Source: Chitinophagales bacterium (GTDB lineage Bacteria; Bacteroidota; Bacteroidia; Chitinophagales; CAIOSU01). Taken from it: 57,032 nt of DNA. The translations under genes were made by a program, and so were the position numbers. The notes beneath the pieces are model-generated. The model saw only the letters and a program-made list of their open reading frames with translations. It had not been told where the DNA came from and did no database searches. This document shows positions 1-57,032 of this stretch, piece by piece; the first letter of the stretch is position 1; each line of letters starts with the position of its first letter. Location: positions 1 through 57,032 of the forward strand of contig JBBDNB010000050.1 of NCBI GenBank assembly GCA_040877935.1, in the 5' to 3' direction.

Positions 1-151
1 GATGCTATGCTAAAATTTCCAAACAGCCTGATTTTATTGTGCTTTCAAGCTTCATCACAAAGTCCCAATGCATAATCCGGGTGGAATTTGCCTTGCGCCC
101 CAAAATATCTATTCCGTAAAAAAGCTTAATTTCAGGGTTAAATTTTAAACT

Positions 152-1306
152 ATGAAATCATTATTTACTGTTTTTCTTGCATTGGGATCATTTATCCTTT
201 TGCATGCCCAAAGCGTTCAGCGCAGTTTCGATCACGACAATCTCAACCGGACCTACAGAATTTATGTGTCTGTCAATTATGATGCAAACAAACCGGTTCC
301 ACTGGTATTTGCTTTTCACGGTATGGGCGATCAGGCGGCAAATTTCCAGGGAATAGGCTTTAATCAATTGGCCGATCAGGATACTTTTATTGTGATATAC
401 CCACAGGCAGAAGTAGATCAGGATTTTAATGCCACTGCCTGGAATGCGGGAGTGGGTATTCCCGGTTTCTATTTAAACAGCGATATCAATGATGTGGATT
501 TTGTTTCCAAATTGATTGATTCTTTATCCAATGAGTTTTCAATAGATACACAGCGGGTTTATGCCACGGGCTTTTCCCTGGGCGGCTATATGTCGCAGCG
601 ACTGGCATGTGAACTTGATGCGAGAATTGCTGCCATTGCATCCGTTGCCGGTTTGATTGGTAACGACATCAATTGCAATCCAGGTGCTCCGGTTCCGGTG
701 CTGCATATGCATGGTACTGCCGACAGTACGATTACCTATGGAGGCGAGTTTCCTATTCCAAATTTTGGTTACACCAAAGTGGGACTTTCAGTTGATGAAA
801 TGGTGGCCAATTGGACGGGTATTAACAATTGTACTGAGCCGGTTGAGGAAGATTCCATTCCCGATACAGCCAATGACAACCTGACTATTGACCGTTTTAC
901 TTACCCCATGTGTGAGGCAGAAAGTGAAGTGATTCTGTACAAAATTAAACATGCGGGACACGAATGGATGAGCAGTCCCGGCAATGATATTGATGCTACC
1001 ATTGCTATTTGGGAATTTTTCCAAAAGCATTCCCGAAAATCAACTTCAGTAGGTATCGCAAATGCTGAATTTGACAATACCATTCAGGTATATCCCAATC
1101 CCGTATCCAATACGCTTTTTGTTAAAATGCGGGAAGCTGCTGATAGAATAATGCTCACAAATCTTTTGGGGCAGGAGCTAAGCCGTATTGAAAATCCAAT
1201 GAATTTAAATATTGCACTTTCGCTGGCGGATATAAACCCGGGCATGTATTTGCTTACTGTTCAGAAAGGAAGCGGGCAAAGCACTTTTAAGATTTTGAAG
1301 GAGTAA
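152..1306 (+). CDS. Secreted alpha/beta-hydrolase esterase (PHB-depolymerase-like) with a T9SS C-terminal sorting domain
   Basis: Seen: N-terminal signal peptide MKSLFTVFLALGSFILLHAQS and a GFSLGG (GxSxG) nucleophile motif. The last ~80 aa (VYPNPVSNTLFVKM ... LLTVQKGSGQSTFKILKE) resemble the Por/T9SS C-terminal sorting domain. Family assignment is inference from these motifs only. Confidence 0.6.
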   Translation: MKSLFTVFLALGSFILLHAQSVQRSFDHDNLNRTYRIYVSVNYDANKPVPLVFAFHGMGDQAANFQGIGFNQLADQDTFIVIYPQAEVDQDFNATAWNAGVGIPGFYLNSDINDVDFVSKLIDSLSNEFSIDTQRVYATGFSLGGYMSQRLACELDARIAAIASVAGLIGNDINCNPGAPVPVLHMHGTADSTITYGGEFPIPNFGYTKVGLSVDEMVANWTGINNCTEPVEEDSIPDTANDNLTIDRFTYPMCEAESEVILYKIKHAGHEWMSSPGNDIDATIAIWEFFQKHSRKSTSVGIANAEFDNTIQVYPNPVSNTLFVKMREAADRIMLTNLLGQELSRIENPMNLNIALSLADINPGMYLLTVQKGSGQSTFKILKE

Positions 1307-1331
1307 AATCTTTATTGTACTTCAAAAGTAG

Positions 1332-1415
1332 TGCCCAAGACAGGAGTCGAACCTGCACATCCTTTCGGACACATGAACCTGAATCATGCTTGTCTACCAA
1401 TTCCAACACTTGGGC
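1332..1415 (-). tRNA. tRNA-Leu (anticodon CAG)
   Basis: Seen: the reverse complement folds as a cloverleaf. Acceptor stem GCCCAAG/CTTGGGC, anticodon stem CATGA/TCATG, loop TTCAGGT giving anticodon CAG, a long variable arm and a GGTTCGACTCC T-arm. The 3' CCA is not encoded. Confidence 0.85.
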
Positions 1416-1524
1416 AAAATAGTTGCTTTGCTGCAACGGAGCACAAAGGTAATTAACTTGTAGGCTTTTTTTTAGAAAATTTTATTGTAAATCTTTTGAG
1501 CTGCAATCACAGAAGAAACTAAAA

Positions 1525-1926
1525 TCAAAGAAACAATTTCCTAATCCCCGACATATGTTTTATTTCTTCAAAAGTGCTTGTCAATACAGGCTTTGATAAA
1601 AACTTCATCACAAAAGGATTGGTCTCGGCTTTCTTTTTATCAAATTCTGCAATAGAAGAGGTAAGCATAAAAACAAAGGTATTTTCAGGCACGGCAACTT
1701 CTTCCAGCTCATCGAGAAATTCCCAGCCGTTCATCACCGGCATATTGATATCGAGAAAGAGAATGTAGGAAGTGTCTTTGTTGTAGGCTTCTTTTAAATA
1801 ATCGAGGGCAAGGCTACCGTTTTTGAAAACCAAAGGCGCAGTGTGAAACCCGGTTTTTTCAATCATTTTTTTTGACATAAAAATGAATATGTCATCGTCA
1901 TCAATAAGTAAGAGTTCTGTCTTCAT
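1525..1926 (-). CDS. Single-domain response regulator receiver (CheY-like)
   Basis: Seen: LLIDDDD near the N-terminus, LDINMPVMNG, and no output domain in 133 aa. Confidence 0.8.
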   Translation of the reverse strand: MKTELLLIDDDDIFIFMSKKMIEKTGFHTAPLVFKNGSLALDYLKEAYNKDTSYILFLDINMPVMNGWEFLDELEEVAVPENTFVFMLTSSIAEFDKKKAETNPFVMKFLSKPVLTSTFEEIKHMSGIRKLFL

Positions 1927-1978
1927 TAATTAGTGTTTGTCTATTAAGTCAGATGTCTGCTTCAGAATGTTCGAGTTC

Positions 1979-2017
1979 GAGCCCGCCCGAACGTGCCATT
2001 CGGTACGGGCGGGGCTT
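1979..2017. other. GC-rich stem-loop between two receiver genes
   Basis: Seen: gagcccgcccgaacgtgccattcggtacgggcggggctt forms a GC stem of about 10 bp with one bulge. The surrounding sequence is AT-rich and there is no U-tract on either strand. Confidence 0.4.
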
Positions 2018-2105
2018 GCGTAGTCCTGAAAATCAAGAGTTTACTTATGTAAATGACTGTTTTCAGGGCAAGCGTAACGAAGAAATCGGACATTATGGAC
2101 AGACA

Positions 2106-3131
2106 CTAACCATATTCTTTTTTGATATTAAATTCCTTGGTCTTGTTTATCACATCCTTAATAATATCGTCCAATTCTTCTGAAGAGCTCAAGATATGAT
2201 CGAGAAATTCTATTTTCTCGCCTTTTGAAAGATCAAGAACATCACTTTTAATCATGTTGGCCATACCGATGATTCTTGCCAATGGAGCGCGCACCACATG
2301 TGACTGGATCCAGGCTATTTCTCTCAGGCGACTGTTTTGATGTGTAATGGCATTGATATGCTGTATCCGTTCTGTAATATCATTGGCCAATACAATTTTG
2401 GCCTTTTTATTGTTATAATTAATGACATTGCTCTGAATGTCAACATCAATAATTTCCCCGAATTTTTTCTTGTGACGGAATTGGTTTTTGAAAAATTTTG
2501 CACTTTTGTCCTGTTTTTTTAAAACTTCTTCTAATTGCGGAATATCTTCTTCTGGGTGGATGCCTTTAATGGTCATTTCCCGAAATTCCTCCACCGAATA
2601 GCCGTAATGCTTTACCGCGGCATCGTTGACATCCAGAAACTGAAGCGTATCCATATCGTAAACCCACATGGGCTGTGGACTCAGGTGAAAAAGATCAGCA
2701 TATTTTTGCTCCGATTCCTTGAGCTTAACAAGGTTTTTTTTCCTTTCTATATTATAGATAATGCTTTTGTACAAAATAGCAGCATTGAGTTCATCTTTGA
2801 GCAAATAATCGGCAATGCCCATTCCCAGCGACTGAATTGCAAAATCCACATCTGAATAGCCGGTGAGAATTATAATTGGTGTATTGCCTGATATTTCCAG
2901 CATTTCTTTTACAAGCGTATCGCCTTCTTTGTCAGGAAGTGTCAGGTCCAGTAAAATGGCATCGAAATCCGTTTTTCCTGCTTCTAAAATTTGTCTGGCA
3001 TCTTCAAATTTACTGGCATGTATGACTTTGGGTGCATCAATTACATCTTCGAGATAATCCTGTACCAGGAAAAAATCCCCTTCATTGTCTTCTACTACCA
3101 GGAAATTGTATTTTCTATTATCTTTTTGCAT
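2106..3131 (-). CDS. Receiver + PAS + HisKA-like phosphoacceptor domain, no ATPase domain
   Basis: Seen: N-terminal receiver motifs (LVVEDNEGD, ILLDLTLPDKEGD), a PAS-like middle region, and a C-terminal H-box IQSHVVRAPLARIIG followed by a second helix. The protein ends about 60 aa later with no N/G1/G2 ATP-binding boxes. Domain calls are inference from motifs. Confidence 0.65.
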   Translation of the reverse strand: MQKDNRKYNFLVVEDNEGDFFLVQDYLEDVIDAPKVIHASKFEDARQILEAGKTDFDAILLDLTLPDKEGDTLVKEMLEISGNTPIIILTGYSDVDFAIQSLGMGIADYLLKDELNAAILYKSIIYNIERKKNLVKLKESEQKYADLFHLSPQPMWVYDMDTLQFLDVNDAAVKHYGYSVEEFREMTIKGIHPEEDIPQLEEVLKKQDKSAKFFKNQFRHKKKFGEIIDVDIQSNVINYNNKKAKIVLANDITERIQHINAITHQNSRLREIAWIQSHVVRAPLARIIGMANMIKSDVLDLSKGEKIEFLDHILSSSEELDDIIKDVINKTKEFNIKKEYG

Positions 3132-3138
3132 ATCTAAA

Positions 3139-3567
3139 TTACTTGAGTGGCAATCGGGCCGTTTTCATCCAAAAATCTTCTATACTATTCACGACCTTTT
3201 CCAGATCATCGGCATCAACAGGCTTGGTGATGTAGCAATTTGCATTTTCCTTGTAAGAAAGGTTTATATCATTTTTTGAAGAAGAAGTAGTGAGTATTAT
3301 GATGGGGATTTGTTTTACCGAAGCATCGTTTTTCAATACATGTAGTACTTCAAGCCCATTTTTTACCGGAAGGTTAATGTCCAGGAGAATTAAATCCGGT
3401 GTCAATGCTTTTTTGAAATTTCCTTTTTGAAACACAAAATCAATGGCTTCTTTACCATTGCGGGCAATGCTGATCTTGTATTTAAATTTACTTTCGCCAA
3501 AGGCTTCAGTTGTTAAAAAAATATCGCCCTCGTTGTCTTCCACAAGTAAAATATGTACTGACTTCAT
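3139..3567 (-). CDS. Single-domain response regulator receiver
   Basis: Seen: ILLVEDNEGD and LDINLPVKNG motifs in 142 aa. The start overlaps the stop of the upstream kinase gene by 4 nt (ATGA), suggesting translational coupling. Confidence 0.8.
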   Translation of the reverse strand: MKSVHILLVEDNEGDIFLTTEAFGESKFKYKISIARNGKEAIDFVFQKGNFKKALTPDLILLDINLPVKNGLEVLHVLKNDASVKQIPIIILTTSSSKNDINLSYKENANCYITKPVDADDLEKVVNSIEDFWMKTARLPLK

Positions 3568-4910
3568 AGTTCAATATTTTTAGAAATTGTAAAATAAAAT
3601 GTGCTGCCATTTTCAGGGTTTGACTCCACCCATATACGCCCATTCATGTGCTCAATTAATTTCTTTACAATGGACAGCCCCATCCCGGCACCTTTGTACT
3701 TATCTTCATTATGCAATCTTTGAAAGATAATAAATATTTTATCATGATATTCACTTTCAATGCCAATTCCATTGTCCCGGAAAGTAAACTGCCATTCACT
3801 TTCAGATTCTTTTGCCTCTATATTTATTTCAGGGTCAATACCTTCTCGCTTGAATTTAATGGCATTGTTCAGTAAATTTTGAAGCACCACTGTCAATGGT
3901 TTTTTGTAAGAATTAATTACAGGAACGCCACTGTAGTTGATGCTTAAATGTGCTTCTATTTTATTGTAATTCTTAAGCTCATTAATCAGTTCCTTTAAGT
4001 CAAATTGTTCTAATTCATATTCGTATTTATCAACCAAAGCAAAGTCAAGCAGGCTTAAAATTACACTGCGCATTTTTTTGGATCCTCCTACTGCAAAATC
4101 TATATATTTCAGTGCTTTTTCATCCAGTTGGTTTCCGTATTTTTTCTTCAATTGGGTTAGAAAACTTGAGATCATTCTCAATGGTTCCTGTAAATCATGA
4201 GAGGTGACATAAGCAAATTGTTCCAACTCCCTGTTTTTGATTTTAAGCGTTTTAAGTGATGTTTCAAGATTTTTTTGATTGACAGAAAGGGCTTCTTTCA
4301 ATATGCGCTGTTCTTCAAGGCTTTTTTGCATGCCTCCGAACATTTTCGGGATCAATACGGAAAAAACGGCATTGAGAAATATCAGGTTGGTTGAAATGGC
4401 CGCCCACTCAATTATTTGCTGTGAATCTGATTGATGTATTTCGAATATTTCAAGATAAATCAATAAGCCATATGCGATACAGAATAGTATATTTATGAAT
4501 ACAGGAAGAAAAGCATACCTGTAGGGAAATATGATGACCATAAAAACAGATACTGCGAGCAGGTAGATCAATCCGGGGCCGTATGACCCCAATGCTGTGA
4601 GCATAACTATGGCCAATAAATAGACCATTATTGTAAAGAGTATTTTTCTGGTAAATATGCTGAACCAACTTGTGAATGAAATAACAGCAAGAAATACAGC
4701 TGCAAAAACATCAAAAATGGCAATGGAATAGAGCTTTCCTGTAATTGATACAATGACTCCCGGAATAAGTGCGAGCAAACTCAGCGGGACAATATACAGC
4801 AGTGTTATTATGAACAGATAATCTCTCCAATATGCTATGCCATCTTCAGGAGATCCCAATTCAGGGAAGCTGCTCATTACAAGGTTTTTGTATTTATTCC
4901 AGATTTGCAT
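3564..4910 (-). CDS. Membrane-anchored sensor histidine kinase
   Basis: Seen: the N-terminal ~190 aa are hydrophobic with about six predicted TM helices. An H-box FAYVTSHDLQEPLRMI follows, and C-terminal ATPase motifs are present (NLLNNAIKF, DNGIGI, GAGMGLSIV). Confidence 0.8.
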   Translation of the reverse strand: MQIWNKYKNLVMSSFPELGSPEDGIAYWRDYLFIITLLYIVPLSLLALIPGVIVSITGKLYSIAIFDVFAAVFLAVISFTSWFSIFTRKILFTIMVYLLAIVMLTALGSYGPGLIYLLAVSVFMVIIFPYRYAFLPVFINILFCIAYGLLIYLEIFEIHQSDSQQIIEWAAISTNLIFLNAVFSVLIPKMFGGMQKSLEEQRILKEALSVNQKNLETSLKTLKIKNRELEQFAYVTSHDLQEPLRMISSFLTQLKKKYGNQLDEKALKYIDFAVGGSKKMRSVILSLLDFALVDKYEYELEQFDLKELINELKNYNKIEAHLSINYSGVPVINSYKKPLTVVLQNLLNNAIKFKREGIDPEINIEAKESESEWQFTFRDNGIGIESEYHDKIFIIFQRLHNEDKYKGAGMGLSIVKKLIEHMNGRIWVESNPENGSTFYFTISKNIEL

Positions 4911-4999
4911 AGATTTTAGAATTCATAGTGATTTTTCAGAAATAGTGATTTCCCTTGAAATTTGCAGGGTTTAAATCCTGGAAAGCGGGGAGGGGTAAT

Positions 5000-7900
5000 T
5001 TATTTTTTGGGTTTTTTTATGGTAAAATAAAATGTACTGCCTTTGCCCGGAGTGGATTTCACCCATATTTTTCCACCGAGGTTTTCTATCGTCTTTTTTA
5101 CGATTGCAAGCCCCAGGCCGGTGCCACTGTATTCTGTTTTATCATGTAGTCTTTTAAAAATCACGAAGATTTTGTCAAGATTATTCTTCTCAATACCGAT
5201 ACCATTGTCTTTTACAGCTATTTTCCAATGATCCTTAAATTCCTCGCTGCTGATTTTTATTTTCGCTGCAATATTTTTTTTCCTGTACTTCAGCGCATTG
5301 TTAATCAAGTTGTGCAATACCTGGCGAAGTGGAGATCTGAATGATTTAACCGAATGGAGTTTTTTGAATTGAATTTCCGCTCCTGATTCCTCAATTGCCT
5401 TATCATGTAGCGCAGTTATATTTTTGATCATTTCACCCAATTGAATCTTTTCAAGATTGTCTTCGTGTTTACCCACTCTTGAAAACTCCAGCAAGTCAAG
5501 AATTATTTGCCGCATTCGCACAGCACCATCTACTGCAAAATGGATGTATTTGTTGCCTTTTTCGTCTAATTTATCGCTGTATTTTTTTTCAAGCTGGGTG
5601 AGGAAATTTGTGATCATCCTGAGTGGTTCCTGCAAATCATGCGAAGCTACATAGGCAAATTGCTCCAGCTCATAGTTGGATTGGGAAAGTGCCAGGGTTT
5701 GTTTCTGCAGACTTTCGTTGAGCTGCTTTAAAGAAGCTTCAAATTCTTTTTGGGCGCTAATGTCCGTAACTGCTCCAACCATTCTAATCGCCCTGTTTTT
5801 TTCATTGCGGATAATTATACCCCTGTCACTTACATAGGTATAGGAATTGTCGGCCTTTTTGTAGCGGTATTCAGCTTCCCACTTTTCGCAATTGGGGTTT
5901 TTAAGCGCTTTGTCTAAGCTGTCTGCTATCTTTTTATAATCTGCTTTGTGAATTTTTTTGCTCCAATTATCAATTGGTTGCTTTTTTTTATATATTTTAT
6001 ACCCAAACAAATCTGTGTATCCGCTGCCCCAATAGATTGTATCGTCCACAATATTATAATCCCAAATGGCATCGCGGGTAGCTTGCGCCACTTTTTCAAA
6101 GCGATTGTTACTCGCTTTCAGTTCTTTTTCGGCCTCTATTCGCTCTGTAATATCAATACCTATGCACTGAATTTCATTTGGATTGCCCTTGCCATCAAGG
6201 ATACATATGAAATCCCAAAGTGTGGTTACTACTCCTCCATTTTTACTTGGTTTGTCAATTTCTATTTTAAAAACCTTTTCAGGTTCTTTCACACATTGCT
6301 CTACTGTTTCAAAAACTTTCAAGTGATCGTGTTCACAAATTGAGGTCAAGCTGTTTTTTCCGAGAATTTTACCGTCAGGATATAACCATCCAAAATCCTC
6401 TTCAAATTTCTTGTTGAAATAGGAGTAATTCCCTTCCATATCGGTGCGGATCACATAATTGGTCTGTGATTCGTAAAATCCACGATACCTCGATTCGCTT
6501 TCTTTGAGTTTTTCCTGTGTTTCAAAAATTTCAGTAATATCCACACTATTGAGTACAATGCCTTTTACTGCATAGTCATCAATCATATTTGTAGCAATGG
6601 TTTGTACCCATCTCCATCCGCCATTTTTGTGCTTAAAACGGTGCGGTGATGATTTTACACGGTTTTCTTTTTGAAGTAATTTAAATTCATCTTTTGTTTT
6701 CCTTAAATCATCTGGATGGATAAAGTCAAAGGGATTTTTTCCCATAAGTTCACTGTGTGTATAGCCTATATAATTCTTGTGGCTCGGGCTCACATATTTA
6801 AACAGGTTTTTTTTATCAAGTACTGAAATAAGGTCGGAACCGTCCTGAACCAGGGATCTGAACCTTTGCTCGCTGAATTTTATTTTTTGCCTTGAAATGA
6901 TCTGGTCGATGCACATTACCAGGTTATTGGCCACTGAATCAACCATTTGGATTTCTTCTTTCAGAAATGATTCTTTCTCTTTTACTGCAGTTTTTTGTCG
7001 GTAGAACACTTCAATGCTCAGTTCTTTTCCATCCGTACTTTTTTTAGCCGATTTCGTAATCCACTTGCTTTTTCTGTGATTATCCGATTTGTAGATTTTT
7101 CCATCATAATGGATTTGTGCACTTGTTATGTCGGGATATTGAAATCCGTCAGGCAATAATTTTACTGCTTTACCCAATAATTCATCAATATCGTAATTGT
7201 AATTGCCAAGACTTGTGATTTTGTACAGGCAATTTTGCTCTTTGTTCCTTTCTTTAAGTGAATGAAGCACCTGGTCAAGTTCTCTTTGTGCTTGTTTTTG
7301 TTTGGTAATATCCCTTATGGAAGTAATCGTGAACTTCCTTCCATCTGCTCTGTGAATGAGCCTGGTCACAACTGCTACATCGATGGTTTTACCATTTTTA
7401 CCAAGCACTTCATATTCGCCACTTATTTCCTTGCCATAATTTGTAAATGTTTCGTTTTTAATAGATGTCTGGTATTCTTCCAACATCTTTTTCTTCTGAC
7501 CGGTAAGCACTATTTTGGTGAACTTTTCACCGATCAATTCAGCCTTTTTGTAGCCGTATATTTTGCAGTATTCATCATTTACATCTTCAAAAACTCCATT
7601 TTCATCAATAATGCATATGCCAACAGTAACGGCATTAAAAACAGTATTGACCAGTAATTCTGTTTCAATGAGCTTTGACAGGGCAATTTTAAGATCGCTG
7701 ATATCCAACAAACCAATGGAAATGCCTGCCACACTTCCATCGCTGTAGCTTACGGGAGTATAACTTACCGAATACCAGCATTTTTGTCCTTTGCTATTGG
7801 TAAATTCTTTTTCATCCTGAAATTTTTTGCCTGCTACAGCCTTGTTAAAATCCTGCACGAAAGTTTCAATTTGTCCTGAAGGAAACAGGTCTATAATACT

Positions 7901-10222
7901 TTCTCCCTCAACAATTTCCCTGCTTTTCAGATGCTTAAAGGTTTCCAATGCCTTGGTATTGAATTTCAATATATTGTAGGAAGGATCGACCAGGATAAAC
8001 GCCTGTAGATCGTTGTTGAGCAGAGCCTGGGTATTGGCCTGGATTTGTTGTAAGAGTTTATCTTTGTGTTGCAGCTCCTCATTTGCCACCCTGAGTTCTG
8101 TATAGGTAATTTGAATTTCCTCATTGGCACTTTGCAGTTCTTCATTGCTGGTTTCTAGCTCTTCATTGGTACTTTGCATTTCTTCGTTGGTACTTTGCAG
8201 CTCTTCATTCAGCGATTGCAATTCTTCATTGCTGGTTTCTATTTCTTCAATATAAGTCTGTAGGTGTTCTTTGGTTGTGCCCAGTTCATCTTCCAGTTCC
8301 TGGATGCGCATATTCACAAGGCCTTCCGTGTTTTCTGCTTTTCCGGTAGATACATATCTTTCTATATCCAACTTTTCGAAAATGACGATAAAGTAATTTT
8401 CTGTTGATTCCGTGTAAATAAGTGGTTGGGCAGTGATACGAACAAAATGTAAAGCATCGAAAAGCTTAAAGCGTTTGATATTGCTTTTTATGATATTGCG
8501 CTCTTTTATAGCTTTGGAAAGTACGGAACGCAGCTCAATCTGCAATTCAGGATTGGCCATTTTAATCAGGTTCACCTGTATGCTTCCCGGGCTCAGCGTC
8601 AGGAAAAGCCTTACATCTCCGTTGACTTCCTGGATGTCGTGGTTTTCGTCAACCACAACATAGGGATGCTCATAGGTATTGAAAAGGGTTTCTTTGACTT
8701 TCTCCTGCAGGCTCAGTTGGTTTTCCTCTTTAACTGTTTTTTTATCCGGGTAAATTTCTTGTTTTTGCGCTTTATAGTTTGATAATTTTATTTTGTGGAA
8801 ACTGCGACCGCTTTTGCGCTTAAAAATTTTGTTTTTAGTGTCCACTGATGAGAAAAGATTATTGAATTGTCCTACTGTTTCTGATTTTCCGAGAAACAGG
8901 TAGCTTTCCGGATTTAAGGAATAGTGAAATACGGGAATGATTTGCTTTTGCAATGCCGTGTTGAAATAGATCAACAAATTGCGGCAGGAAATCAGGTCAA
9001 TTTTAAGGAAGGGCGGGTTTTTGATAACATCATGCCTGGAAAACAACACCATTCCCCTGATTGCTTTGATCAGTTCAAATTCGTTGTTTTTCTTGATGAA
9101 ATATTTTTCCCGAATGCTTTTGGATAAATTTTCGAGTGAAGCTTCGGGATATATTCCTTTTCGTGCTTTTGAAATGGCGCGTTCGTCAATATCAGTCGCG
9201 AAAATCTGGATTTTGTAGTCCTGAATTTTGTCTTTTAATATTTTACTGAGCAGAATGGCAATGGAGTAGGGTTCTTCACCCGTTGAGCAACCCGGCACCC
9301 ATATTCTTATTGGCTCCTGTTTTCCTTTATTCTTGATGATTTTTTTCAGGTAAGTTTCCAGCGCCTTGAATGCTTCTTTATCCCTGAAAAATGTTGTTAC
9401 ACCAATCAGGATTGTTTTAAACATTTCATCGGCTTCACCCGGTTTTTTTTCTATCAAATTCAGATATTCCTTTATGGACTGAACGCCAAGTGCATTCATT
9501 CGCTTTTCCAGCCTGCGGCCAATGGTAGCAGATTTGTAATTTGAAAAATCTGCATCGCTGTATTTTCCGAGCAAATAGAGGATTTTATCTATAGCAGAGG
9601 TCTCTTTTTCAATGCTGTCTTTTTTTATTTTCTTTCGCATGTCCGTGTTGAGGTAGCGGTGAATTTCTTCACCCATTTTTTCGGGAGGAAGCACTGCATC
9701 CGTCATTCCTGTATTAATTGCGGAAATCGGCATTCCGTCATATTTAGCCGTTTCGGGTTCTTGCACAATGATGTAGCATTCTACCTCTTTTAATGCAGTT
9801 ATTCCGGCAGCCCCGTCAGAACCTGTTCCCGAAAGCACAATAGCTATGACATTGCTGTTTTTATTTTGTGCCAGCGATTTGAACAGCACATCAACCGAAG
9901 GTTTTGGGCCAATTGCAGACCCCGGTTTTTGCAGTATTATTTTGTTGTTCTTCACAGCAATTTCCTTGCCGGGAGGGGTGATATAGACTTTATTGCTTTC
10001 TAAAGTCTTATTGTTTTCGGCTTCTGCGACACTTAATTTTGTCTTTTTGCTGAGCAATTGCACAAGCATACTCTTGTGCGTTGGACTTAGATGTTGCGCA
10101 ACAATTACACAGGTGTTTTTCAGTTCGGGTAAGTGAGACAAAAATTTCTGGAGTGCTTCAAGTCCACCTGCGGAGGCTCCTATGGCAATGATGTGGAGTT
10201 TATGGGTGGGATTTGTATTCAT
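5000..10222 (-). CDS. Giant hybrid signalling protein: CheB methylesterase + CheR methyltransferase + PAS + heptad coiled coil + multiple PAS/GAF + HisKA/HATPase kinase
   Basis: Seen: CheB-like N-terminus (HIIAIGASAGGLEAL ... GMPISAINTG). CheR-like region (ILIGVTTFFRD ... IRIWVPGCSTGEEPYSIAILL). Repeated NEELQS heptads. A C-terminal H-box FAYVASHDLQEPLRMI followed by ATPase N/G1/G2 boxes. Domain order is inferred from these motifs. Confidence 0.85.
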   Translation of the reverse strand: MNTNPTHKLHIIAIGASAGGLEALQKFLSHLPELKNTCVIVAQHLSPTHKSMLVQLLSKKTKLSVAEAENNKTLESNKVYITPPGKEIAVKNNKIILQKPGSAIGPKPSVDVLFKSLAQNKNSNVIAIVLSGTGSDGAAGITALKEVECYIIVQEPETAKYDGMPISAINTGMTDAVLPPEKMGEEIHRYLNTDMRKKIKKDSIEKETSAIDKILYLLGKYSDADFSNYKSATIGRRLEKRMNALGVQSIKEYLNLIEKKPGEADEMFKTILIGVTTFFRDKEAFKALETYLKKIIKNKGKQEPIRIWVPGCSTGEEPYSIAILLSKILKDKIQDYKIQIFATDIDERAISKARKGIYPEASLENLSKSIREKYFIKKNNEFELIKAIRGMVLFSRHDVIKNPPFLKIDLISCRNLLIYFNTALQKQIIPVFHYSLNPESYLFLGKSETVGQFNNLFSSVDTKNKIFKRKSGRSFHKIKLSNYKAQKQEIYPDKKTVKEENQLSLQEKVKETLFNTYEHPYVVVDENHDIQEVNGDVRLFLTLSPGSIQVNLIKMANPELQIELRSVLSKAIKERNIIKSNIKRFKLFDALHFVRITAQPLIYTESTENYFIVIFEKLDIERYVSTGKAENTEGLVNMRIQELEDELGTTKEHLQTYIEEIETSNEELQSLNEELQSTNEEMQSTNEELETSNEELQSANEEIQITYTELRVANEELQHKDKLLQQIQANTQALLNNDLQAFILVDPSYNILKFNTKALETFKHLKSREIVEGESIIDLFPSGQIETFVQDFNKAVAGKKFQDEKEFTNSKGQKCWYSVSYTPVSYSDGSVAGISIGLLDISDLKIALSKLIETELLVNTVFNAVTVGICIIDENGVFEDVNDEYCKIYGYKKAELIGEKFTKIVLTGQKKKMLEEYQTSIKNETFTNYGKEISGEYEVLGKNGKTIDVAVVTRLIHRADGRKFTITSIRDITKQKQAQRELDQVLHSLKERNKEQNCLYKITSLGNYNYDIDELLGKAVKLLPDGFQYPDITSAQIHYDGKIYKSDNHRKSKWITKSAKKSTDGKELSIEVFYRQKTAVKEKESFLKEEIQMVDSVANNLVMCIDQIISRQKIKFSEQRFRSLVQDGSDLISVLDKKNLFKYVSPSHKNYIGYTHSELMGKNPFDFIHPDDLRKTKDEFKLLQKENRVKSSPHRFKHKNGGWRWVQTIATNMIDDYAVKGIVLNSVDITEIFETQEKLKESESRYRGFYESQTNYVIRTDMEGNYSYFNKKFEEDFGWLYPDGKILGKNSLTSICEHDHLKVFETVEQCVKEPEKVFKIEIDKPSKNGGVVTTLWDFICILDGKGNPNEIQCIGIDITERIEAEKELKASNNRFEKVAQATRDAIWDYNIVDDTIYWGSGYTDLFGYKIYKKKQPIDNWSKKIHKADYKKIADSLDKALKNPNCEKWEAEYRYKKADNSYTYVSDRGIIIRNEKNRAIRMVGAVTDISAQKEFEASLKQLNESLQKQTLALSQSNYELEQFAYVASHDLQEPLRMITNFLTQLEKKYSDKLDEKGNKYIHFAVDGAVRMRQIILDLLEFSRVGKHEDNLEKIQLGEMIKNITALHDKAIEESGAEIQFKKLHSVKSFRSPLRQVLHNLINNALKYRKKNIAAKIKISSEEFKDHWKIAVKDNGIGIEKNNLDKIFVIFKRLHDKTEYSGTGLGLAIVKKTIENLGGKIWVKSTPGKGSTFYFTIKKPKK
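8113..8256 (-). repeat. About seven tandem copies of a 21-nt unit inside the giant kinase gene
   Basis: Seen: repeated units of ttcttcattgctggtttctag and ctcttcattggtactttgcat type. They translate (minus strand) to [ST]NEE[LMI]Q[ST] heptads, a coiled-coil segment. Confidence 0.75.
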
Positions 10223-10229
10223 GTAATTT

Positions 10230-10380
10230 CAAAAATCTGTACACTTAAAGGCAAAAAATATTTGTAAATCACAAGTTTTTATAAATGTACAGTACAAATT
10301 TTTTTACAAAGTTAAAACAAGTAAAGCGGAAATTTCACAGTACAAGTACCTATGCATTAAGGTACAACTTTTTACTTAGG
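10230..10380 (-). promoter_or_regulatory. Cluster of GTACA-type direct repeats upstream of the signalling operon
   Basis: Seen: tgtaca (10238), tgtACAGTACAAatt (about 10285-10298), tcACAGTACAAgtacc (about 10335-10350), ggtacaac (10361). ACAGTACAA occurs twice exactly, about 50 bp apart, within the 268-bp region upstream of the 5000..10222 start. A regulatory role is inference. Confidence 0.3.
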
Positions 10381-10490
10381 GCTTAGCTAAGATAAAATAC
10401 AAGGAAAAAGAGCAGATGTTCTAAAAAAGTTTGCATTTCAAAGAAGGATTATGGTGTATAACAAACATTGTATAGCGTTTTGAGGAAGCC

Positions 10491-11012
10491 CTACTTACTG
10501 CGTTGTTTTATAGACCATGTGAAGTAAAAACGGGCAACCTCTGTACCGTCAGGCATGGTGCCGATGGTTTCCATTTTTATCTGTTGTGCTTCGCCTGTTT
10601 CTTCAGCGCGTTTTATAGCCTCAAATAGCTTTGGTCCATCGTGGCAGGTAAAGGTGGTGAGTTGGTCTGCTTTTTTGGTAAATTCTGCTTCCATACCCAC
10701 AACGAGCATGGCAAAAGCAGGTTTTTTTCCGGCAATGCCAAACATCACCAGGGCACCTGTAGAGAGCTCAGCGGCCATACTTTGCGCTGCAAAATAAATG
10801 GATTGAAAGGGATTTTGCGAGCGCCAGCCATAGGGTATGGTGGCTACGCATTCCTCAGGACTGAGTTTTTTCAGTTTTAAACCTGCAAACCAGCCCAGGG
10901 GCAATTTCCACAACAGAAAAAACCTGAACAAAAAGGGATTGCTCATTTGCTTGCGCATCTTTTGCTGTGCTGCATTAAGTGTGTAGGATGGAGCTGTACC
11001 TGGGGTTGACAT
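10491..11012 (-). CDS. DUF4442-like hotdog-fold protein (thioesterase-related), hypothetical
   Basis: Recalled family resemblance only (FLFRFFLLWKLPLGWFAGLKL ... YFAAQSMAAELSTGALVM). No catalytic claim is made. Confidence 0.4.
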   Translation of the reverse strand: MSTPGTAPSYTLNAAQQKMRKQMSNPFLFRFFLLWKLPLGWFAGLKLKKLSPEECVATIPYGWRSQNPFQSIYFAAQSMAAELSTGALVMFGIAGKKPAFAMLVVGMEAEFTKKADQLTTFTCHDGPKLFEAIKRAEETGEAQQIKMETIGTMPDGTEVARFYFTWSIKQRSK

Positions 11013-11213
11013 GGGCTATACAATTTGAGTGCAAATATAGGGTTAATTGGAATTCTATAATCCATTTGTGGTTAAATTGAAAACGTCATACAGAACGTAG
11101 TGAAGGATCTGGTTAAATCAAAACCAGCAGGTAAATCCTTCCAAATTGCCACGGGCAAGGCCCTCGCAATGACGGGCATGATTTTAGGATTTCGGATTTT
11201 CTAACCCCCAACT

Positions 11214-11597
11214 CTAATTCAAACAAGCCACCCAATCCTTTGGGTCTAGTTTTTCTACATTTTTCCAGAGCTCAAAATTGAATTTGCTTTCATTTCCGGA
11301 AGCTATATTTCCAATTTCCTGGCTGGTACTGACAAGCGCACCTTTTATAAGTTCGGTATGGTCAATTCCGGCATAAACCGAGTAATAATCCCCGTGCTTG
11401 ATGATAACAGCATAGCTAAAACGATCATGGTGCACCACAGACATTACTTCACCATTGTAAACAGAAACGATTTTACCTTTATCGGAAGTCAAGGGACAAG
11501 TCAGGGCGCCTTTTTCAATCGGGAAATTGTGTGCATCACTTTGCGACCAGGCCAAAGTTACCTGTATGCACAAGAAAAGAATAAGTATGGTTTTCAT
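11214..11597 (-). CDS. Secreted degenerate M23/LytM-like domain protein
   Basis: Seen: signal peptide MKTILILFLCIQVTLAWSQS. The core HHDRFSYAVIIKHGDYYSVYAGI resembles the M23 fold, but the HxH metal-binding motif is not evident, so it is probably non-catalytic. Confidence 0.4.
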   Translation of the reverse strand: MKTILILFLCIQVTLAWSQSDAHNFPIEKGALTCPLTSDKGKIVSVYNGEVMSVVHHDRFSYAVIIKHGDYYSVYAGIDHTELIKGALVSTSQEIGNIASGNESKFNFELWKNVEKLDPKDWVACLN

Positions 11598-11663
11598 GGT
11601 ATTGTGTTTTTGGTTAAAATGAATTTAAGAAATGATTTTGAATATTTCTTACTGTAAACTGAT

Positions 11664-11698
11664 AACCTGAGCTCGAGAATTATTTAAGAGCTCAGGTT
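11664..11698. repeat. Copy A of a dispersed ~35-bp imperfect palindromic repeat
   Basis: Seen: aacctgagctcgagaattatttaagagctcaggtt. The 11-bp arms aacctgagctc and gagctcaggtt are exact reverse complements. See copies at 25163, 25411 and 30086. Confidence 0.8.
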
Positions 11699-11982
11699 GA
11701 TAAACTCAATCAGGGTTGTCATTGTGGTTCAGAAGATATGCCAAGCGGGAGAGTACCTGGTGGGACGGGTATGGCAAAACCAAATTTTTCTACACTTAAA
11801 TCAGTAGCGAGGGCGCTACTGATAGGGGTGTTTACAAACAGATAAATTCAGTATTTTAGTTGAATGCTTGATAAATATAAAACTTAGAACACTTTCCATG
11901 CGTTACATAAGCTGCTAAGCTACAAGCAAATGGAATAATAGCTGTTTGATAATTTAGTATCTTTGATTTAAATTTAAATAAT

Positions 11983-12225
11983 ATGGATTTAGAAGCCAGA
12001 AAAATATCATTTGTACAGGAATTTTTAAGACTTCAAAATGAAGATATAATCAGCGGCCTTGAAAAACTTTTGCGCAAAAGAAAAGCTGAACTGATTGAGA
12101 AGAACTTAAAACCTATGACTGTAGAGGAGTACAACTCTGAAATAGACCAGGCTATGGATGATTCCAAAAATAAACGAATGATTAAGGCCAGCGATTTAAA
12201 AGATAAAATCCAAAAATGGAGTTAG
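11983..12225 (+). CDS. Putative antitoxin of a ParE-type toxin-antitoxin pair
   Basis: Seen: an 80-aa charged, helical ORF whose 3' end overlaps the start of the downstream ParE-like gene by 10 nt. The antitoxin role is inferred from this arrangement; the sequence itself is not diagnostic. Confidence 0.5.
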   Translation: MDLEARKISFVQEFLRLQNEDIISGLEKLLRKRKAELIEKNLKPMTVEEYNSEIDQAMDDSKNKRMIKASDLKDKIQKWS

Positions 12226-12533
12226 AAGTTTATTGGTTGGAACTTGCAGAAAGCAAACTTGAAGACATCTATAGTTACCATTCAATCAAAGCAAGCAAAC
12301 GTATTGCTAAAAAATTAATAATCGGAATAATTGACACTACAATTGGGCTCGGAAAACAGCCTGAAATTGGGCAAATTGAAAACAATTTAAACAGCAGAGA
12401 TCAAGAATTTCGTTATTTAGTATATAAAAATTACAAAATTGTCTATTGGGTAAACTACAAGTTTGCCCGAATTGAAATAGCAAATATATTCGATACAAGG
12501 CAAGACCCCGAAAAACTCAAGGAAACTAAATAG
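12216..12533 (+). CDS. RelE/ParE-family toxin (ParE-like)
   Basis: Seen: 105 aa with ParE-like features (YWLELAESKLEDIYSY ... YLVYKNYKIVYWVNYKFARIEIANIFDTRQDP). It overlaps the upstream small ORF. Confidence 0.75.
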   Translation: MELEVYWLELAESKLEDIYSYHSIKASKRIAKKLIIGIIDTTIGLGKQPEIGQIENNLNSRDQEFRYLVYKNYKIVYWVNYKFARIEIANIFDTRQDPEKLKETK

Positions 12534-12606
12534 CTATTCCATTAGATTGGATGCATTCTATAAGCTTTTGGTTTTGTTTTGGGTACTTATAATCATTAAT
12601 TATCCG

Positions 12607-15447
12607 CTAATCAAAAAGCGTTCCCTGCGAACCACTTCCCTTGTTGCTGCTTTTCTTCTCCGTCTTTTTCTCCAAATCCCATTCAATGGAATCTCCACTT
12701 TTAAGTTTGTTGGATTTATCTTCTGGTTTTTCTTCGGGCTTTCTGGGCGGTAGCGGTTGCTTTTTAGGGGCTTCCTTTTCTTCGGCTTTTTCCTCCTTTG
12801 GTGCTAAATTTTCCTTGGAAGTTTCCTCAGGTGCTTTTTTATCATCTGGCTTTTGTTCCTCTGAACTTTCAGTACTTTCTGCTTCCGGGTTTTGAGTATC
12901 CTTAGCGCTTTCCCAATCTTCTTCATGTACCAATTTCAGCTTTCCTTTTACGGTGTTCAAGCTCAAGCGATTGCCCAGTGATTTCCAGCCTTTTACATCA
13001 ATAAATTCCTCCAAATTAACGATTTCCGTTTCCTTGATCTTTGATTTGCCACGTTCGCTGGAAAATTCCACAGTAGGATTCTTCTTTGTAGAAGCAAAAA
13101 CCATTTTGGAATTTCTTCCCTCGCTGATAAAACCCAAACGGTGGTTCAAAGAGGTAGTTTCGATTAAAAAACGCTTGACGAAATAATTTTTCTTTTCACT
13201 GTCGTAATGCACGACCGAAACAGGATGGTCTGGATTGAATTTCTCCAAAATTTCCACTTCTTCCAATTGATAGCGATTGGTCAATTCATAATTGGTCAAT
13301 TCATAAGAGCCATCCTTATAAATCAGCAGGATTTTATCATCGCCCTTGAAATTTCCAAGATACTTACCGCGCTCATCCACATTCAATCTTCCCACAGATT
13401 CATCTATCCAAATATCAATTCCTCCAAGCGTACTTTCACCTTCGTGCTTAAATTTGATATTGCGCACGGGATATTTGGTCAAAGTATTTCCTTTAGAGCC
13501 CTTTCCCTTGATGTCTATTTCTGAAAAATCGAAGTCAAATTGTTTTTTGCGGGCGGAACAACCCTGAGTCAATTGCACTGAAATCACTTCTGCTTCTGCA
13601 TTGGGGTTGGCACTGAGGTAGAGCACTTTGCTGCCTTTGGCACCGGTAGTCAGGTCGTATTCGCGATCGCGGGTTACGGATTTAACATTGAAGCGTTTTA
13701 TATAAGTGCGTTTGGATTTTGCATCAAAGTAAACCATGTTATAGACCATCCGTTCATCGCCTCTGTTCCAGACTCCTGCATACAGGATATCTTTGCCAAC
13801 AAATGCTTTATCATCTACTTTGGTAACCATAAATTTACCGTCCCGTCTGATGGCAATTACATCGTCAATATCGGAGCATTCCTGCACAAATTCATCCTTT
13901 TTCAATCCATAGCCCACAAAACCTTCAGCCCTGTTGACGTATAGTTTTTGGTTGTTGACTACCACTTGCTGGCGTTCAATGGTATCGAAAGTAGCAATGG
14001 TGGTTTTACGCTCGCGGCCTTTTCCAAATTTATCGATCAGCATTTGAAAATAGGCAATGGCATAATCCGTAAGGTGTGCCAAATCGTGTTTGATCTGTTC
14101 CAGGTCTTCTTCCAATTTTTTTATCAGCTCATCTGCTTTGAAAGCATCAAATTTGGAAATTCTCTTGATTTTGATTTCCGTCAATCGCACGATATCCTCT
14201 TCGGTAACTTCGCGCATCAATTGCTTTTTGAAGGGGTCCAGGCCTTTGTCAATTGCTTCTATAACTGCTTCCCAGGTTTCACATTCTTCAATATCGCGGT
14301 AGATGCGGTTTTCGATGAATATTTTTTCAAGCGATGAAAAATGCCATTTCTCTTCCAGTGCTTTTTTCTTGATCTCCAGTTCCATACGCAGCAACTCAAG
14401 CGTGTGCTCTGTAGATTGCTTAAGCACATCATCTACTGCCATAAAGTGGGGCTTGTCAGCAATGATCACGCAAACATTGGGAGAAATGGAAATTTCACAG
14501 TCCGTAAAGGCATAAAGTCCATCCACAGCAATATCCGGGGAAATTCCGGCAGGCAATTCAATGAGTATTTCAACATCTTTTGCCGTATTATCCGTAACTC
14601 GTTTTATTTTGATTTTGTTCTTGTCATTGGCTTTCAGAATGCTGTCAATCAAGCTGGTGGTAGTTGTTCCAAATGGAATATCCTTGATCACAAGCGTCTT
14701 GCGATCTTCGATATCTATTTTTGCGCGCACCTTTATTCTGCCTCCGCGCAAGCCCCCATTGTATTCACTAAAATCAGCTGTGCCACCGGTAGGGAAATCT
14801 GGCAAGAGTTTGGTTTTCTTTCCCTTTAATACATCTATAGAGCCTTTGCACAATTCGATAAAATTGTGGGGCATAATTTTAGTTGCCAGTCCAACTGCAA
14901 TACCTTCCACGCCTTGTGCCAGCAATAAGGGGAATTTCATGGGCAAAGCAATGGGTTCTCTTTTTCTGCCATCATAGGAAAGTTGCCATTCGGTTAGGTC
15001 GGCATTGAAAGCTACTTCCAGCGCAAATTTAGAAAGGCGGGCTTCTATATATCTGGGTGCTGCTGCACTGTCTCCTGTACGGATATCCCCCCAGTTTCCC
15101 TGGGTTTCGATCATCAGTTCTTTTTGCCCCATATTCACAATGGCATCGCCAATAGCCGCATCTCCGTGTGGGTGGTACTGCATGGTCTGTCCAATGATAT
15201 TGGCCACCTTGTTGAAACGGCCATCGTCCATTTCCTTCATGGCGTGCATAATCCTGCGCTGCACGGGTTTCAAGCCATCCTCATACTTGGGTACTGCACG
15301 CTCCAGGATCACATAGGAAGCATAGTCAATAAACCAATCCTGGTACATGCCAGAAACCGGTTTTTTGCTTTCCAGCCAGCCGCCATCGCCTTTGTCCTCT
15401 GGAGTTTGTCCGTTTTCTTTATTTGAATCTTCGGGTTCTTGTGCCAT
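12607..15447 (-). CDS. parC: DNA topoisomerase IV subunit A (ParC-like type IIA topoisomerase A subunit)
   Basis: Seen: GyrA/ParC N-terminal region (YASYVILERAVP, GLKPVQRRIMHAM) with a catalytic-Tyr region. No GyrA-box (QRRGGKG) was seen in the C-terminal domain, and the gene is adjacent to a ParE/GyrB-type gene. The last ~130 aa form a K/E/P-rich low-complexity tail. Confidence 0.75.
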   Translation of the reverse strand: MAQEPEDSNKENGQTPEDKGDGGWLESKKPVSGMYQDWFIDYASYVILERAVPKYEDGLKPVQRRIMHAMKEMDDGRFNKVANIIGQTMQYHPHGDAAIGDAIVNMGQKELMIETQGNWGDIRTGDSAAAPRYIEARLSKFALEVAFNADLTEWQLSYDGRKREPIALPMKFPLLLAQGVEGIAVGLATKIMPHNFIELCKGSIDVLKGKKTKLLPDFPTGGTADFSEYNGGLRGGRIKVRAKIDIEDRKTLVIKDIPFGTTTTSLIDSILKANDKNKIKIKRVTDNTAKDVEILIELPAGISPDIAVDGLYAFTDCEISISPNVCVIIADKPHFMAVDDVLKQSTEHTLELLRMELEIKKKALEEKWHFSSLEKIFIENRIYRDIEECETWEAVIEAIDKGLDPFKKQLMREVTEEDIVRLTEIKIKRISKFDAFKADELIKKLEEDLEQIKHDLAHLTDYAIAYFQMLIDKFGKGRERKTTIATFDTIERQQVVVNNQKLYVNRAEGFVGYGLKKDEFVQECSDIDDVIAIRRDGKFMVTKVDDKAFVGKDILYAGVWNRGDERMVYNMVYFDAKSKRTYIKRFNVKSVTRDREYDLTTGAKGSKVLYLSANPNAEAEVISVQLTQGCSARKKQFDFDFSEIDIKGKGSKGNTLTKYPVRNIKFKHEGESTLGGIDIWIDESVGRLNVDERGKYLGNFKGDDKILLIYKDGSYELTNYELTNRYQLEEVEILEKFNPDHPVSVVHYDSEKKNYFVKRFLIETTSLNHRLGFISEGRNSKMVFASTKKNPTVEFSSERGKSKIKETEIVNLEEFIDVKGWKSLGNRLSLNTVKGKLKLVHEEDWESAKDTQNPEAESTESSEEQKPDDKKAPEETSKENLAPKEEKAEEKEAPKKQPLPPRKPEEKPEDKSNKLKSGDSIEWDLEKKTEKKSSNKGSGSQGTLFD

Positions 15448-15518
15448 AGTTGGTAATGATTATTCTATACTTATATTCTATTGATATTAAGTGATTATTT
15501 AAAATTTGCCTTAGAATG

Positions 15519-15677
15519 CTATTGCTTTTGGAGTGCCTTATATTGCTTTCTTCTTTTCTTGAAATATTCGAGTACTTCTTTAGCAGATTTACCCTCTGTT
15601 TCTTTTGCAATCCTGTCTCTTTCTTTTCTAACTGATTCAACACAGTCGAATTTTTTACTGTTTTTTTCAGCATTCAT
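15519..15677 (-). CDS. Possible small protein (52 aa) between parE and parC
   Basis: Seen: an ORF of 52 aa, MNAEKNSKKFDCVESVRKERDRIAKETEGKSAKEVLEYFKKRRKQYKALQKQ, on the same strand as both flanking genes. It is below the 60-aa cutoff of the ORF track and there is no other support. Confidence 0.25.
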   Translation of the reverse strand: MNAEKNSKKFDCVESVRKERDRIAKETEGKSAKEVLEYFKKRRKQYKALQKQ

Positions 15678-15710
15678 AAGCTACAATTTCATTTGACCAA
15701 AACTCACTAA

Positions 15711-17570
15711 TCAAACCTCCAAAACCTCTTCTTCTTTGTCTTCCTCAATTTTCAAATTTTCAATAATAAACTGCTGTCGTTCCATGGTATTTTTGCCCAT
15801 AAAGTATTGCAGCAGGTTTTTGATCTTGGTGTCTTTTTGGATAATCACAGGTTCCAGCCTGATTTGTTCACCGATAAATCCGCTGAACTCGTCCGGTGAA
15901 ATTTCACCCAATCCCTTAAAGCGGGTAATTTCTGGTTTTCCGCCCAGTTCTGTTATTGCATTTATCCTTTCCTCATCAGAATAGCAATAAATGGTTTTCT
16001 TTTTGTTGCGCACACGGAACAGAGGTGTTTCCAGAATATACAAATGTCTGGCTTTTACCAATTCGGGGAAAAACTGCAAAAAGAAAGTAAGCAGCAAAAG
16101 GCGAATGTGCATACCATCCACATCGGCATCGGTAGCTATTACCACTTTATTGTAGCGCAAACCCTCAATGCCTTCCTCAATATTCAAGGCGTGTTGCAGG
16201 AGGTTGAACTCCTCATTTTCATACACCACTTTTTTGGTCAATCCGAAAGAATTCAATGGCTTTCCGCGCAAACTAAATACCGCTTGCGTTTGCACATCAC
16301 GTGCTTTGGTAATGGATCCACTTGCAGAATCCCCCTCGGTAATAAACAAGGTAGAATCGGCTCTTCTTTCATTGTGCTCCATTGAGAAATGTACCCTGCA
16401 ATCGCGCAGTTTTTTATTGTGCAGGTTGGCTTTTTTCGCCCTTTGGTTGGCCAGCTTTTTAATACCGGCCATTTCCTTGCGTTCCCGCTCCGATTGCAGT
16501 ATGCGTTTTTGCAAAGCTTCGGCAGTGTCGGGGTTTTTATGCAAATAATTGTCGAGCTCTGTCCTTAAAAAATCAAGGATAAAAGCTCTTACAGTTGGGC
16601 CATCCTGGCCTATGTTCTGTGAGCCGAGCTTGGTTTTGGTCTGCGATTCGAAAACCGGTTCCTGAACCCTGATGGCTACTGCTGCAATTACTGCAGTGCG
16701 AATGTCCGTAGCATCAAAATCTTTTTTGTAGAAATCGCGCAGCACTTTCACCAAACTTTCGCGAAAAGCACTGAGGTGTGTGCCGCCCTGTGTAGTGAAT
16801 TGCCCGTTGACAAATGAATAATATTCTTCTCCGTATTGATTGCCGTGTGTTAGCGCTACCTCAATATCTTCACCGCGCAGGTGAACAATAGGGTAGCGGT
16901 TGTTTTCTACATCAGATTTGTTGAGTAAAAGGTCTTTAAGCCCATCATCGGAGTGGTATCTTTCTCCGTTGAATTTTATGGTCAACCCTGAATTCAGATA
17001 GGCATAATTCCACATCTGGTCTTCCAGGTAATCGGGAATGAATTTAAAACTCTTGAAAATGGAGGTGTCCGGCCTGAAAGTAATGCGGGTGCCATTGCGT
17101 TCATCGGTTTTTTCCAGTTTGGCATCTATTTTCAGCTCACCGCGCTCAAACTCTGCACGTTTTTTTTGTCCATCGCGAATGGATTCCACACAAAAAAAAT
17201 ATGACAGTGCATTTACCGCTTTTGTACCCACACCATTCAGCCCCACTGATTTTTGGAAAGCTTTGCTGTCGTATTTTCCACCGGTATTTATCTTTGAAAC
17301 ACAGTCGATTACTTTGCCCAGCGGAATGCCCCGCCCATAATCGCGGATCACAACCTCGTCATCGGTAATCTTTATTTCAATGCGCTTTCCAAAGCCCATC
17401 ATGTGTTCGTCAATGGAGTTGTCCAATACTTCCTTTACCAGTACATAAATGCCATCATCCGGGCTGGAACCATCGCCCAGCTTCCCGATGTACATTCCCG
17501 GACGCAGACGGATGTGTTCTTTCCAGTCTAATGAGCGGATGTTTTCTTCCGTATAATTCAGTTCAGCCAT
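15711..17570 (-). CDS. parE: DNA topoisomerase IV subunit B (ParE/GyrB-type ATPase subunit)
   Basis: Seen: a GHKL ATPase N-terminus ([29 protein letters not shown]), a Toprim region ([10 protein letters not shown]) and the C-terminal domain, 619 aa in total. It lies directly upstream of the ParC-like gene. Confidence 0.8.
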
Positions 17571-17986
17571 AAATCTTTTGGGTTAAGAATAGATAAGCTC
17601 TTTACAATAATAATGATTCACTTTCCAAGCAAAAAATATTTGCAATAGAGCTTTTGAACAGTGGCGTGTGGATTGTTGGGGGAGAGTCTATCTAAATTCA
17701 ACAAATCATTCAAAATGCTTTAGAACACAAGCCTGAAAGTAAAAAATTAGTTGTTTTCTAACCATTTATAAAAATACTCTAATGAATATCCCATTGTTTC
17801 TAAATTTGTCTTCAAATGAAAGGCAGGAATCTCTTTGTATTGGCTTCTGAAAGTAATTGTCCTGAAACAATTTGGACATTTCCAGTGCTCGTGGGAAGTA
17901 CTGTTGTGCCTTTTCTTTACGCACTTATGCTTTTTAAGGAATTTAACCCACTTTTTTATTTTGACAGGTCTGATAATTAATCAATT

Positions 17987-18343
17987 TCAAGCTGGTGTTT
18001 CTATTGTAGTTTGAATTACATCTTCAGGGGAATCAAAATTTAATAAAACACCTTTTTCATCAACAGAAGCCTTTGAAAACTTTTTCTTGAAAAATGTATT
18101 TCTTTCCCATCCTAACTTTTTCAACTCTTTGTCTATCAAAGATTTATTTAACTCCATTATATCTTTGATAAATACTTTCAGGTTATATTCAGCATCTTCA
18201 GTGGATTCTTTAAATGTTTTCCCATAACCAGATACATTTAAAGATGGGAAATAACTCACAAAGTATTCCCCTTGTTTACCGGTAAACATTTTAAGATGTG
18301 CTTTAAATCTACTAGTGCCTATTTTTATAGATTCTTTATCCAT
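17987..18343 (-). CDS. Hypothetical protein, possibly HicB-like (UPF0150 fold)
   Basis: Seen: 118 aa. The pattern GEYFVSYFPSLNVSGYGKTFKESTEDAEYNLKVFI resembles the HicB N-terminal domain, but this is a weak inference. No HicA partner ORF was found. Confidence 0.3.
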   Translation of the reverse strand: MDKESIKIGTSRFKAHLKMFTGKQGEYFVSYFPSLNVSGYGKTFKESTEDAEYNLKVFIKDIMELNKSLIDKELKKLGWERNTFFKKKFSKASVDEKGVLLNFDSPEDVIQTTIETPA

Positions 18344-18510
18344 GTTTATAAAACGCTATTTTATTCAAAAACAGTCTATGTGAAATTATAAAAAAGAAAC
18401 AAAACAAAGAATGTTTACAAAAACTATCAAAAAATGATTCCGTACCATAATGGTATTCATTAATTGTAAGCATACATAGTTGTATAGTAGGATTTCCACA
18501 AATGATTAAT

Positions 18511-18843
18511 TTACTTCAACCTCACCCCATTCTCCACTTTATGCTCAGGCTGTACCAAACTGATGCCTCCATCAGGATGATCAACTCCCAGCACCAATAC
18601 CTGCGACATAAAATTGGCAATTTGCCTTTCGGTGAAATTGACGACTGCAAACACTTGTTTATTCTGTAAATCTTCAATACTGTAGTGTTCAGTAATCTGT
18701 GCAGAACTCTTTTTGATACCGATTTCCCCACCAAAATCAATCCAAAGTTTGTAGGCGGGTTTTTTGGCTTCATTAAAAACTTCGGCTTTAATGACCGTTC
18801 CTGTCCTGATGTCGATTTTTTGAAAATCCTCTAAAACAGCCAT
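18511..18843 (-). CDS. tRNA-binding domain protein (CsaA/YgjH-like)
   Basis: Seen: [11 protein letters not shown] and [29 protein letters not shown], typical of the EMAP/Myf-like tRNA-binding fold. Confidence 0.7.
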
Positions 18844-18848
18844 CTGGT

Positions 18849-19640
18849 TTATTTAAAAATAGCCTTTGTTTTTAAAAGTAAATCCTTGTGAATTTCCGGG
18901 CTCCCGCAAAGCAGTTCCTTTCCAAAAAGGTAATTGTCTTTCCCGGAAAAATCGCTGACTTTACCGCCAGCTTCTCTAATCAGAACGGCACCTGCTGCTA
19001 CATCCCAGGGCTGCAAGCTGTATTCAAAAAATGCATCGAAGCGGCCGCTTGCCACATAAGCCATATCCAGTGCTGCCGAACCTATGCGCCTGATGCCCCT
19101 GCTATTTTGAATGAGTACTTTCAATAGTTCAAAATAAGCATCGCTGCGTGAAAAGTCATAATAGGGGAAACCGGTAGCCAGCAAACTTTCCTCAAGGTTT
19201 TTTCTCCTGGAAACCTGCACCTGCTTTCCATTGCAAAATGTGCCGCCACCTTTGTATGCCGAAAACATTTCCTTTTGTCCCAATTCATAGGTAATGCCAA
19301 TGACCAGCTCATCGCGGTATTGCAGCGCTACACTTACACAATAGGAAGGGAGGCCATACAGAAAATTGGTAGTGCCATCCAGGGGGTCGATGATCCAGGT
19401 GAATTCTTTGATATCGTCCTGGATGGTGTCTTCTTCCGTAAGAAAGCCTGAATTTGGAAGTATTTCACCAAGCCCTTTCACCAACTGTTTTTCGGCTTCT
19501 TTATCTACAAAACTCACGAGGCTGTTCACCGATTTCTCCTCAACTTTCAATTGGTCAATTTCACTTGATTTTTCAAGTATAAAAGTTCCCGTTTTGCGAA
19601 TGACTTTTTCAGCCTGTGATGTGATTTTACTCCAATTCAT
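18849..19640 (-). CDS. Inositol monophosphatase family protein
   Basis: Seen: the [12 protein letters not shown] metal-binding motif and a downstream WDVAAG motif. Confidence 0.8.
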
Positions 19641-20326
19641 TTTTTGCTGTTTTTACCTTCAACTACCAACACAATTTCGCCTTTCCATTTCTTTTCAGCA
19701 AACTGTTCAGCAAGTTCGGCAACAGTTCCCCTGATTTTTTCTTCATACATTTTACTGAGTTCCCTGCAAATTACCGCATAGCGATCTGCACCGAAATATT
19801 CTGAGAGTTGTTTCAGGGTCTTATTCAGGCGGTGGGGTGATTCGAGAAACACAATAGTTCGGGGGTCTTCGGCCAGAAATTCAAGCCTTGTTTTGCGTCC
19901 TTTCTTGTGGGGTAAAAATCCCTCAAAAACAAACTTGTCGCAGGGCAAACCTGAAACCACCAGTGCGGGGATAATGGAGGTGGCACCGGGTAGGCATTCT
20001 ACTTCCAGGCCATTTTCTATACAGCTGCGCACCATCAAAAAACCGGGATCGGAAATACCGGGAGTGCCGGCATCGGAGATCAAAGCTGCTTTTTCACCTG
20101 TCTTCAGCCGCGCTATTACCTGATCAACTTGTTTGTGCTCATTGAATTTGTGGTGGGCGTAAACCGGTTTGTCAATTTCAAAATGCTTGAGCAGTTTGCC
20201 TGAAGTTCTGGAATCTTCGGCCAGTATAAAATCTACGGCCTTCAATGCTTTAATGGCCCTGAAGCTCATATCGTCCAGGTTGCCAATGGGGGTCGGTACT
20301 ACCACTAAAGCAGTGTCATCAAGCAT
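19637..20326 (-). CDS. rsmI: 16S rRNA (cytidine1402-2'-O)-methyltransferase RsmI
   Basis: Seen: tetrapyrrole-methylase fold motifs (VVPTPIGNLDDMSFRAIKAL, ILAEDSRTSGKLLKHF). The gene overlaps the inositol monophosphatase gene by 4 nt. Confidence 0.8.
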   Translation of the reverse strand: MLDDTALVVVPTPIGNLDDMSFRAIKALKAVDFILAEDSRTSGKLLKHFEIDKPVYAHHKFNEHKQVDQVIARLKTGEKAALISDAGTPGISDPGFLMVRSCIENGLEVECLPGATSIIPALVVSGLPCDKFVFEGFLPHKKGRKTRLEFLAEDPRTIVFLESPHRLNKTLKQLSEYFGADRYAVICRELSKMYEEKIRGTVAELAEQFAEKKWKGEIVLVVEGKNSKK

Positions 20327-20372
20327 TTGTTTTCATATTCTTATGAATTAGAGAGCAGGAATTTAACCAATC

Positions 20373-20624
20373 TCAATTCTCTGAAATTTCAAATTCGTAA
20401 TATTCAATCACTGGGTTTGAAAGTATTTTTTTACAGGCCAGTTCTACTTTTTCATTGGCTTCTATTTCATTGCTTGCTTCTAATTCCAGGGTAATGTGTT
20501 TGCCAATACGCACATCTTTAATTTCGGATAGATCAAGGTTTTTCATTCCTGATGCCACTGCTTTTCCCTGTGGATCCAACAATTCTTTAAGCGGCATTAC
20601 ATTGATTTCTGCTTTAAATTTCAT
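20373..20624 (-). CDS. purS: Phosphoribosylformylglycinamidine synthase subunit PurS
   Basis: Seen: MKFKAEINVMPLKELLDPQGKAV ... DVRIGKHITLE matches the PurS family. The start was moved from the longest ORF (20708) to the internal Met that gives the canonical ~83-aa protein. Confidence 0.75.
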   Translation of the reverse strand: MKFKAEINVMPLKELLDPQGKAVASGMKNLDLSEIKDVRIGKHITLELEASNEIEANEKVELACKKILSNPVIEYYEFEISEN

Positions 20625-21092
20625 GGTGATAGCTTTTTTTAGTGCAGCAAAGATACAATTATGGAGCTTCAGTACATACCTATAATTGTGGTCGTTAAAA
20701 ATATCCACTTAAATGTTGAAAAATTAAAGGGAAATTTTTTTATGATAGAATTATTATTGTAGATAATTATCAAAGTTTATTTATTTTCTAATGTTTTTTA
20801 TCCATAGGTTTCAGGTAAACCTGAATAGATTTTTTTTATTTTGAAACAAGGCTTTATTATAAATCTATAATTGCTCGTTTTAATACTTAAGCATAAGTTT
20901 GTAATACTCAAATTGCTACTGAAAGCAAAATAACTTAAGTGATAATGTTTATTTTTGAAAGATCAGATTAAATGATGCAAATAATACGTTAACATATTTT
21001 TGAAGCAAGTAATCAAAAATTATAAAGACATTTGCACAACTATAAAATAACGCAAATGCTGAGTTCTAAAATAAGCCAAAAAAAGAGCAGCT

Positions 21093-21980
21093 ATGAATAA
21101 AATGCTGGTCATAGATGATGATCCGATGATCCACAAAATGCTGGATTTTTCCCTTAAAGATCAGAAAGTCACTATTGAACATTGTAACAATGCCATTGAA
21201 GCGCAGGAGTTTTTAACAAAGAACGGACAGGAATTGAGCGCAATGGTGCTCGACTGGGAAATGCCGGGAATGACTGGGATTGAATTTCTCGAGTGGATAA
21301 AATCGGAAAAGCGCTATAAAGACATTCCGGTGATCATGCTCACAAGCAATGATCGAAAGGCAGATGTGAAACGCGGTATTGATGCAGGAGCTTATTATTA
21401 CCTCATTAAGCCTTTCAATAAAGACCTTTTGATTTCTATTGTAAATGCTGCAATTTTTGATTTCAATAATGTCACTTCATTAAATCACAAGGTAAAAGAA
21501 GCACAGAATCCTTTTACCAATCTGGTGAATGGGAAATTTCTGATAAAGCATTTGGAAGATGCCGAGCGCATGTCTGTCTATATTGCCAATTCCTGCCCCA
21601 ACCCTGAAGAGGCACTTATTATTTCAGAATTGCTGAACAATGCGATTGAACACGGCAACCTGGGGATAACTTATGATGAAAAATCCAAACTGATTGATGA
21701 TGATAAATTGTTCAGCGAAATTGATCGCAGATTGAAACTAAAAGCATTTGCTGATAAATTTGCAGAAGTATTATACACCAAAAACGATGCGTATATTTTA
21801 GTCCGAATTGAGGATCAGGGCAAAGGTTTTGATTACCAAAAATACCTGCATTTTGATGAATCACGTGTGTTTGACAATCACGGCAGGGGTATTGCTATGG
21901 TCAATTCAGTGATGAATGTACAGTATCATGGCAAAGGAAATGTTGTAGAAGTGAAAATCCCCTTAAATAGTAAGGCTTAA
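21093..21980 (+). CDS. Response regulator receiver fused to a GHKL (anti-sigma-factor-kinase-like) ATPase domain
   Basis: Seen: receiver motifs (VIDDDPMIHKML, VLDWEMPGMTG). The C-terminal half has an N-box ELLNNAIEHG, G1 DQGKGF and G2 GRGIAM, but no DHp/H-box and no DNA-binding domain. Confidence 0.65.
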   Translation: MNKMLVIDDDPMIHKMLDFSLKDQKVTIEHCNNAIEAQEFLTKNGQELSAMVLDWEMPGMTGIEFLEWIKSEKRYKDIPVIMLTSNDRKADVKRGIDAGAYYYLIKPFNKDLLISIVNAAIFDFNNVTSLNHKVKEAQNPFTNLVNGKFLIKHLEDAERMSVYIANSCPNPEEALIISELLNNAIEHGNLGITYDEKSKLIDDDKLFSEIDRRLKLKAFADKFAEVLYTKNDAYILVRIEDQGKGFDYQKYLHFDESRVFDNHGRGIAMVNSVMNVQYHGKGNVVEVKIPLNSKA

Positions 21981-21987
21981 TCCCAAT

Positions 21988-23598
21988 TTAAAATAAAGGG
22001 TTATCTTCCTCATCTGAATCGTTATTATTGTCACTTGGTGGTTCGGGGAAATCGTTCTTTTCTTCATTCATGCGCGAGCCCATAGTTTTGAAGTTTCCAT
22101 CCGGCAGCCCGTCTGGTAAATTATTGGGCATGGAGAAATTTTCTTCATAATCCTCAAACTTGGTGTACATGCCAATAAATTTGGCTTTGATATCAGCAGT
22201 AGCTCCGTTTCTGTGTTTGGCTATCATAATTTCCGCCATATCCTTGGTAGGTGTACCGTCTTCAAATTCATCAAGCTTGTAATATTCTGGTCTGTAGAGG
22301 AAAATTACCATATCGGCATCCTGCTCGATCGCTCCGGACTCCCTCAAATCTGCCAATTGCGGGCGTTTGGCTCCTGCACGGGTCTCCACAGATCTGTTGA
22401 GCTGCGAAAGCCCGATTACTGGTACATTCAACTCTTTGGCTATACCTTTTAGTCCCCGAGAAATATTACTGATTTCTTGCTCTCTGTTGCCAAATTGTTT
22501 TCCATTTCCACCCTGTCCCGACATCAGTTGCAAATAATCAATTATTATGAGTTGAATATCGTGCTGAGATTTCAACCTTCTGCATTTGGCCCTCAGTTCA
22601 AAAATATTCAGTGCCGGAGAATCATCAATGAAAAGTTTGGCTTCGGAAAGCTTTTTTGTTTTGTGGTGCAGTTGCTGCCATTCGTGTTCTTCGAGGTCCC
22701 CTTTTCTTAACTTTTCGGAAGTGAGTTCTGCTTCGGATGAAATCAAACGCGTAGTGAGCTGAACAGCTGACATCTCCAAAGAGAAAAAGGCTACGGGCAT
22801 ATTGAAATCAACTGCTGCATTTCGGGCTACAGTAAGTACAAATGAAGTTTTTCCCATACCGGGACGAGCTGCCAGGATCACCAGGTCGGATTTTTGCCAG
22901 CCCGATGTAAGGCGGTCAAAACCACTGAAACCTGTGGGAATGCCGGTGAGCCCATCTTCTTTTTCCCTTAAATTTTGAATGGCCTCAATGGATTTACGCC
23001 AGAGGTCACTCATTTTCTTAGTAGAACTGCTCAGGTTTTGTTCGCCAATGGCAAAGAGGTTTTGCTCGGCTTTGTCCAGCAATTCAAACACATCAGTAGT
23101 TTCTTCATAAGAATCCTTGATAATAATATTTGAAACCCGGATCAATTCTCTTTGAATGTATTTTTGTGCAACAATGCGGGCGTGAAATTCCACATTGGCT
23201 GCTGAAGCAATTTTGCTTGTAAGCTGGGAAATATAATGAGCCCCCCCTGCTTCTTCCAGCACCCCTTGTTTTTTCAGGCGCTGAATTACAGTGAGGATAT
23301 CTACCGGTTCGGTTTCGGAATAAAGTTCATAAGCTGCTGCGCATATCAACTGGTGTTTGGGCAGGTAAAAACTCTCGGATCTCAACACTTCTACAATGGC
23401 AGTAATGGCTTCCTTTTCGAGCATAATGGCACCGAGTACAGCCTCTTCCAGTTCAATGGCCTGTGGCGGTTTTTTGCCGATATCCATTTGTGTTAATTCA
23501 TTACCGATTGGCATTCTCATTGCACGGCTGCGCAGCTTGTTGCTTAGATCTTTTTCTTCTGACATTGTTGGTCCCTTATTTATTTTGCCTCCACCCAA
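21988..23598 (-). CDS. dnaB: Replicative DNA helicase DnaB
   Basis: Seen: Walker A ARPGMGKTSF and DnaB-family RecA-fold motifs (LIIIDYLQLM). There is an acidic C-terminal extension of about 50 aa (DNNNDSDEEDNPLF). Confidence 0.9.
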   Translation of the reverse strand: MGGGKINKGPTMSEEKDLSNKLRSRAMRMPIGNELTQMDIGKKPPQAIELEEAVLGAIMLEKEAITAIVEVLRSESFYLPKHQLICAAAYELYSETEPVDILTVIQRLKKQGVLEEAGGAHYISQLTSKIASAANVEFHARIVAQKYIQRELIRVSNIIIKDSYEETTDVFELLDKAEQNLFAIGEQNLSSSTKKMSDLWRKSIEAIQNLREKEDGLTGIPTGFSGFDRLTSGWQKSDLVILAARPGMGKTSFVLTVARNAAVDFNMPVAFFSLEMSAVQLTTRLISSEAELTSEKLRKGDLEEHEWQQLHHKTKKLSEAKLFIDDSPALNIFELRAKCRRLKSQHDIQLIIIDYLQLMSGQGGNGKQFGNREQEISNISRGLKGIAKELNVPVIGLSQLNRSVETRAGAKRPQLADLRESGAIEQDADMVIFLYRPEYYKLDEFEDGTPTKDMAEIMIAKHRNGATADIKAKFIGMYTKFEDYEENFSMPNNLPDGLPDGNFKTMGSRMNEEKNDFPEPPSDNNNDSDEEDNPLF

Positions 23599-23850
23599 AA
23601 GACAATTTTTAATGATGAAATGGCTTCCAAAGATAGGTGCATGAAATTGGCTTTGAAAGGAAATGAGCGATTAAAAAAATCAACGAATCAATGTGTAAAA
23701 CAACTTGCTGAAAGCCGCTAATAATTCCCTAAAAATAAATCTTGAAAAAGTATTCCACATTTTCTTAACATCGGGCATTTTAAATAAACTTATTAGCATG
23801 AATTAAAAATTATTTTAAGTAATTTTTTGTGTTCTTGAAATCCATTGCAG

Positions 23851-23920
23851 TGTTTGTTTTTTTTGTTTTAAAATAAAAAAAGGCAATGCCCTGAAAAACT
23901 ATATTTTCAGCATTGCCTTT
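23851..23920 (-). terminator. Intrinsic terminator downstream of the encapsulin gene
   Basis: Seen: hairpin aaaggcaatgcc-ctgaaaa-actata-ttttcag-cattgccttt at 23878-23920, followed on the minus strand by a T-rich tract (plus-strand 23851-23877 is A/T-rich). Confidence 0.6.
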
Positions 23921-23941
23921 AAATTAAATGCAGTCTGCTAT

Positions 23942-24733
23942 TTAGGACAGTACAACTACTGCATCGGGATCCAGTACTTCAAAAGTAAATGATTCTGTAA
24001 AGAATAAATCCACTTTTTTACCATCGTGGTTATCGTAGCCGATAGAAATATCACTGCCCAGTGTTAGTCGAAAATCTCCACCGCGTTGCGACACCAAAAA
24101 AGCTTCTTTTGTATTTGGGGCAAAGATCACATCGCCTTCTATCAGTTTTAGGATTTGCTTTTTCAGCGGATATCCGTTTACAAGTTCACCGGCCAATTGC
24201 TGCCATTTTTCACGGTTCAGTACTAGCGAGAAAGGACCTTCCACACCTTTTTCTTTAAACAGACTCAATGCCTGTGTTACTGATTTCAGCAAGCCCTCGC
24301 CTTTTTCGAATTTCACTTGTTTTTGATCACTGGCATTTTTCAAGCCCGGCACACCGGCTTCTTTCAATCCGTAATAGATCACTTTTTCCTCAAAAGCTGC
24401 AATTTCATGGGCAGCTTCTTCAAGGTTATCGAGATCAATTACATTTGCACCCCGCACTGCATTGTCCAATTCCCAGATATTGAGCGAAAAATTTGCCCGG
24501 GATTCTACAAGGGGCTGTACCTGATGTACTCCGTATTTTAAATTGCCTTTTTGTCCTTTGGGAATATCGAGCCTGCCTTTGTTTACTGCGGCAAAATCCC
24601 AGCCTTTGGGGCCATCTACATCAACAAATTTTCTTGCAGACAGTGCAGCGGTTAAAATTTCTTCTGCCCGGTGATTGATCTCATTCCAGGCTTCTTTTGA
24701 TATTGGGGCTAAATTTTTTCTTAATAAATCCAT
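23942..24733 (-). CDS. Family 1 encapsulin nanocompartment shell protein
   Basis: Seen: 263 aa, HK97-fold encapsulin/linocin-M18-like (MDLLRKNLAPISKEAWNEINHRAEE ... SFTFEVLDPDAVVVLS). It lies directly downstream of a cargo gene that carries a targeting peptide. Confidence 0.8.
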   Translation of the reverse strand: MDLLRKNLAPISKEAWNEINHRAEEILTAALSARKFVDVDGPKGWDFAAVNKGRLDIPKGQKGNLKYGVHQVQPLVESRANFSLNIWELDNAVRGANVIDLDNLEEAAHEIAAFEEKVIYYGLKEAGVPGLKNASDQKQVKFEKGEGLLKSVTQALSLFKEKGVEGPFSLVLNREKWQQLAGELVNGYPLKKQILKLIEGDVIFAPNTKEAFLVSQRGGDFRLTLGSDISIGYDNHDGKKVDLFFTESFTFEVLDPDAVVVLS

Positions 24734-24747
24734 ATTCTCTTTCCTTT

Positions 24748-25107
24748 TTATTTTTTGATTTTTCCAATTTTCAAACTTCCGTCATCATCTTTTTTGTTTG
24801 ATGCAGCACTACTTTCTGGTTTTAAATCATCTGATGTGATGTCTCCCTCGGTAAAGAGGTAAGTGCGCAATTGCTTGTCCCAACCAGGTTGGTTGCGTCT
24901 GAGCCATTCAATGGTCATAGAGGCATGTTCCATTTCCTCATTGCGGTTGTGTTCCAATATTTTGAACAACTGCTCATCGTCACAAGCATCCATTCTTTGC
25001 TGGTACCAGTCAATGGCCTCCACTTCTTCCTGAAGTGTATTCAGTGCTCTTCTGTAATTTCTTGTTTCTTTACTCAGCTCTTCGGCTGGTTCGTGAAATT
25101 CTGACAT
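24748..25107 (-). CDS. Encapsulated ferritin-like cargo protein (EncFtn/Flp-type) with C-terminal encapsulin targeting peptide
   Basis: Seen: ExxH-type ferroxidase motifs (EEVEAIDWY, EEMEHASM) in a ~100-aa helical core. A flexible S/D/K-rich linker follows, and the C-terminus DGSLKIGKIKK matches the GSLxIGxLK-type targeting-peptide consensus. Confidence 0.7.
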   Translation of the reverse strand: MSEFHEPAEELSKETRNYRRALNTLQEEVEAIDWYQQRMDACDDEQLFKILEHNRNEEMEHASMTIEWLRRNQPGWDKQLRTYLFTEGDITSDDLKPESSAASNKKDDDGSLKIGKIKK

Positions 25108-25162
25108 ATTCTTTGCTTTTTGGTTATTAAATAGACAATCTAAATATTTAAGATTTGGTATT

Positions 25163-25197
25163 AACCTGAATTCGGAAATTATTTATTGCTCAGAATG
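25163..25197. repeat. Copy D (degenerate) of the ~35-bp palindromic repeat
   Basis: Seen: aacctgaattcggaaattatttattgctcagaat. It lies in the same intergenic region as copy B, in the opposite orientation, about 250 bp away. Confidence 0.6.
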
Positions 25198-25410
25198 CCA
25201 AAAAATAGTGAGATTCGACTGGAAATATTGATGGAATAGCGGGCTATTTTGAGATATTTCCAGGAAGAAGATTGCTGTTTTCTGGCATTTGAAATCCATA
25301 AAACGCAATTTGCTGCGTTGCATTTGCTTGGTTTATCTCGATAGACCTTCTCAAATGCGCCTTGCCTATTGCATTTTAGTGAATTTCCCCGCCTGCATGA
25401 AGCATTCGGA

Positions 25411-25445
25411 CAGGTGAGCTCTTAAATAATTATCGAACTCAGGTT
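25411..25445. repeat. Copy B of the ~35-bp palindromic repeat
   Basis: Seen: caggtgagctcttaaataattatcgaactcaggtt. It differs from copy C by 1 mismatch across the 31-bp core. Confidence 0.8.
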
Positions 25446-25532
25446 ATTATAATAATTGAAGCGAAGCAGAATTGTTTAAAGAAAAGTGAGGAAATCAAAA
25501 ACACAAGCTTTTGAAATTAATCTCTACAAACT

Positions 25533-25883
25533 TTGTTTCACAAGCTTAAAGCCTATATTTTTATTAAATCTGAAACATGCATCAAAATGTATTCGCGCAA
25601 GAAAAAGTTGGAGATGATGAAAGGCCTGATGTGGGATTACAATATTCCTTCCGAACATTGCCTGGAAGTTTTAGAGGGCAAGCGCAAAAATGCAGGACAT
25701 TATACGGAAGCCACTCTGTTCAGAAAATTGTTGGAATCTTATCGCTGGTTTACGGTTTTGAAAATACTTGATATTCAGAGAATTACAGAACTTCTAACCA
25801 AAGAACTTACTCATTCCCTCAGGTTTAAATCACTCACAAAGAATTATGAGTTTATCCGAAAACGATTACAAAAATCTGTATAA
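25533..25883 (+). CDS. Short putative partner (antitoxin candidate) of the AbiEii-like nucleotidyltransferase
   Basis: Seen: a 116-aa ORF (alternative starts at Met19 and Met28) overlapping the downstream AbiEii-like gene by 38 nt. No clear winged-HTH is recognisable, so the antitoxin role is inferred from gene arrangement only. Confidence 0.3.
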   Translation: MFHKLKAYIFIKSETCIKMYSRKKKLEMMKGLMWDYNIPSEHCLEVLEGKRKNAGHYTEATLFRKLLESYRWFTVLKILDIQRITELLTKELTHSLRFKSLTKNYEFIRKRLQKSV

Positions 25884-26568
25884 ACTGCAGGACAAGGTAT
25901 TCGATGAAATATCAGAACATACAGGCCCACTTTATCTCACAGGTGGTACAGCTCTGGGCAGGTTTTTTCTAAATCACAGGTACAGTGATGATATTGATTT
26001 TTTCGCAAATTCAGATCAATTATTTAAAAAAACAGTTTCAAAAATCAGGCTTATTCTTGAGCAAAATTTTGAAACAAATCCTGATAAACTTATTCTTTAT
26101 GATGATTTTATCAGAGTTTGGGTGATGAACAGCGAGAGTGAGCTTAAAGTAGAGTTTGTAAATGATGTACCATACAGGTGGGGCAAATCAATTGTAAGCA
26201 GCACTAAAAAAATCAACATTGATAATCCCGGTAATATTTTATCAAATAAACTAGGAGCTGTTGTGGGCAGGGGTGAACCAAAGGATGTATTTGATGTCAT
26301 CCACTTATCGCTCAATTATTCCTTTAACTGGGCTGAAATCTTTGAGCATACCATCCGAAAATCTGTTGTGGCAGAACAAGACGTGGCCATGCGACTAAAC
26401 ACTTTCCCCGTTGATCTTTTTGCAACCCAGCCCTGGCTTAAGAATTCAGTGGATATTGATCAAATGCGCGAAAAGTTGGAAACCATTTCCGATGATTTTC
26501 TTTTTGCAAGGGATAATTCGCTGGGAAAAGACAAAACGCCCATTACAAAAGCGAAAATCATTGAATAA
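25846..26568 (+). CDS. AbiEii/AbiGii-family nucleotidyltransferase toxin (DUF1814-like)
   Basis: Seen: LYLTGGTALGRFFLNHRYSDDIDFF (a GGTAL ... SxDID NTase signature) in 240 aa. Confidence 0.7.
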   Translation: MSLSENDYKNLYKLQDKVFDEISEHTGPLYLTGGTALGRFFLNHRYSDDIDFFANSDQLFKKTVSKIRLILEQNFETNPDKLILYDDFIRVWVMNSESELKVEFVNDVPYRWGKSIVSSTKKINIDNPGNILSNKLGAVVGRGEPKDVFDVIHLSLNYSFNWAEIFEHTIRKSVVAEQDVAMRLNTFPVDLFATQPWLKNSVDIDQMREKLETISDDFLFARDNSLGKDKTPITKAKIIE

Positions 26569-26593
26569 GGGTCTGTAACAAACACTAAAAAAA

Positions 26594-26627
26594 CCGCAGC
26601 CTGAAAATTTCAAACTGCGGTTTTTTT
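26594..26627 (+). terminator. Intrinsic terminator after the AbiEii-like gene
   Basis: Seen: hairpin ccgcagcctgaaaatttcaaactgcgg followed by ttttttt. Confidence 0.65.
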
Positions 26628-26630
26628 GTG

Positions 26631-26716
26631 TGCCCAGAACAGGAGTCGAACCTGCACGCCCTAAAACGAGCACAAGGCCCTCAACCTTGCGTGTCTACCA
26701 ATTCCACCACCTGGGC
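26631..26716 (-). tRNA. tRNA-Leu (anticodon GAG)
   Basis: Seen: the reverse complement folds as a cloverleaf. Acceptor stem GCCCAGG/CCTGGGC (wait: 3' strand TCTGGGC), anticodon stem CAAGG/CCTTG, loop TTGAGGG giving anticodon GAG, a long variable arm and a GGTTCGACTCC T-arm. Confidence 0.85.
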
Positions 26717-26921
26717 ATATTTAAAACCCTGCAAAGCTAAGCATTTCTCCATTTGTTGAAACAATAAATCTTGTGAATAATTTTAGTACCCTGTGGTATT
26801 GCAGAACAGACTTAAAACAATACCTTTCATTAAAAAAGATTTAATCACGTTTTATTCCCGTTTTATTTACAATTTATTTTCCTTTTAATCCCGGTATATC
26901 ATACTATTGGTGTAAATTAGC

Positions 26922-28001
26922 ATGATGTCATTTAAACCCAGATTCACAATTACACCTGCAATAACAAAGGCTCTCCTTGAAATAGAAAGGCACAAGGAAG
27001 CTATAGAGCACCTTCCGTTTTCTGCTTCAATGCTTGCTTCCCTAAGGGAGTCCGCAAGGTTAATGTCCACTCATTACTCCACACAAATTGAGGGCAACCA
27101 ATTAAGCCCAAAAGAGGTAGAAAAAGTTGTTAAAAAAAACATAGGTGGTTTTCCGGGTAGGGAGCGAGACGAAATGGAGGTAAAGAACTACTATAAGGCT
27201 CTGGAAGTGGTAGAAAGTCTTGCAAGTTCTAATGACCCTATCAAAGAAAAAGATATACAGTGCATACATAGTCTGATTCTTAAGGGTAAAACAAATCCTA
27301 CTCCTTATAGGGATGGACAAAATGTAATACAGGACAGCATGTCGGGAGCAGTAGTATATATGCCGCCTGAATATACTGATGTTCCTCAACTTATGGAGGA
27401 GCTGGTACGATGGATCAACCAACAAGTAAAAGAAGAAATACTACCTGTTGCCATAATTGGCGCAATCGCACATTACCAATATGCGACCATCCACCCATAT
27501 TATGACGGGAATGGCCGTACAGCCAGGTTGCTTACTACACTGATCCTCCACAAATGTGGTTATGATTTAAAGGGCATATACTCACTTGAGGAATATTATG
27601 CTAAAAATCTAAAAGCTTATTACAATGCTTTAGATACAGACAATATCCCCAATTATTATATGGGGAGAAAAGAGGCTAATATTACTCCCTTTCTGGAATA
27701 TTTTTGTTCAGGCATGGCCATTTCATTTAGAAGGATAAGAACAAAAGCTGAACAGGAGAAAGCTCCTGACCAATCGAAAATACTTAGGCAGCTCAGTGCC
27801 AGGCAGAAACAGGCACTGTCACTTTTCAATAAACAAGCAGAGATAAAATCCTCTGAACTGGCAAGTCATTTAGGGATTCCCGACAGAAGTTCAGCTGAAC
27901 TTTGTATAAAATGGGTAGAGGATGGTTTTCTAAAGATTACAAACCCATCAAAAAAGGCTCGTGCCTACGGACTAAGTGATATCTATGAAAAACTGATCTA
28001 A
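26922..28001 (+). CDS. Fic family protein (class II, with N-terminal inhibitory motif)
   Basis: Seen: a canonical Fic active-site motif HPYYDGNGRTARL and an N-terminal inhibitory-helix motif STQIEGN ([ST]xxxE[GN]). The C-terminal ~90 aa are consistent with a winged-helix domain, which is inference. Confidence 0.85.
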   Translation: MMSFKPRFTITPAITKALLEIERHKEAIEHLPFSASMLASLRESARLMSTHYSTQIEGNQLSPKEVEKVVKKNIGGFPGRERDEMEVKNYYKALEVVESLASSNDPIKEKDIQCIHSLILKGKTNPTPYRDGQNVIQDSMSGAVVYMPPEYTDVPQLMEELVRWINQQVKEEILPVAIIGAIAHYQYATIHPYYDGNGRTARLLTTLILHKCGYDLKGIYSLEEYYAKNLKAYYNALDTDNIPNYYMGRKEANITPFLEYFCSGMAISFRRIRTKAEQEKAPDQSKILRQLSARQKQALSLFNKQAEIKSSELASHLGIPDRSSAELCIKWVEDGFLKITNPSKKARAYGLSDIYEKLI

Positions 28002-28036
28002 AAAGTCCATCCCAAATAGTGAAATTTTAAAACAAC

Positions 28037-28056
28037 CCTTGCTTTAACAAGGTTTT
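28037..28056 (+). terminator. Weak hairpin plus T-run after the Fic gene
   Basis: Seen: ccttg-ctttaa-caagg followed by ttttt. Confidence 0.35.
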
Positions 28057-28103
28057 TCATTCTACGGGAATTATTCTATTATCAAGCCATTGGCTAAACT
28101 ATA

Positions 28104-28958
28104 CTATGCCTCTCCCTTTTTAATATGGTACAAAGCCAAATCATATATTGGTTTGCGAATGACTTTCCCTACCTGTAAGCCTTTTTCATTCAGGCATTCC
28201 AGCAAAATATTTTTAAAAATAAAAGCTATGGAACCTACAAAATGTACCGGTACTTCTTTGGCTTTTTTAAAGGGCAAGACATGGAAATCCAGAAAATCAT
28301 TGAATGATTTTTTCAGCAATTGCTGTACAAATGGATCTTCTTGCCTATCGCCAAGCACTCGGGTAAACTGCGCCAAATATTGATTGGGATTTTTGGGCTT
28401 TAAATACACTTCGTCCAACAGTTTTTCTCTGTCAAGATCAAACTCCTTGTATATTCTCAATTTGAGCCATTTCGGTATGCGATCGTAAAAGTAAAGCCTG
28501 ATCAGGTCGCGCCCGATTTGACTGGCACCACCCTCATCGCCAAGAATATAGCCCAGGGAAGGTGTGCCCTCATCGAGTTTTTCGCCATCATAATAGCAAG
28601 CATTGGAACCTGTGCCCAAAATGCAACTGATGCCTGGTTGATCGCCACAAGTGGCATATACAGAAGCCAACAGATCGTGTTGTACATTTACTGCTGCATT
28701 GCGAAAGAAAGCAGAAAGCCCTTTTTCAATAATGGCATTGCGTTCTTTGTTGGAACACCAGGCACCATAAAACTGAATTTTAAGGATTTGATTTTTGAAA
28801 AGCGCTATGTCTTCTATTTTGCTCAATTCTACACCTATGCTCAACGTGTCGTGATAGAGCGGGCTAAGCCCATTGGTGCTGAATTCCTTCACCACCTTGC
28901 CTTTGCTTATCAGCAGCCAGTCAGCTTTTGTAGATCCACTTTCAGCGAGTAAAAACAT
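28104..28958 (-). CDS. BadF/BadG/BcrA/BcrD-type ATPase (N-acetylglucosamine-kinase-like)
   Basis: Seen: an ASKHA-fold N-terminus MFLLAESGSTKADWLLI and glycine-rich phosphate loops (GTGSNACYYDG). Confidence 0.6.
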   Translation of the reverse strand: MFLLAESGSTKADWLLISKGKVVKEFSTNGLSPLYHDTLSIGVELSKIEDIALFKNQILKIQFYGAWCSNKERNAIIEKGLSAFFRNAAVNVQHDLLASVYATCGDQPGISCILGTGSNACYYDGEKLDEGTPSLGYILGDEGGASQIGRDLIRLYFYDRIPKWLKLRIYKEFDLDREKLLDEVYLKPKNPNQYLAQFTRVLGDRQEDPFVQQLLKKSFNDFLDFHVLPFKKAKEVPVHFVGSIAFIFKNILLECLNEKGLQVGKVIRKPIYDLALYHIKKGEA

Positions 28959-29016
28959 AGAATTTTTATTTCAAGTCCGAAAATAGAAAAATTAGAAAGT
29001 GCAAAAGAGCAAAGCC

Positions 29017-29514
29017 CTAAGAGTTTTCAAAGTATTGCTGCATTTTTTCTACTACCATATATGCTGCGGGACAAATCTGTGTGTTTTTTGCAGTCAGCTT
29101 TGTGATTTTGTGAAAATCCCGAAAGTCAGTATGCGGATATTCCCTGCATGCTTTTGGCCGAACTTCATAAACCGAGCAATAATTGTCTGTCCCGAGAAAA
29201 GGGCAGGGGACTGTTTGCAAAACATAATCTCCGTCTTCATCGATGCGCAGGTATTTTTCTGTGAAATCTGCCGGTCGCATTTGCAGGTGTGCCGCAAGTC
29301 GTTCTATGTCTTTTTGTTTGAATAATGGCCCTGTTGTTTTACAACAATTGGCACAATCCAGGCAATTAATTGTTTCAAAAGCTTCATCGTGGCAACTATG
29401 CGCCATTTGATTGACTTTTCCGGATTTTTCTTTCGCCAGCGAATTGAGGAATTTCCGGCTTTGCTTTTTTCGGGAAGCGGATTTTTCGAGGATTTTTTGG
29501 AGTTCGGGAGTCAA
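29017..29514 (-). CDS. YkgJ-family cysteine-cluster protein (UPF0153)
   Basis: Seen: CHDEAFETINCLDCANCCKTTGP and CPFLGTDNYCSVYEVRPKACREYP cysteine clusters. Confidence 0.6.
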   Translation of the reverse strand: MTPELQKILEKSASRKKQSRKFLNSLAKEKSGKVNQMAHSCHDEAFETINCLDCANCCKTTGPLFKQKDIERLAAHLQMRPADFTEKYLRIDEDGDYVLQTVPCPFLGTDNYCSVYEVRPKACREYPHTDFRDFHKITKLTAKNTQICPAAYMVVEKMQQYFENS

Positions 29515-29523
29515 ACTTGCAGT

Positions 29524-30069
29524 TTAATTTTGAATGGCACGGCTTTCTTTATAGAGCATTTCCATCAGTCCGAAAGATTTTTCATCAGATCTTTTGGCAC
29601 CGGCTTCTACATAAATAAAAACCTCTTCGTTGCGGGTCTTCTCGTATTTTTCTTCTTTTCTGAAAACGGACAATTTTGCTGCCAGTGATTTCTGAACACT
29701 GTTGATGAAATCCTTTAGTTGTTCAGGATCACGGAAATCCATATCAGTTTTCGGATCAGCAGTGAGTCCAACTTCTATGTAAGTATTGTCTTTAAAGTAG
29801 AGTTGGCGGTATTTTTTCTCTTCTCTGAGCTCCAGATATTCAACTTTGGTCAATACCTGATCGAAAACCTGTTCGCTGAAAGCTTCAATCAGTTCCAGAG
29901 CGCGCTCCTGCTTTTTAATACGAATATGCGCCCACTCTTCAGGTGCAATAGATCGCTTTGACAAAAAACCCATAAATTCTTTGTCCAAACTTTGTAATTC
30001 TTCAAATGAAAGCAATCTAAATTTCATGCAGTGCTTAATTTTATGCAAAGCTATGAATAAAGCGGTCAA
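29524..30069 (-). CDS. Hypothetical protein
   Basis: Seen: a 181-aa ORF with good coding appearance; the start is uncertain (internal Met at MKFRLL). No family was recognised. Confidence 0.4.
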   Translation of the reverse strand: MTALFIALHKIKHCMKFRLLSFEELQSLDKEFMGFLSKRSIAPEEWAHIRIKKQERALELIEAFSEQVFDQVLTKVEYLELREEKKYRQLYFKDNTYIEVGLTADPKTDMDFRDPEQLKDFINSVQKSLAAKLSVFRKEEKYEKTRNEEVFIYVEAGAKRSDEKSFGLMEMLYKESRAIQN

Positions 30070-30085
30070 TCTTTCAATGTGTAGT

Positions 30086-30120
30086 AACCTGAGCTCTTAA
30101 ATAATTATCGAATTCAGGTT
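30086..30120. repeat. Copy C of the ~35-bp palindromic repeat
   Basis: Seen: aacctgagctcttaaataattatcgaattcaggtt in the 70-bp divergent intergenic region between 30069 and 30140. Confidence 0.8.
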
Positions 30121-30139
30121 GTGCTAATGCAATGTATAT

Positions 30140-31060
30140 TTGCGGCTCATGCAGCAATTGATTTTATTGTTTCTATTTCTCGGAGCTGGACTGGCATTTC
30201 AAAAAGTAAAATGGCTGCCTCAACAATCAGCGCATTGGCTGAATGCTTTTGTTATCAATATCAGTCTTCCGGCACTGGCGCTGCTGCATATTCCTGCAAT
30301 TTCATTTTCGGCAAAGCTTATTTTTCCGGTAGCCACGGCATGGATCGTATTTTTACTTGCAGTACTGCTTTTCAAATTGTTGCAATCCTATATGAGCTGG
30401 GACAAAGCGACTGTGGGCTGCCTGATCCTTACTTGCGGATTGTGCAATACTTCATTTATCGGTTTCCCGATTGTCAAGGCGCTTTATGGTGCTGAAGGTA
30501 TGCAGACGGCCATCCTGGTAGATCAACCGGGGTCATTTTTAGTGTTGAGCACTTTGGGTGTTATTGTCGGAATTGTGTTTTCCGGAAGTAGTGCCGGACC
30601 CGGGATTATCTTTAAAAAGATATTGTTTTTTCCGCCTTTTATTGCTTTTTTATCTGCGCTGCTTTTAAAAACCATCAATTTTGAATGGCCCGAAATGGCG
30701 GAAAGTGCATTAAGCATTATTGGTGCTACTATAACCCCTGCCGCGCTGCTGTCTGTGGGTTTACAATTGAAAATTAAGGGTGCAGGCTTGTCCAAAAAGA
30801 CTGCTGCCATAGGTTTGTTTTATAAATTGATTCTGGCACCACTGAGTATTTATCTTTTGTATGTGCTGCTTTTTAATCAGGGCGGAATATCTACACAGGT
30901 GAGTATTCTGCTTGCAGCAATGGCTCCTATGATCTCGGGCGGTATTTTAGCCATACATTTTAATTTAAAGCCGCAATTGGCCAATTTCATTGTTGGCGTG
31001 GGCATTCCCATTGCCTTTGTTACCGTATCTTTTTGGTATTTAATCATTTCAGGCCTATGA
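30140..31060 (+). CDS. AEC-family (auxin efflux carrier-like) membrane transporter
   Basis: Seen: a polytopic membrane protein of 306 aa with the two-repeat topology typical of the AEC family. Family assignment is recalled. Confidence 0.65.
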   Translation: MRLMQQLILLFLFLGAGLAFQKVKWLPQQSAHWLNAFVINISLPALALLHIPAISFSAKLIFPVATAWIVFLLAVLLFKLLQSYMSWDKATVGCLILTCGLCNTSFIGFPIVKALYGAEGMQTAILVDQPGSFLVLSTLGVIVGIVFSGSSAGPGIIFKKILFFPPFIAFLSALLLKTINFEWPEMAESALSIIGATITPAALLSVGLQLKIKGAGLSKKTAAIGLFYKLILAPLSIYLLYVLLFNQGGISTQVSILLAAMAPMISGGILAIHFNLKPQLANFIVGVGIPIAFVTVSFWYLIISGL

Positions 31061-32178
31061 ATTTCAGTTATTGGGAAAAGACAGAATTTCTAAATTATGA
31101 TCATATCATTATTGGTAGTGGTATTACTGGATTGAGCACTGCCATTCGACTCAGGGAATTAGAGCCAAAAAGCAAAGTTTTAATTTTAGAACGGGGTATT
31201 TTGCCCAGCGGAGCCAGTACCAAAAATGCAGGTTTTGCCTGCTTTGGCAGCCTAACGGAAATTATTGATGATCTGGAAAACATGTCTGAGTCCGAGTGTT
31301 TGGGTTTGATAGAAAGGCGTTGGAAAGGTTTGAGCAAATTGCGCAAAAACCTGGGCGATGATAGTATCGGTTACCAGGCTTGTAAAGGCTATGAACTGAT
31401 TGAAACAGAACAGGAAAAATACCTTGATCAATTGGGCGGCATAAATAAAATGTTGCAGCCCATTTTCAAAAAAAATGTGCTTGAGCTATGCAATCATAAA
31501 ATCAAAGATTTTGGTTTTTCCCAAAAGCATATAAAGCATTTACTGGTCAATGAATTTGAGGGCTCGGTAAATACCGGAATGCTGATGCAAAGCCTTTTGC
31601 AAAAAGCCGCTGAAATTGGTATTCGCATCATATCAGGAGCAGAAGTAGCGCATTGGCAGCGTGAAGGAAATGGCGTAGAAGTTCATTGTGAAAATGGTAC
31701 TGTTTTTAGGGCACAGCAACTAGGGATTTGTACCAATGCCTTTGCCAAAAAGCTTTTGCCTGAATTGGACATCCGTCCTGGGCGGGGTTTGGTATTGGTA
31801 ACAAAGCCATTGAAACAATTGCCTTTTGAAGGTATTTTCCACTACGATTTGGGCTATTATTATTTCAGGAATATTGATGACAGAGTTTTACTGGGTGGTG
31901 GCCGCAATAAGGATTTTGAAACCGAAAATACCGTTCAGTTTGGCTTAAACCCTTTGATCAAAAAAGATTTAGCTGATAAACTCCATCAAATTATCGCCCC
32001 TGGATCAAAGCCAGAGATTGATTATTATTGGTCGGGAATTATGGCTTTTGGAGCCAATAGAACCACTCTACAGGGCAGGGCCAATAAACATGTAGCCTAC
32101 GCTCTGCGCCTGGGAGGAATGGGCATTGCTATTGGCACTTTAATGGGGGAGGAATTGGCAGAAAGGATGCTTTGTTGA
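31033..32178 (+). CDS. FAD-dependent oxidoreductase (DAO family)
   Basis: Seen: an N-terminal Rossmann dinucleotide motif DHIIIGSGITGLSTAIRL. The start overlaps the end of the AEC gene by 28 nt. Confidence 0.7.
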   Translation: MVFNHFRPMNFSYWEKTEFLNYDHIIIGSGITGLSTAIRLRELEPKSKVLILERGILPSGASTKNAGFACFGSLTEIIDDLENMSESECLGLIERRWKGLSKLRKNLGDDSIGYQACKGYELIETEQEKYLDQLGGINKMLQPIFKKNVLELCNHKIKDFGFSQKHIKHLLVNEFEGSVNTGMLMQSLLQKAAEIGIRIISGAEVAHWQREGNGVEVHCENGTVFRAQQLGICTNAFAKKLLPELDIRPGRGLVLVTKPLKQLPFEGIFHYDLGYYYFRNIDDRVLLGGGRNKDFETENTVQFGLNPLIKKDLADKLHQIIAPGSKPEIDYYWSGIMAFGANRTTLQGRANKHVAYALRLGGMGIAIGTLMGEELAERMLC

Positions 32179-32228
32179 AATTATTTAACCTGAAAATTTT
32201 AAATACAGTTTGAGATTTTAAGGATGAA

Positions 32229-33218
32229 TCAATAATAATTTCTACTGCTCAAATAATTCTTTAAATAATCAGCCACACCTTCTTCTAAAGTAAAAGTAGC
32301 ACTTGAATACCCAACTGCATTCAACTTTTGCATATCCGCTTCGGTAAAATACTGGTATTTGTCTCGAATATCTTCAGGGGTGTCTATAAATTCTATTTGC
32401 GGCTCTTTTTCCAAAACAGAAAATACAGCATGTGCCAAATCCAGGAAAGTACGAGCTGTTCCTGTGCCAATATTGTACAAGCCTGAAGGGGGACGTTCTT
32501 GCATAAAAAAGTAAATCATTTCCAGCACATCCATCACATAAATGAAATCGCGCAATTGCTCCCCATCTTTATATTCAGGATGGTGCGAACGGAAAAGACG
32601 CATTTTACCCTCCTTTTGGATTTGCTGGTAAAAATGAAAAATAACGGATGCCATACGCCCTTTGTGGTATTCGTTTGGGCCGTAAACATTGAAGAATTTC
32701 AATCCATACCAATTTGCCGGAGCTTTGTCCTGCTCCAATGCCCACAAATCAAATTCTTGCTTTGAGTTTCCGTAAGGATTGAGCGGTTGCAATGGGCGAA
32801 TATCCATCTGATCGGAAAAACCCAACTTTCCATCGCCATAAGTAGCTGCTGAGGAAGCATAAATAAATGGAATATTTTGTTCAGCAGCTTGTTTCCAGAG
32901 AAATTTGGAATAATCTACATTTAAATTGTCAAAAGTTTTTTTGTCAAATAAAGTGGTATCAGTTCGTGCGCCTATGTGTATGATCAATTCAATGTCAGTG
33001 GGTAGTTCTTTTGCTAAATACGCTGAGCGATTGAGCAACTGTTTGTACTTTTTGCCTGCCCAGTTCTGCTTTTTTTCAGGATGTGAAAAATCATCGAGCA
33101 GATAAATATTGGCAAAGCCTTTCTGATTTAAATAGGAGAGTAGGCAACTGCCAATGAATCCGGCTGCTCCTGTCAATAAAATTCCGCTTTCTTTTTGTAG
33201 AGGGTTATTTTTTTTCAT
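32229..33218 (-). CDS. NAD-dependent epimerase/dehydratase, ADP-L-glycero-D-manno-heptose 6-epimerase (HldD)-like
   Basis: Seen: LLTGAAGFIGS Rossmann motif and YASSAATYG active-site region. Confidence 0.55.
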   Translation of the reverse strand: MKKNNPLQKESGILLTGAAGFIGSCLLSYLNQKGFANIYLLDDFSHPEKKQNWAGKKYKQLLNRSAYLAKELPTDIELIIHIGARTDTTLFDKKTFDNLNVDYSKFLWKQAAEQNIPFIYASSAATYGDGKLGFSDQMDIRPLQPLNPYGNSKQEFDLWALEQDKAPANWYGLKFFNVYGPNEYHKGRMASVIFHFYQQIQKEGKMRLFRSHHPEYKDGEQLRDFIYVMDVLEMIYFFMQERPPSGLYNIGTGTARTFLDLAHAVFSVLEKEPQIEFIDTPEDIRDKYQYFTEADMQKLNAVGYSSATFTLEEGVADYLKNYLSSRNYY

Positions 33219-33294
33219 GGTTCTATTAACAAAATGATGCTTTCACTCATTATTGTTTAAATTTGACACTTCTAAATTCAAAAATTAAAATAAA

Positions 33295-33891
33295 ATGCAA
33301 AACTACTTTATTTCAGACGATAAAAAAGACGATAAGAAAAAGCAAAGTTCAATAGCTGAACGTTTTGAAAACCAGTTTTTAAAAGAGCGCAAAGTGTTTC
33401 TCTGGGGACAGGTAGATGATAAATCTGCTGAAAAAGTGGTGAACCGCTTACTCTTTTTAGAAGCCCAGGATCCGGGTAAGGAAATTAAATTCTTCATCAA
33501 CAGCCCCGGTGGTATTGTCACCAGTGGAATGGTGATGATGGATACAATAGAACTGATCACTTCTCCGGTTAGTACTATTTGTATGGGCATGTCTGCATCT
33601 ATGGGTTCATTGCTTTTATCACAAGGCGAGAAAGGCAAAAGGTTTATTTGGCCAAGTGGCAGGGTAATGATCCATCAGCCGAGTATGGGCGGTGCGCAGG
33701 GCAGTGCTTCTGATTTGGAAATTACCGCTCGAGAGATTAAACGCATAAAAGAACAAAGTGCACAAATCCTGGCCGATAATTGCGGGAAAAGCTTTGAACA
33801 AATTATGAAGGATTTTGACCGTGATTTCTGGATGGATGCCAATGAAGCTGTTAAATATGGCATTGCAGATGCGGTGGCCAAAGAATTATAA
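33295..33891 (+). CDS. clpP: ATP-dependent Clp protease proteolytic subunit ClpP
   Basis: Seen: active-site Ser region GMSASMGSLLL, INSPGGIVTSGMVMMDT, and His/Asp regions HQPSMG and DRDFWMDANEA. Confidence 0.9.
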   Translation: MQNYFISDDKKDDKKKQSSIAERFENQFLKERKVFLWGQVDDKSAEKVVNRLLFLEAQDPGKEIKFFINSPGGIVTSGMVMMDTIELITSPVSTICMGMSASMGSLLLSQGEKGKRFIWPSGRVMIHQPSMGGAQGSASDLEITAREIKRIKEQSAQILADNCGKSFEQIMKDFDRDFWMDANEAVKYGIADAVAKEL

Positions 33892-33918
33892 ACATTATTA
33901 AATGTTTTCCGTAATAAT

Positions 33919-33951
33919 GAGCGGTGCTACTGTAGCACCGCTCTTTTTTTT
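33919..33951 (+). terminator. Intrinsic terminator after clpP
   Basis: Seen: hairpin gagcggtgctactgtagcaccgctc followed by tttttttt. Confidence 0.7.
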
Positions 33952-33964
33952 CAAACATTCGATT

Positions 33965-34492
33965 ATGAACAAGTATTATCTCATAGCTTTTTTGGTGTTG
34001 AATTTGATTTTTCTTTATGCTTGCAATAAAGAAGATGAAAGTCTGACAAAAACCTGTCCTGTTGATTACGAATACACAGAAGTGAATTTTAAGAAAGAAA
34101 TGAGCATAGAACAGCGCTGGCGTTTTGTTGGTTTTGAAGACAAGTCAAGTAAAGAAATTCAAGATCCGCCATGCCGCACAACCCCGATAACTATTGCTTT
34201 TGCAGATACCATCCACGACAATTCAAACAGTGAATTCTACTTGCCTTATTTGATGAAAGGCACTATGCTGATCAACAAGTTTACAAGCTCTTATGAAGTC
34301 GCTGAAGAGGGGCGTGCCATAGAAGTTTCACGCGTGATTGCTTCACAGGTAAAGGGACAGAATTATGTCAGTGCGTTTGAGGAAAAATTTATTGATGGCA
34401 TTCAAAGAATGAACAGTTTTGAGATAGAAGGAAACACCCTGCGCTTGAAAAATGAATCCAAAGCCTATGATTTGCTTTTTTATGCTTATTGA
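33965..34492 (+). CDS. Hypothetical lipoprotein
   Basis: Seen: a lipoprotein-type signal MNKYYLIAFLVLNLIFLYAC. The start was moved inward because the longest ORF (33902) would run through the clpP terminator hairpin. Confidence 0.45.
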   Translation: MNKYYLIAFLVLNLIFLYACNKEDESLTKTCPVDYEYTEVNFKKEMSIEQRWRFVGFEDKSSKEIQDPPCRTTPITIAFADTIHDNSNSEFYLPYLMKGTMLINKFTSSYEVAEEGRAIEVSRVIASQVKGQNYVSAFEEKFIDGIQRMNSFEIEGNTLRLKNESKAYDLLFYAY

Positions 34493-34520
34493 CATCAACA
34501 AATAATTGAGTGTAAATATT

Positions 34521-34553
34521 AAGCCGTTTCTTCAAAAACGGCTTTTGTTTTTT
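34521..34553 (+). terminator. Intrinsic terminator
   Basis: Seen: hairpin aagccgtttcttcaaaaacggctt followed by ttgtttttt. Confidence 0.6.
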
Positions 34554-34595
34554 ACAAAAATCAAATATTTACAGAATAATCTATAGTTTTGAACA

Positions 34596-35990
34596 ATGTC
34601 GAATAGAACAATCAGATATATATCAGGAGCTGTCTTAAGTACATTGTTATTAATGATTCCTGCATTTTTTAATGGCTTTCCCCTTGTGTACTCTGATACT
34701 GGTACCTACATCATTTCTGGAATGGAAATGGCAATTCCAAAAGACAGACCTGTTATTTATGGTTTGTTTATTAAATATTTCAGTTTGAATTTCAGTTTGT
34801 GGTTTGTTTTGTTTTTTCAATCGGCTATTGCTTCTTATGTGATTTGGGAATTCAGCAAGCTTTTTTTCAAAGGCTTTAAGTTTAGGTATTATATTTTACT
34901 TGTTTTCTTACTGAGTAGTTTTACGGGATTATCCTGGTATTCCAGTCAAATTATGCCGGATATTTTCACCCTAGTTTCAATAATGCTTATTGTTTTACTG
35001 CTTTTCGAAAACAAACATAGTCAGACAAAAAATGCGGTATTCTACTTGTTTTTATTGCTTAGTGTAAGTGTACATTTTTCCAATATTCTTATTGCAGCAA
35101 TTGTACTCATCGGGTTATTTGTTATTTCTAAAAGTAGTGTTTTAAGCAAATCCTTAAATGACAGCTTACGATACAGATTGCCGATTTTGGGCTTGATCGG
35201 TTCAATTGTATTTGTTTCACTTGTGAATTTCAGTATTGGACGCACTTTTAAAATAAACCAGGGCAGTCATGTATACCTTATGGGGCGAATGCTTGACAGC
35301 GGTGTTTTGGTTTCCTTTTTACAGAAAGAATGCAATAATTATGATTATGCACTATGTCCTTATAAAGATAGAATACCAGAACACAGTCGAAAACTTTTGT
35401 GGGACCAGGACAGCCCACTGTATGATTTGGGTGGATGGGAAAATAGTCGGGCTGCGTTTAATGAAGTCTTGTTTGGTATTTTGACCAATCCCAAACATCT
35501 GAGTTTATTTGTTTTCAATTCATTTACGTCAACGATTGCTCAGTTATTTCAAAATGATATTGGATCCGGAATTAAAAGCGATTGGTACGCAACTCCTTCA
35601 AGTCCACCTTACGCTGCCATTTCCAAACATTTTAACAAAGACCTGAATCAGTATATCCAGTCAAGGCAGAATACAAATATTTGGGGGCAGGGACTTGATT
35701 TTGATTGCTTGAATATAATAAATCACCTGCTTTTGATATTCAGTGTGCTGGTTTTATTGGCAGCAACTTTTTTTGAGTCCTTAAAATCAAAAATGCCTGA
35801 TTTAACCAGGTTTTTAATTATAGCACTGGTTTTAGGAGTTTTGTCAAATGCCCTGGTTACTGCAAGCTTTGCAAATGTTTATGATCGATTGCAGGCAAGA
35901 ATCAGTTGGGTGCTGATTTATTTGGGTATAATATTATCCCTTTACTTTGTCAGGGTTTGGAGTAATGGGAATTTTAAGTTCAAAAGATAG
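34596..35990 (+). CDS. Polytopic membrane protein of unknown function
   Basis: Seen: 464 aa with many hydrophobic helices at the N-terminus and again at the C-terminus, separated by a probable extracytoplasmic loop domain. No family was recognised. Confidence 0.45.
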   Translation: MSNRTIRYISGAVLSTLLLMIPAFFNGFPLVYSDTGTYIISGMEMAIPKDRPVIYGLFIKYFSLNFSLWFVLFFQSAIASYVIWEFSKLFFKGFKFRYYILLVFLLSSFTGLSWYSSQIMPDIFTLVSIMLIVLLLFENKHSQTKNAVFYLFLLLSVSVHFSNILIAAIVLIGLFVISKSSVLSKSLNDSLRYRLPILGLIGSIVFVSLVNFSIGRTFKINQGSHVYLMGRMLDSGVLVSFLQKECNNYDYALCPYKDRIPEHSRKLLWDQDSPLYDLGGWENSRAAFNEVLFGILTNPKHLSLFVFNSFTSTIAQLFQNDIGSGIKSDWYATPSSPPYAAISKHFNKDLNQYIQSRQNTNIWGQGLDFDCLNIINHLLLIFSVLVLLAATFFESLKSKMPDLTRFLIIALVLGVLSNALVTASFANVYDRLQARISWVLIYLGIILSLYFVRVWSNGNFKFKR

Positions 35991-36121
35991 TGAGTGTGCC
36001 TTAAAATTCAAATTCTACCATTTTTTGGCAGAAAATTTATGTATTATTCTGAAACACTTGTAAATATTGATGGTTTAGAGGGGAATATTTTATCCAACTT
36101 TAAATTTTAGGTCTGTTGAGG

Positions 36122-36165
36122 TAGCCAATGTAGCCACAAGGCATGCCTTGTGGCTACATTGGCTA
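36122..36165. repeat. 44-bp perfect palindrome in a convergent intergenic region
   Basis: Seen: tagccaatgtagccacaaggcatgccttgtggctacattggcta is exactly self-complementary. There is no flanking U-tract. Confidence 0.8.
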
Positions 36166-36248
36166 TTGCGGGGTTATGGTTGACAATTCTTTTGATTTTA
36201 TCTCTTTGGTTCTGACTTGTCCAGGTTAGGGATTAGCGGGTTTTAAAT

Positions 36249-37238
36249 TTAAGTGCTCACCTTTTCTTTCTTTAATGCTGTTTCATACTCCTCAACCAGC
36301 GTTTTTACCACTTCTTCCACAGGACGGATTGCATTTACAAATTCAATTGATGGACCTGCACACCAAAGGGTTTTATAGGTAGCAGAAAAAGCCGCATTTT
36401 CCAGTGCTTTCATACCGCGATAGAAAGTGAGCATTTTCATCCACTTTTTGAGTTTTTTGTTTTTGTTGAGCAGTTTCTCCAGCCAATTTTGTTCCGTCCC
36501 GATTTCCTGCACATAAGGCGTATTGATTACTGTGCAAGGCGTGCCTGAAAGTTTTGTTGTAAGCACAATATCATCCTTGCCGTAATCCACGCAAGCTTGT
36601 TTGTATTCCTCAGATACATCAGCTTCCACGGTGGCTATAAAAGGAGAACCAATTGAAGCCCCGCAGGCTCCGAGTTCGAGTTTTTCCAATAGTTGATCGC
36701 CTTTGCCAACCCCTCCGGCTGAAATTACCGGTATGGAACAGGCGTTTACCAACTCGGGAATCAGCTCTTCGGCAGGCTTCGGCCCTGCATGTCCGCCTGC
36801 ACCACTGTTAACTGCAATCAATGCATCAGCCCCCAGTGCTTCCACTTTTTTGGCGAATTTCACATCAGTGACATCACAAAAGACTTTGATGCCTTTTTCC
36901 TTGCAGGCATTTATGGTTTTTTCAGGACTGCCCAGTGATGTAATAATGTAGTCTACACCCATTTCCACACAGGTATTGAGCTGTTCATCAAGGCGAATAT
37001 TCGATTTGTTAACTATAAGATTGATGCCAATAGGAGCATCTGTTTCGGCCCTGATTTCATCCAGTGCTGTGCGAAATTCCTTGTCGGTTCTGTAATTAAG
37101 CGCTGGAATGGCACCTGTGATACCGGCCTTTCCGGCAGCAATGCACATTTTGGCATTCGATACCAAAAACATGGGCGCCATAATAATAGGGTAGCGAATA
37201 TTCAACATTCGCGTCAGTTCCGTTTCTATTCTTTCCAT
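36249..37238 (-). CDS. Nitronate monooxygenase family protein (FabK/NMO-like FMN oxidoreductase)
   Basis: Seen: TIM-barrel NMO motifs (PIIMAPMFLVSN, GAGGHAG, SAGGVGKGDQ). Confidence 0.7.
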   Translation of the reverse strand: MERIETELTRMLNIRYPIIMAPMFLVSNAKMCIAAGKAGITGAIPALNYRTDKEFRTALDEIRAETDAPIGINLIVNKSNIRLDEQLNTCVEMGVDYIITSLGSPEKTINACKEKGIKVFCDVTDVKFAKKVEALGADALIAVNSGAGGHAGPKPAEELIPELVNACSIPVISAGGVGKGDQLLEKLELGACGASIGSPFIATVEADVSEEYKQACVDYGKDDIVLTTKLSGTPCTVINTPYVQEIGTEQNWLEKLLNKNKKLKKWMKMLTFYRGMKALENAAFSATYKTLWCAGPSIEFVNAIRPVEEVVKTLVEEYETALKKEKVST

Positions 37239-37272
37239 TATGATTTTTTTGTAAAAATAGCAAAAGCAGTCA

Positions 37273-38478
37273 TCATTCCTTTGGATTCAATTTGTTGTGG
37301 TATAAAAGAAAGCTGCTTCTCAATATAATTGTAAGTAAAACTGGAATTACAGCCGGGTGGAAGTTTTGAGGTAAAATCAAATCATCAGCAAGCGAAATCA
37401 GGCATAGGAAAATGGTTAGCATCAAATAAAGGCTGATAAATTTCCCTTGCTTTTTACGCAGTAAAACAAAAGCAAAGACCAGGTGTGTGGGTAAATTCCA
37501 GAGTAAATTGAAATTTTCGGTGGCTGTATGGTCGGTGAAAAAACTTATAAAAAACAGCACTGAGCCATTGAGTCCCAAAATTAAAAAGAACAGAAAATCA
37601 ATGCCTTTGAACGCATTTCGGGTTTTAAAACCCCAGAGTGTCAGCAATGCAAGCAGTCCGAAAAAGAGCCAGAAAACAGTAATGGGTCCCGGGCTGATAT
37701 TTTCCTTCATATAATCCACATCTGATTGATAATGTATGAGCGTCTTTTGAACCAGGGGTTTTTTCTTCCCATTTGCCATGATTGTAGCTGAAGCAAAAGC
37801 ATCCATCAGGTATTCCGGCAAATAAAGGTATTCATGAAAAGTAGCTTTCTCGTCAATTTCAGCGCCCAAAGCGATGTCAATTCCGAAATTGCCCCAGGAA
37901 TTGTGAATAATGTATTCATCTACCAGCTGACGAATGCTTTTTCCGGCTTTGAATTTTTCTCCTTTGTAACTGTACTCAATTGTATGTCCGCTGGCCAATT
38001 CAATAATATCGCGCGGAATAGTGGAGCAGTTGTGAAAAAAGTAGTTGTAGAGATAATAGCGATTTTCAGGCAGCCGGTTGCGTTCTAATGTATCGAAAAG
38101 CGCCTGTTTTTGTTCCTGATCGAAATTTAAAACCTGCTCATATACCGAACGTTTGTGGTATTCGTAGGAATAAACAAAACGATCAAAATCGTTGACTCCC
38201 AAGCGATACCAAAGATGTCCCATTGCAAAATTGGCGTAGAAATTTGCTTGGTTGAAGCTGAATATACCGTAGTTGTATGCATTGTTGATGCCATTCTCAG
38301 GATCATAAACCCTGATGGCTGTATGGCCAAATGCCTCATATAGATCGGGACCCTGCCCACAGGTGATAAGACTTACACGTGCTTTCCCAGATAGTTTTTG
38401 TGCGGCATTTGCATTTATTCCAGTAAAGATAAGCAGGCATGAAACAATCAGGGCCAACAATAAAGGTCTTAAATACAT
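37273..38478 (-). CDS. DUF4105-like protein: periplasmic domain plus C-terminal multi-TM region (Lnb-like lipoprotein N-acyltransferase candidate)
   Basis: Seen: signal peptide, then a soluble domain (GHTAIRVYDPENG ... YNYGIFSF), then 4-5 C-terminal TM helices. The start was moved to the Met preceding the signal peptide (MYLRPLLLALIV). Family and function are recalled and tentative. Confidence 0.4.
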   Translation of the reverse strand: MYLRPLLLALIVSCLLIFTGINANAAQKLSGKARVSLITCGQGPDLYEAFGHTAIRVYDPENGINNAYNYGIFSFNQANFYANFAMGHLWYRLGVNDFDRFVYSYEYHKRSVYEQVLNFDQEQKQALFDTLERNRLPENRYYLYNYFFHNCSTIPRDIIELASGHTIEYSYKGEKFKAGKSIRQLVDEYIIHNSWGNFGIDIALGAEIDEKATFHEYLYLPEYLMDAFASATIMANGKKKPLVQKTLIHYQSDVDYMKENISPGPITVFWLFFGLLALLTLWGFKTRNAFKGIDFLFFLILGLNGSVLFFISFFTDHTATENFNLLWNLPTHLVFAFVLLRKKQGKFISLYLMLTIFLCLISLADDLILPQNFHPAVIPVLLTIILRSSFLLYHNKLNPKE

Positions 38479-38551
38479 GAGGTGAAAATAAAAAGTATTT
38501 GCAAAGGTATTGCTGCTATTAATCCACATTTATACAATTCATTAGCCCTGC

Positions 38552-39028
38552 TTAGCGCAGCATTTCAAGCCAGTAGTGCAATCCCAAACTGACTCCAATT
38601 CCGAGCATTGCGCCCACAAAGACTTCTATGGGAGTATGGCCCAAAAATTCCTTGAGCCGTTCGGGCTGTAGTCCTTTGTGTTCAGTAAAAATCTCGATCA
38701 TCATTTTGTTGAGCACTTTGGCTTGTTTACTGGCCGATCTGCGCAATCCGGCAGCATCTACCATTACCACCGAAGCGAAGCAAGCCGCAATTGCAAAAAA
38801 GGTAGAATCAAATCCTTCAACCAACCCTACACTAGAGGCCATAGCTGTCACGGTAGCGCTGTGGCTCGATGGCATTCCTCCTGTGGCAAAAAGCAATTTG
38901 AGATTGAATTTCCTTTTGCTGAAGGCTACCCTTATGGTCTTGAATATCTGGGCGAGTTGATTGGCCGCGAGCAATGCTACAATTACTTCAAAGCCATTGC
39001 CATCTATTTTTCTGAGAAATTCCTGCAT
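38552..39028 (-). CDS. Divergent PAP2-family membrane protein (DUF212-like)
   Basis: Seen: GGMPSSHSATVTAMA motif in 158 aa. Confidence 0.55.
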   Translation of the reverse strand: MQEFLRKIDGNGFEVIVALLAANQLAQIFKTIRVAFSKRKFNLKLLFATGGMPSSHSATVTAMASSVGLVEGFDSTFFAIAACFASVVMVDAAGLRRSASKQAKVLNKMMIEIFTEHKGLQPERLKEFLGHTPIEVFVGAMLGIGVSLGLHYWLEMLR

Positions 39029-39075
39029 ACGGAATTAAAATAAAAATTAATTTCTGAAGCAAGATACTTTTGATG

Positions 39076-40182
39076 TTATTTTTTTGTGATTATTTGCTCG
39101 AAGCAATTGTCATAATTTTCTATAATCTCGTTCCAATCGTATTTTTTGACAAATTTTTGGGTGTTCTGGTTTCGCAGCACATTCACATCCATGATCATGC
39201 GCTGTAGTTTATTTACAAATTGTCCTTCTTCATAAAACAAACTTTTGTGCATGATTTCGGGAAAATGTTCGGGATAGGCCAATCGCTTTGGCAAAAGGGG
39301 AATGCAATTGCAATAGGCCGCCTCTATCACACTTCCGCCAAAAAAATCCTGATTGGAAGTGACCGGTAAAATATCCGCTTTCCACAGCAGGTTTTTATAG
39401 GTTTCAAAGTCTTTGGCATATCCCCAGTGGATGATCTCATTATTGAGTTGTTTTTTTGCACGATCAAAAATTTCAGGGTATTTTCCCCTTGCCTCACCCA
39501 ATACGATCAACTGAAACTCAATGCCCCGATCCTGCAATTCAAACAGTGCCTTGAAAAAATCATCTGGATTTTTGTCGTATTCCCAGCGGTGGTTCCACAA
39601 CAGAATGGCGCGTTCTTTTTTCTCCTTTTTGGGAACATGATCAATATCCAGGGATTTCAAATCCATACCGAGATGAAGCACTTTAGATTTTTGTGCGATG
39701 GTATCTATAGTATTGAGATTTTGGTGATCGGGAAATTTTTCAAGAAATCCAGGGAGTGCATCTAAAAAACCTTCTTTGTGAAACCGTGAATTGAAGAAAA
39801 CTTTGTCAGCCGCCAAAGCCGAGGCATAATTGATAAAGGAAAAATTATTGTTGAAATTTCGCATCTTATCCCTTTCCGATAAAGGGTAAGTCAGTTGATT
39901 TTCGTGAAAATAAAGGGCTACGGGTATTGTATTAATTTCTTTTCTGCAAAGTGATAGAAATACATTGAGATCAAGCATATCTGACGCTAAAATAAGATCG
40001 CTCTGTATCCTTGAGTTTATAAATTCATTAGCCAGGGTAACAGCTCCGCCATACATGCGCCATTTCCAGAATTTTCCGGGAAGTCCCAGGATTTCAATTT
40101 TATGTTTGGAATGCTTTTGAAATCCTTCGGCCCATTTCTTGTGCGATTGTCCCATGAATGGGTCTATTATTGTGATATTCAT
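39076..40182 (-). CDS. Glycosyltransferase-like protein with an N-terminal DUF3524-like domain (GT4-like)
   Basis: Recalled resemblance to the DUF3524 + glycosyl-transferase-1 architecture. Weak. Confidence 0.4.
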   Translation of the reverse strand: MNITIIDPFMGQSHKKWAEGFQKHSKHKIEILGLPGKFWKWRMYGGAVTLANEFINSRIQSDLILASDMLDLNVFLSLCRKEINTIPVALYFHENQLTYPLSERDKMRNFNNNFSFINYASALAADKVFFNSRFHKEGFLDALPGFLEKFPDHQNLNTIDTIAQKSKVLHLGMDLKSLDIDHVPKKEKKERAILLWNHRWEYDKNPDDFFKALFELQDRGIEFQLIVLGEARGKYPEIFDRAKKQLNNEIIHWGYAKDFETYKNLLWKADILPVTSNQDFFGGSVIEAAYCNCIPLLPKRLAYPEHFPEIMHKSLFYEEGQFVNKLQRMIMDVNVLRNQNTQKFVKKYDWNEIIENYDNCFEQIITKK

Positions 40183-40295
40183 TTTTCAGCTTTTGCATCA
40201 ATTTAGTAATTCGCCTGCTGCTAATTCAAAAATAGTAAACTACCTTTGCAGCAATATTCAAATAACAGCTGTCATTTGCAGCTAAAATTAATTAT

Positions 40296-41393
40296 ATGGC
40301 TTTACAATGTGGAATAGTAGGCTTGCCCAATGTAGGAAAATCTACTCTTTTCAATGCACTTTCAAATGCAAAGGCACAGTCTGCAAATTTCCCCTTTTGC
40401 ACCATCGAGCCAAATATTGGAACCATCACCGTGCCCGACCACAGATTGGTAGAGCTGGAAAAATTGGTAAAGCCACAGCAGGTTGTTCCCACAACTATTG
40501 AAATAGTGGATATTGCTGGTCTGGTAAAAGGTGCGAGCAAAGGAGAAGGTTTGGGCAATCAGTTTTTGTCAAACATCCGGAATACCGATGCCATTATTCA
40601 TGTATTGCGCTGCTTTGAAGATGACAATGTAACACATGTTGACGGAGCTGTTGATCCTATCCGGGACAAGGAAACAATTGATCTGGAACTTATTTTTAAA
40701 GATTTAGACAGCATTGACAAGCGCATTGACAAGTACAAAAAAATGTCTAAAACAGGAGATAAAGATGCCCTGAAAGCAAGCAATTTCCTGATCGATTTGA
40801 AAGCACATTTAGAAGACGGCAATCCTGCAAGAAGTTTGGAAATGAGCAAAGATGAATTTGCCCTGATAGCCGATCTCAATTTACTGACAATGAAACCGGT
40901 ACTCTATGTTTGCAATGTAGATGAAAATTCGGTTGTAAGTGGCAATGAACACACCAAAAGGGTGGAAGAAGCTGTAAAAGAGGAAAATGCTGAAATTTTG
41001 CTGATCTCTGCAGCTATGGAAGCTGATATTGCTTCATTGGACAGTTTTGAAGACAGGCAAATGTTTCTGGAGGAAATGGGACTTCAGGAACCCGGGGTAC
41101 ACCGTTTGATTCAAAGTTCCTATAAGTTATTAAACCTGATCACTTATTTCACAGCCGGAGAAAAGGAGTTGCGCGCCTGGACCATTAAAAGAGGATTTAC
41201 AGCGCCACAGGCAGCCGGAGTGATTCACACAGATTTTGAAAAAGGATTTATCCGGGCAGAAGTAATAAAATATGATGATTATATTGAAATGGGATCGGAA
41301 ACTGCTGTAAAAGAAGCCGGAAAGATGAATGTTGAGGGAAAAGAATATGTTGTTCAGGATGGCAATATTATGCACTTCCGCCATAATGTTTAA
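40296..41393 (+). CDS. ychF: Redox-regulated ribosome-binding ATPase YchF
   Basis: Seen: GIVGLPNVGKSTLFNAL P-loop, G4 region, and a C-terminal TGS domain (HTDFEKGFIRAEV). Confidence 0.9.
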   Translation: MALQCGIVGLPNVGKSTLFNALSNAKAQSANFPFCTIEPNIGTITVPDHRLVELEKLVKPQQVVPTTIEIVDIAGLVKGASKGEGLGNQFLSNIRNTDAIIHVLRCFEDDNVTHVDGAVDPIRDKETIDLELIFKDLDSIDKRIDKYKKMSKTGDKDALKASNFLIDLKAHLEDGNPARSLEMSKDEFALIADLNLLTMKPVLYVCNVDENSVVSGNEHTKRVEEAVKEENAEILLISAAMEADIASLDSFEDRQMFLEEMGLQEPGVHRLIQSSYKLLNLITYFTAGEKELRAWTIKRGFTAPQAAGVIHTDFEKGFIRAEVIKYDDYIEMGSETAVKEAGKMNVEGKEYVVQDGNIMHFRHNV

Positions 41394-41525
41394 GCAATTG
41401 ATTTAAAAATTAAAAGCTTCTGAATAACTGATTTTCAATAGCTTGTGTTTTTTATATAGATGCATACCGTTGTGAAATTTTCTTTTTTCAGTGCTTGAAT
41501 CCTGCATTTTAATTTCCTATTTTGA

Positions 41526-42587
41526 GTGAATCAAAGGATTTTTTTAGGTTTAAAATTCCTCCCTATGGCTCAACTTCTACTCGTAACTCAAAGTGGTATT
41601 TACTGTCCTCAAGGTGATTTTTATATTGATCCCTGGATTCCTGTAGAATATGCAATAATTACCCATGCACATCCCGATCATGCAAGGATAGGACACAGAA
41701 ACTACCTGGTGCATAAAGACTCAGTGGGTATGCTGCAACATCAGATAGGCCCCTATTTACAATGCCATACTGTTGATTATGGTGAATGCATTGTTCGCAA
41801 TGGGGTTAAAATTACATTGCATCCTGCCGGACATATTCCCGGCTCTGCACAGGTAAGGCTCGAATATAAAGGAGAAGTTTGGGTTTTTACCAGTGATTTT
41901 AAACTCAGTTCTGATGGCATTTCTACTGATTATGAAAGTATAAAATGCCATGTATTGGTTAGTGAGGGAACATTTGGCCTGCCTTTGTTCAAATGGGAAT
42001 CACAGGAAATTATTTTCGACCAGATCAATCAGTGGTGGAGCAAAAATAAAGCGCAGAAAAAACAAAGTGTGCTCGTTTGCAATGCTATTGGAAAGGCACA
42101 GCGAATATTGAGAAATATCGACCCGAATATTGGGTCACTTTATGCGCATCGCAGTATTTACAATATAAACCGGGTATTGAATAGACAAGGCATTCTGGTT
42201 CCGGACACAAAAAGACTGGAACTTTCCGATAATGAGAACTGTGAAGGCGCACTGCATATAATTCCTCAAAATGTATTGAATACACCCTGGATCAAAAGTA
42301 TTCCCAATTATTCTCTTGGCATTGTGTCTGCATGGATGACACTAAAAGAACAGCGCAAGAAAAGACTGTTCGACAATCATTTTATTTTATCCGACCATGC
42401 CGATTGGAATCAGTTGAAAAAAGCAATAATCAATTCGGAAGCAGAAAAGGTTTACCTAACGCACGGTTATTCTTCATCGCTATACCGTTGGTTGAGAGAA
42501 GAAGGAGTAGATGTGCATGAATTTCAAACCAAATTTAAAGGGGAAATGGATGAACTCAATGGGAAATATGATTTGATCTCCGCATAA
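41526..42587 (+). CDS. MBL-fold metallo-hydrolase, beta-CASP-like
   Basis: Seen: HAHPDHA motif, a later DHAD motif, and a terminal H (LTHGY). Confidence 0.55.
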   Translation: MNQRIFLGLKFLPMAQLLLVTQSGIYCPQGDFYIDPWIPVEYAIITHAHPDHARIGHRNYLVHKDSVGMLQHQIGPYLQCHTVDYGECIVRNGVKITLHPAGHIPGSAQVRLEYKGEVWVFTSDFKLSSDGISTDYESIKCHVLVSEGTFGLPLFKWESQEIIFDQINQWWSKNKAQKKQSVLVCNAIGKAQRILRNIDPNIGSLYAHRSIYNINRVLNRQGILVPDTKRLELSDNENCEGALHIIPQNVLNTPWIKSIPNYSLGIVSAWMTLKEQRKKRLFDNHFILSDHADWNQLKKAIINSEAEKVYLTHGYSSSLYRWLREEGVDVHEFQTKFKGEMDELNGKYDLISA

Positions 42588-42608
42588 GAAAATAGATGCC
42601 TTCCTCCT

Positions 42609-42977
42609 TTATTTTTTGTTCTTGGCTTTTTCAGCTGCACTGATCTTATCTGCCAGTGATTCACAAAATTTTCTCATTTCTGGCATTACAATTTCGCTTT
42701 TAGTTGCCCTTTGGTATGTATCGGCAATTGTCAGCAATGTTTGAAAGAAATGTGCATCCATTTCATCGAGTCGCATATCATTTGTCCAAAGGTCAATGTG
42801 CATCGCATTTTTATCTTCATGATCCCACATCGAAAGCATGATGGATTTGGTTTCTTTGTAATCCTTTCCCGAATCGCTGGCTTTCCATTCTATTTTTTCG
42901 GGAATTTGCTTGTCGTCCAGGCTTATTTTAAAATTGATCTCTGAAGTTTTGCCCATAAGTTTTTTGATTTTTGGCAA
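42609..42977 (-). CDS. gldC: Gliding motility protein GldC
   Basis: Recalled family pattern (IEWKASDSG ... IMLSMWDHEDKNAMHIDLWTNDM). Confidence 0.6.
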   Translation of the reverse strand: MPKIKKLMGKTSEINFKISLDDKQIPEKIEWKASDSGKDYKETKSIMLSMWDHEDKNAMHIDLWTNDMRLDEMDAHFFQTLLTIADTYQRATKSEIVMPEMRKFCESLADKISAAEKAKNKK

Positions 42978-43045
42978 AGTTAGTTCAATTCTTTGGATTA
43001 GGCTGAGGGGGGGAGGGCAGAATCTGTCAGGGATTTAGGAAAAGC

Positions 43046-43546
43046 TTAGTTTTCAGCAATCAGTTCTTTAATCATTTCAATATTTTTTGGAGCATTCCAC
43101 TCTATGCTGCCAATTTTTTTAAAAATCACTTCACCTTTGGAATTGAAAATATAAGTAGTTGGAATCGTTCTGATGCCGAGTTTTTCCCGCTTTTCCTGCA
43201 TTTGCAGGTAGGTATAAGAATAGGGAAATCGCTGTTTAAATTTTTGCAGCAAAGGGAGGTTTTCATCAGAGACAATAAGGAATTCGATATTTTCTCCCTC
43301 CAACGCTTTTTTTGCATTTTCAATACTGGGCAGTTCCGCTATGCAAGGGCCGCACCAAGTTGCCATTACATTCAAAAAAACTGTTTTTCCTTCTAATTCG
43401 GTTTTAGAAAAAGTACTGCCGTCCAGGTTTTTAAAAGTCAATTCCTCTAAAGTGATGCCAGGAGCCACACGGTACATATTATAATAGACCAAAAAGGCAA
43501 AAATTAACAGCAGCGGAATCAACCATTTTTTAAAAGATAGAACCAT
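43046..43546 (-). CDS. Thioredoxin-like thiol-disulfide oxidoreductase (TlpA/redoxin family), membrane-anchored
   Basis: Seen: WCGPC active site and an N-terminal TM anchor. Confidence 0.7.
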   Translation of the reverse strand: MVLSFKKWLIPLLLIFAFLVYYNMYRVAPGITLEELTFKNLDGSTFSKTELEGKTVFLNVMATWCGPCIAELPSIENAKKALEGENIEFLIVSDENLPLLQKFKQRFPYSYTYLQMQEKREKLGIRTIPTTYIFNSKGEVIFKKIGSIEWNAPKNIEMIKELIAEN

Positions 43547-43592
43547 TTTTTTGTTTTGTCGTATTGTAATGTTAACTTAATGTTAATAAACT

Positions 43593-44000
43593 ATGAAGAC
43601 ACTATTATCCATATTGTTTTTTAGCCTGATTTTTCTTACAGCAATATCCCTTCATGCAAAGGATATTTACACTGTGTATAATGAAAAAGGAAATAAGGTA
43701 AAAGAAGTTGTGCAAATAGACGAAAAAAATCACAAAGTGGTAAAATACCATGAAAATGGCGCTATAGAAGAACAGGGCTATTATAAAAACGGTGAAAAAA
43801 ATGCCTGTTGGTTGCGTTACGATGAAAAGGGAAATTGTATCTCAAGAGTATATTTTGACAAGGGTGTGCGAACAGGTGTTTGGAATATTCAGGCATATAA
43901 TGGTACGTATTCTTATCAAATTGCCTATGAAGATGACAAGGCAATACAGATCAAAAAAATAGCTGTTTCCGGTAAAGTTCTTGAAGAGATTGAGCCATAG
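43593..44000 (+). CDS. Secreted MORN-variant repeat protein (YwqK-like)
   Basis: Seen: a signal peptide and repeated Y-x-x-G-x-x-x-G-x-Y units (YHENGAIEEQGYYKNGEKNACW). Confidence 0.45.
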   Translation: MKTLLSILFFSLIFLTAISLHAKDIYTVYNEKGNKVKEVVQIDEKNHKVVKYHENGAIEEQGYYKNGEKNACWLRYDEKGNCISRVYFDKGVRTGVWNIQAYNGTYSYQIAYEDDKAIQIKKIAVSGKVLEEIEP

Positions 44001-44015
44001 AAATTTTATTTAGAA

Positions 44016-44486
44016 TTAATTTCCCCTTTCCAACTGCTCCAAATAAGCTTTGCTTTTGCTGATTTGCGCCTTAAAATCATTGGCAATTTCTTCAATTTTC
44101 TCTTTCTCCTGTTCTAAATATTGCATGGCTTCTTGCTCAGTTTTTTCCTTTGGTTCTCTATAGTTTTTCATCCATTTCATCATTGAAGCAGCAGTGGCGT
44201 CCAGGCTGAGTTTTTTCATTTTTAATTCTTCAATTACTTCAGTAGGAACATTATCCAAACTCGATAAGCTGTCGGTCTTTCTTTTAATTTTTTCCTGCAA
44301 GCTTGAAATTTCCTGCATACGTGGCATCACTTCATCGTGAATACGAATAACTTCCTTGTGCATATAATCCACCTGGCTGGGGCTTTTCTTTTGTTTGTCA
44401 TTTTTCTTTTCTACCGAATTGCATGCAGCAAAAATCAGTAATAAAGCTAAAATGATCAGTGCAAAATATTTTTTATTGTAAAACAT
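44016..44486 (-). CDS. Hypothetical coiled-coil lipoprotein
   Basis: Seen: a lipoprotein-type signal sequence (LLIFAACNS); the rest is charged and helical. Confidence 0.4.
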   Translation of the reverse strand: MFYNKKYFALIILALLLIFAACNSVEKKNDKQKKSPSQVDYMHKEVIRIHDEVMPRMQEISSLQEKIKRKTDSLSSLDNVPTEVIEELKMKKLSLDATAASMMKWMKNYREPKEKTEQEAMQYLEQEKEKIEEIANDFKAQISKSKAYLEQLERGN

Positions 44487-44900
44487 GCTTTTTTATTTTT
44501 GTTACTATTGAAAGGTTAAAGATACCAAGTCTTTTAGAATTGTTCTAAACTGCAATCTTTTGGAACCAAAGCAAGGTGAAATTAATTGAAAGATTGTCAT
44601 TTATAGCAGAATGCTCTATGGATTAAATAGAGTTTTATTATTATTGCAATGGAAAAACGAACCCCAATGTCTGAAACACAAATTTCTTCTGAAAAAGTAT
44701 CAACTGAAAAATCAAGTCAGGAAGTTGATATTCCCAAATTGATCAAAACTAAATTTTCTAAGAAAAATCCTTGTCCAGAGTTTGTTGAAAATCTGAGAAA
44801 CCAGGTGATCAATAGCGAGGTGGAGAATTAAAGCAAAAGTTTTTTTCAGTCCTTTGTCCTGGTTAGGTTTATCAGGTTGCATGATTTATTTATGCTGTTC

Positions 44901-46745
44901 CTAAGCGTCCTTCCCCTCAATTTTTGAAGCAATATACTTTTCTACATTCTCTTCCAGAATATCCAACGGCACTGCACCATTGGCAATAACTACTTCATGG
45001 AATTCACGAATGTCGAATAGTTTGCCCATTTCCCGCATTGCTTTCTTGCGCAGCTCCAGAATTTTCAATTGCCCTACTTTATAAGCAGTAGCCTGTCCGG
45101 GTAGTACAATATGCCTTTCCACCATTTTCACACAGTCATCATAAGGGTTGGGCGTGTTTTCAGAATAAAAGGCAATGCCTTCTTCACGTGTCCATTTTTT
45201 GGAGTGAATACCGGCATCTACTACCATGCGGCAGGCGCGCCACAATTCCATGGCCAGTCGACCGAAATCTGAGTAAGGGTCGGAATAAAAACCCATTTCC
45301 CTGGGAATGTATTCTGAGTATAGTCCCCAGCCTTCAATATAAGCTGTGTAATTTCCGCCCAGGGTCCTGAACTTAGGCAGCCCCTCTAATTCCTGAGCAA
45401 TGCTCAGCTGCATGTGGTGGCCGGGAATCCCTTCGTGATAGGCCAGGGCTTCCATTTGATAAACCGGCATTTGGCTCATGTCATAGAGATTGACATAATA
45501 AGTGCCAGGCCTTGAACCGTCTGGTGCGGGTCTTTGATAAAATGCCTTACCGGCAGTTTTTTCTCGAAATGCTTCCACTCTTTTTACTGTGAGTTTAGCT
45601 TCTGGCTTGGTGATGAAAAGTTCATCCAATCGGGTACGCATTGTATCTATCAGCGCAATGGATTCATGCAGGTATTTTGCTTTTCCACTTGAATCATTGG
45701 AATAATAGAATTGCTCATCTTCTCTCATGAATTTGAAAAAAGCCTGCAAATCTCCCTCAAAATCAACCTGACCTTTGATATTGCGCATTTCATTGTGGAT
45801 GCGCTCCACTTCTTCCATGCCTTTATTGAAAATGTCATCAGCACTAAGCTCGGTAGTTGTGATCTTTTGAAGTTGGGAATCGTAAAATTCATTGCCATTC
45901 TCAAATTTCCATACACCAGCTTCTTCAGTGGCTTTGCGCTCAATTCTGACTATTTCAGCAATTAATTCCCTGTATGCTGGAAGCATAATGGTTTTCAAAC
46001 TCTTTTCAGCATTATTAAGCATTGTCTTTTTATCAGCATCAGAAAGGCTGTCGAGTGCTGAAATTTTTGATTTAAAATCTGCATACACAGCATTCGTATC
46101 TGCTGAATTGTCCAATGGATAACCGGAAATGATATTTTTGCAATCGTCAAGCACGTGTGGAAACACAAATTTTGGAGCGATGATGTTTTTCTCAGCTCTG
46201 AGTTCTAAATTATCGATCAATTGTTCGATAGGATAGTCCACGGTGGACAGTCGCGTAAGATAATCCTCGGCATCTTTGATTGTGCTGATCCGGTGGATAT
46301 TGATGAAAAAAGAAGGAATCCATGAGTGGGTGCCATGCATTTGGTTCACAGGGTAGGAGTAGTGTCTGAATTTGAATCGCTCTATACCTTGTTCGAGGCT
46401 TTTAATTTTCATGCGGTAGCTGAGCTCGCCTTGGGGAGTCATTTTAGCTGGGTCAAATTTCATTTTAAGTGTATCGAGTAAAGCTTTATCCAACTTATGT
46501 TCAACAATTTCCATAGAATCAGAACGGTCGCTCCATTTATCGTAATCTTTTTTTATGCCGAGGTACGATTGCCAGGTAGGGTAGCGGTCAACTTGTTCGT
46601 CCCATTTTTCATCCAGGAATTCAAAAAAATCTTTGGTGTAAGTTTCCGGGTCAGTCTTTTCCACTTTTTTATCTGAAGCGGAATTGTTACAGGCTGCAAT
46701 TAAAAACAGAGTAATGGCAAATACAATCGAGTATTGAAATTTCAT
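44901..46745 (-). CDS. DUF885-family putative metallopeptidase lipoprotein
   Basis: Seen: a lipoprotein-type signal sequence and an AYHEGIPGHHMQ zinc-binding-like motif. Confidence 0.55.
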   Translation of the reverse strand: MKFQYSIVFAITLFLIAACNNSASDKKVEKTDPETYTKDFFEFLDEKWDEQVDRYPTWQSYLGIKKDYDKWSDRSDSMEIVEHKLDKALLDTLKMKFDPAKMTPQGELSYRMKIKSLEQGIERFKFRHYSYPVNQMHGTHSWIPSFFINIHRISTIKDAEDYLTRLSTVDYPIEQLIDNLELRAEKNIIAPKFVFPHVLDDCKNIISGYPLDNSADTNAVYADFKSKISALDSLSDADKKTMLNNAEKSLKTIMLPAYRELIAEIVRIERKATEEAGVWKFENGNEFYDSQLQKITTTELSADDIFNKGMEEVERIHNEMRNIKGQVDFEGDLQAFFKFMREDEQFYYSNDSSGKAKYLHESIALIDTMRTRLDELFITKPEAKLTVKRVEAFREKTAGKAFYQRPAPDGSRPGTYYVNLYDMSQMPVYQMEALAYHEGIPGHHMQLSIAQELEGLPKFRTLGGNYTAYIEGWGLYSEYIPREMGFYSDPYSDFGRLAMELWRACRMVVDAGIHSKKWTREEGIAFYSENTPNPYDDCVKMVERHIVLPGQATAYKVGQLKILELRKKAMREMGKLFDIREFHEVVIANGAVPLDILEENVEKYIASKIEGKDA

Positions 46746-46782
46746 TTGGAATATTTTTTTGCAAAGTTAATTTTTTGGAGAA

Positions 46783-47832
46783 TTAATTGGACTGTCTCAA
46801 GTTAATCAATTTGATATCCACATAAACCGGCAGGTGATCGCTGTAGCCACCGTTGTATCGCGGGCCGAGATAGGTTCTGTTGGGTTTTACACCCTGGTGA
46901 GTAGGATCTTCTTCAAGCAACCAATCCTGGGAAAACACATGCGCGCGCTGGTTTTTCACTTTTAAATTCCGCTTGCCGTACCAGAGGGCTTTAGAAATAA
47001 TAATATGGTCCAGCACGCTCCATTGCCCCTGGTATTTATGGGTGCCGATATTCCAGCCTAAATTGGCTGTAAGGTTTATTAAGTGCCCATCCTCGGGTTT
47101 CTTATGCGCATTTAAAACTTCTTTTACACTAATGTCTTCTGGTTCATCATTTAAGTCTCCTGTGATGAAAATATTGGCATTTGCATCTCTTTTTTCAATT
47201 TCATCCATTTTGTTTACAATTACCTGGGCTGCCAGCATTCGTTTTGGCTCAGTAGCCACTTGCCCGCCATAGCGCGATGGCCAGTGATTTACAAAAGTAT
47301 GCAGTGTATCTTTTTCAAAAACCAGAAATTTAGCATAAAGCACATCCCTTGTGGGCCATGCATTTTCTTCCGGAAATTTTACTTCAAGGGCTTCCCATTC
47401 CAGTAGTTTCAGTTTGTCTTTTAAATAGATCAGACCAACATCAATACCGCGGTTGTCGGGCGATTCCTCATGCACAATTTCATAGCCTGAATTGATAAGT
47501 GGCGTTTTATTGAGCAATTCTTCCAGTACAAAACGGTTTTCAATTTCAGCAAATCCTACTATATCAACTGTTCCCCATTCCCCAACAGCCATTATTATTT
47601 TAGAGGTTTTCTGCAATTTGTCATTGTAGCGCCACCAGTTCCAGCGGTTGTTGCCCTCGGGCGTAAAATCATCATCGCGCTTCAGGCTGTCGTTGTAGGT
47701 GTCAAACAGGTTTTCTACGTTGTAGAACATCAGGCGCAGTGATTGCTCATCTGAATTGTTCTGTGCAAATGAGGGCTGAATGGCAATAAACAGCAGCAAA
47801 CAGAATATGATGTGTTTTAGGTGTTTTTTCAT
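46783..47832 (-). CDS. Secreted endonuclease/exonuclease/phosphatase (EEP) family protein
   Basis: Seen: a signal peptide and EEP motifs (RLMFYNVENLFD, SDHLPVYVD). Confidence 0.6.
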   Translation of the reverse strand: MKKHLKHIIFCLLLFIAIQPSFAQNNSDEQSLRLMFYNVENLFDTYNDSLKRDDDFTPEGNNRWNWWRYNDKLQKTSKIIMAVGEWGTVDIVGFAEIENRFVLEELLNKTPLINSGYEIVHEESPDNRGIDVGLIYLKDKLKLLEWEALEVKFPEENAWPTRDVLYAKFLVFEKDTLHTFVNHWPSRYGGQVATEPKRMLAAQVIVNKMDEIEKRDANANIFITGDLNDEPEDISVKEVLNAHKKPEDGHLINLTANLGWNIGTHKYQGQWSVLDHIIISKALWYGKRNLKVKNQRAHVFSQDWLLEEDPTHQGVKPNRTYLGPRYNGGYSDHLPVYVDIKLINLRQSN

Positions 47833-47870
47833 CCTGCTGTTAAAGTTAGTTTTTTTCGGGTTTTAAGCTG

Positions 47871-48047
47871 TTAGCATAGAAGATAAATTGTGGAGTCACT
47901 GATTTTGATTTGATCAATGTAAGGATATATCTGTTGGTATCCGTAGCGAGGCGCTACGGATAGTGGGAGTATAATTTGGCCTATCCGACTATTTGTATTT
48001 AAAATGGCACTAAAGATTATATTTGAATCAGCGATTAGCTTAGTCAT
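47871..48047 (-). pseudogene. Truncated PIN-domain (VapC-like) toxin remnant
   Basis: Seen: an ORF beginning MTKLIADSNIIFSAILNTNS, a PIN-like N-terminus, overlapping the stop of the upstream small ORF (ATG within gATGACtaa). It terminates after 58 aa, whereas PIN domains are about 130 aa. A 25-bp GC-rich hairpin tatccgtagcgaggcgctacggata lies inside it. Confidence 0.45.
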
Positions 48048-48249
48048 CTAATCCAATCTCTTTTTTTATTTTATCCCAACGATTGGTTTTTGCCTTTTTA
48101 GTTAAGTTTTCTACATCTTTCTCCGTTGCTCTAGATTTTGAAGTGAGTTCTTCATATCTTAAATAATCTAAGATGGATTGGATTTCAGAAGCCTTTGTGC
48201 CTACTGAAATCCTTACTAATATTTCATCGTCTTGACGTTCAACTATCAT
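48040..48249 (-). CDS. Small antitoxin-like protein (VapB-position partner of the PIN remnant)
   Basis: Seen: 69 aa, charged and helical, immediately upstream of and overlapping the PIN-like ORF. The antitoxin role is inferred from gene arrangement only. Confidence 0.4.
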   Translation of the reverse strand: MIVERQDDEILVRISVGTKASEIQSILDYLRYEELTSKSRATEKDVENLTKKAKTNRWDKIKKEIGLDD

Positions 48250-48524
48250 TTTCCTGTTTTTCTTAAAGTTAACTATAAATTTTATTTTTAGGTTTTGATA
48301 GGTATGTATTTTTCTGGCTTAATGTCAGCTATAAATGTGCAACGATTGGTCTGCATTATGTTAATATAGCTTAGCCTTTGCAGCATAGCGTTTATTTTTT
48401 GAGGGCAGGCTTTTATTCTTTTTCTTTCGGGCGGCTCCTGGAACACTCTTTTGACAAATTGAAGCATAGGGTAGGAGGGGAATTGAAAACTGGGACTGGG
48501 CATCCGTAGCGTGGGACTGGGCGA

Positions 48525-49385
48525 TTATTTTATTTTTTTAACTTTAGAAATATATGAGACTACATTTCCTGGAGCAGTTAATTCTGCTTCAGTAAGATTA
48601 AGATTTTGTCCTCTCAGTGAAACTAATGCTTTGAAAGCAGAACTGTAGTTTGATGTTTTTAAACTCATAACAATTTCAGGGATTGCAGTGATAACAGTTG
48701 AAATTATTCCAAAGCTGTATTTTTTATGCTGAATTTCCATATACTTTTCATATTCATATAGGAGTTGTTGTAGTTCTTCCAGTAATAAATTTGGTGGTGT
48801 TTCGATAGATGCTTGTTTTTGAAGCCATATTCTTAATTTACGTAATTTTGCTTTGTTTTCTTCATCATTTCTAAATTGGATTAAGTCGTCCCAAGGAATG
48901 TTTTCAGGTGGAAGGGGAACTTGGTTAAGAATTACTTCTAATGAATTTAAACAATTGTTGTTTTTGTTAAATAAATTTACTGGATCTACGTGAGCAGCAA
49001 TTTGGACGTCATTGTAAAATAAATTTTTAGCGTAATAACGGAGTTGAGCATCAACTGGATTCTCGTCTAAAACATCTTTATTATCTTTCTTATTACTATA
49101 AGCTAGCCCAATTGGAATTATAATATCTTTATCTTCCATGAACGCTTTAGCAGGACTCCAATTTCCAAAGTGGATAATATCAGGAACTTCAACACCGAAA
49201 TTTTTAATAACATTTTTTTCTCTTAGAAATGATATATCAGCATTAACTCTATCTCTTTCATCTGTAGGAATTTCTTTCCTTTCAAGGGAGAGAATTAAAA
49301 TTTGATCAAAAAATAATGCCATTCTTTGTGCTTCTGTTACATTTAATAATAAATCTTTTGAAGCTATAATTGCCCTACTTATCAT
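48525..49385 (-). CDS. Hypothetical protein, low-GC orphan (286 aa)
   Basis: Seen: an uninterrupted 286-aa ORF with markedly lower GC (about 30%) and AT-rich codon usage than its neighbours. A 180-bp AT-rich upstream region precedes it. No motif was recognised. Confidence 0.5.
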   Translation of the reverse strand: MISRAIIASKDLLLNVTEAQRMALFFDQILILSLERKEIPTDERDRVNADISFLREKNVIKNFGVEVPDIIHFGNWSPAKAFMEDKDIIIPIGLAYSNKKDNKDVLDENPVDAQLRYYAKNLFYNDVQIAAHVDPVNLFNKNNNCLNSLEVILNQVPLPPENIPWDDLIQFRNDEENKAKLRKLRIWLQKQASIETPPNLLLEELQQLLYEYEKYMEIQHKKYSFGIISTVITAIPEIVMSLKTSNYSSAFKALVSLRGQNLNLTEAELTAPGNVVSYISKVKKIK

Positions 49386-49565
49386 TTTGATACTGTTTTA
49401 TTGTTTAATTATTATGTCATAAAATTAAATTTATTTTTTAACTTACTGAAAGTTTTGTATAATAACCCAATCTTTCTGCATTATTTTAACTTGTGGCAAT
49501 TAGTAGCAGCTTAAATACATTAAGTATTCTGTTCAATCCCAGTAAACAATCAATAGAACACAACC

Positions 49566-50285
49566 TTACTTTTTAACCAACCTTGCCAAATAATCAAAAT
49601 GCTCCCCGTTGGCAATAAACTCGCATTTAAATCCATAGGCCTCTGCCCATTCTTTCATGGTTTGGTAATCGATAAAAAGCCAGGGGAAGGGCCGGGTTCG
49701 TTGGTCTTTATATTCCATTTGGTAAATCACTTCTCCATAATAATGGGGAGACAAGGCTTCTAAAATCTTTTCATTGGTTTCGTGGAAAATATATTGCAGA
49801 TCGGAGGAATCAAAAATAAGTTGGCCACCGGGTTTTAGCAGTTCGTCTGCTTTTAGGAAAAAACGCCCCAGTTCGTAAATTTCACCGCAAATGCCAATTC
49901 CGTTCATCAACATCAGAATGCTATCAAATTGGCCGGGATAGGTGAAATCAAAAAAATCGGTCTGTTGTGCTTTTAAACCAAAATGCTGAAGCCAGGCTAC
50001 CGCACCAGGTGAAATATCTATGCATTCGACATCTTTTCCTTTGCTGTGCAAATTTATACTGTGGCAGCCCGATGCAGCACCAACATCCAGGATTTTTCCC
50101 TCAGCAAGCTCCAAAGCCTTTTGTTCGAGCTTAGGCATTTCCTTATAATTCCTGAATAAATGTTTGCCGGTGATATAATCGGGATCGGATAAATTGGCAT
50201 AGACCTCTATGCGGGCGTCTTTTTCTCCCTGCTGATAATCCCAGATTAATTTTCCGATAGGATCTTTGCCGTTAAATTTCAACAT
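49566..50285 (-). CDS. Class I SAM-dependent methyltransferase (small-molecule type)
   Basis: Seen: SAM-binding motif I ILDVGAASGCHS and a post-I acidic region. Confidence 0.7.
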   Translation of the reverse strand: MLKFNGKDPIGKLIWDYQQGEKDARIEVYANLSDPDYITGKHLFRNYKEMPKLEQKALELAEGKILDVGAASGCHSINLHSKGKDVECIDISPGAVAWLQHFGLKAQQTDFFDFTYPGQFDSILMLMNGIGICGEIYELGRFFLKADELLKPGGQLIFDSSDLQYIFHETNEKILEALSPHYYGEVIYQMEYKDQRTRPFPWLFIDYQTMKEWAEAYGFKCEFIANGEHFDYLARLVKK

Positions 50286-50337
50286 CGAATGGCTTTTGCT
50301 TAATTTTACACAAAAATCACCAATAAAATTTAGAATA

Positions 50338-50700
50338 ATGAGCTACGAAGTAAGTGGAAGAATAGTTAAGATTTTTGATACCCAGGTTTTTAACAGTGGA
50401 TTTCAAAAAAGAGAATTTGTGGTAGAAACCCAGGAACAGTATCCACAGCCCATTAAGCTTGAATTTTTTAAAGACAAATGCAGTGTGCTCGATAAATACA
50501 ATGAAGGAGACCAGGTGAATGTTTCTTTCAATTTGAGAGGGAATGAATACAATGAGAAGTTCTTTGTCAATCTACAGGCCTGGAAAATGGAAAAAACCGG
50601 GCAGGCACAAGGCCATTCAGATTTTAGCGATGCGCCCATACCTTCTGCCAGTGATGCCCCTCCAGAGGAAGATCAGGAATTCAATGATTTGCCTTTTTAA
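50338..50700 (+). CDS. DUF3127-like protein
   Basis: Recalled family (MSYEVSGRIVKIFDTQVFNSGFQKREFVVE ...). The start was moved to this internal Met. The acidic C-terminal tail ends DLPF. Confidence 0.45.
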   Translation: MSYEVSGRIVKIFDTQVFNSGFQKREFVVETQEQYPQPIKLEFFKDKCSVLDKYNEGDQVNVSFNLRGNEYNEKFFVNLQAWKMEKTGQAQGHSDFSDAPIPSASDAPPEEDQEFNDLPF

Positions 50701-50758
50701 AATGTAATTGAATGCTGCTAAGTTGCGAAGGCACGCAATTCAGATTTGAAAAAAGTTT

Positions 50759-50782
50759 AGGGGCGCACGGCCGTGCGCCCCT
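50759..50782. terminator. Bidirectional intrinsic terminator between DUF3127 and dnaG
   Basis: Seen: hairpin aggggcgcacggccgtgcgcccct with a 10-bp GC stem, flanked by an A-run upstream and a T-run downstream. Confidence 0.65.
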
Positions 50783-50829
50783 AAAATTTTTGAGTTCGAC
50801 AACTAATTTATAATACCTCAACTTCACAA

Positions 50830-52773
50830 TTATCTTTTAGTTACTACTGAGCCCAGACCGGTAGCAAGTTCTGACCAGTTTTTATGCAATTCTTTTTTAA
50901 ATTTCAATTGCTCAATCAGTTCTTCTTCTGTACCACTGTGGTTTTTTATTTCCTGGTCTAATTCTTCAATCATGGTTTCAATTTTTCTTTGCAAAAAGCG
51001 CTGTAAAGAGGTTTTGACATCTTGCCTTAGAATTACCTGTCTGTCGGTACTATAGATTTCATGTTTTTTCTCCCAATTTTCACTCAATTCATAAGGATAA
51101 TGCATAAAATTGACAATGCAGTTGCGCAATTTTTCATCTTCGTGATTGATCAATGATTTTGGATCCAGCAGTTCTTCTTTTTCAAAAGCAGTTTTGTATT
51201 CCTGCAAAATGGCGGCATATACAGGGTTTTGAAATTCCAGTTCCTGCTCTTCTAATGTGGCCAGAACGAATTGAACCACACTTATATCTTCTTCGATTTC
51301 ATCAGCCCCGTATTCTACCAGGAGGCGGATCACATTTTTTTCCAGCAGGTCATGAATGTTTTCCGCTTCTATAAATTCCTGTTGCGGAGATTTCTTTGCA
51401 ATATTTGTTTCTTCGGGATCAACGGATTTTTCAGCTTCAGCTTCTTGTCTGCCCAATTTTTTCCGCTGCGCATTTCTGCGCAATTTATTTATGGCATCTA
51501 TCAACAGTGCTTCTTCCATATCAAGAATCAAGGCGCAGTCTTTGGTGTAGATAGAGCGCTTGAGCGCATCCTTGATCAGCGCAAGACTTTGCACTACTTC
51601 GCGCAGTACTTCAGCTCTTTTAGAAGGATTATTTCCCGCCTCTTTTTTTAGATATTTGGCTTTGAAGTGCAGAAAATCATCGCTTTGTTCCTGTACATAA
51701 TCTCTAAATCCCTGTCCCCCATTGGCTTTTACAAATGAATCGGGGTCTTCAGATTCGGGCAGCAAAAGCATATTGACATTGATGTCTTCTTCCAGGCAAA
51801 TATCAAGGCCTCTGAATGCAGCTTTAATTCCAGCAGCATCACCATCGTAAAGCATAGTGATGTTGTTGCTTAGTCTTTTTATCAGACGTACTTGCTCTAC
51901 TGTGAGCGCAGTTCCTGCAGAAGCCACTACATTTTCTATGCCTGCTTGAGAAAGTGATACCACATCGGTATAACCCTCTACCATATAGCAATTGTCTTCT
52001 TTTCGAATGGCTTGTTTGGCCTGAAAAAGTCCGTAGAGCAGTTTGCTTTTATTATAAACTTCTGATTCAGGAGTATTGAGGTATTTTGGTATGGACTTTT
52101 CTGTTTTTAGGGCACGACCGCCAAAGCCCACAACTTTTCCAATATAGTTGTGAATGGTAAAAAGCACCCGATGTCTGAAAAAATCTATATTGCCTTTTTC
52201 TCTTTCCTTAACCAGTCCTGCTTTTGTTAACACTTCTTCTTTGAACTGCTGTTTCAACATAGTTTTGTAGAGGTGATCCCACCCTTCAGCAGCATAGCCC
52301 AATTCAAATCTCTTGATGGTCTCATCATTAAACCCGCGTTCTTTGAGGTAGGAGAGGCCTATGTTTTTTCCTTCTTCTGTTTCAAACAATTGTTTTTTAT
52401 AATAATCGCAGGCAAAATTATTGGCAATTAATATCGCGGCCTTTAAATCCTGCTGCTTGTCGTATTCTTCATCGGGCTCAGTATCTTCTTCAAGTTCAAT
52501 ATTGTAGCGTTTAGCGAGATAGCGCAACGCTTCAGGATAGGAAAAACCTTCCATTTCCATTATAAAAGTGACGACACTACCGCCTTTTCCCGAACTAAAA
52601 TCCTTGAAAATATTTTTGGCAGGAGATACGTGAAATGAAGGTGTTTTCTCATTTGTCCATGGACTAAGCCCTACATAGCCGCTACCGCGCTTTTTCAAAC
52701 GCACATAATCGCCCACTACTTCTTCAATTACTGCGGTATTAAAAATTTTATCTATGCTGGCTTTTGAGATCAT
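50830..52773 (-). CDS. dnaG: DNA primase DnaG
   Basis: Seen: an N-terminal zinc-binding-domain-like region (VGLSPWTNEKTPSFHV) and a TOPRIM region (YMVEGYTDV ... LYDGDAAG), 647 aa. Confidence 0.85.
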   Translation of the reverse strand: MISKASIDKIFNTAVIEEVVGDYVRLKKRGSGYVGLSPWTNEKTPSFHVSPAKNIFKDFSSGKGGSVVTFIMEMEGFSYPEALRYLAKRYNIELEEDTEPDEEYDKQQDLKAAILIANNFACDYYKKQLFETEEGKNIGLSYLKERGFNDETIKRFELGYAAEGWDHLYKTMLKQQFKEEVLTKAGLVKEREKGNIDFFRHRVLFTIHNYIGKVVGFGGRALKTEKSIPKYLNTPESEVYNKSKLLYGLFQAKQAIRKEDNCYMVEGYTDVVSLSQAGIENVVASAGTALTVEQVRLIKRLSNNITMLYDGDAAGIKAAFRGLDICLEEDINVNMLLLPESEDPDSFVKANGGQGFRDYVQEQSDDFLHFKAKYLKKEAGNNPSKRAEVLREVVQSLALIKDALKRSIYTKDCALILDMEEALLIDAINKLRRNAQRKKLGRQEAEAEKSVDPEETNIAKKSPQQEFIEAENIHDLLEKNVIRLLVEYGADEIEEDISVVQFVLATLEEQELEFQNPVYAAILQEYKTAFEKEELLDPKSLINHEDEKLRNCIVNFMHYPYELSENWEKKHEIYSTDRQVILRQDVKTSLQRFLQRKIETMIEELDQEIKNHSGTEEELIEQLKFKKELHKNWSELATGLGSVVTKR

Positions 52774-52869
52774 GCTTTAAAATTACAAAATTAAGCATGC
52801 AAGTGCTTTAAATTTTTGGCACAGAATTGGTAAATCTGAAATAAAACCAATAAAAAAAGGGAGGCTATT

Positions 52870-53556
52870 ATGAAAACTTCAATTTTGATTTTCTGCACAG
52901 TATTGATCAGTCAGGCCGCAATGTTTGCAAATGTAATTATGAGCGAGCTGCGCATTGTCGATCCGCAAAACGAATTTTTTGCCGTTCAGCTCAACAATGC
53001 TGCTTTTACCAATGTAGCCAATGAACATGTTTTTGAAAATATCCGCCCGGGAAATCACAATATTAAACTGGCGAATATGCAGCAAGATCGATTTGGAAAT
53101 AGACAGTTTAGCATATTTGCTAATCAACAAATACATATTCGCCCTGCCACGCGCAATATTGCGGTAATCAATGCTTTTAATGAATTGGTAATCGTTTTCA
53201 GCGAGCAAATTCGCACGAGATTGCATGTCCCTGTAAATTATGAGCCTGTAGCTACTCAGCCTATTCACCCCGTTGGCGTATCCGATTACGATTTCAGTCA
53301 GTTTTTGGCAATAGTTGAGCGTCAGAGTTTTGAGTCCACCAAGCTGAATATGATGCGCAATTTTATTCGCCAAAATGATTTGAATTCTTATCAGGTAAAA
53401 AGCCTGATGCATGTCCTGACTTTTGAAAGTTCCCGGTTGGAAATTGCAAAATTGGCTTTTGGAAATGTACTGGATCCGAATAATTACTATGTGGTAAATG
53501 ACGCTTTTCAGTTCGAAAGCAGTATTCGGCAACTGAACCGGGCTTTGTATGGGTAG
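52870..53556 (+). CDS. Secreted DUF4476-like protein
   Basis: Signal peptide seen; the family is recalled. Confidence 0.4.
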   Translation: MKTSILIFCTVLISQAAMFANVIMSELRIVDPQNEFFAVQLNNAAFTNVANEHVFENIRPGNHNIKLANMQQDRFGNRQFSIFANQQIHIRPATRNIAVINAFNELVIVFSEQIRTRLHVPVNYEPVATQPIHPVGVSDYDFSQFLAIVERQSFESTKLNMMRNFIRQNDLNSYQVKSLMHVLTFESSRLEIAKLAFGNVLDPNNYYVVNDAFQFESSIRQLNRALYG

Positions 53557-53695
53557 TTTTCATGCCTACAAAATCCGATTTCTAAAGGGTAGAAAAACCA
53601 ATAGCAACACTACGGGCCTTATAATCTAAGCTTCGTATCATCACTTTAAGCAATTATTTTTTAATGAAGCATTCCCTTATGCTTATATTGTAGCA

Positions 53696-54130
53696 ATGGA
53701 CTGGTTACAATGGGGGTATTGGGGATTATTTCTATCGAGTTTTTTATCTGCTACGGTCTTACTTTTTTCTTCTGAGGCTGTATTGGCGGGGATTCTTGCT
53801 GCGGGAGCAAACCCTTTTATTTCTGTTACTGTAGCTACTTTGGGAAATTGGCTCGGAGGTATGACCTCTTATGGCTTGGGGTACTTGGGTAAGTGGAATT
53901 GGATAGAGAAATACTTGCGCATCAAGCAGGAAAAGGTAATGAAATGGCAACCTAAAATTGCCCGCTATGGTAGCTTTTTTGCAATATTTAGTTTTTTACC
54001 AATTATAGGAGATGTGATTGTATTGGCATTGGGCTTTTTTAAAGCACATATTTGGTTAACCGCTTTTTGGATGTTCCTCGGTAAACTGCTCCGCTACCTT
54101 TTGATCTTGGGAGGATTTCAACTTTTTTAA
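53696..54130 (+). CDS. YqaA/DedA-related small membrane protein
   Basis: Seen: four hydrophobic helices in 144 aa, GDVIVLALG-type motif. Confidence 0.55.
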   Translation: MDWLQWGYWGLFLSSFLSATVLLFSSEAVLAGILAAGANPFISVTVATLGNWLGGMTSYGLGYLGKWNWIEKYLRIKQEKVMKWQPKIARYGSFFAIFSFLPIIGDVIVLALGFFKAHIWLTAFWMFLGKLLRYLLILGGFQLF

Positions 54131-54246
54131 AAAATTATCTAACTCAAGTAAAAGCTTTCTAAGGTTTGAAAGAATTGAAGGATCTAGACCTATTGAGCTA
54201 TGTTTAGGCTACATTTGTTTAAATAACCAAGCCCCACTGTTTATTC

Positions 54247-55224
54247 ATGCGACTACTAACCCAAGAAGATATTAGGGATGTTTTTGTCAAAGGCATTCAA
54301 AGAGGACTGCCCTTTATTCTTTCAAAATTCAACTTTTCAAGTCTGGAAAGAACCAAAAGTGCTTTTAACACTACAGCTTCGGTGGGTTCCAATTGGTGGG
54401 ATATTCCTTATGTGAAAAGGCGTTGGAATGAAAAAATCAGTGGGGATCTAGAAGTGGATTATGAAACCTATCTCACAAAGACCGTTTTTTCAAATTCCCA
54501 ACATTTAAAACTCGTTTCTATTGGCTCGGGCATTTGCAGCCATGAAATGCGATTGGCGGAACTCAATCCCAATTGGGAAATCCATTGCGTGGATATTGCA
54601 GATAATTTGCTTCAAAAAGCTGCTGAAATTTCCCGTGAAAAGGGACTGAATAATATGCAATTTCTGCATCAGGATATTTACCAATCCGATTTGCAAAAAG
54701 AATTTTATGATGTAGTGCTTTTTCATTCTTCACTGCATCATTTTGATGATATCGAACATTTTCTAAAAAACAAGATCATGCCCGTTTTAAAGGAAAATGG
54801 CAAATTGATCATCAATGAATTTGTGGGCAAAAACCGTTTGCAATTTGACAAGGAGCAAATAAAAGCCATTAATCAATGCATAAAATTGATTGACGAAGAA
54901 TATCGGGTTATATACAAGACCAATTTGCTGAAAAACAAGTTTTATGGTTCTGGTTTGTTGCGAATGATCATTGCCGATCCTTCTGAATGCATAGATTCTG
55001 AAAGCATTATGCCCAATATCCACCAGCATTTTAATACCATTGTAGAAAAGCCCTATGGGGGAAATTTACTGATGAGTGCGTTGAAAAGTATCGCCCATCA
55101 TTTTATTGAACTTGATGCCAGAAAACAGGATCTTTTGGATCAACTGTTTGCTTTTGAAGATGAATATCTGAAAAGCCACCAAAGTGATTTTGTATTTGGG
55201 GTGTATGAGAAAAAGACTCTTTAA
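54247..55224 (+). CDS. Class I SAM-dependent methyltransferase
   Basis: Seen: motif I LVSIGSGICSHE and motif II-like VVLFHSSLHHF. Confidence 0.65.
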   Translation: MRLLTQEDIRDVFVKGIQRGLPFILSKFNFSSLERTKSAFNTTASVGSNWWDIPYVKRRWNEKISGDLEVDYETYLTKTVFSNSQHLKLVSIGSGICSHEMRLAELNPNWEIHCVDIADNLLQKAAEISREKGLNNMQFLHQDIYQSDLQKEFYDVVLFHSSLHHFDDIEHFLKNKIMPVLKENGKLIINEFVGKNRLQFDKEQIKAINQCIKLIDEEYRVIYKTNLLKNKFYGSGLLRMIIADPSECIDSESIMPNIHQHFNTIVEKPYGGNLLMSALKSIAHHFIELDARKQDLLDQLFAFEDEYLKSHQSDFVFGVYEKKTL

Positions 55225-56841
55225 TCACCAATCGATTGGGCGGTAATCTTTTAGGAATTTTCCGCACCAATGTTTGCCCGTATTGATGCCATCAAATAAA
55301 GGATCGAGTACTCGTGCTGCGCCATCCACAATATCCAGGGGAGGCTGAAAATCGTGCACTTCTTGTTTTTTCTTTGCCAATTCAGCAGGATCTTCATCCG
55401 TTACCCAACCGGTATCTACCGCATTCATATAAATTCCGTATTTCGCCAGATCCGAAGCAGAAGTATGTGTCATCATGTTAAGGGCGGCCTTTGCCATATT
55501 GGTATGCGGATGTCGCGCTTCTTTGTGCCAGCGGTGGAATTTACCCTCCATTGCCGATACGTTAATGATGTGCTTCATCCCGGTATTGTCTTTTTTCATC
55601 AAATTCGCCAATCGATTGCACAATACAAATGGCGCCACTGAATTGACCAATTGCACTTCCAGCATCTCTGTGGTATTGACTTCTCCCAATTTCAATCGCC
55701 AACTGTTGGTTTTTCTCAAATCCACTTGTTGTAGATCTGCATCCAGTTTTCCTTCGGGAAATACCTCCTCTGGACTGAGGGAATTATCAATACTGTAGGG
55801 TATTTGCGAAAGTTTGGCCGAGGCACTCAAGCCAATGCCCAGTTGCTTGCCATGCCAGCTTACGGGCAGATTTTTTTGTTCTCCTTTGGCAAATCCGCTG
55901 CTCAAGCTTCTCAATTCCTGAATACACGCTTCGTGATCGCTCAGTAGTTGTTGGGCGAATTTCGGCAATGCATCAAATGAGCGCTCTTCATTGGGCATTA
56001 AATGCTGATAAAATCCGGCAGGTCGCCTCACGGTTTGTGCGGCATTATTGATCAATACATCCAATCGTTCGTATTCCTGCTCAATGAAATTGCAAAAAAT
56101 CTCAACGCTGGGAATATGCCTTAGATCCAAACCGTGAATTTTCAGTCGATTGGCCCAATCTGGATAATCAGCTTCTTTGGAAAAACGCAAAGCGGAATCG
56201 ACCGGAAAACGGGTGGTGGCAATAACGGTAGCACCTGCTCGCAACAACATTAAAGTAATGTGATAGCCTATTTTTAACCTTGATCCGGTTACCAATGCCA
56301 CTTGTCCCCGCAAATCGGCACTTTGAAATCGTTTGGCGTAATTGAAATCGCCACATTCCTTGCACATGGTATCGTAAAAGTGGTGCAGCTTATTGAATGT
56401 GGCTTTGCACACGTAGCAATTTCTGGGAGAGTTCAACTCCACTTCTTCCTTTGCTTCCGAGCCATTCAGCGCAATCATTTCCGGTGCTTCGAAAATTGTG
56501 GCTTCACGGGCAGATCTTATCCCGGTTTTGTTGCGGGAGTGTTTGTCCTTTTCCTTGAGTTTCCTTTTGGCAGCCTTCTTAGCATCTTTCACCCGCCTGG
56601 AAAATTCTTCCCGGCTCGGCCTTGAAATCAATCCGGCTGCTTTTAAAAGTGCAATGCGTTTTTCCTTGGGAATTTCAAATATTTGATTGGTATCTGCATT
56701 GAGTTGCTCTAAAATGGAAATACACTGATCTATCTGATCTTGGGTCAAGCTATTGGGCTTCTTCTCATCATTATTCTGCTCTTGTGGCATATTGCTGCAT
56801 TGAAATGCAAAAGTACTCAGATATTTATTAGGGAATAGCAA
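55225..56841 (-). CDS. SDR-family oxidoreductase with a ~170-aa N-terminal extension containing a Cys-rich (zinc-ribbon-like) segment
   Basis: Seen: [14 protein letters not shown] Rossmann motif. The N-terminal extension contains [25 protein letters not shown], preceded by a K/R-rich segment. Confidence 0.55.
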
Positions 56842-57032
56842 GAAATTTACTCGATAATCGAGATTTAAACCTGTCCGACTAAGCAGGCGGGTGCTTCGAG
56901 GCTTGCCTCGTAATCAAAAGTATTTTTTCCAAATAAATGCCCCGTGGGCTTGCCCCGAGGTTGTTTATTTGCTCACAAACTGTCCTTTAGTATTGCAGTG
57001 AAGTAAAAATGGAAACATAGTTATTATCACCA

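What the first reader, a model, noticed from the sequence alone, without database searches (positions are those of the whole stretch)
11664..30120. Dispersed ~35-bp imperfect palindromic repeat, four intergenic copies
The 31-bp core tgagctcttaaataattatcgaaYtcaggtt is nearly identical at 25411-25445 and 30086-30120, with 1 mismatch. It recurs in reverse orientation at 11664-11698 with 2-3 mismatches, and in degenerate form at 25163-25197. Each copy has 11-bp arms (aacctgagctc and gagctcaggtt, or the gaattc variant) around an asymmetric AT-rich 13-bp centre, so each can form a hairpin. Every copy is intergenic and sits in a 5' or divergent region. The neighbours are the M23-like gene and the ParE pair, the encapsulin cargo and the AbiE pair, and a hypothetical gene and the AEC transporter. 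The element could be a REP/MITE-like element or an operator for a dimeric regulator. I have not seen this specific element described.
Basis: seen in the sequence. Interest (0 to 1): 0.6.

Follow-up and report, generated by a model that had tools for sequence, protein, structure and literature searches.

The report
Small non-coding transposon (MITE) ends
The repeated 35-base palindrome is the end sequence of a small non-coding jumping element (a MITE), present here as one full 283-base copy and two collapsed 35-base copies; this is an ordinary kind of bacterial genome parasite from a family not yet described.

Summary
The repeat is real. Three copies match the 31-mer with 2 or fewer mismatches, against 0 expected by chance. 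But the four "copies" are three insertions. Copies D (25163-25197) and B (25411-25445) are the two terminal inverted repeats of one 283-bp non-coding element. The same element, about 97% identical with one 27-bp indel, sits at an unrelated locus in another MAG contig (L004). Other metagenome contigs carry 181-269-bp elements with the same 24-nt end, AACCTGARYTCGATAATTATTTAA, and unrelated interiors. Seven of eight independent insertions have a perfect 3-bp direct repeat at their flanks (ATT, TAT, AAT, GAT). Chance gives about 2-3% per site. Copy C has only 2 bp. All insertions are intergenic; one (L007) has a degenerate end overlapped by 24 nt of a flanking reading frame. Short-read assemblies of the same strain break at both ends of the 283-bp element. 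Relatives with 77-92% identical flanking proteins lack it. This is a MITE family moved in trans by a DDE transposase that I did not find. Copies A and C keep one full end plus 11 nt of the other. They are either internal-deletion derivatives or minimal elements. The REP/RAYT, operator and structured-RNA readings are not supported. It is a new member of a known kind, of low to moderate interest.

The parts
25163..25445 (.). Full-length 283-bp MITE. It is non-coding and lies between the EncFtn gene (24748-25107, minus strand) and the AbiEi-like gene (25533-25883, plus strand).
   Evidence: It aligns end to end, about 97% identical with one 27-bp indel, with L004:196-451 at an unrelated locus. 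Homology starts exactly at AACC and stops exactly at GGTT. No ORF of 60 aa or more lies inside it. Folded as single-stranded DNA the two ends pair: -47.8 kcal/mol, z -4.8. Short-read contigs of the same strain end at or inside it on both sides.
25163..25193 (+).
25415..25445 (-). Read outer to inner it is AACCTGAGTTCGATAATTATTTAAGAGCTCA.
25160..25162 (.). Target-site duplication ATT, left copy. The right copy is at 25446-25448.
25446..25448 (.). Target-site duplication ATT, right copy.
11664..11698 (.). 35-bp collapsed element (copy A). It has one full 24-nt end, then GAGCTCAGGTT, which is the outermost 11 nt of the opposite end. The arms are a perfect 11-bp match. It lies 67 bp upstream of the M23 peptidase gene start (11597, minus strand) and 285 bp upstream of the ParD-like gene (11983, plus strand).
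   Evidence: It is identical in the same-strain contigs L013 and L014.
11661..11663 (.). Target-site duplication GAT, left copy. The right copy is at 11699-11701.
11699..11701 (.). Target-site duplication GAT, right copy.
30086..30120 (.). 35-bp collapsed element (copy C). The full 24-nt end reads on the minus strand. It lies between the DUF6495 gene (minus strand, probable ATG at 30027) and the AEC/Mem_trans transporter gene (plus strand, probable ATG at 30149). Only a 2-bp flanking direct repeat is present: GT at 30084-30085 and 30121-30122.
   Evidence: It is present in the same-strain contigs L019 and L020. It is absent from the homologous intergenic region of L021, L022 and L023.

Best explanation
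[quoted passage not shown] The 24-nt end AACCTGARYTCGATAATTATTTAA is the site that a DDE-type transposase, encoded elsewhere, binds and cleaves. Integration uses staggered cuts 3 bp apart (occasionally 2 bp) in AT-rich intergenic DNA and leaves a 3-bp target-site duplication. The window holds one full 283-bp copy (25163-25445) and two 35-bp derivatives (11664-11698 and 30086-30120). Each derivative keeps one full TIR joined to the outermost 11 nt of the other end. The most economical origin for them is deletion of the interior between two short direct repeats: GAGCTCAG at the inner edge of one TIR and GAGCTCAGGTT at the outer tip of the other. That deletion gives exactly the 35-mer. Because both cleavage tips are kept, the 35-mers may still be mobilisable. 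Shown: TIRs, TSDs, lack of coding capacity, presence at unrelated loci, intergenic placement, absence from relatives. Inferred: the transposase class, the deletion origin of the 35-mers, and any effect on neighbouring promoters.
For: (1) The 283-bp segment 25163-25445 recurs at about 97% identity, with one 27-bp indel, in L004 between unrelated genes. Homology begins and ends exactly at AACC and GGTT. (2) A metagenome scan with the TIR found six real hits at five loci: L005/L012 (one locus in two samples), L006, L007=L008 and L009. These are 181-269-bp elements bounded by the same end in inverted orientation but with interiors unrelated to the window element. (3) Seven of eight independent insertions have identical 3-bp flanks: ATT, ATT, ATT, AAT, TAT, ATA and GAT as read on each source's + strand. 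The empirical chance rate is 2.0-3.3% per site. Copy C has 2 bp. (4) All insertions are intergenic. In L007 the degenerate element end is overlapped by 24 nt of a flanking reading frame. No ORF of 60 aa or more lies inside the 283-bp copy. (5) Five short-read contigs of the same strain (L001, L002, L003, L019, L020) end at or within about 25 nt of the 283-bp element on both sides. The 35-bp copies are assembled through. This is the behaviour expected of a repeat longer than the k-mer or read that occurs more than once in the genome. (6) Relatives with 77-92% identical flanking proteins have no trace of the element at the EncFtn or DUF6495/AEC loci. (7) The whole element folds with its ends paired, z -4.8. 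This fits the published description of bacterial MITEs: about 50-600 bp, AT-rich, no transposase, TIRs, TSDs, mobilised in trans (PMC6382973; PMC9330008).
Against: No autonomous partner was found. There is no transposase in the window (Pfam on about 40 ORFs). No transposase-bearing element was found with these ends among the metagenome, species-representative genome or viral contig hits. No base-exact empty site was recovered, because the intergenic DNA of the available relatives is too diverged. The copy number in the source genome is unknown. Only three loci in 57 kb and one locus in a second MAG are documented. At 35 bp, copies A and C are below the usual MITE size range, and copy C lacks a full 3-bp duplication.
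Confidence: 0.85

Rival explanations
1. REP/REPIN-type element: a short extragenic palindrome, singly or as an inverted doublet, spread by a RAYT (IS200/IS605-like Y1) transposase that recognises the hairpin.
For: The unit is about 35 bp, imperfectly palindromic and extragenic. The 283-bp element could be read as two inverted units, as in a REPIN. Copy A forms a strong hairpin.
Against: Seven of eight insertions carry 3-bp flanking direct repeats. By my own knowledge, Y1 transposition does not produce these. In the related elements of L005, L006 and L009 the conserved part is only the 24-nt terminal sequence, with no palindromic unit at the ends. Copies B and D do not fold beyond weak or shuffle level. 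The 215-bp spacer is far longer than in described REPINs (my knowledge). No Y1/RAYT gene is in the window.
Confidence: 0.04
2. Operator: a palindromic binding site for a dimeric transcription factor that co-regulates the flanking divergent gene pairs.
For: All three window loci are divergent promoter regions. The arms are 11 bp with a fixed 13-bp spacer in A and C. Copy C lies between two Bacteroidetes-type -7 boxes.
Against: Copies B and D each lack one arm. The site is absent from the same intergenic regions in relatives that keep the genes and their -7 boxes. The same sequence forms the inverted ends of 181-283-bp elements with TSDs at unrelated loci in other organisms, including 3'-of-gene positions. 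The neighbouring genes share no functional theme: M23 peptidase, ParDE, EncFtn, AbiE, DUF6495 and an AEC transporter.
Confidence: 0.03
3. Structured RNA or terminator hairpin, or a small RNA gene, repeated in the genome.
For: Copy A folds at -19 kcal/mol with z about -6 to -7. The whole 283-bp element folds with z -4.8.
Against: There is no Rfam match at gathering score, and only a 17-bit chance-level hit in the permissive scan. There is no T-run after the stems. The window copies lie upstream of both neighbouring genes, not at 3' ends. B and D fold weakly or not above shuffles. Pairing of the ends is an automatic consequence of TIRs.
Confidence: 0.03
4. Recombination sites (attC- or att-like) that bound the toxin-antitoxin cassettes ParDE and AbiE, which lie next to copies A and B.
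For: Two of the three loci adjoin TA modules. A tRNA-Leu follows the AbiE pair. In relative L021 the Fic-tRNA-AbiE segment is replaced by other genes.
Against: No second copy of the repeat lies on the far side of either cassette, at up to 5 mismatches in 24 or up to 8 in 31. Copy C and the elements in L004, L006 and L009 have no TA neighbour. The 3-bp duplications flank each individual element, not a cassette.
Confidence: 0.02

Closest known systems
Bacterial MITEs in general (for example MITEAba12 of Acinetobacter, PMC6382973)
   Same: Small, AT-rich and non-coding. Bounded by terminal inverted repeats and flanked by short target-site duplications. Inserted in AT-rich intergenic DNA, present at several unrelated loci, and dependent on a transposase supplied in trans.
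   Different: The TIR sequence, AACCTGARYTCGATAATTATTTAA, is new to me and has no hit in the paper library. The TSD is 3 bp, against 9 bp for MITEAba12. The host is a Bacteroidota MAG. The parent IS is unknown. Two copies are collapsed to 35 bp, below the usual size range of about 50-600 bp.
Correia elements (CREE) of Neisseria
   Same: Short MITEs with TIRs of about 25 nt and A/T-only short duplications. TA is the most common, with TAT and ATA also reported (PMC9330008). They are often placed in promoter regions, where they can alter expression.
   Different: There is no sequence similarity and the phylum is different. The duplication here is predominantly 3 bp, not 2 bp. No promoter or RNase III activity has been shown here.
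IS30-family insertion sequences and IS5-family ISL2-group insertion sequences, as candidate parents
   Same: From my knowledge of the ISfinder family table, both groups make 2-3-bp duplications, and IS30 members have TIRs of 20-30 nt. Both groups occur in Bacteroidota; IS4351, for example, is an IS30-family element. IS30 elements favour palindromic or AT-rich targets. Here the L006 element sits in a hairpin with 19-bp arms and the L005/L012 element sits inside another palindromic repeat.
   Different: No transposase gene of either family, or of any other, was found associated with these ends. The assignment rests on TSD length alone.
REP / REPIN elements mobilised by RAYTs
   Same: A palindromic extragenic unit of about 35 bp that occurs singly and as an inverted pair.
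   Different: TSDs are present. The conserved part is a terminal sequence, not a hairpin. The spacer is long at 215 bp. No RAYT gene was seen.

Membership tests
Bacterial MITE | Small size (about 50-600 bp) with no transposase or other coding capacity | tested here: met
   The elements are 283 bp (window), 256 bp (L004) and 181-269 bp (L005-L012). No ORF of 60 aa or more lies inside the window copy. The two 35-bp copies fall below the usual range.
Bacterial MITE | Terminal inverted repeats | tested here: met
   A 24-nt consensus AACCTGARYTCGATAATTATTTAA is shared by most of the 16 ends; the first 12-14 nt are the most conserved, and some ends (the L005/L006/L009 second ends, the degenerate L007 end, the second ends of copies A and C) diverge after that. 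In the window element the TIR extends to about 31 nt.
Bacterial MITE | Target-site duplication of fixed length flanking each copy | tested here: met
   Seven of eight independent insertions have a perfect 3-bp direct repeat and one has 2 bp. The chance rate is 2-3% per site.
Bacterial MITE | Same element at different, non-homologous loci (evidence of movement) | tested here: met
   The window copy at 25163-25445 and L004:196-451 are about 97% identical, yet their flanks are unrelated. Assemblies break at the element.
Bacterial MITE | Occupied versus empty site differing by the element plus one TSD copy | tested here: inconclusive
   Relatives lack the element, but their intergenic DNA is too diverged for a base-exact comparison.
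Bacterial MITE | Cognate autonomous IS with matching TIRs and the same TSD length | tested here: inconclusive
   None was found in the window, among the TIR hits in genome, metagenome or viral collections, or in plasmids and phages. The rest of the source genome could not be searched.
IS30-derived or IS5(ISL2)-derived element | 2-3-bp target duplication | tested here: met
   3 bp in seven insertions and 2 bp in one. The family values come from my knowledge of ISfinder, not from a tool.
IS30-derived or IS5(ISL2)-derived element | TIR identity with a member IS that encodes the family's DDE transposase | not testable with these tools
   No ISfinder-type library of IS ends is available.
REP / REPIN (RAYT-mobilised) | No target-site duplication | tested here: not met
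   3-bp duplications are present.
REP / REPIN (RAYT-mobilised) | Stable imperfect hairpin in every unit | tested here: not met
   Only copy A folds strongly. B and D fold weakly or at shuffle level. The ends of the L005, L006 and L009 elements have no internal palindrome.
REP / REPIN (RAYT-mobilised) | Associated RAYT (Y1 transposase) gene | tested here: inconclusive
   None is in the 57-kb window. The rest of the genome was not seen.
Integron attC site | Sites bound unidirectional gene cassettes, with R''/R' core sites RYYYAAC and GTTRRRY | tested here: not met
   The bases after GGTT are GAT, ATT and GTG, so GTTRRRY is not matched. The neighbouring genes are divergent, and no paired sites lie around the cassettes.

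The most novel reading that the evidence does not exclude
The 35-bp palindromes (copies A and C) may not be dead remnants. They could be the smallest functional form of the transposon: a 35-bp unit with one full transposase-binding end and an 11-nt second tip that still transposes on its own. Copy A has its own perfect GAT duplication. Alternatively, they could have been retained because they rewire divergent promoters. Copy C lies 14 nt upstream of the -7 box of the AEC transporter gene, and so replaces that gene's upstream promoter half.
Probability: 0.12. Interest if true: 0.45.

Novelty: new member of a known kind. Interest (0 to 1): 0.22.

Why it matters
The main value is for annotation and assembly. 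The finding explains why short-read assemblies of this organism break on both sides of 25163-25445. It stops a transposon end from being annotated as a regulatory palindrome. It also gives a 24-nt signature for finding the still-unknown parent insertion sequence in Bacteroidota from saline-lake metagenomes. Insertions in divergent promoter regions next to the encapsulin/EncFtn operon, an AEC transporter and two toxin-antitoxin modules could change expression of those genes, but nothing here shows that they do. The biology is that of an ordinary MITE. It does not open a new question.

Tried and rejected
1. Rfam at gathering score on the whole window, and a permissive scan on 25100-25540, gave only the two tRNAs and a chance-level miRNA hit.
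2. A viral contig scan with the TIR found nothing. blastn of the 283-bp element against plasmids and phages found nothing.
3. The genome-contig scan used a strict 22-mer and returned a single hit, L004.
4. Two of the eight metagenome hits (L010, L011) were chance matches, one inside coding sequence and one in eukaryote-like sequence, and were discarded.
5. The search for base-exact empty sites went through homologues of EncFtn and DUF6495. The relatives lack the element, but their intergenic DNA is too diverged to show the precise junction.
6. The same-strain contigs L013, L014, L019 and L020 carry identical copies, so no polymorphism was seen.
7. The window region 34492-34596 was checked as a possible empty site for the L004 insertion. 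It is not the homologous locus.
8. A literature search for the terminal 12-mers returned only primers and unrelated sequences.
9. Pfam on about 40 window ORFs found no transposase, integrase or RAYT.
10. The attC/integron and TA-cassette-boundary ideas were rejected because there are no paired sites and the core motifs do not fit.
Full report
**1. The observation**

The 31-mer TGAGCTCTTAAATAATTATCGAAYTCAGGTT matches 25415-25445 and 30090-30120 exactly. It matches 11664-11694 on the minus strand with 2 mismatches. None of 100 dinucleotide-preserving shuffles gave any match. The full palindromic form, AACCTGARYTC-N13-GARYTCAGGTT, is present only at 11664-11698 (copy A) and 30086-30120 (copy C). 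Copy B (25411-25445) has lost the outer part of its left arm. Copy D (25163-25197) is a diverged relative with a 1-nt indel. A fuzzy scan found no further copy in the 57 kb.

The hairpin claim holds only in part:
- Copy A folds at -19.4/-17.9 kcal/mol, z -6 to -7.
- Copy C folds at about -10 kcal/mol, z about -2.4 to -2.9.
- Copy B is at shuffle level on the + strand (z +0.55) and weak on the - strand (-8.2 kcal/mol, z -2.8).
- Copy D is indistinguishable from shuffles on both strands.

**2. Context**

The window is a complete 57,032-bp contig of an NCBI MAG labelled Chitinophagales bacterium (proteins MEX0813420.1 and MEX0813405.1). It carries housekeeping genes: gyrA/gyrB-type topoisomerases, DnaB, DnaG, ClpP and YchF. 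It also carries Bacteroidota markers, a T9SS sorting domain and GldC. The three repeat loci all lie between divergently transcribed genes:
- M23 peptidase (minus strand) and ParD-like/ParE (plus strand)
- EncFtn-encapsulin (minus strand) and AbiEi/AbiEii (plus strand)
- DUF6495 (minus strand) and an AEC/Mem_trans transporter (plus strand)

No transposase, integrase or RAYT is encoded in the window.

**3. The key result: B and D are two ends of one element**

A scan of species-representative genomes with the core returned one hit, a 1,460-bp MAG contig (L004). Reading it showed more than the 35-mer. The entire window segment 25163-25445 is present there in reverse orientation, between a gene 3' end and a sodium:alanine-symporter-like gene. 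The pairwise alignment is about 97% identical, apart from one 27-bp indel. Homology starts exactly at AACC and ends exactly at GGTT, with unrelated flanks. So copies D and B are the left and right terminal inverted repeats of a single 283-bp element (256 bp in L004) that occupies different loci in different assemblies.

**4. The family**

A metagenome scan used the end sequence read outer to inner, AACCTGARYTCGNNAATTATTTA. It gave eight hits. Two (L010, L011) are chance matches in coding or eukaryote-like sequence. The other six represent five loci: L005 and L012 (the same locus in two samples), L006, L007=L008, and L009. These are 181-269-bp elements carrying the same sequence at both ends in inverted orientation. 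Their interiors are unrelated to the window element. Across 16 ends the consensus is AACCTGARYTCGATAATTATTTAA, and the first 12-14 nt are the most conserved. All of these insertions are intergenic. In L007 a flanking reading frame overlaps the degenerate element end by 24 nt. They are not always in divergent regions: L004 and L006 lie between a 3' end and a 5' end.

**5. Target-site duplications**

The three bases outside each end, read on the + strand of each source, are as follows:

| Insertion | Left flank | Right flank |
|---|---|---|
| Window 283-bp element | ATT | ATT |
| L004 | ATT | ATT |
| L005 (L012 is the same locus in the opposite orientation, TAT / TAT) | ATA | ATA |
| L006 | ATT | ATT |
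| L007 | AAT | AAT |
| L009 | TAT | TAT |
| Copy A | GAT | GAT |
| Copy C | AGT | GTG (only GT shared) |

In the window, random positions at the same spacing have identical 3-mers 2.0-2.1% of the time, and 3.3% in AT-rich stretches. Seven of eight is therefore far beyond chance. The flanks are direct repeats, not an extension of the inverted repeat. The base after GGTT is A, T or G, while the base before AACC is always T.

**6. Recent and multi-copy**

Three independent short-read assemblies of the same strain were examined: Logan SRR27977661, Logan SRR27977662, and GCA_040905345.1. Their contigs end at, or within about 25 nt of, the 283-bp element from both directions (L001, L002, L003, L019, L020). 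They read straight through the 35-bp copies A and C (L013, L014, L019, L020). This fits an element about 280 bp long that occurs more than once in the genome.

Relatives lack the element:
- EncFtn 80-92% identical (L015, L016, L018): no element within 114-160 bp upstream of the gene.
- DUF6495 77-80% identical (L021-L023): the DUF6495/AEC divergent pair and its two TAnnTTTG boxes are kept, but the 35-mer is absent.

Intergenic divergence prevented a base-exact empty-site comparison.

**7. What it is and how it works**

The element has TIRs, fixed-length TSDs, no coding capacity, an AT-rich intergenic location, copies at unrelated loci, and subfamilies with the same ends but different interiors. 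Together these define a MITE mobilised in trans by a DDE transposase (definitions in PMC6382973, and PMC9330008). From my knowledge of the ISfinder family table, a duplication of 3 bp, sometimes 2 bp, with a TIR of about 24-31 nt is most typical of the IS30 family. The IS5 ISL2 group, IS1031 group and IS3 family are also possible on TSD length. The ends here do not show the TG...CA of IS3. Two insertions sit in palindromic targets: L006 in a hairpin with 19-bp arms, and L005/L012 inside another palindromic repeat. This weakly recalls IS30 target choice. The parent IS was not found, so the family assignment is an inference.

**8. The 35-bp copies**

Read outer to inner, A and C carry the full B-type TIR, AACCTGARYTCGAKAATTATTTAAGAGCTCA, followed directly by GGTT. 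They therefore have one complete end plus the outermost 11 nt of the other. In the long element the inner edge of this TIR is GAGCTCAG, and the outer tip of the opposite end is GARYTCAGGTT. A deletion between these short direct repeats yields exactly the 35-mer. That explains why the "palindrome" has an asymmetric centre. The alternative is that the 35-mer is itself a minimal mobile unit; copy A has its own clean GAT duplication. The present data cannot separate the two.

**9. Rivals**

- REP/REPIN: contradicted by the TSDs, by the lack of a hairpin in most ends, and by the 215-bp spacer.
- Operator: contradicted by half-sites missing in B and D, by absence from relatives that keep the promoters, and by the same sequence bounding mobile units elsewhere.
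- Structured RNA or terminator: no Rfam support, no T-run, and the wrong position relative to genes.
- att/attC boundaries of the TA cassettes: no paired sites.

**10. Possible consequences (inference only)**

Copy C lies 14 nt upstream of the TATATTTG box at 30135-30142. That box precedes the probable ATG (30149) of the AEC transporter gene. Copy C also lies 32 nt upstream of the box at 30046-30053 (minus strand) of DUF6495. Both boxes are conserved in L021. By my knowledge of Bacteroidetes promoters, which have a -33 TTTG and a -7 TAnnTTTG, the insertion replaces the upstream half of the transporter promoter. Whether expression changes is untested.

**11. Verdict**

This is a real repeat, correctly located, but it is an ordinary class of element: a new MITE family in an uncultured Bacteroidota lineage. 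It is present as one full copy and two collapsed copies. Novelty: new member of a known kind. Interest: low to moderate.

Noticed in passing
window 36122-36165: A perfect 44-bp palindrome, TAGCCAATGTAGCCACAAGGCA|TGCCTTGTGGCTACATTGGCTA. It lies in the 258-bp gap between two convergent genes: a 464-aa ORF ending at 35990 and a nitronate-monooxygenase-like gene ending at 36249. It is probably a bidirectional terminator-type hairpin.
   Followed up: partly
window ~11800-11826: A hairpin with 10-bp arms (ATCAGTAGCG / CGCTACTGAT around a 3-nt loop) in the same intergenic region as copy A. The Logan contig L014 begins inside it. A GC-rich, possibly structured stretch follows at about 11740-11780.
   Followed up: no
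window 25533-28001: The AbiEi/AbiEii pair, tRNA-Leu(GAG) at 26630-26716 (minus strand) and a Fic/DOC gene (26922-28001) form a block. In relative L021 this block is replaced by VHL-domain and HTH genes after the conserved 284-aa gene. It is likely a variable defence/TA islet, with the 283-bp MITE at its edge.
   Followed up: partly
L005:1-130 and 396-470; L012:3260-3600; L009:2580-2760: The related MITEs in these metagenome contigs are inserted in or next to a different palindromic repeat (cattgcgag...gacgaagcaatc / gattgcttcgtc...ctcgcaatg). This suggests nested insertion into another dispersed repeat family in those genomes.
   Followed up: no
L006:1671-1689 and 1946-1964: The MITE in L006 sits inside a 95% complementary hairpin with 19-bp arms, just past the stop of a 495-aa gene. 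It has inserted into a terminator-like palindrome.
   Followed up: partly
L004 (JBBDQY010000029.1) versus the window: The record title of L004 says Balneolales, while NCBI names the window's MAG Chitinophagales. Yet the two carry a 97% identical MITE and come from the same 'Lejia' study as GCA_040905345.1. The short contig may be mis-binned, the taxonomy labels may disagree, or the element may have moved between lineages.
   Followed up: no
window 30135-30142 (+) and 30046-30053 (-): Bacteroidetes-type -7 promoter boxes (TAnnTTTG) lie in front of the AEC transporter gene (probable ATG 30149) and DUF6495 (probable ATG 30027, not the TTG at 30069). Both boxes are conserved in L021.
   Followed up: partly
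window 8094-8198 and 4088-4229 / 5530-5671: A 21/42-nt tandem repeat lies inside the 1,740-aa CheB/CheR/PAS gene. A 142-nt direct repeat, 75% identical, links the histidine-kinase gene (3564-4910) and the 1,740-aa gene; it is probably a shared paralogous domain.
   Followed up: no
window 23942-25107: A two-gene encapsulin operon: EncFtn cargo (24748-25107) followed by a Linocin_M18 shell protein (23942-24733). The closest cultured homologue of the cargo is from Halocola ammonii, at 75% identity.
   Followed up: no
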